A DNA stretch of 30,004 nt from a virus (lineage: Duplodnaviria > Heunggongvirae > Uroviricota > Caudoviricetes): the IMG/VR virus record IMGVR_UViG_3300032268_000658; one strand, written 5' to 3'. The position numbers and the translations under genes were made by a program. Shown here one piece after another: positions 1-30,004 of this stretch. How positions within the stretch are numbered: position 1 is the stretch's first letter; the number at the start of each line of letters is the position of its first letter. The notes beneath the pieces were generated by a model, which worked only from the letters and a program-made list of their open reading frames with translations, was not told where the DNA came from and searched no databases.

Positions 1-2017
1 AGTAACATGAGTCCTGAAGTAATCTCTGAAGTTCAGAGTTAATCAATGGCATCATGGTCTTCAAAATTATCTTAGAAATTCCGTTCTTACCATAGATGTC
101 GACGTAGATTTTATAAATCTTCTCACGTTCAAACTCCTCGGCAATTCTAAGAATGAATCCGTTATTCTTTTCGATACGAGCTTCAAGGTTTTCAATTTGA
201 GTTCCATTGGTATTTTGAATTTTCTCATACCCCCTCTTCTCTCCAATCAATTCATCAATACGTAAACCAGCTTTCACCAGTTGGGCATCAATCTCATTGT
301 TCTTCTTAATCTTGTCCTGAACTTCCTCGTATCTCTTAAGTTTGTCTTTGACATTACTTAACTTCAACTCATTGGATTCCAACGATATCTCGTGTTTCTC
401 CTTGATAAGTTTGTTTCTCTCGTATTCGTCAAAGTCTTTCTTAAGTTGAGTGTAGGATTTTTCTTTCTTGTCAAGTTTTTCATACTCTTTTTCAAGAGTC
501 TTAACTTTCTTTTCCCAATCCTTTAACTCATCAATTTTTTTCTTTGTAAGAGCCGCTTCCATCAATTTGATTCCGCAGTGCTCACATTGAATCCCATCAC
601 CATACTTTTCAATTAAGGTTTTAATGTCCATAATCTCCTTGTTGGCAATGAGTAGGTCATCTCCCGTTTTTCTTAGTTCATCTTTAATCTCATCATGTTT
701 GTCTTCGTGATAGAACTCCTTAGGTTCAACGATTTTGATTTCATTGATTTGTCCTTTAATTCTTTCACTTGAACTTTCAAGGTCTGAAATATCAGATTGT
801 AATTTGATAGGATTAAGAACAATCAAATCTTTGTCCAAGTCTGTGAATTTAGACCCGAGTAGATTGTCCTTATACTCTTGTCCCTTCTGAAGTCGATTAT
901 CAACGTCACCAATTTTCTTGGTCATGTCTTTAATTTCATTCTTCATTCGAGTAATCTCTTCAGATGATGTCTCGTTGTCCTGTTTCAAAGACTCCGTGTT
1001 ATACACATTAGACATCATTCCTTTTGAGAACTCAGAGTAAATTTCCTTACCTGTCTCTTCCTTCTTCTTCAAGAATTCAAGACCTAAGAAACGGCTTAGT
1101 ACCTGACCACGTGCTGTTGGTTTCGCCTCCAATAAATCCTCAAGGTTAGATGCAGTTGTAACGATTGTCATCAAGAAGTCATCCATCGTTCCGATAGATT
1201 TTTTCATGAAGTCCTCAGTCTCTCTACGTTGTTCACCTGTGAAGTTTTGAAGTTGTCCGTCAGCAAGTTTTTTAAAGAACTCGAGCTCTGTCTTAACATT
1301 CCATTCACCAGCTTTGGATTTCTTTCGTTCAATCTGACGAGCAATAACATATTCCTCTCCGTCAATCACGATGTCACCCTTAACACTAACCTTGTTAATG
1401 TCTGTAAATCTATTAAAGATTTCTTCTGCCTTCTGGGTCTTCGTAGTGGTGTTAAAGAACAAGAACAATAGTAAGTCCACAGTCAATACAGTCTTACCAC
1501 CAAAGTTAGGTGGGTCTGATTCAACCACGGTAATACCATTACACTTCTCGAAGTCGATTACTTGGTTCTCACCATAAGATAAGAAGTTACTAAACTCAAT
1601 CTTTTTGATGTACCATCTTTTGAATGGAGTAACCTCAACTTCGTTGGCCGCCATTCTGTTTTCTACCGCAAGGTCAATATTCATAACTTGGTCCAAGTAT
1701 TGGTCTTGTCCCTTAGCTTCAAGTAATGACTTGATTAACTCTATTTGGTAGTTTTTGTCCATGATGTTCACAGAAACATCAACGGTTTGTTGTGTATCAT
1801 CAGTCGTCTTCACCTTTGTGATTACGTTGATGTTAGAAGAGGCGTACTTCTTCATGAAGTACTGTTTTACCGACTTAATCCTCTCTTGAGTAAAATTCTC
1901 TGGTGTATCCTCCCAAATGACTTGGATGTACGGATTATCCAAAGTAGTTGTATCTAGCTTTGTCGCCATATGTTTGTAATTAAACGTTGGTGGTGGATTG
2001 AATAAATCCCATTTCAT
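1..2017 (-). CDS. sbcC: SbcC/Rad50 (T4 gp46-like) SMC-family ATPase with an about 130-aa N-terminal extension; partial, runs off the left edge
   Basis: Hand translation from ATG 2017 (alternative in-frame ATG 1969) is open to the window edge. It shows WYIKKIEFSNFLSYGENQVIDF (SMC first strands), Walker A variant ESDPPNFGGKT, a long coiled coil, zinc hook IQCEHCG and pre-C-terminal KTMMPLINSELQRLL. Absent from the ORF track because no stop lies in the window. Confidence 0.93.
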   Translation of the reverse strand, partial: MKWDLFNPPPTFNYKHMATKLDTTTLDNPYIQVIWEDTPENFTQERIKSVKQYFMKKYASSNINVITKVKTTDDTQQTVDVSVNIMDKNYQIELIKSLLEAKGQDQYLDQVMNIDLAVENRMAANEVEVTPFKRWYIKKIEFSNFLSYGENQVIDFEKCNGITVVESDPPNFGGKTVLTVDLLLFLFFNTTTKTQKAEEIFNRFTDINKVSVKGDIVIDGEEYVIARQIERKKSKAGEWNVKTELEFFKKLADGQLQNFTGEQRRETEDFMKKSIGTMDDFLMTIVTTASNLEDLLEAKPTARGQVLSRFLGLEFLKKKEETGKEIYSEFSKGMMSNVYNTESLKQDNETSSEEITRMKNEIKDMTKKIGDVDNRLQKGQEYKDNLLGSKFTDLDKDLIVLNPIKLQSDISDLESSSERIKGQINEIKIVEPKEFYHEDKHDEIKDELRKTGDDLLIANKEIMDIKTLIEKYGDGIQCEHCGIKLMEAALTKKKIDELKDWEKKVKTLEKEYEKLDKKEKSYTQLKKDFDEYERNKLIKEKHEISLESNELKLSNVKDKLKRYEEVQDKIKKNNEIDAQLVKAGLRIDELIGEKRGYEKIQNTNGTQIENLEARIEKNNGFILRIAEEFEREKIYKIYVDIYGKNGISKIILKTMMPLINSELQRLLQDSCY

Positions 2018-2019
2018 GT

Positions 2020-2193
2020 TTATGCTGTTGGTTGTTGTCCACCTGTTTTAGCTGCGTCATATTCTTTCTTCAAGTCTTCAAGTTGTTTCTTCATGGATTC
2101 ATCAAATATTTTTTGCATTGCATTTTTTTGCGCATTGATTTTTTGATTTCTTGCCTCAACTTTTTTTCTGTGCTCTTTTTCTTTTTTGCCCAT
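2020..2193 (-). CDS. Small Lys/Glu/Gln-rich helical hypothetical protein (57 aa)
   Basis: Hand translation MGKKEKEHRKKVEARNQKINAQKNAMQKIFDESMKKQLEDLKKEYDAAKTGGQQPTA*. It fills the gap between 2195..2398 and sbcC with 1-2 nt spacing, as expected in an operon. Confidence 0.75.
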   Translation of the reverse strand: MGKKEKEHRKKVEARNQKINAQKNAMQKIFDESMKKQLEDLKKEYDAAKTGGQQPTA

Positions 2194-2194
2194 T

Positions 2195-2398
2195 TTATAA
2201 TCCTTTTTCAGTTATTTTAATTTGTTCTGTTATTACGTTATTCTCAGGGTCGAACAATTCCCCATTCAAATATTTTCTAATAAGTTTACGACCTTCTTCC
2301 TTAATCATTGAATCGATATCAGGTTCTGTTTCAATAGAAGTATTCATAACATCTGCCACCTTTACAGTAATCGTATACTCTGCGCTAATTCTTTGCAT
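2195..2398 (-). CDS. Hypothetical protein (67 aa)
   Basis: Tightly packed in the minus-strand operon, 1 nt from its neighbours. No recognisable motif. Confidence 0.7.
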   Translation of the reverse strand: MQRISAEYTITVKVADVMNTSIETEPDIDSMIKEEGRKLIRKYLNGELFDPENNVITEQIKITEKGL

Positions 2399-2399
2399 A

Positions 2400-2753
2400 T
2401 TAGTCTTGTTTTGGTCTGTTCAACTCATACCATTCAATGATTGAATTGATTGCCCATACCGAACCTGACGCTAACATACCATCAAAGAACCATGATGCCC
2501 ATGGAGTAACTCCAAGTATTTGGTGTACAGGTGAATATAAGAAAATTCCAAAGAAGAATCCAATCCATGTTGATGCACACATCATACATTTAATCATATC
2601 ACTTACAAAGATAAAGAATCCGCGTAAAGGATATTTTGGTGTGCTTGACGCTTTATTAATGAAGTTTCTTGGTCCGTTGAAGATACTTCCGTAAACAATT
2701 ATGTTGGTCATCCCGTAGGCCATGACCATCCATAGTAATAGTTGTGTTATCAT
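2400..2753 (-). CDS. Small membrane protein, DUF1360-like (hydrophobic segments with CxxC-x-S-x-W)
   Basis: Hydrophobic N-terminus, MIKCMMCASTWIGFFFG motif and further hydrophobic segments. ATGA overlap with the upstream gene. Confidence 0.6.
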   Translation of the reverse strand: MITQLLLWMVMAYGMTNIIVYGSIFNGPRNFINKASSTPKYPLRGFFIFVSDMIKCMMCASTWIGFFFGIFLYSPVHQILGVTPWASWFFDGMLASGSVWAINSIIEWYELNRPKQD

Positions 2754-2950
2754 ATTTTGTGTTTTAATTCGTTACTTAATTTTATTTTTCTTACTCCTGG
2801 GTCTTTGGGTTCACAGTTCCCACAATGCCACACAATTTCAAAGTGTTCATTACTACAACATTCACATTTAATCCCGTACCTATAATACTTACGATATAGC
2901 TGACCTTCGTTATCACAAATCTCACATTTACCCCATTCGATTTCTCCCAT
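2750..2950 (-). CDS. Small Cys-rich putative zinc-binding protein (66 aa)
   Basis: CEIC...CECC...HCGNC. Start overlaps the upstream stop by 1 nt. Confidence 0.65.
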   Translation of the reverse strand: MGEIEWGKCEICDNEGQLYRKYYRYGIKCECCSNEHFEIVWHCGNCEPKDPGVRKIKLSNELKHKI

Positions 2951-3678
2951 TATCTATATAATTTGTCGTCCAAGTTGGACCCTTTTAAAAATAAAGCTTT
3001 CTTATCATTATTAAACTTTTGAATGTCTTCAATTGTTTTTTCGTATTCTTTAATCTTTTTATCTTTATCGATATTATCTTGTTTCAACTTCTGAACTGTG
3101 TTCTGAAGTGCTTCAAGTTTTGGTTTCCAATTGTTATCAGTCGATTCTTTTTCTACAACAACTTCTTTTATTACCTCCACGATTTTCTCGACCTCAACTT
3201 CCTTGATTACTTCAACAGTTTCAGGTAGTCTGTCTTCCAACTGTTGTATTTTTAACAACAGTTCATTTGTCTGAGTGTTGTCACTAATGTATTCTATTTT
3301 TGTGACAACTGTCTCAATAGGAATCTCCTTAATCACCTCTTTAATAACTACCTTGTCGATAGGTATCTCTTTAATGACCTCAACAATCTTTTCAACTATA
3401 ACTTCCTTAATTACTTCAACAGGTTTTTCAACTTCAACATATTCAATCCTCACAACCTCTTTTTCTTCGACTACAGGGACTTCAACATACTTGATGACCT
3501 CTTTGATTACTTCCTTCTCAATAGTCTCTCCTCCGCTATTTAAAAGACCATACCTCTCAATATTAAAACCGGTTGTAAAGGATTTCTTGACAACTTCACT
3601 AATGAGCAAGTCATTAAGGTTACAGTAAGACAACAAATCTTTATGTTCTGTATTTGAAAAGTTAATCTTTAATTCCAT
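2950..3678 (-). CDS. Hypothetical protein with Val/Ile/Glu/Lys repeats (VIKEV, EKIVEV) and a C-terminal coiled coil
   Basis: Repeats visible in the translation, e.g. EKEVIKEVIKYVEVPVVEEKEV and EVIKEVIVEKIVEVIKEIP; heptad-like C-terminus. Confidence 0.8.
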   Translation of the reverse strand: MELKINFSNTEHKDLLSYCNLNDLLISEVVKKSFTTGFNIERYGLLNSGGETIEKEVIKEVIKYVEVPVVEEKEVVRIEYVEVEKPVEVIKEVIVEKIVEVIKEIPIDKVVIKEVIKEIPIETVVTKIEYISDNTQTNELLLKIQQLEDRLPETVEVIKEVEVEKIVEVIKEVVVEKESTDNNWKPKLEALQNTVQKLKQDNIDKDKKIKEYEKTIEDIQKFNNDKKALFLKGSNLDDKLYR

Positions 3679-3679
3679 A

Positions 3680-4459
3680 CTAATAATTAACTAGCTTTTC
3701 AGTTCCTTCAACTAAATTGTCAATCGAGTTAATATAAAATGATAAGAATGGTTTAGGGTTTGGTAAGTCAATAAAGTCATACTCGTCTTTGGCAATATCA
3801 TAAACACCATAACCATGTTTGGTTACTTTCTCACCAAAGTTTTGTTGGATAGTTGAACCAATCATGTATGCTTTCTTTCCGCCAGGGATGTCAAACACTT
3901 GTCTCTTGTGAATATCTCCACACAATACAAGGTCACAACCTTTGAACTTACTCACATCAAATCCATCTTCGAATTTATAACCGATGTCGGTATAAAGTCC
4001 TTGGATAGGTCCGTGAAATAAACCAATGTTCTTATTCTTTGATTTGTTGATGTCTGGTGGGATGTTATGTTCCATTAATGAATATACACACCAATTAACA
4101 TTATCGTCCTCATATACCCCTCTATTCTTCAAATAGACAATGTTCTCATTGTTAAGTGAATCAATGATTGGAGTAAGAGCATCAAGTCTGGTGTTATTGT
4201 TTTCAAGGAAGTCGTGATTACCAATGATTACTATTGTTTTAGTAATCTTGGAGCATTCCGTTAGAATCCACGCGACGAATTCTATAAGTTCAGGTGTCAT
4301 TTGATTCTTTGAATGAACCAAGTCTCCTGTAAAGACAATTCTATCTGGCTGAAGTGTTTCCCATTCTTTTAACGCAGATTCAAGGATTCCACGATACAAA
4401 TCATGGTCCTTGAATAGTCTTACGTGTAAATCAGAGAAATGAACAAGTCTATTAATCAT
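3680..4459 (-). CDS. sbcD: SbcD/Mre11 (gp47-like) metallophosphoesterase nuclease, short form (259 aa)
   Basis: All five phosphoesterase motifs: HFSDLH, FTGDLVH, IGNHD, LFHG, CGDIH. Followed by YMIGSTIQQNFGE and GYGVYD; near the sbcC-like gene. Confidence 0.9.
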   Translation of the reverse strand: MINRLVHFSDLHVRLFKDHDLYRGILESALKEWETLQPDRIVFTGDLVHSKNQMTPELIEFVAWILTECSKITKTIVIIGNHDFLENNNTRLDALTPIIDSLNNENIVYLKNRGVYEDDNVNWCVYSLMEHNIPPDINKSKNKNIGLFHGPIQGLYTDIGYKFEDGFDVSKFKGCDLVLCGDIHKRQVFDIPGGKKAYMIGSTIQQNFGEKVTKHGYGVYDIAKDEYDFIDLPNPKPFLSFYINSIDNLVEGTEKLVNY

Positions 4460-4688
4460 TAATTAATGTTTTTTCATTTTCTTCAAAAGGATTAAACCCT
4501 TTGTTTATGTGCCCACAAGATTCACATTTGTAAATCGGGAACGGTACTGTAGTGTCTTCAGATGAACCAGTCATAAGAGCAGAAACACGTTTAAGATAAA
4601 TAACTTCTTTGAAGTAGATTCCCTCACAACTTTCACATTTGATGGTAGGACAATCTCTTAAATTAATTTTTGGTTTTTCTAATTGCAT
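4452..4688 (-). CDS. Zinc-ribbon protein (78 aa)
   Basis: Two CxxC pairs (CESC...CESCGH); overlaps the sbcD start. Confidence 0.75.
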   Translation of the reverse strand: MQLEKPKINLRDCPTIKCESCEGIYFKEVIYLKRVSALMTGSSEDTTVPFPIYKCESCGHINKGFNPFEENEKTLIND

Positions 4689-4719
4689 ATTGTGTTTTAT
4701 TTTCTTTTATAAGTTTTAA

Positions 4720-4751
4720 AAAATATAATAAATAATATTCGTTTTTACAAA
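4720..4751 (-). promoter_or_regulatory. Candidate Bacteroidota-type promoter TTTG-N20-TATATTTT with a TATTTAT motif inside the spacer
   Basis: Minus strand TTTG at 4751-4748, 20-nt spacer, TATATTTT at 4727-4720 (one mismatch to TAnnTTTG). TATTTAT at 4734-4728. Confidence 0.5.
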
Positions 4752-5593
4752 TATTTTTTCATATCCATGTCCATTATGATATCAATAACATCTTGAGGTA
4801 CTTTATATTCATCATATTGAGTGTCATCTTTAAGATGTGATATAACACATCCAAATAATTTAATGTCTTCATATTTGGTACCTTTTAACATCTTCTTTAA
4901 TAACTTACCATATAAGGGTAGTTGAAGGTAGTAGTGACCAAGTGCTGTGTCATCATATTTGGTGAATGGTTGTAACATTTTCTTAGTATAATTTGTTACG
5001 AGAAAGTTCTTTGGTTTATTAGTTTTCCAATCCGTGATAACTAATCCAAACTCAGTATTAAGTCTGTTCATCATTAACCAAATCTTATCGGGTTGTCCTG
5101 TGTATCCTAATTCAGGGTCTCCAAGAACCATCTCCGTGTCTAATAGAACCGCTCCTCTTTCCTCCATTAACTTGAGATACTTGTTACCCGCAACAATCAT
5201 ATTATCACCCTTCATCATCTGTGTTAAATCACAGTTGAAGTCAGGTTGTCTCACCTCTTTATAATTCCCATTTCTTTTAATGAGTTCACTCTCTAATACA
5301 AAGTGAACACGACTTCCCATGTTAGTAGAATACTCACCTGCCGCTGCCCACTCTTCAATCAACTCTTGTTGTCTTTGTGGGTCTCCACCTGCTTTATTGT
5401 AAGCCGCCTCCTCAGTTGGAAACTCAGTATAGAACTTCTTTAATACTTTGGAAACTGAAGGGTAATCCTTCTTTCCGTTCATTGTGTATATGTGGTCTTC
5501 CTCTTCAAAGGTTAGTCCAAGTTCTTGTTGTCTTTGAGTAATTAACTCTCTAATTTCTTCAGCTACTTTATTTAATTTCATAGTAATACTCAT
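4745..5593 (-). CDS. PD-(D/E)XK superfamily exonuclease (lambda-exo/RecB-like fold); true start may be 5581
   Basis: YPSVSKVL, GSRVH, YTGQPD, ITDWKTNK and HYYLQLPLYG motifs. Confidence 0.85.
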   Translation of the reverse strand: MSITMKLNKVAEEIRELITQRQQELGLTFEEEDHIYTMNGKKDYPSVSKVLKKFYTEFPTEEAAYNKAGGDPQRQQELIEEWAAAGEYSTNMGSRVHFVLESELIKRNGNYKEVRQPDFNCDLTQMMKGDNMIVAGNKYLKLMEERGAVLLDTEMVLGDPELGYTGQPDKIWLMMNRLNTEFGLVITDWKTNKPKNFLVTNYTKKMLQPFTKYDDTALGHYYLQLPLYGKLLKKMLKGTKYEDIKLFGCVISHLKDDTQYDEYKVPQDVIDIIMDMDMKKYL

Positions 5594-6482
5594 CTATTTG
5601 TCCTCGTAAATCACAGATGTCTTTATCACCAGGTAATTTAACAATTTTTATTTTGTTATATAATCTACCACCGTTCAACTCGTGGTATAGTTTTAGTCCA
5701 TCTTTCCATGCATCACCGTCAGTACAGATGATTATATTCCCATTGGCTCTGTTGTATAAGTTTTCAAACAATAACTTACTCATCTTCTTCCCTAACATTA
5801 CAATAGAGTTTTCTAAAAAGAATCCGTCAAATGCTCCTTCAACCAAATAGACATCTTTCTCCCAATCAATTAATCCCTCGTTAAATATAATCTCATCTTT
5901 AGGAACCGTCGGGTTCTTGTATTTCATTTTGTTTGATATCCACGCCCTTGCAACAAAATAGTTTAAAGTACCTTCAGTGTTGAAGGATGGGACAATAATT
6001 CTATAGGCGAAGTCTCCTGATACGGTATACCCTATCTTATACTTCTCAATAATTTCTTCGGTAATACCTCTTGAGGTAAGATACCTCATGGCTTCAATGT
6101 GCGGTATAAACCTTGCGTTTGAATCTTTAAAGGTTGTATAACCTTCAGGAAGTCTTAATGTTGGTCGTTTAAGGTCTTCTTTCTTTAACTCCTCAGGTTT
6201 GATTAAGTTGTATAGTTTCTTTTGAGCTTTGGTTCCGTGTTTGTCAAATAACTTACCAAGAGGTCCTTGAGTTCCGTATGTTTCACCACAAGACCAACAC
6301 TTATAAACGTGTTTACCGTAGTTAATCTCAAGGTTACCTTTACCATCACCATGGTCTAACCCCTTATCTTCAGCACAGACAGGACAATCAAATGATATTT
6401 GACCTTTGGACTCGTAGTGTTGTTTGGGTTTCCCCAACACATCTGTAAGTAACTCTACTAATACTTCTATCTCATCTGACAT
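5568..6482 (-). CDS. dnaG: DNA primase, DnaG-type, with N-terminal zinc ribbon and TOPRIM domain
   Basis: CPVC...CWSC zinc-binding domain; RIIVPSF, YFVAR, KYKNP; TOPRIM YLVEGAFD, CTDGDAW and KDICD. Confidence 0.92.
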   Translation of the reverse strand: MSDEIEVLVELLTDVLGKPKQHYESKGQISFDCPVCAEDKGLDHGDGKGNLEINYGKHVYKCWSCGETYGTQGPLGKLFDKHGTKAQKKLYNLIKPEELKKEDLKRPTLRLPEGYTTFKDSNARFIPHIEAMRYLTSRGITEEIIEKYKIGYTVSGDFAYRIIVPSFNTEGTLNYFVARAWISNKMKYKNPTVPKDEIIFNEGLIDWEKDVYLVEGAFDGFFLENSIVMLGKKMSKLLFENLYNRANGNIIICTDGDAWKDGLKLYHELNGGRLYNKIKIVKLPGDKDICDLRGQIDEYYYEIK

Positions 6483-6486
6483 ATTA

Positions 6487-6494
6487 TAAAGATA
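6487..6494 (-). promoter_or_regulatory. Candidate -7-like element TATCTTTA, 4 nt upstream of the primase ATG
   Basis: Same TATCTTT core and 4-nt distance to ATG as the 7036-7043 element. No TTTG -33 box found at 19-21 nt. Confidence 0.4.
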
Positions 6495-6499
6495 GTAAA

Positions 6500-6664
6500 T
6501 TATTCGGTAATGTCATCTTTTGGTTCTATCCCAATTATGTTGTTTCTCCACCATTTACCAAATCGTGAATTTTCATCAATATTTTTTTCAACCGTTATCA
6601 TCATAACAAAAAATATTGAGGTGAACATAAGGAAAAAAATCCATATATAGGCAATTATTATCAT
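6500..6664 (-). CDS. Small single-pass membrane protein (54 aa)
   Basis: Hand translation MIIIAYIWIFFLMFTSIFFVMMITVEKNIDENSRFGKWWRNNIIGIEPKDDITE*. Starts 1 nt after the upstream stop; below the ORF-track size cutoff. Confidence 0.7.
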   Translation of the reverse strand: MIIIAYIWIFFLMFTSIFFVMMITVEKNIDENSRFGKWWRNNIIGIEPKDDITE

Positions 6665-6665
6665 A

Positions 6666-7031
6666 TTAAGACCATTTTATTTTGTTGACATTCTGATACT
6701 CATCTATATTAACACCAAAATATCTCATTCTCATTTGAATATCTTTCAAAGAGTTTTTTCTGATGTATCGATTTAATTTGACTTTGGAAACACTAACTCT
6801 TCCATTAGTAATGATGTCGGAACTATACCACTTTCTATTTTCGTTATAGAGTCTAACAAAAATTTCTCCCTTGAATTCAATATCAACCTCACTTCTATAT
6901 TGATACTTACGATAATTTTTAATTATGATAGTACCTTTAAGGCCTTGATTTCTAACAGGAATTTCTCCCCATTTAACAAGTGATTTCTTAATAGCTTTGG
7001 ATTCAGTGTCGTCTATGGTATATCGTGGCAT
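6666..7031 (-). CDS. Basic hypothetical protein (121 aa)
   Basis: Intact ORF directly downstream of a consensus Bacteroidota promoter; Lys/Arg-rich; no recognised family. Confidence 0.75.
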   Translation of the reverse strand: MPRYTIDDTESKAIKKSLVKWGEIPVRNQGLKGTIIIKNYRKYQYRSEVDIEFKGEIFVRLYNENRKWYSSDIITNGRVSVSKVKLNRYIRKNSLKDIQMRMRYFGVNIDEYQNVNKIKWS

Positions 7032-7035
7032 ACCA

Positions 7036-7067
7036 CAAAGATAGTGAAAAGGTTTGGATTTACCAAA
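7036..7067 (-). promoter_or_regulatory. Bacteroidota housekeeping-sigma promoter TTTG-N20-TATCTTTG
   Basis: Minus strand TTTG at 7067-7064, 20-nt spacer, TATCTTTG at 7043-7036. Exact match to the TTTG-N19-21-TAnnTTTG consensus; ATG follows 4 nt later. Confidence 0.75.
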
Positions 7068-7662
7068 TTTCTTTCATCTTCATGTAACCAAGGGCTGCAC
7101 AATAGGCATCAGATTGGTCAAAGTTTTCTTTCTTGAGTGTGTTGTTTTTGGTGTATTGCCAAATAATTTGTGGTTCTTTTTTTGCAACCAATTCCCATAT
7201 AATAACTTTTTTATCTATGTCTTTTGGTAGACCTCCAAATAAAACGTGTTTTCCTTTGTCATTTGATTGAACTAGGTGTGGGAAGGCAAATTTTCTTGAG
7301 TTATATGTTGAAATGAATTCAGGTACAACTCCTAATATTTCATAAATTTCTTTACATACTAAAGTATTGAACCTCATTAAGGTTCCAACTGTATATACGT
7401 TGTTTGAGTTTAAAAGTGGCTCTTCGATAACCACACTGGTAATTCCCATACCAACATAGTCTCTAAGTTTCTCTCTAAAGATATTACTTTTTAAAATTAA
7501 TTCTTCAATCTTATTCTCAACCTTTGGGTTTGGAACAGGCGATATATGAGTTAACTCCAATAAATTATTTGATTCAATGTCGAATAAAGCCCAACCGATT
7601 GTTTTGGTGGATACGTCCAATCCTAATACTTTTGGAGAGTCCGTCTGAATGTTTTTTCCCAT
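7060..7662 (-). CDS. ruvC: RuvC-like Holliday junction resolvase (RNase H fold)
   Basis: VLGLDVSTKTIGWALFD, VVIEEP and FDQSDAYCAAL carry the acidic catalytic positions typical of RuvC-like nucleases. Confidence 0.82.
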   Translation of the reverse strand: MGKNIQTDSPKVLGLDVSTKTIGWALFDIESNNLLELTHISPVPNPKVENKIEELILKSNIFREKLRDYVGMGITSVVIEEPLLNSNNVYTVGTLMRFNTLVCKEIYEILGVVPEFISTYNSRKFAFPHLVQSNDKGKHVLFGGLPKDIDKKVIIWELVAKKEPQIIWQYTKNNTLKKENFDQSDAYCAALGYMKMKEIW

Positions 7663-7664
7663 AA

Positions 7665-9863
7665 TTAGAAATCTAATTTAACTACGTACTGCTGAATACC
7701 TTGACGTAATTCAGGAGACTGTAACTTAGATATAACAATAAGGTCTTTATTTGAATCGTAAAGCCCAATTTCAGTAACATATGATTTTGTACCCTTACTC
7801 CAAGTTGGATTTGACGTGTTGGTGAATTGATTACGCCCAAGATTGACAAGATATTTCATCTCATAAATTGTTGCGGTAATATCAGTTTCCAAGTTCCCAT
7901 AAAAATAAAACTCATCACCAAAATTCAATTGTTTGGTCTGTCCGTTTTCAGGTAAGTCTAAAATTGGACCTAAATTATAATAGGTTGCTCCTGTTGTTGG
8001 ATAGTAATTATCGGTGGTAATTTGAAACGTTGTTCCTGTAATACCATCCATAGTGATATAACCATTTGATAGAGTCATTGCAGTTGTAACATCAATTACT
8101 CTCCAAGCAGTTGATGATGGTCTTGTATCACCTGTAACTATTTGGCATAATAACTTCATAGAAGTTGCAGAATATCCTGAGAATTGTTGTTGAGACATGA
8201 ATGTAAATTCATCTCCAAATCTAACAGCAACGTTTTGTGTGTTAGCTGTAACCGCATTAATAGGTTGTACAGAAGTATAGTAGTTACAATGAAGTGAACT
8301 TGTCGCTCCTGTATTTGTATCAAATCTATATGTTACCCACATTCTTTGAGTTGGACTTGTCATTACACCAGATTGTACCACACTATCAGATGAACAAGCG
8401 TTAGGTGTTAGTAATGAAAGTTTCGGTGCTGGTAATGTCCAGTTTCTATTTGCTTTATAAGACATTGCGGCAATCACTTCCTCATCATCAACAACAATTA
8501 TTTCTTGGTCAGGGAATACTTTACCAATTCTATTCAAGTTACCATTACTATCAGGGTTTGTATCCCATAGATGATAGTATCTAATACCAGGGTCATTCAT
8601 ATCAAGGTTCTCAGTTGATTTGATATAATATGGTGTACATAAATCATAACCTGGAGGGTCTATCCAAAACGTTTGTCCGATAGTTGTTCCTGTTGATTTA
8701 TGCCACATCAATGTTGGCATAGTTAACTTAAAATGTCTTGCTAATCCGATATCATCAGTTGGATTCTGTGGGTCATACGGTTGTGTCGCAAATTTTTCAC
8801 CATAAACATTATCAATGTCTTGATTGGTGTAGTGTATAATAGCAATTGCCTTTTGTTCTTTTGGTGTAACTATTATTTGTTCATCAAATGAGTTATAAAA
8901 ATAAACTTTACTTGTATCTGTTTGTCCACTTGGCTCTTGATAACCTAAATATTCTTTAGTTCCAATGTAAGAAACAGAACCATAGTTTGCATAACTTTCA
9001 TACGTACTTGGATAAAGACCTGCAGGATTTTCACTCCAAGGAATATTCATATTCCAAATTAAAGTATTCTCTCGATTTGTAACATCACAAGGTGATTCAA
9101 AGTTAAGAGTGTCGGTTTGCCAAAATGGTGCTGGTGTTATAAAGTCATATAATTGAGTCATCCCTGATGGATAAACATAAAGTCGACTATAATATGTACC
9201 AGAGTTTAATCCAACATATGCTGGTAAATTTCTATCTAATGTAATTGTAAACGTAGTACCTGTGGTACCCGTTGTAGGATTCATGTTTTGAATCTTATAA
9301 GTTAAAATTTGATTCATACCAAAATCACCACATCCTCCATTACCATCAAATACCATAGTTACAAAGTCACCAATGTTAGGTGTCCCTGTTGTTGATTGAT
9401 TACAAACATTAATATCAAAATCAATCTCAATTTGAGTTTGTCCTGTCATTGTAGACATATCAATCCAATAATTTGGTGTTATAGTATAACCCGAACTTGT
9501 TTCAATCAATGTATTACCTGTTGTAAAAAATCCTTTTGGTCCTGCTGAATTATATACTGATTGAATTTGGTTATCCATAAATGGAATACCATATGTGTTA
9601 CCCGCACTTCCTTCAACATAATAAGGGTACTTAATATTTTGTTTGTTTGATTGAGGTGAACCAGTGTCATTCTGAGCATTGAACGCTGGCATCAAAATAT
9701 TATTATTGGTTTGATTATAGTTCGTTACAGCACTATAACTAACCTCGCTATCTCCAATTTGGAAATACGATATGTTGAAATTTCCTTGAGAGATATTTCT
9801 TCTTCCAACGTCTGTTAACCTTGTGTTAATTAACGCTGCAGTATTTTTAATAATATATGACAT
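7665..9863 (-). CDS. Probable virion baseplate/tail-collar-like structural protein with a large internal insertion
   Basis: N-terminal RLTDVGRRNISQGNFNISYFQIGDSEV and C-terminal YVTEIGLYDSNKDLIVISKLQSP resemble the two halves of the tail-collar/fibre-anchoring domain (LT..GR...M.IGD; EIGL.D..G.L). TATTTAT motif upstream. Confidence 0.6.
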   Translation of the reverse strand: MSYIIKNTAALINTRLTDVGRRNISQGNFNISYFQIGDSEVSYSAVTNYNQTNNNILMPAFNAQNDTGSPQSNKQNIKYPYYVEGSAGNTYGIPFMDNQIQSVYNSAGPKGFFTTGNTLIETSSGYTITPNYWIDMSTMTGQTQIEIDFDINVCNQSTTGTPNIGDFVTMVFDGNGGCGDFGMNQILTYKIQNMNPTTGTTGTTFTITLDRNLPAYVGLNSGTYYSRLYVYPSGMTQLYDFITPAPFWQTDTLNFESPCDVTNRENTLIWNMNIPWSENPAGLYPSTYESYANYGSVSYIGTKEYLGYQEPSGQTDTSKVYFYNSFDEQIIVTPKEQKAIAIIHYTNQDIDNVYGEKFATQPYDPQNPTDDIGLARHFKLTMPTLMWHKSTGTTIGQTFWIDPPGYDLCTPYYIKSTENLDMNDPGIRYYHLWDTNPDSNGNLNRIGKVFPDQEIIVVDDEEVIAAMSYKANRNWTLPAPKLSLLTPNACSSDSVVQSGVMTSPTQRMWVTYRFDTNTGATSSLHCNYYTSVQPINAVTANTQNVAVRFGDEFTFMSQQQFSGYSATSMKLLCQIVTGDTRPSSTAWRVIDVTTAMTLSNGYITMDGITGTTFQITTDNYYPTTGATYYNLGPILDLPENGQTKQLNFGDEFYFYGNLETDITATIYEMKYLVNLGRNQFTNTSNPTWSKGTKSYVTEIGLYDSNKDLIVISKLQSPELRQGIQQYVVKLDF

Positions 9864-9868
9864 CTTTT

Positions 9869-9875
9869 ATAAATA
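9869..9875 (-). promoter_or_regulatory. TATTTAT motif, candidate phage late promoter, 5 nt before ATG 9863
   Basis: Minus strand ATATTTATAAAAG-ATG. The same heptamer precedes other probable structural genes. Confidence 0.55.
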
Positions 9876-9884
9876 TTTTAATTG

Positions 9885-12494
9885 TTATGAACATACTTGT
9901 ACGTCTAAAATTTGACCTATAGCTCCAATTTGTACGGCATAATTAGCACTTCCTTTACGCATTTTATGATAGTTAAATCCTCCATTATAAAAAGTTTCTA
10001 AAGCTGGTTCGTTATAGACATAGTTCCCTTCAACAGGCACTGAATCTTCAGCTGCCATGTACTTACTAGTAACTGGAGTATTAAATGGATTTCCGTTTGT
10101 ACAACATGATGACGCACTAGCGAATCCTGTTAAATCTGTAAGATAAGATTGACCTGGTGGTGGAGGGTCTGGTACGTACGGTGAAGGACATCCCGTTTGA
10201 TATCCACTAGTATATACCGATATGGCAGTTGATTGAGATGTATATGTTTTACCTTGAACAGTAAACGATGTACTAGCAGGATTACCAGGTATATACCCGT
10301 ACACTCTTTGGAATGGAGCCTCAAATGGTTCTACAAATTTTCCATTTGTATATGCCTGAGTGTAATAACCTTCGTTGTTTACACAATCATAGATACTATA
10401 GTATACTTGAGTTGTCTCTGGTGGTGTCTCTGCGTTTGGTGTATAATCCAAACTATTACTATTGATTGAATTACGTTGTGCATCTGCAACAACTAAACAA
10501 CAACTACATCCTTTAATCTGTGGTGTTACTAATTGTGCAAATATTTCTTGACTTAAGTTTGTTAAACAGTTGTCACTATATTGTCCGTCAGTTATTGATA
10601 AAGTTGAGTTGTCAACAATTATCACAGGTGATGAATTACTAATCTCTAATGTATAAGTGGTGGCACTACTCACAATTGTTTGTTCTGAAGGACTGCAGTT
10701 AGGTCTCGTTCCTGTTTCGCTTGACGATTCTGCAGCTGTTTGTGTTATCTCAACTCCTCCTTGACTGACTGTGAAATTTTCGCCTATATATCCCGTACCA
10801 GGTCCGTTATATGTTTTTGTAGACGATAACACTAATTCAAATTCTATAGTAACTCCATTAGGTAATTCAGGTGTTGTTACTACCTGTACTGTTGTTTGTC
10901 TTGAACTGCTATTAGGTTGTACAGAACTTATAACGTTATCCGTATTAGCACTTATTGTTAATTGATATGTCACAGGCGATTCGTCATATCCAACAGTAAC
11001 TGTCTGAGTTATCACATTTTCCGCGTAATCTTGAGTTATTACATTATACGCTTTTGGACTTAATCCATTAAAACTATTACTACTTTGATATGTAATTCCA
11101 CCATCAATAGAATATGAATAAGGAATTACACCATACTTTGCAGAAATAGTAATTGACCCGTTAGCATTAACTGTTGAATTACAACTACTATTTTGGACAG
11201 TTGCAACCGCCTGTAATGGTACTGACGCTGGACAATCTCCTTGATTCATTGTTACTGAATATGCAACTGTACCTCCAATAATTGCCCATCCATTATCAGG
11301 GTAGTAAGATGTTGTTGTACTAGCGAATATACCTCCTCCATTAGGGGTGTATGGCGTAGACATATCTGATTGAAGAATCTCCCAACGATTTCTAGTAATA
11401 GACCAAACAATATTAAGTTGTCCGTTGTATGTCCAAGTTGTCTTACCATTCTTATTACCACTACCAACAAATTGATAAGGTCCGATTGCTTCTGTTGAAG
11501 AAATTGCAATTAAACATAATTTAGGACAAATACCTGAAGGTGTTACTGTTGGAGTAACTGTTTGAGTTGGTGTTGCGGTTGGTGTTGGTGCAACTAATGA
11601 ACATACCGTACTTGCAGTATAATCACCGTAATAGTCGACCACAACAACTTCATAAGTACCTTGAGGTACTCCAACTAAAGTTTGATTTCTTTGCCCACCT
11701 TTCCAATAATATGAATAAGGACTTGTACCTCCCGTTATTGTTAACGACAAAATACCATCCAAAGATGTTGATGTTTTTGGTTGTGAAATTGGTTTACATT
11801 GAACTCCCATTTCAAATAGTGTGAACACATCACATTCATTTTTTAATTTAAGAACTTGGCTATTTGTTGGAGTCACATTAGGTGTTCTTGTAAGTGTTGG
11901 TGTTGTTGTATTTGTCGGTGTTATTGTAGGAGTTGTTGTATTTGTTGGTGTGTATGTTGGAGTTTGTGTTGGAGTAGGTGTGGGACAACTAACTGTTGCA
12001 ACATTATTTAATAATGTAACACCATTTGATAGACCTCTTTTAGTATAATCCATTGTCACCAATAGACCTACTTCAGTTCCTTGAATAAAATTACCACAAC
12101 AGTCAATGTAATAATAACTTCCTGTTGTAACAGCTTCTCCACACCTAATAGGTGTTGTTGATGGAGTTGGATTTGGTGTTCTTGTTTGTGTTGGAGTTGT
12201 GGTTAACGTTGTTGTTGGCGTTGGTGTAATTGGATTACTTGCTGTTAGTGTAGTAGTTGGTGCAGGCGTGGATGTTTCTTGAGGACATGGTACATTACCA
12301 CAAAAATCTCCTTGACTAAATGTTCCATCACCTGTTAATGTATCTTCAATGGCACAAGCAATATAATAACTACCTCCAGCATTAACAAACGCAGAATCGG
12401 AAAACCCGTTAAAGTTTGTCCAATAAATGGTACCAGAACCCATTGCTATGTAGGTATAAGAGTAACAATTTCCACAAGTTGTTGATAACGCCAT
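9885..12494 (-). CDS. Large Thr/Ser/Pro/Cys-rich probable virion surface protein with Pro-Thr tracts and two SprB-like repeats
   Basis: Three TP-rich tracts; SprB-like modules GILSLTITGGTSPYSYYW...GTYEVVVVD and NGSITISAKYGVIPYSYSIDGG...GLSPKAYNVITQD; many paired Cys; no signal peptide seen. Confidence 0.7.
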   Translation of the reverse strand: MALSTTCGNCYSYTYIAMGSGTIYWTNFNGFSDSAFVNAGGSYYIACAIEDTLTGDGTFSQGDFCGNVPCPQETSTPAPTTTLTASNPITPTPTTTLTTTPTQTRTPNPTPSTTPIRCGEAVTTGSYYYIDCCGNFIQGTEVGLLVTMDYTKRGLSNGVTLLNNVATVSCPTPTPTQTPTYTPTNTTTPTITPTNTTTPTLTRTPNVTPTNSQVLKLKNECDVFTLFEMGVQCKPISQPKTSTSLDGILSLTITGGTSPYSYYWKGGQRNQTLVGVPQGTYEVVVVDYYGDYTASTVCSLVAPTPTATPTQTVTPTVTPSGICPKLCLIAISSTEAIGPYQFVGSGNKNGKTTWTYNGQLNIVWSITRNRWEILQSDMSTPYTPNGGGIFASTTTSYYPDNGWAIIGGTVAYSVTMNQGDCPASVPLQAVATVQNSSCNSTVNANGSITISAKYGVIPYSYSIDGGITYQSSNSFNGLSPKAYNVITQDYAENVITQTVTVGYDESPVTYQLTISANTDNVISSVQPNSSSRQTTVQVVTTPELPNGVTIEFELVLSSTKTYNGPGTGYIGENFTVSQGGVEITQTAAESSSETGTRPNCSPSEQTIVSSATTYTLEISNSSPVIIVDNSTLSITDGQYSDNCLTNLSQEIFAQLVTPQIKGCSCCLVVADAQRNSINSNSLDYTPNAETPPETTQVYYSIYDCVNNEGYYTQAYTNGKFVEPFEAPFQRVYGYIPGNPASTSFTVQGKTYTSQSTAISVYTSGYQTGCPSPYVPDPPPPGQSYLTDLTGFASASSCCTNGNPFNTPVTSKYMAAEDSVPVEGNYVYNEPALETFYNGGFNYHKMRKGSANYAVQIGAIGQILDVQVCS

Positions 12495-12522
12495 TTGTTT
12501 TGGTTGGTTAGTTTTTAGTATT

Positions 12523-12538
12523 ACCTATAATTATAGGT
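12523..12538. promoter_or_regulatory. 16-bp perfect palindrome ACCTATAATTATAGGT in the intergenic region
   Basis: Self-complementary by direct reading. TATAGGTTT recurs 22 nt later (12532 and 12554). Function unknown. Confidence 0.35.
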
Positions 12539-12567
12539 TTTAAGTGTTTTTTGTATAGGTTTATTTG

Positions 12568-13275
12568 TTATGTGGTCGTAGGTGTTGGTGTTGGTGACGA
12601 GGTTAATGTTGGTGTTGGTGTAATTAAATTAGTACAAATGGCATAGTTAATAATTGTTCCTGATGTGTCTATCTGAACCGAATAAAAGAACCCTCCCCAA
12701 GCCATCAGAATCCATTTGTTCATTCCATTATAGATTGAATATAAAACTCCGTTATACAAATTAGAATAAACTTTAACTCCAATAACAGGGATTGTATTAG
12801 CTTGATTAATATAACAATATAGATTGTTAACACTCATTACGTCACCACAAGTGGTAGCTGAAGATGTGTAAGAATTTTGTCCAATTGCGTGAACTGAAAC
12901 AACAGGAGTTGCTGTAGGTGTTTGTGTATTAGTTGGCGTTGTTGTAATTGTGGTAGTTGGAGTTATGGTATTAGTTGGCGTTCGTGTAGGGGTTTGTGTA
13001 TTAGTTGGAGTATTGGTTGGTGTTTGTGTATTAGTTGGTGTAACACTGGGTGTCGGTGTTGGTGTAATAAGAATTGTATCAGTATCGATACATCCATTAA
13101 CATCTATTATTTGAATTATATAATCTGTTAAGTCGTAAGGACTTGAAACATCAAAACTAAATGGGAAAGTTGAAACTGTTGCGACGTAGACACAGCTTGC
13201 ACTCATAGAATCACAATAGTATATTTCTACAGGTGTATTTGCGGTTACTGATGTTATTGTTACTTGTTGTCCCAT
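12568..13275 (-). CDS. Pro-Thr-tract protein with an N-terminal three-Cys beta domain; probable virion protein
   Basis: Likely start MGQQV at 13275 (TAATG overlap with the upstream stop) rather than the track start 13308. TPTPTPSVTPTNTQTPTN tract and a C-terminal TPTPT tail. Confidence 0.75.
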   Translation of the reverse strand: MGQQVTITSVTANTPVEIYYCDSMSASCVYVATVSTFPFSFDVSSPYDLTDYIIQIIDVNGCIDTDTILITPTPTPSVTPTNTQTPTNTPTNTQTPTRTPTNTITPTTTITTTPTNTQTPTATPVVSVHAIGQNSYTSSATTCGDVMSVNNLYCYINQANTIPVIGVKVYSNLYNGVLYSIYNGMNKWILMAWGGFFYSVQIDTSGTIINYAICTNLITPTPTLTSSPTPTPTTT

Positions 13276-13493
13276 TATTGTACGAGTGTTGTTCCCGATA
13301 TGATACAATTATTTGAATCAATAACTTTTAACATATAAGAAACTGAATTATTATATGGCACAGGTATATCAAACACATATGGTATCACAGATGTTGTTGA
13401 AATGTAAAAACACCCTGTTCCGTTTGACTGACATATATAAACATCATAAGGAGACTGACCTGTTATACCATTAATTGTTACTTGTACCGCCAT
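13275..13493 (-). CDS. Small beta-rich protein (72 aa), paralog of the N-terminal domain of the downstream gene
   Basis: MAVQVTINGITGQSPYDVYIC...CFYI...PYVFDIP.PY...Y.LKVIDSNNC aligns by eye with MGQQVTITSVTANTPVEIYYC...CVYV...PFSFDVS.PY...Y.IQIIDVNGC. Confidence 0.78.
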   Translation of the reverse strand: MAVQVTINGITGQSPYDVYICQSNGTGCFYISTTSVIPYVFDIPVPYNNSVSYMLKVIDSNNCIISGTTLVQ

Positions 13494-13497
13494 ATTA

Positions 13498-13504
13498 ATA
13501 AATA
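13498..13504 (-). promoter_or_regulatory. TATTTAT motif, 4 nt before ATG 13493
   Basis: Minus strand GTATTTATTAAT-ATG. Confidence 0.55.
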
Positions 13505-13506
13505 CT

Positions 13507-14154
13507 TTAAAATCTATTTGTATTAGTGAGGAAATACTCCTCGTCTGTTTCTAAAAAAGTTTTTACGTTAAATACTGATTTTAATACTTTATCAGGATTA
13601 TTCAATATTCTATTAACTATTTTTTCTTTTCTACCAGGATATTCTTCATGTGTACCTTCAACCAAAAATTCTGTTAATTTGGTTATACCTTCTTTTTCTC
13701 TTAAATCACTAATCGATTTTTCTTCCCCTATTTGTTTTACGATATAAGACGTTTTAATGTATTTTAATCTATAATGGTTAAACTCAGGTGAAGTGATTTC
13801 TTGGTAGGAAACTTGTGGTAGTGGTTGTTCGAGCCACTGTATATCAATTAAAAATTTATATTTATTTAATGATAAATCATACATGGTATTCATATATGAT
13901 TCCAAAACATCTTGGTCTTTCAATGGACCTGTTATACAAAAATCAACGTCCCATGTTTTATTAAAATCATATAAAACTCCTCCCATCAAATACAACTCAT
14001 ATTCTTCAAGAATGTTTGTTGTGTTTTTAATTTCAATTAAAAATTCTTTAAGAACATTGTAAGATGGTCGATTCCAAATATTACTTGTTTTTACCTGTCC
14101 TCTTTGATAAAAAAAATATTGATTATTTTCTGCAATTTTTTCAAAAGTATTCAT
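13507..14154 (-). CDS. Putative DNA-polymerase-beta-fold nucleotidyltransferase
   Basis: LYLMGGVLYDFNKTWDVDF fits hG[GS]x9-13DhD; a third acidic strand LIDIQW follows. Confidence 0.6.
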   Translation of the reverse strand: MNTFEKIAENNQYFFYQRGQVKTSNIWNRPSYNVLKEFLIEIKNTTNILEEYELYLMGGVLYDFNKTWDVDFCITGPLKDQDVLESYMNTMYDLSLNKYKFLIDIQWLEQPLPQVSYQEITSPEFNHYRLKYIKTSYIVKQIGEEKSISDLREKEGITKLTEFLVEGTHEEYPGRKEKIVNRILNNPDKVLKSVFNVKTFLETDEEYFLTNTNRF

Positions 14155-14157
14155 ATA

Positions 14158-16410
14158 TTATGAACCTCCGCCTCCTCCTCCGCCTCCGCTTCCTCCTCCT
14201 CCACCACTTATTGATGCAGTATATGCGTCAGCACATACTTGACAGTCGGCAAATCCTTGAACTACAAATTTTGCAGTACTTGGTGTAATGTAATAATCTG
14301 TTACAATACCATCATAATTTAGAATAGTATAACAAAGACTACTTGTACTAACACTAACAATATTTCCTCCATCACTACCTGCAAATGCAAACGGTGCAAC
14401 ACTTGTTGGTGTATATATTGTTACGTTTTGTTCACTATCGTCACAAGCCCTTGCAGTGTATTTTCTATATGTCGGACAAGAAGAACATGATGTAATCGTA
14501 CTTACAAAAGGTTTTGATACAGTATAACTTGCATTTTGTACACCTACTTCACTATTGATTGTGATACAGAAATCATTAGTTCCATCATTACCTACTGCAA
14601 TTTCTCCAACTTTAACGTTGAAGTCTAAATAACTTGTTGTCGTACCAGCAACCCCAAATTCAAATATATTAATTGTAATTTGGGTAGGTTCAGAATAACA
14701 GCTCTTAACAATTATTGTTTGGTCGTTATCACATCTTGTTCCACTCCAATATTGATATTGTAGACATAATCCAATGCTAGCTGGTGTTTCCTCACAAGAT
14801 ACGCAAGTGGCATAAGTTATTGAAGGTGAGCCATCAAAATAGTTTCCTGAATACGTTACAGGTAATACCGTTGGTGGTGCAATGTATGTTGAATCAAATC
14901 TACCAATGTAGTTCCAACAAGTATTAAGTAAGTCTTTAAAAATTACTCCAGGTTGAGACACAAATGTCACTTTTTGTGTTTGAATCATTTGTGTTGGTAA
15001 CAAGTTAGGATATATTGGTGAACAACTTTCATACACATAAACATAATTAGGTGTTGTTGAAGGTGTTGGTGTCATTGTATGTGTTGGTGTATTAGTTGGT
15101 GTTGGCGTACTTGTTGGATTAGGTGTTGGTGGTGGAGTACTTCCAAAAGTTGACGTTGGCGATGGCGTTAATGTTGCGGTTGCAGTAATACTTGGTGTTG
15201 GTGTTTGAGAACTTGTTGGTGTAATAGTTGGCGTTGTTGTAATAGTTGGTGTTGGTGTTGGAATAATACTACAGTATTCACAAACCGAATAAAGTTGTAC
15301 GATATCTCCAACCACAGTATTTGATGAGAAGTTTGAATCATCTCTAGTATAACTAACACAATGGTATCCTCCGTTAAGTTCAACTAAAATAGTCATTCCA
15401 ATTACAACAGGAACTCCCATAAATGAAAGACCGTCTGTAACATAAAATTCATCACCTGATTGACAATCTGTTAATACCTTAACAGATACACAACTAAATG
15501 TTTCGTCTATCATTGGGAATGTTACTTGACCTCCTACAGGAACAGTATTTGTTAATGTAACTGAAGGTGTTAATGTTATTGTAGGTGTAACTGCTGGTGT
15601 ATATCCACTCATAACAAATGAAATACCCACTCCATTACAAATGTCACCAGTAGGTGTTGGTGTTGGAGTAACTCCAATAGTATCAACTATAAAGTTAATA
15701 TCATCACACGCGACACTTGGTGTTGGTGTTGGAAGTGGCTCCCAATCGCAGTCAAAATAGGCATTAAAGTCAAATGTTGAACAATTAACTTGAGTTGGTG
15801 TAGGTGTAGGGCAAACACCACTATAAAAATCATTTGCTGCAATATCAGGACAATCTGAATAACATGGTGTCGCTCCTTGTAAAACACAAGTTCCTCCAAG
15901 AGTATTAGATAAACACCAATAACTTTCCGTTACTCCACTATTATAATAAATTACGCCTGCAGTTGTTCCGTCACCAGAATAAGTTGGAGCTCCAGCATAT
16001 GTTGCTCCTTCAGTATAGTTGCCACTATAACCTGATAACGACGGCAAATAAGTATAGAAACAAAATACAGAATAACCACACCCTGATGGTACACTAAATA
16101 ACATAGGCATTAATTCCTCGGTTGGTGTCGGAGTTGGCGTTGGGCTAGATTCAGGAGTTGTTGTCGGAGTTGGCGTTGGAGTTGGTGTAGGACATTGAGT
16201 TTCTCCTCCCGTAAAAATTACTCCATTAGTTGAGTATATAGGACCTTCTTCATTATATGTAACCACTTTGGCAAATCCTGTAAATCCAGTACCTCCTACA
16301 ATACTATACACATATCCTTCAGTTAGTGTCCCTGGGATATTCTCAAATCTGAATAAGTTTGTGGAATCGTTACAGTCCTCAAATAAATAAATGTCGTATG
16401 GTTCGCTCAT
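14158..16410 (-). CDS. Large Cys-rich, Pro-Thr-tract probable virion surface protein with a Gly-rich C-terminal tail
   Basis: Several (PT)n tracts separating Cys-paired modules that end in CxxC (CEYC, CVSC, CSSC, CQVC); ends GGGGGSGGGGGGGS. TATTTAT motif upstream. Confidence 0.72.
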   Translation of the reverse strand: MSEPYDIYLFEDCNDSTNLFRFENIPGTLTEGYVYSIVGGTGFTGFAKVVTYNEEGPIYSTNGVIFTGGETQCPTPTPTPTPTTTPESSPTPTPTPTEELMPMLFSVPSGCGYSVFCFYTYLPSLSGYSGNYTEGATYAGAPTYSGDGTTAGVIYYNSGVTESYWCLSNTLGGTCVLQGATPCYSDCPDIAANDFYSGVCPTPTPTQVNCSTFDFNAYFDCDWEPLPTPTPSVACDDINFIVDTIGVTPTPTPTGDICNGVGISFVMSGYTPAVTPTITLTPSVTLTNTVPVGGQVTFPMIDETFSCVSVKVLTDCQSGDEFYVTDGLSFMGVPVVIGMTILVELNGGYHCVSYTRDDSNFSSNTVVGDIVQLYSVCEYCSIIPTPTPTITTTPTITPTSSQTPTPSITATATLTPSPTSTFGSTPPPTPNPTSTPTPTNTPTHTMTPTPSTTPNYVYVYESCSPIYPNLLPTQMIQTQKVTFVSQPGVIFKDLLNTCWNYIGRFDSTYIAPPTVLPVTYSGNYFDGSPSITYATCVSCEETPASIGLCLQYQYWSGTRCDNDQTIIVKSCYSEPTQITINIFEFGVAGTTTSYLDFNVKVGEIAVGNDGTNDFCITINSEVGVQNASYTVSKPFVSTITSCSSCPTYRKYTARACDDSEQNVTIYTPTSVAPFAFAGSDGGNIVSVSTSSLCYTILNYDGIVTDYYITPSTAKFVVQGFADCQVCADAYTASISGGGGGSGGGGGGGGS

Positions 16411-16417
16411 GTCTATA

Positions 16418-16503
16418 ATAAATAACCAGATTCTGGCTTTTTATACATTTTAAAAGATAGTTTTATTAAAAAACAAATAAAGACACCAATAATGTATATT
16501 TAT
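16418..16503. promoter_or_regulatory. Divergent control region with back-to-back TATTTAT motifs
   Basis: Minus-strand TATTTAT at 16424-16418, 7 nt before ATG 16410. Plus-strand TATTTAT at 16497-16503, 5 nt before ATG 16509. Short inverted repeat CCAGA-T-TCTGG at 16426-16436. Confidence 0.55.
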
Positions 16504-16508
16504 GAGAT

Positions 16509-16691
16509 ATGAAACTTCTCAAAACGATAGAGAAAATTATTAAAGAAGCTGAAGAGCAATACAACAATGCCTGTGAGAGTTGTGTACCTGTAGAAGAGCT
16601 TGATAGGTTAGAAAAACATTACAACGATTCTTTAAAACTTTTAAAAATGTATAAAAGTAACGAGGATAAAAAAATCACCATTCGCAAATAA
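16509..16691 (+). CDS. Small helical hypothetical protein (60 aa)
   Basis: Preceded by the TATTTAT motif; helical composition with CESC. Confidence 0.65.
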   Translation: MKLLKTIEKIIKEAEEQYNNACESCVPVEELDRLEKHYNDSLKLLKMYKSNEDKKITIRK

Positions 16692-16784
16692 TATAGATTT
16701 TATCGAATAAATCACTTATGTTTTTTAACAAAGTATGAGTTATGCCCAAAAACCAAATAAATCATGATTTTATTAAAAAAAAAT

Positions 16785-17540
16785 ATGTCTGTTAAAATTT
16801 CAGTACTCGTAGTTAACCTTAATAATCTATTATACACAAAACAGTGTATTGAAGATTTATTAAATCAAGATGTAGAATTTAATTTAAGGTTAGTTGACCA
16901 AAATAGTTTGGAAGAAGGTACTAATGACTTTTTCAATAATTTTTTTTTACAATACAATAATGGTGAATTTAATGGTAAAATAAATTTTTTGGAAATAATA
17001 CACACAGGGTATAATCGTCCTCTAAATCACCTATGGAATGAATTTGTTAATACCTCATCAACAGATTTTTTATGTTTATTAAATAATGATGTTAGGTTAC
17101 CTCCTAATTTTCTATCAACATCAATTTCAGTATTAGAAAAAGAGCCTTTAGTTGGTTTTGTAAATCATGTAACCAATAATTTAAATTATTCATGTTGGTC
17201 TGATTTATTGGAATATCAAATTATGGAACAACCTTATAGACAAGGATGGGATATAACCTTTAGGAAATCTTTTTATAGTCAAATCCCAAAAGATTTAACT
17301 TTTTTCTATGGTGATGATTATATTTATTCAAAATTATATAGTTCAAATTATAAAGGAGCATATATTTTTAACTCACCAATAATCCATTTTGAACGTAGTA
17401 CTACAGTTGAAAAAGGTGGTTCACGAGATTGTACTCCTGATGGAAAGGTATTTCATTTATTAGAATTAGAACATAAAAATCTAACATTTAATCAAGAATT
17501 AAGTAAGTGGAAACCTCAATTTACAAAAATAAATAAATAA
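16785..17540 (+). CDS. Family 2 glycosyltransferase (GT-A fold)
   Basis: ISVLVVNLN...CIEDLL, LVDQNS, CLLNNDV and FFYGDDY motifs. Start placed at MSVKI (16785), after an A-rich leader. Confidence 0.85.
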   Translation: MSVKISVLVVNLNNLLYTKQCIEDLLNQDVEFNLRLVDQNSLEEGTNDFFNNFFLQYNNGEFNGKINFLEIIHTGYNRPLNHLWNEFVNTSSTDFLCLLNNDVRLPPNFLSTSISVLEKEPLVGFVNHVTNNLNYSCWSDLLEYQIMEQPYRQGWDITFRKSFYSQIPKDLTFFYGDDYIYSKLYSSNYKGAYIFNSPIIHFERSTTVEKGGSRDCTPDGKVFHLLELEHKNLTFNQELSKWKPQFTKINK

Positions 17541-17547
17541 TTACATA

Positions 17548-20289
17548 ATGAGAGAAATTAACTCTTTTGATATTTTCGATACTTTACTAACAAGAACTGT
17601 TGAAAATCCGATTGATATTTTTGAAATTGTTGAAAAACAATATCCATATAAAAATTTTAAAAATTTACGACTTCAATCTCAGAATCAGTCAAGTCAGACA
17701 ATGGACGCAATTTATAATGAATTTAAAATGCTCACAAATGAATCTGATGAAACCATAAATAAGTTAAGAGAATTTGAATTAATTACAGAAATGGAAAATA
17801 CTATTCCAATTTTTAGTAATATTTCAAAAATAAAAGACGGTGATATATTTGTTTCTGATATGTATCTGTCTTCAAATGAAATACGTAAATTACTTGATTA
17901 TCACAATATAAACAAAAATACGGAATTATTTGTTTCATCTGGAGGTAAAGCAGATGGTACAATGTGGGAGACTCTTACACAAACATATAAAATTAATTCT
18001 CATTATGGGGACAATCATCATTCTGATATTATGATGGCTTCAAGATATGGAATAAAAGGGGTTTACACAGAATCCTATAAATTCACAGTTTTAGAATCAC
18101 ATCTTATTCAAAACAATGAATTTGAGTTATGTCAACAAATAAGGAAATTTAGGCTTGCAAACCCATATGATGAAAATACTATAGAATACAAAATCTACGA
18201 ACAACAAATTTCTTACAATATACCAATACTATTATTCATTTGTAATAAACTAAATGAAATATTAATAAACGAAAATCTTGATACGGTATTATTTCTTTCA
18301 AGAGATGGGTGTTTATTATTAAAATTGTTTTCTCACTTATACCCACAATATAAATCAATATATTTACATTCTAGCAGAATAATTAATAATGATTATACTG
18401 ATGACTATATTTCATATTTGAAAAAAAATTATGATAAAGATAGTTGTATTTTATTTGATTTACATGGTTCATTAAACAGCGGGAGAAAACTATTTACCTC
18501 ATTTTTTGAACACTTACCTAGAATATTCATTTTTGACCTTTCTTATATTGAAAATTATATTAGTGAAATAACATATATTACCAATTACTCAAATAAAATA
18601 GAGGAGTTTAATCCAGATTATAAAGGTACATTAATTCAATTTATAAATAATGAAGATGTACGCGCTCCGAGTGAATATCCTCTAAAATATGTTGATATAA
18701 TCCATAGTGTTTTTGATTATTTTATAAAATATTTTGATGTAAATTTTAAAAACAGTACAATATTAAATAATACGGATTTCTTTAGAAATTATTATATAGA
18801 AACCGTATGTACCTCTAAATCTATTTTAAAAAATCAATTTGAATTTATGAATCTTACTGAATTAGCAAATAAGTACAACTCAGACAAAGGAAACGAATTC
18901 CTATGTGCTCACCACTACACACCAATGTACGAACAGATATTCAACAATATATTGAATACTAAGTTAGAGAAAAAAGATTTTTCTACATTTGAACTGTTAG
19001 AAATTGGATTAATGATACCAAGTAATCAAGCGGCGATTCCATCATTGATGATGTGGAACGATTTCTTTAACAAGAACATCAATATTACAGGATTCGATAT
19101 CGATACATGTTTCTTAAAGTTTAACGAGGACCAAAATATAGATATTAAAATTGGCGACCAATCAAATGAAAATGATTTATTACAATTAAAAAATAAAAAT
19201 TATGACACAATTATTGATGATGGTTACCATGCATCAAAACATCAACAAATTACATTCAAAACATTGTGGGAAAATGTAAAACCAGGTGGATATTTTATTA
19301 TTGAGGATTTACATTATCAACCAACGGAAGAATCGTGTGTAAAAACAAAAGAATTATTTGAAAATTGGGGTAACAATAATTGGATAGAAACTGAATATAT
19401 TAACTCAGACGAAATACAAATTATCAAAAAGGATATAGAGTCAATTGAGTTCTATGATTCAAAATCAACCAGGTGGGGAGATTCTGTAAAAAACGCGTTT
19501 GTGTATGTTAAAAAGAAAGATATAATAAGTATTATGAATAAAAATAGTATGAATCAAATTATACGATATGAATTCCCAGTAAAATCACAGTCAGAAGAAA
19601 AATATGATTACACAGATAAATCCTCAATTTTAAATATCAGAAATATTTTAAGTAAAAATGGTAAGTATAATTATTGTGAAATTGGTTCTTATTTAGGAGG
19701 TTCATTAGTTCCATTTTTAAGAGACCCTCAATGTGAATATATACTATCAGTTGATGATAGAGGTAATATACAACCAGATGAAAGGGGTATTAGTTATGAT
19801 TACAGACACATTTCAACTCAAACTATGTTAGATACATTATCGAAACATAGTTTAGACTTAACAAAATTAGAAACATTTGATGGTTCTATCCATGAATTAA
19901 ATAAAAACATCAATAAATTTGATTTAGTTTTTATAGATGGTGAACATACCGATTATGCATGTTTTAGAGACTTTATATATTCTCAAAAATACCTAAAAGA
20001 AAATTCAGTTGTTATGTTTCATGATAGTACTTTAGTATATAAATCATTAAAAATGATACAAGAGTATCTGAAATGTAGTAATGTAGTTCATAAATTTATT
20101 AAAATCCCAAATTCATCAGTAACGTTTATTTTTTTTGGTGATTATATTTCTTTTTGTACTGAATTTGAATCACAAGATGTTGAAGATTTTTATAATAAGT
20201 CAGAAGAAGAAGTTCTTTACCATATTATACAAAATAGAGTAGAAGGAAATTTTAGAATTAAAAATAAAACATACACTATAGGTGGTTAA
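17548..20289 (+). CDS. Fusion: polysaccharide-locus HAD-like hydrolase plus two class I SAM-dependent methyltransferase domains
   Basis: SFDIFDTLL, FVSDMYL, HYGDNHHSD and FLSRDG (HAD, COG5610-like). SDKG...HHYT, LLEIG, IIDDGYH and IIEDL (MTase 1). CEIGSYLGGS, FIDGEHT and MFHDS (MTase 2, Methyltransf_24-like). Confidence 0.8.
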   Translation: MREINSFDIFDTLLTRTVENPIDIFEIVEKQYPYKNFKNLRLQSQNQSSQTMDAIYNEFKMLTNESDETINKLREFELITEMENTIPIFSNISKIKDGDIFVSDMYLSSNEIRKLLDYHNINKNTELFVSSGGKADGTMWETLTQTYKINSHYGDNHHSDIMMASRYGIKGVYTESYKFTVLESHLIQNNEFELCQQIRKFRLANPYDENTIEYKIYEQQISYNIPILLFICNKLNEILINENLDTVLFLSRDGCLLLKLFSHLYPQYKSIYLHSSRIINNDYTDDYISYLKKNYDKDSCILFDLHGSLNSGRKLFTSFFEHLPRIFIFDLSYIENYISEITYITNYSNKIEEFNPDYKGTLIQFINNEDVRAPSEYPLKYVDIIHSVFDYFIKYFDVNFKNSTILNNTDFFRNYYIETVCTSKSILKNQFEFMNLTELANKYNSDKGNEFLCAHHYTPMYEQIFNNILNTKLEKKDFSTFELLEIGLMIPSNQAAIPSLMMWNDFFNKNINITGFDIDTCFLKFNEDQNIDIKIGDQSNENDLLQLKNKNYDTIIDDGYHASKHQQITFKTLWENVKPGGYFIIEDLHYQPTEESCVKTKELFENWGNNNWIETEYINSDEIQIIKKDIESIEFYDSKSTRWGDSVKNAFVYVKKKDIISIMNKNSMNQIIRYEFPVKSQSEEKYDYTDKSSILNIRNILSKNGKYNYCEIGSYLGGSLVPFLRDPQCEYILSVDDRGNIQPDERGISYDYRHISTQTMLDTLSKHSLDLTKLETFDGSIHELNKNINKFDLVFIDGEHTDYACFRDFIYSQKYLKENSVVMFHDSTLVYKSLKMIQEYLKCSNVVHKFIKIPNSSVTFIFFGDYISFCTEFESQDVEDFYNKSEEEVLYHIIQNRVEGNFRIKNKTYTIGG

Positions 20290-20313
20290 CCTATAACAAA
20301 TTTTAAGAATTAT

Positions 20314-23300
20314 ATGAAGAATAAAAAATCCTATGTTTTGTATTCAACTGAAAACTATTTTGATATTGTACAAATGGCTTGCAAATCAATCAGAACGTTT
20401 AGTAATTTACCAATATTTGTTTATTTACTTAACTCAGATTTAAAAGTTGATATTGAAAATACAACAACAATAAATTGGAAATTTAATTTTTCAGGTATTG
20501 ATGATTATAAAAAATCTTCTGTAACAAATTACTACATTGATAGAAGTAGTCAAAAAATATATGAACTATTAATTCAAAGACCTTTAATAGTTAAGGATGC
20601 CTTAGAGAAATATTCTGATGTGGTAGCATATGTTGATAGTGATTCAATCGCAACACAATATTGTGACAGAATATTTGAAATGTATAATTCAAAACTTGAT
20701 TACCCTTATTTTGCAGAAGGTATATATGAATACCTACATATTAATGGTCGTGGTGGAGCTGAGACACGAGAGGATATGAGTACAACCTTAGAACATCCAG
20801 CTTGTGAACTATTCGGAGCAAACCAATACATCAGACAGAAATATAGACAAACAGGTTACTTCGTGGCTGGTCCTAACACCATAGATTTCTTAGAAGAATG
20901 GTCTTGGATGTGTAACCATCCTAAAGTACTAAAAGACTTTAAACATTACGCAGCATACCATGAAGAAACAATTGCCAACGTATTATTATGGAAATATGGT
21001 CATCTTGATGGATTACCTTTAATCTACACCAATGGTGATAACCAAACCATAGATAAAATATTCAAAGAAGAGTTATTCACAGGAAAACCAAGAAACATAG
21101 GTCCTTGGTTCAAAATTCCTGGTAAGGAAGAAGACTTATTATTTGTTCACGGTGAGAAGAGAGGATTTATTCAAGAAGAAATGATTGAAAGACTTAAGAT
21201 TAGAGCGGCAGGATTAAAATTCAACTACGATATTAACCCAAAAAATAATTGGGGTGATGTCTTGTCTCAGTTTTTATTAGAACATTATTCAGGTAAAAAA
21301 TTAAACAAAGATGATGTATTCTACTTTGATGATGCCGCACATATGTTGGATAAAAACGGAAAGATTGTTGGAATTGGTAGTTCAATGAAATACGTTAGAA
21401 AAGACGATTATGTTTGGGGCACTGGTTGTATTGATGAGCATCACGTTGGTAACAAACCAAGAAAGGTTTATTCTGTACGTGGTCCGTTGACAAGAGACGT
21501 GTTATTAAAAAGAGGTTGGGATGTTCCTGAAGTTTATGGTGACCCCGCTCTTCTATTCCCTCAGATTTATAATCCAACAATAGAAAAAAAATATAAGATT
21601 GGTTTAATTCCTCATTGTGTAGATTTTTACTCTCTTGATGGATTAAAATCAATTAACCATATGGAAGATATGGGTATTAAAATTATTAATGTAACTGCAG
21701 GTATTAATGAATTCATAGACCAACTTAAAGAGTGTGAAACAATTATATCATCAAGTCTTCATGGATTGATTGCTGCAGACGCTTATGGTATTCCAAACTA
21801 TAGAGTTAAAATTTCTAAGTTAGTTCATGGTGGTGACTTTAAATATAAAGACCATTATGCATCAGTTAAAAGAGAACACTATGAACCATTACAACTTACA
21901 GAATTAACAAACTTAGATGAAGTTAACTCATTAAAGTTTGAGACTGGTGATATTAGTTTAGTAGATAAGTTATTGGAGAACACTCCATGGAATGACCCTG
22001 ATTGTACATACATTCAGAACGCTCCAACTAAGAAGATTAAGTTATTGTTCTTAGCTCCGCATCTATCAACTGGTGGAATGCCAGGGTTTTTATTAAGAAG
22101 AATTGAACTACTTCAAGCTCATTGTCCTGAATTGGAAATCTTTGTTGTAGAACACGGATTCTATGGAGATGCATATGTTGTTCAAAGAAATAAGATTAAA
22201 GAAATATTACCTGAAAACCATTTTTGGAGTTTAGGTGATGATAAGATGAAATTAATTCAAATATTAAAGGACAATGAAATTGATATCGTTCACGTAGATG
22301 AAATGATTGAAGGTTTTGATAGTTTCAATAAGGTATCCAACGAATTAATGAAAGAACTATACTCCAACGAAAGAACTTGGAGAATGGTGGAAACTTGTCA
22401 TAACGTTTGGTTTGACCCAGGTGCTCACAAAATATATCATCCTGACGCTTACGCATTCTGTACCCCATACCATAAGGAAAAAACATTCGCAGATGTTCCT
22501 TCTTATAGTGAGGTATTAGAGTTCCCTATTGAAAGAATGTTTAGAACCAATGAAGAACAATTAATATCACAAAAGAAATTAGAATTAGATATCAATAAGA
22601 TTCACGTTATTAATGTTGGTCTTTGGACTTCAGGTAAGAACCAAGTTGAAGGTGTTGAGATTGCAAGATTACTTGAAAAGTCTAATCCAGAAATTCAGTT
22701 TCATTTTATTGGTAATCAAGCTCCAAACTTCAAGTCATATTGGGAACCTGTAATGAATAACTTGCCATCAAACGTTAAGATTTGGGGTGAGAGAAGTGAT
22801 GTATCGACATTCATGAAAGCTGCAGATGTATTCATGTTCAATTCAACTTGGGAATGTAATCCATTAGTATTGAGAGAAGCTGCTTCATATGGTCTTAAGA
22901 TTTTATCAAGAAATCTACCTCAATATATGGATATGTTTACACCATATATTACACCAATCGATGAAGATATTAACCAAACAAAAGATAGTCTATTGTCTTT
23001 AATTAATAACGAAAGAAGTTATGATTTAGAAATAGGTCAAGGTAAGAAATTTGCTTTGGACCACTTTAATTTTTATGAACTTATGAATAGTAAAGAACCT
23101 AAAAAACTAACAAAAATAAATTCAAACATTAAGATTACACAATACTTTGTTAATCAACCATTCTTGGAAATTACAGGTAATAGTGATGCAACGTTTGAAA
23201 TTAAATTCTTTGATGAATATGGAGTTTGTCATTACCACAATAAAACTGAATCAAATAGATGGTTTAAACTTAATAGAGAATACTTTACTAAGTGGCAAAC

Positions 23301-24189
23301 TAAAGTTTGGGAAGATGGAACATTAATCTATGATGATACTTTAGATTATAAAGGTAAGAAAGTCTTTATCTCATTCGATAGTGCGTCATTAGGTGATACA
23401 ATCGCTTGGATACCATACGTATTAGAATTTAAAAAGAAACATGAATGTGATGTTGTTGTTTCAACACACAAAAACTTCTTATTTGAAAATGTTTATCCTG
23501 AACTTGAATTTGTTAATCCAGGTTCTACGGTTAACGGTATTCACGGTATGTATACCCTTGGTTGGTTCTACAATGTTAATAAAGAACCTGAAATGCCAAA
23601 CACAATACCTTTACAACAAACAGCAACAAACATCTTAGGATTAAAATATGAGGAGATTCAACCAAGAATTGATTATAAAATTAATGACCGACCTTATGAA
23701 GGTAAGTACGTTACAATCGCAACCAACTCAACTTCAGGATGTAAGTTTTGGACTAAAGAAGGATGGCAAGAATTAATTAATCATTTACATTCATTAGGTT
23801 ATAAAGTAATTAATGTATCCAAAGAAAAAAACCCATTCAAAAACGCAGAACAGATTAAAGATACCTCAATGGAAAACACAATGAACGTAATTCATCATAG
23901 TGAGTTCTTTATTGGTTTATCGAGTGGTTTATCTTGGTTAGCTTGGGGTATGGGTAAAAATATTGTTATGATTAGTAACTTTACTGAACCTGACCATGAG
24001 TTCACCACAAACTGTACAAGAATTGTTAAACTTGATGTTTGTAACGGATGTTGGAATAGTCCGATTTACAAATTTGATAAAGGTGATTGGGATTGGTGTC
24101 CTGTTCATAAAGGAACCAAAAGACAATTTGAATGTCATAAAACAATTACATCAAAAATGGTGATTGACCAAATACAACACTTATTATAA
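20314..24189 (+). CDS. Four-domain glycan enzyme: GT-A-like domain, polysaccharide pyruvyltransferase, GT4, and Aah/TibC-type strand-loop-strand O-heptosyltransferase domain
   Basis: VAYVDSD and HEETIANVLLW (GT-A-like). NNWGD, VGIGS, SVRGPLTR, GDPALL, IGLIPH and SSSLHGLIAADAYGIP (pyruvyltransferase). APHLSTGGMP and NSTWECNPLVLREA (GT4). SLGDTIAWIPY...F, FIGLSSGLSWLAW and CNGCWN...WCP...QFEC (Aah/TibC, with the metal-binding Cys cluster). Confidence 0.88.
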   Translation: MKNKKSYVLYSTENYFDIVQMACKSIRTFSNLPIFVYLLNSDLKVDIENTTTINWKFNFSGIDDYKKSSVTNYYIDRSSQKIYELLIQRPLIVKDALEKYSDVVAYVDSDSIATQYCDRIFEMYNSKLDYPYFAEGIYEYLHINGRGGAETREDMSTTLEHPACELFGANQYIRQKYRQTGYFVAGPNTIDFLEEWSWMCNHPKVLKDFKHYAAYHEETIANVLLWKYGHLDGLPLIYTNGDNQTIDKIFKEELFTGKPRNIGPWFKIPGKEEDLLFVHGEKRGFIQEEMIERLKIRAAGLKFNYDINPKNNWGDVLSQFLLEHYSGKKLNKDDVFYFDDAAHMLDKNGKIVGIGSSMKYVRKDDYVWGTGCIDEHHVGNKPRKVYSVRGPLTRDVLLKRGWDVPEVYGDPALLFPQIYNPTIEKKYKIGLIPHCVDFYSLDGLKSINHMEDMGIKIINVTAGINEFIDQLKECETIISSSLHGLIAADAYGIPNYRVKISKLVHGGDFKYKDHYASVKREHYEPLQLTELTNLDEVNSLKFETGDISLVDKLLENTPWNDPDCTYIQNAPTKKIKLLFLAPHLSTGGMPGFLLRRIELLQAHCPELEIFVVEHGFYGDAYVVQRNKIKEILPENHFWSLGDDKMKLIQILKDNEIDIVHVDEMIEGFDSFNKVSNELMKELYSNERTWRMVETCHNVWFDPGAHKIYHPDAYAFCTPYHKEKTFADVPSYSEVLEFPIERMFRTNEEQLISQKKLELDINKIHVINVGLWTSGKNQVEGVEIARLLEKSNPEIQFHFIGNQAPNFKSYWEPVMNNLPSNVKIWGERSDVSTFMKAADVFMFNSTWECNPLVLREAASYGLKILSRNLPQYMDMFTPYITPIDEDINQTKDSLLSLINNERSYDLEIGQGKKFALDHFNFYELMNSKEPKKLTKINSNIKITQYFVNQPFLEITGNSDATFEIKFFDEYGVCHYHNKTESNRWFKLNREYFTKWQTKVWEDGTLIYDDTLDYKGKKVFISFDSASLGDTIAWIPYVLEFKKKHECDVVVSTHKNFLFENVYPELEFVNPGSTVNGIHGMYTLGWFYNVNKEPEMPNTIPLQQTATNILGLKYEEIQPRIDYKINDRPYEGKYVTIATNSTSGCKFWTKEGWQELINHLHSLGYKVINVSKEKNPFKNAEQIKDTSMENTMNVIHHSEFFIGLSSGLSWLAWGMGKNIVMISNFTEPDHEFTTNCTRIVKLDVCNGCWNSPIYKFDKGDWDWCPVHKGTKRQFECHKTITSKMVIDQIQHLL

Positions 24190-24860
24190 TGGATACAAAT
24201 AAATTTATATGGGAGCCTGAATGTCACGAAGGTTTTAAAGAAATTGTAGAACAAGAAATATTTGTAGAACGAATTTATGAAAAATTTTTTGAGGTTGAGG
24301 AGGGTGATGTGGTATTTGATGTTGGAGCTAGTTTAGGCCCGTTCACTTATTCAATATTAGAAAAAAATCCTTCTCATGTGTTTACGTTTGAACCAAGTTT
24401 TGAAGAGTTTAAAACTTTAGTATTAAACACCCGTCAAGGACCTGTAACACATATCAATAAAGGTATTTCAAATCATGTTGGAGAATTCCCATTTGAACAT
24501 GTATTTGACGTTGGTGATAGTGGAAAATATTATTCAACAACATTTAAGAAAGTAATTGAAGATTATAATATTCAAAAGATAGATTTTTTAAAATCCGATT
24601 GTGAAGGTGGTGAATACGATATCTTTAATGCCGAAAATCTATTATGGATTAAACAAAATGTTAGTAAGATTGCGGGTGAGTGGCACTTAGGAAATCCTGA
24701 ATTTAAACAAAAATTTAGAATTTTTAGAGATACTTACTTAAGACTTTTTCCTAATTTTAAAGTTAGGTCTTACAAAGGTTACAATATTGAAGAAAGACTT
24801 TGGACGGATGAGTTCATTGAATCTTTTAGTGAAATAATGATTTATATTGACAATAGATAG
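24189..24860 (+). CDS. FkbM-family methyltransferase
   Basis: VFDVGASLG, FTFEP, IDFLKSDCEGGE and IAGEWH. TAATG coupling with the upstream gene. Confidence 0.88.
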   Translation: MDTNKFIWEPECHEGFKEIVEQEIFVERIYEKFFEVEEGDVVFDVGASLGPFTYSILEKNPSHVFTFEPSFEEFKTLVLNTRQGPVTHINKGISNHVGEFPFEHVFDVGDSGKYYSTTFKKVIEDYNIQKIDFLKSDCEGGEYDIFNAENLLWIKQNVSKIAGEWHLGNPEFKQKFRIFRDTYLRLFPNFKVRSYKGYNIEERLWTDEFIESFSEIMIYIDNR

Positions 24861-24876
24861 TAAATTGATATTTTTT
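24847..24876 (+). promoter_or_regulatory. Candidate internal Flavobacterium-type promoter TTG-N19-TATTTTTT
   Basis: TTG at 24847-24849, 19-nt spacer, TATTTTTT at 24869-24876 (one mismatch to TAnnTTTG). Confidence 0.35.
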
Positions 24877-24893
24877 TAAAAACAAGATAAATT

Positions 24894-25766
24894 ATGAATA
24901 TAATATTTCAAATTAATGGTGGTATAGGCAAAGTAGTTGCCGCCACAGCAGTCTGTAAATCAATCAAGGTTAAGTATCCTGACAGTAAACTTATTGTAGT
25001 GAGTGGATACCCTGATGTATTTTTAAACAATCCAAATGTAGATAGGTCATTTGCTTTTGGTCAACAACAATATTTCTATCAAGAGTATATTGAAAATCAA
25101 GAGTTTATAGTCTTTGGTCATGACCCTTATTTAGATACCACACATTTAAAGTTTGAGGAACATTTAATAGAAACTTGGTGTAGAATATATGACTTACCTT
25201 TTATTCAAAAACAAGGAGAAATATTCTTAACACAAAGAGAAATTGATTTTTATTCTCAAAAATACATATCTGACAAACCTATATTTTTGTTACAAACTAA
25301 TGGAGGAGGAGATAGTAATGTAAAGTATTCTTGGGCTAGAGATATTCCACATAATATAGTGAGAGATGTCATAGAACAATTTAGAGCAGATTATAATATG
25401 GTTCATATTAGAAGAGATGACCAAATGAGTTATGAACATGCTATTGGTGTTAGTGATAACTTTAGAAGCTTAGTGGTACTTATTAACCTAAGTAGTAAAA
25501 GATTATTAATGGATAGCTTTGCACAACATGTTGCCGCAGCATTAAATTTATCATCAGTTGTATTATGGGTAGTTAATAGTCCTAAGGTGTTTGGGTATGA
25601 TATTCATACCAATATAATTGCCAATCCTGAAACTAAAAAGTCAGATATAAGAGCTGCTTATTTAAGTAAATATAATATTGGAGGAGAACTAGTTGAGTTT
25701 CCTTACGATAATGAAACTGAGATTTTTAATATTGGAAATATCTTTAAAGAATTTGAAAACAAATAA
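24894..25766 (+). CDS. GT9-like (ADP-heptose transferase family, GT-B fold) glycosyltransferase
   Basis: INGGIGKVVAATAVCKSIKVKYPDSKLIV, FLNNPNVD and LLMDSFAQHVAAALNLSSVVLW parallel the GT9 G.GD...P.A.I and DSG.MH.AAA motifs, but K replaces the usual D after GIG. Confidence 0.72.
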   Translation: MNIIFQINGGIGKVVAATAVCKSIKVKYPDSKLIVVSGYPDVFLNNPNVDRSFAFGQQQYFYQEYIENQEFIVFGHDPYLDTTHLKFEEHLIETWCRIYDLPFIQKQGEIFLTQREIDFYSQKYISDKPIFLLQTNGGGDSNVKYSWARDIPHNIVRDVIEQFRADYNMVHIRRDDQMSYEHAIGVSDNFRSLVVLINLSSKRLLMDSFAQHVAAALNLSSVVLWVVNSPKVFGYDIHTNIIANPETKKSDIRAAYLSKYNIGGELVEFPYDNETEIFNIGNIFKEFENK

Positions 25767-25768
25767 AT

Positions 25769-26590
25769 ATGGAAAAAATATTCTATCAAAGTTCTCTACC
25801 TAGAAGCGGTAGTACACTTTTACAAAACATACTAGCTCAGAATCCTGATATATATGCTACACCCACAAGTGGTGTACTTGAATTAATATTTGGAGCACGT
25901 GCTAATTATACTAACTCGCCCGAATTTAAAGCTCAAGATGTTGAACTTATGAAGAAAGGATGGCAGGCATTTGCTAAGAATGGTATGGATGCATTCTACA
26001 ACGCTATTACAGATAAGAAATATGTAATAGATAAAAGCAGAGGTTGGGGTGTACACTATGACTTTTTACAGTTTGTACAAGGAGGTGAACCTAAGATTAT
26101 TTGCATGGTAAGAGACCTTAGAGATATATTTGCTTCTATGGAGAATAACTTTAGAAAGTTTCCTGAAAAGCAATCAGACATTTTAGATTGGTCTAAAGGT
26201 CAAGGAACTACAGTACCTAAGCGTGTTGATATTTGGGCACAGTCTCCACCAGTTGGTATAGCTATTGAAAGACTTAGTGAGATATTTAGAACAGGTATAA
26301 ATGCTAAAATGCATTTTGTAAAGTTTGAGGACTTATGTTTATACCCAGATAATACAATGATACAACTATATCAATACTTAGAGATTCCTTACTACAAGCA
26401 TGACTTTGATAATATAGAACAAGTAACAAAAGAAGATGATGAAGTGTATGGTTCTTTTGGAGACCATACTATTCGTAAAAAATTAGAACCTGTAAGAAGT
26501 AAAGCTAAGGAGTTATTAGGTAAAGATGTCACTGATTGGATTTATACAAACTATGAATGGTTTTTTAAACAATTTAGATATACTAAGTAA
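25769..26590 (+). CDS. PAPS-dependent sulfotransferase
   Basis: 5'-phosphosulfate loop SLPRSGSTLL, IDKSR, 3'-phosphate motif VRDLRDIFAS, and VKFEDL. Confidence 0.88.
   Translation: MEKIFYQSSLPRSGSTLLQNILAQNPDIYATPTSGVLELIFGARANYTNSPEFKAQDVELMKKGWQAFAKNGMDAFYNAITDKKYVIDKSRGWGVHYDFLQFVQGGEPKIICMVRDLRDIFASMENNFRKFPEKQSDILDWSKGQGTTVPKRVDIWAQSPPVGIAIERLSEIFRTGINAKMHFVKFEDLCLYPDNTMIQLYQYLEIPYYKHDFDNIEQVTKEDDEVYGSFGDHTIRKKLEPVRSKAKELLGKDVTDWIYTNYEWFFKQFRYTK

Positions 26591-30004: not shown

Follow-up and report, generated by a model that had tools for sequence, protein, structure and literature searches.

A candidate protein O-glycosylation and glycan-tailoring cassette beside a collagen-like tail fibre gene in a freshwater phage

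Organisation of the locus

The window analysed here is a stretch of 30,004 nucleotides from an uncultured freshwater phage of the Caudoviricetes (IMG/VR record IMGVR_UViG_3300032268_000658). A block of genes for soluble enzymes occupies the plus strand from 16.5 to 27.4 kb (Table 1). On its left are three proteins with Pro-Thr tracts; on its right is a fibre with G-T-S and solenoid repeats. The genes named in the original prediction, which was made from the sequence alone, are all present where it placed them (gene calls, Pfam). The plus-strand block opens not with the GT2 gene but with a conserved 60-aa ORF; at least five related groups (L002, L013-L024) have a counterpart (56-82% identical) in this place. 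The back-to-back TATTTAT motifs described in the original prediction do occur, on the minus strand at 16418-16424 and on the plus strand at 16497-16503. With 16 matches in an AT-rich window where 20.3 are expected, the motif shows no enrichment and was rejected as a promoter element. Megablast of the 16-28 kb region against 50,697 phage records gave no match.

Table 1. Genes and domains in positions 9,885 to 30,004 of the window
Feature	Coordinates	Strand	Basis
869-aa Pro-Thr-tract protein, SprB repeats, 26 Cys	9885..12494	-	PF13573, 31.4 bits
246-aa Pro-Thr-tract protein (TTG start as listed)	12568..13308	-	tract content
215-aa protein	13507..14154	-	no family match
750-aa Pro-Thr-tract protein, 32 Cys, poly-Gly/Ser C-terminal tail	14158..16410	-	tract content
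Conserved 60-aa ORF, opens plus-strand block	16509..16691	+	read from sequence
GT2-family glycosyltransferase, 258 aa	16764..17540	+	PF00535, 30.5 bits (cut-off 23.3)
913-aa protein, two methyltransferase domains after N-terminal HAD-like DxDxT motif (weak)	17548..20289	+	
1291-aa fusion (GT-A, pyruvyltransferase, GT4, TibC-like)	20314-24189	+	PS_pyruv_trans, Glycos_transf_1, Glyco_transf_9 (Pfam)
Fusion domain 1, retaining-type GT-A glycosyltransferase, DxD motif (Y106-D108-D110)	20314..21213	+	alignment and fold
Fusion domain 2, polysaccharide pyruvyltransferase insert	21214..22008	+	PF04230, 57.9 bits (cut-off 25.3), residues 383-495
Fusion domain 3, GT4 (GT-B) glycosyltransferase	22009..23118	+	PF00534, 45.7 bits
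Fusion domain 4, Aah/TibC-type (BAHT) protein O-glycosyltransferase, four-Cys iron-finger motif	23119..24189	+	TIGR04414
FkbM-family methyltransferase	24189..24860	+	PF05050, 39.1 bits; TIGR01444, 55.2 bits
GT9-like (GT-B) glycosyltransferase, 290 aa	24894..25766	+	fold match; no Pfam hit
Sulfotransferase (PAPS-type)	25769..26590	+	PF13469, 58.0 bits; PF00685, 38.3 bits (above gathering threshold)
Second FkbM-family methyltransferase	26590..27387	+	PF05050, 54.6 bits; TIGR01444, 93.6 bits
110-aa protein directly downstream of fibre gene	27431..27763	-	no family match
Fibre gene, N-terminus beyond window edge, 45 Cys	27813..30004	-	collagen-like and YadA/UspA1-like

The GT2 enzyme has no homologue among 80 related loci and is thus cassette-specific. 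The 913-aa protein matches Methyltransf_24 (51.2 bits), Methyltransf_31 below its 27-bit cut-off (24.1 bits) and the methyltransferase family phrog_21658; its N-terminus reaches Hydrolase_like only at E=0.17. The GT-A domain of the fusion and the 290-aa protein gave no significant match in profile-to-PDB sequence searches, and folds were compared instead. Foldseek places the GT-A model (pLDDT 89.4) with GT6/GT8 enzymes (ABO transferases, alpha3GalT, LgtC; E~2e-7, TM~0.5), and an Atlas lead points to GT8/Nucleotid_trans. The 290-aa protein, which has no NCBIfam match either, was modelled at pLDDT 72 and resembles WaaF (1psw, E=1.8e-9), a Veillonella GT9 enzyme, WaaC and TibC (TM~0.5). The pyruvyltransferase insert is carried by just five of the 80 related fusions; GT4 accompanies TibC in 79 of the 80 loci. 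A methyltransferase of the first FkbM type comes after the fusion in six related groups. The sulfotransferase contains an LPRSGST motif, spotted by eye, which is 5'-PSB-like. In relatives it is adjoined by an APS kinase gene (PF01583, 64.8 bits); none is seen within the window. None of the enzymes has a TM segment, and the block encodes no flippase, polymerase, ligase or initiating phosphoglycosyl transferase. Even with no membrane proteins, the enzymes might act at the membrane's inner face on lipid-linked glycans of the host.

Among the left-hand proteins, the 869-aa protein has a 60%-identical homologue in the same place in a sister phage (G008). Homologues of the 750-aa protein (50-66% identity) occur in the window's clade, and those of the 246-aa protein lie upstream of the enzyme block in that clade only. 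The 215-aa protein has no match in Pfam, PHROG or NCBIfam beyond a sub-threshold one to NTP_transf_2 (14.6 bits), and the 80 related loci contain no homologue of it. Arrays of 2OG-Fe(II) oxygenases in sister phages were considered as prolyl hydroxylases for the Pro-Thr tracts and set aside; the window itself has none.

The TibC-like domain and the fibre

Judged from its sequence, the fourth domain of the fusion is a genuine relative of the E. coli adhesin glycosylase TibC. Residues 959-1289 match TIGR04414 (hepto_Aah_TibC) at 288.9 bits over profile positions 27-373, where the curated equivalog cut-off is 200, and match TibC itself (4rap) at E=1.7e-51. In TibC, Asp110 is the catalytic base, Thr226 and Lys230 contact the phosphate and Trp305 contacts the sugar (PMC4358343). 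These residues, along with Cys339/342/358/370, are identical in the window domain and invariant across all 12 aligned phage variants. The cysteines form the iron-finger motif C-x-G-C ... W-C-P ... F-E-C, a putative iron site. Of the original prediction, a phage-encoded cytoplasmic protein-glycosylation system is supported.

Other features of TibC are altered. Arg286, which contacts adenine N1, is the stated basis of ADP-sugar specificity, and its replacement (R286A) abolished or strongly reduced activity (PMC4358343); it is Thr in the window and Thr, Val or Ile in every phage homologue aligned. The beta-hairpin thumb (Phe265, Val266), which builds the dodecameric ring, is an alignment gap in the window-type domain; an insert is present at this position in G022, in Microcystis phage Mel-JY01 and in the second G009 copy. 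Pro300 is Ser, as in AAH. Without Arg286 and the thumb, the donor, oligomeric state and substrate capture of the phage domain may differ from those of TibC. The block does contain a further enzyme of GT9-like (heptosyltransferase) type, the 290-aa protein, but GmhA and a full HldE of the heptose pathway are missing from five related records. The transfer of heptose (+192 Da), assumed in the original prediction, is therefore not established.

The part of the fibre inside the window shows about 21 proline-free G-T-S/T triplets. These are followed by a YadA/UspA1-like beta-roll head, two identical 28-aa repeats, further solenoid repeats and a C-terminal domain with about 29% identity to the P-SSM2 tail-fibre protein. 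The fibre also matches BclA (1wck, 2.5e-4). The partial fibre scores 26.5 bits against Collagen (PF01391, cut-off 27.2), and full-length relatives score 312 and 200 bits; the non-collagen part finds nothing usable in Pfam at E<=1. Triplets of full-length relatives are almost pure G-[TS]-[ST], with up to 574 per protein. Other collagen-like genes of one such genome (L081) are of the G-A-Q/G-P-T type. The 110-aa protein has no family match (PHROG, and Pfam including E<=1). Pfam at this permissive threshold was equally uninformative for the 215-aa, 60-aa and 732-aa proteins. Its homologues (29-32% identity) keep their position after the fibre in L027, L052 and L062, and a fibre accessory protein is one guess as to its role.

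Linkage of enzyme and fibre in related phages

At least 166 viral contigs of IMG/VR carry the GT-A/GT4/TibC core, which is kept in 76 of the 80 related loci. These loci form 45 dereplicated groups; many of the records are fragments, and the linkage counts that follow are not phylogenetically independent. A fibre was counted if it had at least 15 collagen-like triplets or belonged to the fibre clusters. It lies downstream of the fusion in 21 of 30 groups and upstream in two of 31, and no other large neighbour recurs. Whole records divide into 13 with both TibC and GTS tracts, two with TibC only, none with GTS tracts only and nine with neither. A homologue of TibC is also carried by 15 of 44 contigs chosen solely by a (G-T-x)6 stretch. 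Of the near-complete phages sampled that bear GTS tracts, about half have no TibC, which means that the fibre can do without it. The sub-clade closest to the window (L002-L012; G001, G004) has its GTS fibre about 46 kb away from the fusion.

Sister phages exchange the whole tailoring cassette yet keep GT4-TibC against the fibre. The primase of G008 is 92% identical to that of the window phage, but its tailoring genes differ and include a DegT aminotransferase, a hexapeptide acetyltransferase and other methyltransferases. Its 757-aa GT4-TibC protein (39% identical) lies 28 bp from a fibre of 347 triplets, and G009 is alike. The linkage is also seen in other architectures. In G022, a collagen-like fibre with a Peptidase_S74 C-terminus is followed by GT4 and then by a stand-alone TibC, all co-directional; in Mel-JY01, a GT4...TibC fusion comes directly after a Ser-rich gene annotated as 'structural protein'. 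Genes for the GT9-like enzyme, the sulfotransferase and APS kinase come, in many loci, directly after the fibre gene in the same direction, an arrangement consistent with one operon. The pairing is kept across divergent phages, with swapped cassettes and in fused and split forms, which makes the fibre a very plausible substrate. In some relatives the surroundings consist of accessory genes, among them 2OG oxygenase, radical SAM and GDSL genes.

A similar arrangement is seen in proteobacterial genomes, where a homologue of the TIGR04414 family is followed by a large Ser/Thr/Gly-rich ORF; these ORFs are presumed to be autotransporter substrates. Among bacterial autotransporter heptosyltransferases (BAHT), this makes the neighbouring protein the probable substrate. 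The BAHTs described so far act on beta-helical autotransporters, not on triple helices.

Probable substrate, proposed mechanism and known systems

The original prediction took the Ser/Thr-rich proteins on both sides as substrates. For the right-hand fibre this is very plausible, given the linkage across divergent phages. That the Pro-Thr-tract proteins are glycosylated besides or instead of it, giving a mucin-like coat on several virion proteins, seems rather unlikely. The window, G008, G009 and the L014-L024 groups all have Pro-Thr genes, sugar cassette, GT4-TibC and fibre in this order, whatever cassette they carry, and the tailoring genes of G008 and G009 lie upstream of the Pro-Thr genes in the same direction. 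The 869-aa protein, adhesin-like in its SprB repeats, has no signal peptide or TM segment, which fits virion decoration, and the block has non-TibC glycosyltransferases (GT2, GT4, GT-A, GT9-like) that may have other acceptors. The complete 321-kb relative G002 has about 10 Pro-Thr-tract proteins; four flank the locus, but these are tandem paralogues and others are 70, 73, 117, 181 and 250 kb off. Across relatives, such proteins flank the fusion in seven of 31 groups, all in the window's own clade; the majority of phages with TibC have none close to it. In the tracts Thr far outnumbers Ser (T:S about 5-7:1), whereas TibC and AAH modify Ser, not Thr (PMC4358343). The three proteins match no structural PHROG, only low-complexity or unknown-function ones (phrog_15511, mostly on the tracts, with no function named), nor any record of the isolate phage collection; for the 869-aa protein, tblastn found nothing in 50,697 phage records. 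A mucin-like coat over the whole particle goes further than the evidence reaches.

An auxiliary host-takeover role for the block, in which it would alter surface glycans of the host (LPS, capsule, S-layer or gliding-motility glycoproteins), for instance against superinfection, and lie near the fibre by coincidence, is also quite unlikely. Polysaccharide loci typically hold pyruvyl-, sulfo- and methyltransferases, GT2, GT4 and GT9, the GT4 part falls in PHROGs under 'moron, auxiliary metabolic gene', and both the accessory-gene surroundings in some relatives and the O-antigen-like differences between sister cassettes would suit such a role. Against it, the block lacks the assembly and membrane proteins listed above, the family of the core enzyme is known solely for protein glycosylation (PMC4358343), the fibre linkage outlasts cassette replacement and gene fission, and tailoring genes directly follow the fibre gene in other phages. 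Another protein (capsid, tail tube or host adhesin) is a very unlikely target of the TibC-like enzyme. Capsid and tail-tube subunits are glycosylation targets in mycobacteriophages (Freeman et al. 2023, as reported in PMC12619734), and the fibre is distant in G001 and G004 and occurs without TibC in many phages; but across the 45 groups the fusion has no consistent partner among capsid or tail-tube genes, and the fibre is its sole recurrent large neighbour. Hypermodification of phage DNA as glycosylated hydroxymethyl bases against restriction is a common role of phage glycosyltransferases (PMC12619734). It is extremely improbable here: no hydroxymethylase or base-modifying gene lies within the block, neither the TibC family nor pyruvyltransferases or sulfotransferases are known to act on DNA, and the linkage is to fibre genes rather than to replication genes.

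The favoured reading, held with somewhat better than even confidence, is that the plus-strand block encodes a cytoplasmic cassette for protein O-glycosylation and glycan tailoring, with the adjacent collagen-like tail fibre as its most likely main substrate. The substrate, reaction order, donor sugar and role are proposals built on the gene content, family membership, conserved catalytic residues and enzyme-fibre linkage observed here. Late in infection, the TibC-like domain would attach the first sugar to Ser hydroxyls, probably at the Y position of G-T/S-S triplets or else in the YadA-like beta-roll repeats. Elongation to a short oligosaccharide would fall to the GT4 and GT-A domains of the same polypeptide. 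GT2, the GT9-like enzyme, the pyruvyltransferase, the PAPS-dependent sulfotransferase and three or four O-methyltransferases would then diversify and cap the glycan, which in this phage would be anionic and partly methylated. The outcome would be a bottle-brush glycoprotein fibre. Its sugars could stiffen, solubilise or stabilise the predicted proline-free triple helix, block proteases or aid host recognition.

A broader scheme can be offered only tentatively and is more probably wrong than right. In it, freshwater phages make proteoglycan-like tail fibres in which hundreds of GTS triplets each carry an oligosaccharide, and the tailoring cassette is exchanged like an O-antigen locus. The resulting glycan 'serotypes' (sulfate, pyruvate ketal and O-methyl here; an N-acetylated amino sugar in the sister phage) would tune host recognition or evasion, glycosylation would replace proline in helix stabilisation, and the TibC family would act, ancestrally or in parallel, on collagen-like instead of beta-helical substrates. 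Diversifying selection on the glycan itself is suggested by the swapped cassettes.

No paper describing a TibC-fibre pairing in phages was found, and a search on TibC, bacteriophage and heptosyltransferase gave nothing relevant. If the favoured reading is true, TibC-type O-glycosylation of fibres is widespread in aquatic phages, as the contig count above comes from one subfamily alone. Virion glycosylation would reach beyond mycobacteriophages, the BAHT family would gain a second substrate class, and a virus of bacteria would carry a sulfated and pyruvylated protein-linked glycan. Glycan diversification bears on host range, on adhesion to particles or mucus and on the stabilisation of proline-free collagen-like helices. 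The window contributes the largest tailoring set, the cassette-swap comparison and the negative result on the Pro-Thr-tract proteins.

The nearest known systems are TibC-TibA and Aah-AIDA-I of E. coli (TIGR04414; PDB 4RAP/4RB4; PMC4358343). These share the homologous catalytic domain with its conserved residues, a soluble cytoplasmic enzyme, and a gene beside that of a long, repetitive, Ser-rich fibrous surface protein in which many acceptor sites are expected. The E. coli enzymes stand alone, whereas the phage enzyme is fused behind GT-A, pyruvyltransferase and GT4 domains, and its neighbour is a collagen-like/YadA-like fibre and not a type Va autotransporter. In Clostridioides difficile, SgtA, encoded beside bclA3, O-glycosylates the collagen-like repeats of the exosporium protein BclA3 (PMC7157674). 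Here too a glycosyltransferase gene adjoins a collagen-like gene. In BclA3 and in BclA of Bacillus anthracis, O-glycans sit on hydroxy residues of G-X-Y triplets in a hair-like filament and the first sugar is extended, as is proposed for the phage fibre. The SgtA family is unrelated to TibC, the G-P-T triplets of those proteins contain proline whereas those of the phage are proline-free G-T/S-S, and the setting is a spore surface rather than a virion. Mycobacteriophages encode glycosyltransferases that act within the host cytoplasm on structural proteins of the phage itself, as experiment has demonstrated there (Freeman et al. 2023, Cell Host Microbe, via PMC12619734). In that account, glycosylation falls on the C-termini of capsid and tail-tube subunits and the enzymes belong to other families; it describes no TibC-type enzyme, collagen-like fibre, sulfation or pyruvylation. 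For the fibre itself, the closest likeness is to the heads of YadA/UspA1 trimeric autotransporters, and its solenoid region matches the UspA1 head by sequence (PDB 3pr7, E=1e-11). The phage fibre differs from these in having no membrane anchor or secretion signal and in being fused to a collagen-like stalk and a C-terminus of the phage tail-fibre type.

The TibC-like domain and its gene block

By sequence, the TibC-like domain of the 1291-aa fusion is a genuine Aah/TibC-family domain; it scores 288.9 bits on TIGR04414 (cut-off 200) and matches TibC with E=1.7e-51. The HMMER alignment served to map the residues described in the paper on the TibC structure. In TibC, Asp110 is the catalytic base, Thr226 and Lys230 serve the beta-phosphate, and Trp305 serves the heptose; Arg286 contacts adenine, Pro300 determines stereoselectivity, and a beta-hairpin thumb builds the dodecameric ring (PMC4358343). 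Asp110, Thr226, Lys230, Trp305 and the four iron-binding cysteines are kept in the window domain and are invariant across 12 phage homologues (39-89% identity). The Pro300 position is occupied by Ser, as in AAH. The phage enzyme differs from the TIGR04414 family in that the Arg286 position is Thr in the window (and Arg in none of the phage enzymes aligned), the thumb is deleted in the window-type domain, and the enzyme is not a stand-alone gene beside an autotransporter.

The presence of two GT9-type enzymes hints at an ADP-heptose-like donor. Five related records, three of them complete, contain no GmhA and no full HldE. Given this, and the replacement of the adenine-contacting Arg286, the shift of +192 Da per heptose proposed in the original prediction should not be assumed.

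The ORF map and family scans recovered every gene element that had been predicted (see table). The sole element to fail a chance test was the TATTTAT motif, which occurs 16 times where 20.3 matches are expected. The pyruvyltransferase, GT4, sulfotransferase and FkbM calls are all above Pfam thresholds. Structural models describe the N-terminal 300 residues of the fusion as a retaining GT-A of GT6/GT8 type with a DxD motif (pLDDT 89), and the 290-aa protein as a GT9-like GT-B whose nearest folds are WaaF, WaaC and TibC (pLDDT 72). No transmembrane segment was found in any block protein by a crude hydropathy scan, and no APS kinase was seen within the window. The 913-aa protein consists of an N-terminal DxDxT (HAD-like) motif, about 300 aa without a match, and two different methyltransferase domains; it has a homologue in just one of the best 80 related loci (of 166 contigs). 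The 60-aa ORF, which had no match in the family search, is 56-82% identical in related loci L002 and L013-L024 and constantly heads the plus-strand enzyme block. Possible roles are those of a small regulator or an assembly factor.

Features of the window and of related loci (L-handles)
Feature	Position	Strand	Remarks
SbcC/SbcD-like nuclease subunits, exonuclease, primase, RuvC-like resolvase	left 9 kb of window		
PT proteins of 869, 246 and 750 aa	left of enzyme block	-	dense Pro-Thr tracts; interrupted by a 215-aa unknown
Conserved 60-aa ORF	16509-16691	+	starts MKLLKTIEKI; between divergent blocks
GT2	16764-17540	+	
913-aa protein	17548-20289	+	two methyltransferase domains, weak HAD-like N-terminus (family scans)
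1291-aa fusion	20314-24189	+	
FkbM; 290-aa protein; sulfotransferase; second FkbM	after fusion, in this order	+	
110-aa ORF and fibre gene	right of enzyme block	-	fibre gene runs past window end
Swapped tailoring genes, G008	L168:13355-16001 and L169:1-4466		at cassette position
Swapped tailoring genes, G009	L171:2490-10650		at cassette position
APS kinase (PF01583), examples	L079:8556-9020; L026:14085-14516		
Oxygenase arrays and accompanying genes	L003:14535-21052; L006:13670-20326; L005:9580-10167		also in relatives
L189 (JBBAJX010000043.1)	8 kb contig		binned as Sediminibacterium sp.

Pairing of the enzyme with a Ser-rich fibre

An IMG/VR scan with the TibC domain returned 166 contigs encoding relatives, of which the best 80 (60-89% identity) were kept; dereplication at 90% identity left 45 groups. 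Among these best 80 of 166, the GT-A, GT4, TibC architecture is present in 76 and the pyruvyltransferase insert in only 5. The recurrent large neighbour of the fusion is a giant minus-strand protein lying downstream. Proteins with at least 15 G-x-x triplets are found downstream in 16 of 30 groups with at least 6 kb of flank, versus upstream in 2 of 31; adding fibre-cluster members whose repeat-bearing N-termini are lost at the locus end raises the downstream count to 21 of 30 and leaves the upstream count at 2 of 31. Nearly all triplets fit G-[TS]-[ST]; Ser predominates at the Y position, proline is absent, and one protein holds as many as 574 of them. One complete relative of 321 kb has three further collagen-like genes, which belong to the G-A-Q/G-P-T type and are about 40 kb distant. 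In many loci, the fibre gene is followed on its own strand by a small ORF and then by genes for the GT9-like enzyme, sulfotransferase and APS kinase; the tailoring enzymes thus share the fibre's direction of transcription. APS kinase adjoins the sulfotransferase in 13 related groups, and those phages therefore appear to make their own PAPS.

The pairing is also seen in phages with other cassettes. By backbone, the nearest phage to the window is G008 (primase 92% identical, RuvC-like and 732-aa proteins 83%, PT-tract proteins 60-65%). Between its PT genes and fibre it carries genes for FkbM, a hexapeptide acetyltransferase, a Methyltransf_24 protein and a DegT-type aminotransferase. Its 757-aa GT4-TibC protein is just 39% identical to the window's domain, and the gene is convergent with a fibre of 347 triplets across a gap of 28 bp. 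Likewise, sister phage G009 combines a pair of TibC-like genes with a 536-triplet fibre. G022 belongs to a different clade; its collagen-like fibre carries a C-terminal Peptidase_S74 chaperone domain, and separate GT4 and TibC genes come next on the same strand. In the isolate Microcystis phage Mel-JY01, a 1226-aa GT4...TibC fusion comes straight after an annotated structural protein rich in Ser (26% S+T). The GT4+TibC enzyme and a Ser-rich fibre therefore stay together among these phages, whichever cassette, architecture or lineage is considered. The tailoring genes at the window's cassette site are entirely different in the sister phages, and the locus acts like an exchangeable glycan-diversity locus.

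Twenty-four viral records were checked for a TibC homologue and for GTS stretches: 13 had both, 2 had TibC without GTS, none had GTS without TibC, and 9 had neither. The Fisher p value (4e-5) overstates the association, as many of the records are fragments, the two features are usually close, and the double-negatives represent one distant clade. In the reverse test, where contigs were picked by a (G-T-x)6 stretch alone, a TibC homologue was present in 15 of 44 (4 of 8 for contigs at least 84% complete), and records with many GTS matches were mostly TibC-positive. GTS fibres thus exist without TibC. The 15/44 proportion looks well above chance when set against the 166 in 2.9 million contigs of the first scan, a yardstick which is not a measured base rate. 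Twelve of 80 loci from prokaryotic assemblies again place a phage-like homologue close to a G-T-S collagen-like ORF; after proteobacterial homologues come Ser/Thr/Gly-rich proteins of 1100-1740 aa, which is the classical autotransporter arrangement. These loci support the rule that in the TibC family the neighbour is the substrate.

Proposed pathway and alternative targets

On balance, we favour a reading in which the TibC-like domain initiates O-glycosylation on Ser in the fibre triplets, with extension and tailoring to follow. Initiation would occur in the cytoplasm; extension would fall to the fused GT4 and GT-A domains, and tailoring to cassette-specific enzymes, which in this phage would add sulfate, pyruvate ketal and methyl groups. 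As a functional precedent, BclA3 with SgtA comes closest, a glycosylated collagen-like filament whose enzyme gene is likewise adjacent (PMC7157674). Remodelling of host surface glycans is improbable, as the block has no lipid-carrier machinery and the enzyme is linked to the fibre. Another protein as the target is very unlikely, and glycosylation of DNA is extremely so.

The PT proteins were predicted to be substrates. In the window's clade the order of PT genes, cassette and GT4-TibC is stable, and G008 and G009 even have their PT genes running in the same direction as the tailoring genes, which leaves room for a link. However, PT proteins flank the fusion in the window's own clade only (7 of 31 groups), and in one complete relative about ten such proteins are scattered over the genome, those at the locus being tandem paralogues. 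The tracts are rich in Thr with little Ser, whereas TibC and AAH use Ser, not Thr (PMC4358343). No match in PHROG/family searches or the phage-record search marks the PT proteins as virion proteins; the 869-aa one (PT869) is an adhesin-like protein with SprB repeats. Taken together, these points argue against this arm of the original prediction: the PT linkers are best treated as a general lineage feature and not as demonstrated substrates, and a role for the PT proteins as additional substrates beside the fibre is doubtful.

The literature search found no paper on a phage TibC-type enzyme or on glycosylated G-T-S fibres. Virion glycosylation is known in mycobacteriophages, with other enzymes and other targets. 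The TibC-like enzyme itself belongs to a known family; the substrate class would be new. The window contributes the richest tailoring set, a clean cassette swap between sister phages, and the evidence against the PT-tract arm.

There are 45 cysteines in the 729 aa of the fibre (27813-30004), and 26 and 32 in the PT-tract proteins at 9885-12494 and 14158-16410 (all minus strand). Such Cys-rich proteins are unusual for cytoplasmic manufacture without signal peptides, which hints at disulfide or metal cross-links formed after release. The 750-aa protein ends in a poly-Gly/Ser tail (SGGGGGSGGGGGGGGS; 14158-14205, minus strand). Downstream of the fusion, members of the L002-L012 sub-clade carry arrays of 2OG-Fe(II) oxygenase paralogues (PF13640, a prolyl-hydroxylase-type domain). 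The same region encodes a radical SAM protein, a GDSL-like hydrolase and a protein of 750-910 aa that contains several domains of the Hint/intein type. One idea is that these oxygenases might hydroxylate the Pro-Thr tracts.

Source phage

The window is part of the genome of a large, uncultured dsDNA phage. It has no close DNA-level relative among 50,697 phage records, and its primase reaches no more than about 32% identity with the best isolate matches, in Flavobacterium and Microcystis phages. Possible hints at Bacteroidota are the SprB repeats of PT869 and L189, a contig of a Sediminibacterium MAG with a TibC-domain match (63% identical). L189 probably represents a fragment of a phage that ended up in its host's bin, and Chitinophagaceae (Bacteroidota) are a possible host lead. 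The 732-aa protein (7665-9863, minus strand), which has no Pfam or PHROGs match, lies just left of the PT-tract genes and is conserved in G008.

What the first reader, a model, noticed from the sequence alone, without database searches (positions are those of the whole stretch)
20314..24189. Four-enzyme glycan assembly-line polyprotein ending in an Aah/TibC O-heptosyltransferase domain
Seen: one 1291-aa ORF with a GT-A-like domain (about aa 1-295), a pyruvyltransferase (about 300-560), a GT4 (about 575-925) and a full Aah/TibC-like domain (about 940-1291) including the CNGCWN..WCP..FEC cluster. Established: TibC/Aah are stand-alone, iron-binding, ring-forming oligomers that use ADP-heptose. 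Inference: the fusion could hang initiation, extension and pyruvate-capping activities on one oligomeric scaffold, giving a processive glycosylation machine. The order reads C- to N-terminal as prime, extend, cap. No ADP-heptose biosynthesis genes are in the window, so the donor may come from the host or be a different sugar.
Basis: partly seen in the sequence, partly recalled or inferred. Interest (0 to 1): 0.75.

Follow-up and report, generated by a model that had tools for sequence, protein, structure and literature searches.

The report
Phage four-enzyme fibre-glycosylating protein
An uncultured phage encodes one long protein that joins four sugar-handling enzymes, the last a true relative of the E. 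coli adhesin-glycosylating enzyme TibC, and it most likely sugar-coats the phage's own serine/threonine-rich fibres, which nobody has yet tested.

Summary
ORF 20314-24189 (+, 1291 aa) has four domains. The first is a GT-A fold with an invariant DxD motif and no Pfam family. The others are a pyruvyltransferase, a GT4 with EX7E, and a TibC/Aah-family domain (TIGR04414 288.9 bits against a cut-off of 200; model versus TibC 4RAP, Z 40).

The catalytic Asp, Thr/Lys/Trp donor contacts and all four iron-binding Cys are kept. Two features are lost: the beta-hairpin thumb tip that closes TibC's dodecameric ring (10-residue deletion) and the adenine-contacting Arg (Thr here).

The window is phage DNA. 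The gene lies in a seven-gene block of soluble glycan enzymes, flanked by Pro/Thr-linker proteins and a Gly-Thr-Ser collagen-like fibre.

Relatives are abundant and modular in metagenomes. The same four-domain order is in 87 of the 119 nearest clusters, and I found no paper on any of them.

Of 60 related phage loci with at least 3 kb of downstream flank, 49 have a convergent (Gly-Thr/Ser-Ser)n gene downstream. Among 145 phage and bacterial loci, 77 of 100 reduced-thumb loci have such a neighbour, against 1 of 45 full-thumb loci.

Best reading (0.55): cytoplasmic O-glycosylation of the phage's own fibres. The ring-scaffold idea is weakened. This scan reached the same reading on other DNA in eight earlier findings.

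The parts
20314..24189 (+). 1291-aa four-domain glycan-assembly protein (P0001)
   Evidence: ORF; translation; domain evidence
20314..21213 (+). D1 (aa 1-300): GT-A-fold glycosyltransferase with a DxD motif (D108, D110) and no Pfam family
   Evidence: No Pfam hit. Alignment A1 of 40 sequences has D108, D110 and H279-G-E-K282 invariant. AF2 model pLDDT 89.6. Foldseek hits GT6, ABO and UGGT structures at E about 1e-7. BFVD best hit is a 985-aa protein of Virus NIOZ-UU157, 50% identity, TM 0.91
21214..22023 (+). D2 (aa 301-570): polysaccharide pyruvyltransferase-family domain
   Evidence: Pfam PF04230, E 2e-15, aa 383-495 on profile positions 123-273 of 280. tblastn finds 37-42% identity in Lak megaphages and in Cobetia phage Carin-5, where it is annotated 'putative pyruvyl transferase'. 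S479-S-S-L-H-G484 is invariant in 17 of 17 sequences. No PDB match by sequence
22024..23118 (+). D3 (aa 571-935): GT4-type GT-B glycosyltransferase with EX7E (E847..E855)
   Evidence: Pfam PF00534 E 6.8e-12 and PF13692. Aligned to Cps3D and RfaG. E847 and E855 invariant
23119..24189 (+). D4 (aa 936-1291): TibC/Aah-family protein O-glycosyltransferase domain, thumb-less branch
   Evidence: TIGR04414 288.9 bits against cut-off 200. 4rap_A E 1.7e-51. AF2 pLDDT 95.5. VIA-align Z 40.1, rmsd 2.1 over 348 residues against 4rap_A, with the next family (GT9) at Z about 20. Residue mapping
16764..17540 (+). GT2-family glycosyltransferase, first gene of the + strand block
   Evidence: Pfam PF00535, E 4.3e-7
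17548..20289 (+). 913-aa protein with two methyltransferase domains; its N-terminal ~430 aa are unassigned
   Evidence: PF13578 E 2.6e-13 and PF13847. phrog_21658 methyltransferase. No family for aa 1-431
24189..24860 (+). FkbM-family methyltransferase; its start overlaps the stop of P0001 by one base
   Evidence: PF05050 E 1.1e-9. TIGR01444. Junction sequence read
24894..25766 (+). 290-aa protein of unknown family; a conserved neighbour in 12 of 80 related loci
   Evidence: Searches find no family. Neighbour count
25769..26590 (+). Sulfotransferase
   Evidence: PF13469 E 2.2e-15. phrog_27463 E 3.7e-44. Present in 14 of 80 related loci
26590..27387 (+). Second FkbM-family methyltransferase, last gene of the block
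   Evidence: PF05050 E 1.9e-14. TIGR01444 93.6 bits
27392..27421 (+). Terminator-like hairpin (12-bp stem, then a T run) that closes the + strand block
   Evidence: The total number of terminator-like sites in the region (3) is no more than in shuffles (mean 3.1), so only its position speaks for it
27813..30002 (-). C-terminal 729 aa of a fibre-like protein that runs off the window. It has Gly-Thr-Ser/Thr triplets followed by Gly/Ser/Asn/Cys-rich repeats. Candidate acceptor
   Evidence: Translation. Pfam Collagen E 5.6e-6 (26.5 bits, just under the 27.2 cut-off). phrog_366 tail fibre, E 3.7e-4. Homologues in 28 of 80 related loci
14158..16410 (-). 750-aa protein with long Thr-Pro linkers; second candidate acceptor
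   Evidence: Translation. phrog_15511. Homologues in 14 of 80 loci
9885..12494 (-). 869-aa protein with Thr-Pro linkers and an SprB repeat; third candidate acceptor
   Evidence: Translation. PF13573 E 1.4e-7. Homologues in 12 of 80 loci

Best explanation
The 1291-aa protein is a soluble, cytoplasmic, multi-enzyme O-glycan builder encoded by an uncultured tailed phage. I propose it decorates the phage's own Ser/Thr-rich fibre proteins as they are made in the infected cell.

Proposed mechanism:
1. The C-terminal TibC-like domain transfers the first sugar from a host-supplied nucleotide sugar directly onto Ser hydroxyls of the (Gly-Thr/Ser-Ser)n collagen-like fibre. Asp1028 acts as the base, as in TibC. 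The sugar is possibly a heptose and the nucleotide is uncertain. The Thr-Pro linker proteins may also be acceptors.
2. The fused GT4 and GT-A domains and the separate GT2 extend the glycan.
3. The pyruvyltransferase domain, the methyltransferases and the sulfotransferase of the same gene block add acidic and methyl caps.

Shown: the domain identities, the conserved catalytic-type residues, the phage context, the absence of membrane or lipid-carrier components in the block, and the recurrent adjacency to Gly-Thr-Ser repeat genes.

Inferred: the acceptor, the donor, the order of action and the oligomeric state. A dimer through the iron finger is more likely than TibC's 12-mer ring, because the ring contact is deleted.
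For: Phage context. The window encodes SbcC/SbcD-like proteins, an exonuclease, a primase and a RuvC-like protein. Relatives lie on IMG/VR contigs of up to 321 kb, one of which has terminal repeats.

D4 is a true TibC relative: TIGR04414 288.9 bits against 200 and Z 40.1 against 4rap_A. In 146 D4-type domains, D110, K230 and W305 are kept in 146 of 146, T226 is T in 138 and S in 7, and each iron Cys is kept in 144 of 146.

TibC acts directly on Ser of a folded or unfolded protein in the cytoplasm (PMC4358343, passages read). All seven proteins of the + strand block lack hydrophobic segments: no 19-residue window reaches Kyte-Doolittle 1.6. No lipid-carrier pathway family was hit in the block.

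Acceptor candidates flank the block: a Gly-Thr-Ser fibre and two Thr-Pro-linker proteins.

Across 80 IMG/VR loci:
- 60 have an ORF with at least 6 consecutive Gly-X-Y triplets.
- Of 60 loci with at least 3 kb downstream, 49 have one downstream. All 58 such ORFs are convergent.
- X is Thr in 64% and Ser in 21% of triplets. Y is Ser in 73% and Thr in 10%.

The same pairing occurs in distant phages. Examples are cultured Microcystis phage Mel-JY01 (D4 39% identical, TIGR04414 317 bits) and the 735-kb phage LR756501 (46%).

It also occurs in bacteria. There, stand-alone reduced-thumb enzymes sit beside lipoproteins with (Gly-Ser/Thr-Ser)n repeats.

On 145 loci of at least 10 kb, a Ser/Thr-rich Gly-X-Y neighbour is present in 1 of 45 full-thumb loci, 11 of 18 mid-thumb loci and 66 of 82 short-thumb loci. 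Among the full-thumb bacterial loci, the largest neighbour carries AIDA repeats in 19 of 41 tested.

The block ends at a terminator-like hairpin.
Against: No glycan, glycoprotein or enzyme activity has been observed, so everything about acceptor and donor rests on gene neighbourhood.

The link between thumb state and Gly-X-Y neighbours is a split between clades. Thumb state changes only 3 times on the tree. Only 2-3 independent pairs exist, so the sign test has no power.

Eleven of the 60 loci with enough downstream flank lack a Gly-X-Y gene. LR756504 has a stand-alone homologue with none within 15 kb.

In the window the fibre is cut by the window end, so only about 22 triplets are visible. 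Its Pfam Collagen score is just under the cut-off.

Pyruvyl-, sulfo- and methyltransferases are classically polysaccharide enzymes.

TibC modifies Ser only, so the Thr-Pro linkers would need another transferase.

The adenine-contacting Arg286 is Thr here, and R286A abolished or largely diminished TibC's activity. The donor therefore cannot simply be assumed to be ADP-heptose.
Confidence: 0.55

Rival explanations
1. The gene block remodels a host surface polysaccharide (LPS, capsule or exopolysaccharide) during infection, for example to block superinfection or to alter receptors. On this view the TibC-like domain is just one more glycosyltransferase acting on a glycan.
For: Pyruvyltransferase (PF04230), sulfotransferase with a weak NoeE-like match, FkbM methyltransferases, GT2 and GT4 are all typical of polysaccharide pathways. 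The block has a lower G+C (0.25-0.33) than the flanking structural genes (0.37-0.40), as glycan islands often do.
Against: The block has no initiating phosphoglycosyltransferase, flippase, polymerase or ligase, and no membrane segment in any of its 7 proteins. The only characterised members of the D4 family act on proteins (PMC4358343). The conserved partner across phages and bacteria is a Ser/Thr repeat protein rather than a polysaccharide locus.
Confidence: 0.15
2. The TibC-like domain forms an iron-containing ring like TibC's dodecamer, and the ring holds the other three activities as a processive assembly line. The line uses ADP-heptose and works in the order C-terminal to N-terminal: prime, extend, cap.
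For: All four iron-finger Cys and F368 are conserved. The N-terminal beta-barrel and the overall fold match TibC over 348 residues. Fusing the domains does put several activities on one chain. The GT4-TibC pair is present in 80 of 80 related loci.
Against: The thumb tip (TibC 261-270, with F265 and V266) that makes the ring contact is deleted, and the model has no hairpin there. TibC thumb mutants are dimers. Arg286, which gives ADP specificity, is Thr. Domain order and content vary: D2 is in 1 of 80 IMG/VR loci, and the order is D3-D1-..-D4 in 6 of 80. The oligomer could not be modelled.
Confidence: 0.12
3. The enzyme glycosylates proteins other than the neighbouring fibres. Candidates are the capsid or tail tube (as in mycobacteriophages) and host envelope proteins.
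For: Mycobacteriophage capsid and tail-tube glycosylation is cited in PMC12619734 (passage read). In bacteria the reduced-thumb relatives sit beside lipoproteins, so host lipoproteins with such repeats could also be acceptors.
Against: No capsid or tail-tube gene is conserved next to the gene. The most frequent conserved neighbours are the fibre (28 of 80 loci) and the glycan enzymes.
Confidence: 0.1
4. The enzymes hypermodify phage DNA with sugars.
For: Phage glycosyltransferases often act on DNA (PMC12619734 passage; preprint 10.1101/2023.12.21.572611, search listing only).
Against: No hydroxymethylase or base-modification gene was hit in the window. The D4 family, the pyruvyltransferase and the sulfotransferase have no known DNA substrates.
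Confidence: 0.02

Closest known systems
TibC and Aah/AAH of E. coli (bacterial autotransporter heptosyltransferases, BAHT; TIGR04414; PDB 4RAP/4RB4; PMC4358343)
   Same: Same sequence family and fold: beta-barrel, GT-B core and four-Cys iron finger. The catalytic Asp, the Thr/Lys phosphate contacts and the Trp sugar contact are the same. The position that sets heptose stereoselectivity carries the AAH-type Ser.
   Different: The domain is fused behind three other enzymes rather than standing alone. It is encoded by a phage. It lacks the thumb tip needed for the dodecamer and the Arg that reads adenine. No autotransporter is nearby; the conserved neighbour is a Gly-Thr/Ser-Ser repeat fibre instead of an AIDA-repeat beta-helix.
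Chlorovirus PBCV-1 A064R, a three-domain viral protein with two glycosyltransferases and a methyltransferase that builds capsid glycans (recalled from memory; the giant-virus glycan review PMC9614988 was seen only as a search listing)
   Same: A virus-encoded, soluble, multi-domain enzyme that carries several steps of glycan assembly for a virion protein.
   Different: It comes from a eukaryotic virus, makes N-linked glycans, and has different folds with no TibC-like priming domain. No sequence relation was tested here.
Mycobacteriophage virion glycosylation (Freeman et al. 2023, cited in PMC12619734; passage read, paper itself not read)
   Same: Phage-encoded glycosyltransferases decorate the phage's own virion proteins.
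   Different: There the acceptors are the C-termini of capsid and tail-tube subunits, and the enzymes are separate small glycosyltransferases. No TibC-family enzyme or collagen-like acceptor is described in the passage I read.
BclA of Bacillus anthracis exosporium and glycosylated-Thr cuticle collagen of the vent worm Riftia (both recalled from memory, no call)
   Same: Collagen-like Gly-X-Thr repeats that carry O-linked sugars. In Riftia the sugar on Thr is reported to stabilise a hydroxyproline-free triple helix, which suggests one use for sugars on a proline-free Gly-Thr-Ser fibre.
   Different: Different organisms and unrelated glycosyltransferases. Nothing here was compared by tool.

Membership tests
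TibC/Aah autotransporter O-heptosyltransferases (BAHT, TIGR04414) | Scores above the curated family model cut-off | tested here: met
   288.9 bits against cut-off 200, aa 959-1289
TibC/Aah autotransporter O-heptosyltransferases (BAHT, TIGR04414) | Fold: N-terminal beta-barrel plus atypical GT-B core plus iron-finger insertion | tested here: met
   AF2 model pLDDT 95.5. 4rap_A at Z 40.1, rmsd 2.1, 348 residues aligned, model 3-356 on chain 21-387. The next family, GT9, is at Z about 20
TibC/Aah autotransporter O-heptosyltransferases (BAHT, TIGR04414) | Catalytic base Asp110 and donor contacts Thr226, Lys230, Trp305 | tested here: met
   D1028, T1140, K1144 and W1208 on the alignment. These columns are kept in 146/146 (D), 138 T plus 7 S, 146/146 (K) and 146/146 (W). 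Roles are taken from PMC4358343
TibC/Aah autotransporter O-heptosyltransferases (BAHT, TIGR04414) | Arg286 contacting adenine N1 (ADP specificity) | tested here: not met
   Thr1189 in the window. Across 146 domains the column reads T 48, R 29, V 24, I 15, L 12, A 10, S 6. It is Thr in 75 of 76 short-thumb phage loci
TibC/Aah autotransporter O-heptosyltransferases (BAHT, TIGR04414) | Four Cys of the 1Fe-0S iron finger (C339, C342, C358, C370) | tested here: met
   C1243, C1246, C1262 and C1274. Each is kept in 144 of 146 domains. Iron binding itself cannot be tested with these tools
TibC/Aah autotransporter O-heptosyltransferases (BAHT, TIGR04414) | Beta-hairpin thumb with a hydrophobic tip (F265, V266) that closes the dodecameric ring | tested here: not met
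   TibC 261-270 falls in a 10-residue gap of the window protein. The interval is 15 residues here against 25 in two named BAHTs. DSSP of the model shows coil and no hairpin
TibC/Aah autotransporter O-heptosyltransferases (BAHT, TIGR04414) | Dodecameric ring; ADP-heptose donor; O-heptosylation of Ser | not testable with these tools
TibC/Aah autotransporter O-heptosyltransferases (BAHT, TIGR04414) | Stand-alone gene next to its AIDA-repeat autotransporter substrate | tested here: not met
   The domain is fused, and no AIDA or autotransporter family was hit in the window. Among full-thumb bacterial loci, 19 of 41 largest neighbours carry AIDA repeats
GT4 (Glycos_transf_1) retaining GT-B glycosyltransferases | Pfam match above cut-off and the EX7E motif | tested here: met
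   PF00534 45.7 bits against 26.4. E847 and E855 are invariant in 17 of 17 sequences. The motif's name is recalled
Polysaccharide pyruvyltransferases (PF04230) | Pfam match above cut-off | tested here: met
   57.9 bits against 25.3, but only profile positions 123-273 of 280 are matched
Polysaccharide pyruvyltransferases (PF04230) | Catalytic and PEP-binding residues of solved pyruvyltransferases | tested here: inconclusive
   No solved structure was matched by sequence or by profile. Only an invariant SSSLHG motif was noted
GT-A fold, retaining-type glycosyltransferases (GT6/GT8/GT24-like) | Rossmann-like GT-A fold with a DxD metal/nucleotide motif | tested here: met
   Model pLDDT 89.6. Foldseek probability 1.00 to GT6 and UGGT structures, but TM only about 0.5. 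D108 and D110 are invariant in 40 of 40 sequences. CAZy family membership was not established, and no Pfam family is hit

The most novel reading that the evidence does not exclude
A thumb-less branch of the TibC family has changed acceptor, from beta-helical autotransporters to proline-free Gly-Thr/Ser-Ser 'collagen' repeats. In phages this branch is the priming module of freely shuffled multi-enzyme proteins. These proteins build pyruvylated, methylated and sulfated O-glycans on virion fibres up to thousands of residues long. The sugars may be what holds such proline-free triple helices together, and they may shape how the fibre meets the host surface. In bacteria the same branch would glycosylate a previously unnoticed class of Gly-Ser/Thr-Ser lipoproteins.
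Probability: 0.35. Interest if true: 0.8.

Novelty: new variant of a known kind. Interest (0 to 1): 0.62.

Why it matters
Protein glycosylation of phage particles is known only from a few cases such as mycobacteriophages. TibC-type enzymes are known only as virulence helpers of enterobacterial adhesins.

If this reading is right, a large and abundant set of environmental phages would coat their fibres with complex acidic glycans. In the 50%-identity library, 1510 clusters match D4 at E up to 0.001 and 748 at E up to 1e-30, and most of the 150 best matches are multi-domain proteins. The priming enzyme would be borrowed from the TibC family.

Several consequences would follow:
- It would bear on host recognition, on particle stability in water and on how fibre genes are annotated. 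In the one cultured carrier I found, the Gly-Thr-Ser ORF is not annotated at all.
- It offers a natural toolbox of fused glycosyltransferases.
- The loss of the ring contact and of the adenine-reading Arg makes this branch a test case for how oligomeric state and donor choice evolve in the family.
- A cultured phage (Microcystis phage Mel-JY01) makes the idea directly testable.

Tried and rejected
- **Whole genome.** None is held for this window. The rest of the 116-kb contig was not examined.
- **Close cultured relative.** Megablast of 25 kb of the window against the phage collection found nothing.
- **D2 against solved structures.** The PDB sequence search for D2 alone gave only chance hits to p73 SAM domains (E 0.4-0.7). 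The whole-protein profile matched only TibC and GT4 structures.
- **Neighbours.** A relaxed Pfam search of the neighbouring proteins added nothing above cut-off. The only hint was a beta-roll match for the fibre (LbR_Ice_bind, E 0.018, 15.6 bits against cut-off 30).
- **Cytidylyltransferase-like neighbour.** The 128-aa protein found in 15 related loci is not heptose-specific. It passes only the general TIGR00125 domain model. Its best specific hits are NMN adenylyltransferases far below cut-off.
- **Heptose and sugar-activation genes.** rfaE domain II gave one weak hit in 1 of 5 phage records (55.5 bits against 181.5). NTP_transferase was found in 0 of 5.
- **Promoters.** Promoter-like sites are no more frequent than in shuffles (76 against 77.9), so no promoter is claimed.
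- **Independent-pairs test.** The test of thumb state against Gly-X-Y neighbours has only 2-3 pairs and no power.
- **Repeat pattern scan.** The scan of three complete relatives listed only the first places. All 100 listed for the 321-kb record lie at bases 7-1940. All 50 listed for the 118-kb record lie at 23,593-27,752, within the fibre genes mapped in L031. A further 223 places were not listed, so I make no claim that the repeats occur only next to the gene.
- **Downstream FkbM.** I considered and rejected the idea that the downstream FkbM gene is a split-off C-terminus. In the 1493-aa relatives the extra module is N-terminal.
- **DNA glycosylation.** Considered and given 0.02.

Full report
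**Observation.** The window has one ORF at 20314-24189 on the + strand, 1291 aa.
- Pfam gives a pyruvyltransferase (PF04230, aa 383-495, E 2e-15), a GT4 (PF00534, aa 753-900, E 6.8e-12) and a weak GT9 match (aa 1127-1232).
- The C-terminal 356 aa pass NCBI's equivalog model for Aah/TibC (TIGR04414, 288.9 bits against a cut-off of 200).
- They also match TibC in the PDB at E 1.7e-51.
- The first 300 aa hit no Pfam family, either here or in 11 relatives that carry this domain. With a 40-sequence alignment they fold confidently (pLDDT 89.6) into a GT-A fold.
- The nearest solved structures to that fold are the retaining GT6 enzymes and the UGGT catalytic domain (Foldseek E about 1e-7, TM only about 0.5). 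D108 and D110 (YVDSDS) are invariant in 40 of 40 sequences.

**Context.** The window is phage DNA.
- On the - strand lie SbcC/SbcD-like, exonuclease, primase and RuvC-like genes and large proteins of phage-only families.
- There is no near-identical cultured phage. The primase is about 31% identical to those of Flavobacterium phages.
- The gene sits in a + strand block (16764-27387) of seven genes: GT2, a 913-aa double methyltransferase, the four-domain protein, an FkbM methyltransferase, a 290-aa unknown, a sulfotransferase and a second FkbM methyltransferase.
- None of the seven has a membrane-like segment. The block is poorer in G+C (0.25-0.33) than its flanks (0.37-0.40).
- The block ends at a 12-bp terminator-like hairpin at 27392-27421.
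- On both sides lie - strand genes for Ser/Thr-rich proteins. Two carry long Thr-Pro linkers (14158-16410 and 9885-12494). The third is a fibre-like protein (27813-30002, cut by the window end) that begins, as far as it is visible, with Gly-Thr-Ser/Thr triplets.

**The TibC-like domain compared with TibC.** I read passages of the TibC structure paper (PMC4358343) and mapped its key residues by hand on the alignment.
- Kept: the catalytic base (D110 to D1028), the phosphate contacts (T226 to T1140, K230 to K1144), the heptose O4 contact (W305 to W1208), F368 (F1272) and all four iron ligands (C339/342/358/370 to C1243/1246/1262/1274).
- The stereoselectivity position (P300 in TibC, Ser in AAH) is Ser1203.
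- Not kept, first: Arg286, which reads adenine N1 and whose Ala mutant abolished or largely diminished activity, is Thr1189.
- Not kept, second: the tip of the beta-hairpin thumb (TibC 261-270, including F265 and V266) falls in a 10-residue gap.
- The AF2 model of the domain (pLDDT 95.5) superposes on 4RAP with Z 40.1 and rmsd 2.1 over 348 residues, beta-barrel included. GT9 enzymes come next at Z about 20. The model shows coil where the hairpin should be.
- In 146 D4-type domains (144 from a library clustered at 50% identity, the window's own and two named BAHTs) D110, K230 and W305 are invariant, and each Cys is kept in 144. The Arg column is mixed (T 48, R 29, V 24, I 15 and others). The thumb interval falls in two main groups, 15-16 residues in 80 domains and 21-27 in 61, with the named BAHTs at 25.
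- The domain is therefore a true member of the sequence family, on a branch that has lost two features tied to TibC's ring and to its ADP specificity.

**How common the architecture is.**
- A word-indexed search found 1269 proteins of 710-2260 aa with E up to 0.001 among the 8000 candidates scored. It found 3941 shorter ones among 4838 candidates, many of them ~695-aa GT4-TibC two-domain proteins.
- The exhaustive search of 50%-identity representatives found 1510 clusters at E up to 0.001 and 748 at E up to 1e-30. Most of the top 150 are 500-2000 aa.
- I mapped the window's four segments onto the 119 nearest clusters. The counts are 27 D1-D2-D3-D4, 59 with an extra N-terminal module, 1 with a C-terminal extra, 16 X-D1-D3-D4, 8 D1-D3-D4, 5 D1-X-D1-D3-D4, 2 D2-D3-D4 and 1 X-D3-D4.
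- In 80 IMG/VR loci (56 distinct full-length D4 matches) the pattern is D1-D3-D4 in 64, D3-D4 in 8, D3-D1-..-D4 in 6, one contig-cut D2-D3-D4 and one split into two ORFs.
- Extra modules include FkbM, GT32, GT25, class I methyltransferases and DUF6165.
- The GT4-TibC pair is therefore the constant core. The GT-A domain is nearly constant. The pyruvyltransferase is an insertion special to the window's subclade.
- The exact architecture is common but, as far as my searches go, uncharacterised.

**The likely acceptor.**
- Of the 80 IMG/VR loci, 60 hold an ORF with at least six consecutive Gly-X-Y triplets and 23 hold Pro/Thr-rich proteins.
- Of 60 loci with at least 3 kb of downstream flank, 49 have a Gly-X-Y ORF downstream, and all 58 such ORFs are convergent. 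Runs reach 778 triplets.
- X is Thr (64%) or Ser (21%) and Y is Ser (73%) or Thr (10%), with hardly any Pro.
- The pairing recurs far outside this lineage. In cultured Microcystis phage Mel-JY01 a 1226-aa CDS is annotated 'methyltransferase FkbM'. It carries GT4 and TibC-like domains (TIGR04414 317 bits) and lies 1.7 kb from an unannotated ORF with a run of 149 Gly-Thr/Ser-Ser triplets.
- In the 735-kb phage LR756501 a 738-aa GT4-TibC ORF lies near a Gly-Ser/Thr-Ser fibre. LR756504 has a stand-alone homologue and no such gene within 15 kb.
- In bacterial genomes, stand-alone reduced-thumb homologues in Methylococcales, Arenicellales and other MAGs and isolates sit beside small lipoproteins. 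These have (Gly-Ser/Thr-Ser)n repeats and acidic tails.
- On 145 loci of at least 10 kb, a Ser/Thr-rich Gly-X-Y neighbour occurs in 1 of 45 with a full thumb, 11 of 18 with a mid-length thumb and 66 of 82 with a short thumb.
- Of the full-thumb bacterial loci, the largest neighbour carries AIDA repeats in 19 of 41 tested.
- This is a split between clades. The thumb state changes only three times on the tree, and the independent-pairs test has no power. It is a consistent pattern and not a statistical proof.

**Donor.**
- No heptose-pathway gene is in the window.
- In five related phage records, three rated complete, gmhA was found in 0 of 5. rfaE domain II gave one sub-threshold hit in 1 of 5. 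Sugar-1-phosphate nucleotidyltransferases were found in 0 of 5. Epimerase/dehydratase genes were found in 2 of 5.
- Nucleotide sugars must therefore come mainly from the host.
- The sugar-side contacts of TibC are kept but the adenine contact is not. A heptose is possible, and the nucleotide is open.
- Some relatives carry an APS-kinase-like gene next to the sulfotransferase (16 of 80 loci). This fits sulfated products.

**Mechanism proposed.** TibC-type enzymes put sugar directly on Ser of a protein in the cytoplasm. The whole block is soluble and has no lipid-carrier machinery.
1. The D4 domain primes Ser in the Gly-Thr/Ser-Ser fibre.
2. The GT4, GT-A and GT2 enzymes extend the glycan.
3. 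The pyruvyl-, methyl- and sulfotransferases cap it.
4. This happens on the phage's own fibre proteins before assembly.

The steps shown and the steps inferred are listed under Best explanation. I put this at 0.55. The main rival is host polysaccharide remodelling (0.15).

- The domain reading is right, and the C-terminal domain does group with Aah/TibC.
- The ring-scaffold idea is weakened by the missing thumb.
- The C-to-N assembly-line order is not conserved among relatives.
- The architecture is not rare.

**Literature and earlier notes.**
- Searches for TibC + phage + heptosyltransferase gave 6 papers, none on a phage enzyme by title and abstract.
- Searches for Mel-JY01, for collagen-like + phage + O-glycosylation + tail fiber and for O-heptosyltransferase + collagen-like each gave 0 papers.
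- A five-term search on collagen-like, bacteriophage, glycosylated, glycosyltransferase and fiber gave 5 papers, none describing this by title and abstract.
- A paper on large aquatic 'moraphages' mentions four core glycosyltransferase groups but no heptosyltransferase, pyruvyl, sulfotransferase or collagen terms.
- Subscription journals are not covered.
- After I had reached this reading, the scan's own notes showed eight earlier findings on other DNA with the same reading. They agree with mine but are not independent evidence.

**Limits.**
- Only the C-terminal 729 aa of the window's fibre are visible.
- The rest of the contig could not be read.
- Cluster names could not be read, and oligomers could not be modelled.
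- The host is unknown. An SprB repeat and weak similarity to Flavobacterium phages hint at Bacteroidota, but that is a guess.

Noticed in passing
L083 (Microcystis phage Mel-JY01, PP395634.1) 2-3052 +: This is an open frame of 1016 aa with a run of 149 Gly-Thr/Ser-Ser triplets and a globular C-terminus, and it is not annotated. The record instead annotates hypothetical proteins on the opposite strand (1-651 and 739-2298). The frame is open at the first base of the linear record, so the gene may continue at the other end of the genome.
   Followed up: partly
L100 8516-8929, 11172-11783, 12125-12586 (-); L105 8503-8883, 11246-11872 (-); L099 7793-8473, 8572-9000 (-): In bacterial chromosomes and MAGs (Arenicellales, Gammaproteobacteria, Acidiferrobacterales), stand-alone reduced-thumb TibC-like genes are flanked by small proteins. 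These have a lipoprotein-type signal (..GCGGG..), long Gly-Ser/Thr-Ser repeats and poly-Asp/Glu tails. They may be an unnoticed class of glycosylated lipoproteins.
   Followed up: partly
P0244, P0251, P0260, P0265; P0256: Some metagenomic proteins match the TibC-like domain in 3-4 separate stretches. P0256 (1243 aa) holds two full TibC-like domains in tandem, both with the longer thumb.
   Followed up: no
window 16764-27387 against its flanks: The seven-gene glycan block has a G+C of 0.25-0.33. The flanking structural genes have 0.37-0.40. This suggests the block has a different origin or is an exchangeable cassette.
   Followed up: partly
window 14158-16410 (-), C-terminus of P0122: The Thr-Pro-linker protein ends in a pure Gly/Ser tail (..SGGGGGSGGGGGGGGS). 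The fibre P0121 holds a nearly exact internal duplication of a Cys/Thr-rich ~30-residue unit (..TSVNTPILTSTNCVTATNCVSSALVCGT..).
   Followed up: no
L120 (Flavobacteriales MAG contig, 11.9 kb): This is the single full-thumb, Arg-containing TibC-like domain that has a Ser/Thr Gly-X-Y neighbour (286 triplets). Its largest neighbour is a GT4 protein, so the contig may be phage DNA binned with a bacterium.
   Followed up: no
L010 5961-7208 (-) and 6 further related loci: A PF11397 'GlcNAc' glycosyltransferase (E 1.9e-71) recurs near the gene in 7 of 80 related phage loci. From memory, this is the family of the Skp1 hydroxyproline GlcNAc-transferase.
   Followed up: no
window 1-6482 (-): SbcC-like (cut by the window start), SbcD-like, exonuclease and primase genes form a replication and recombination module upstream of the structural and glycan region.
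   Followed up: no
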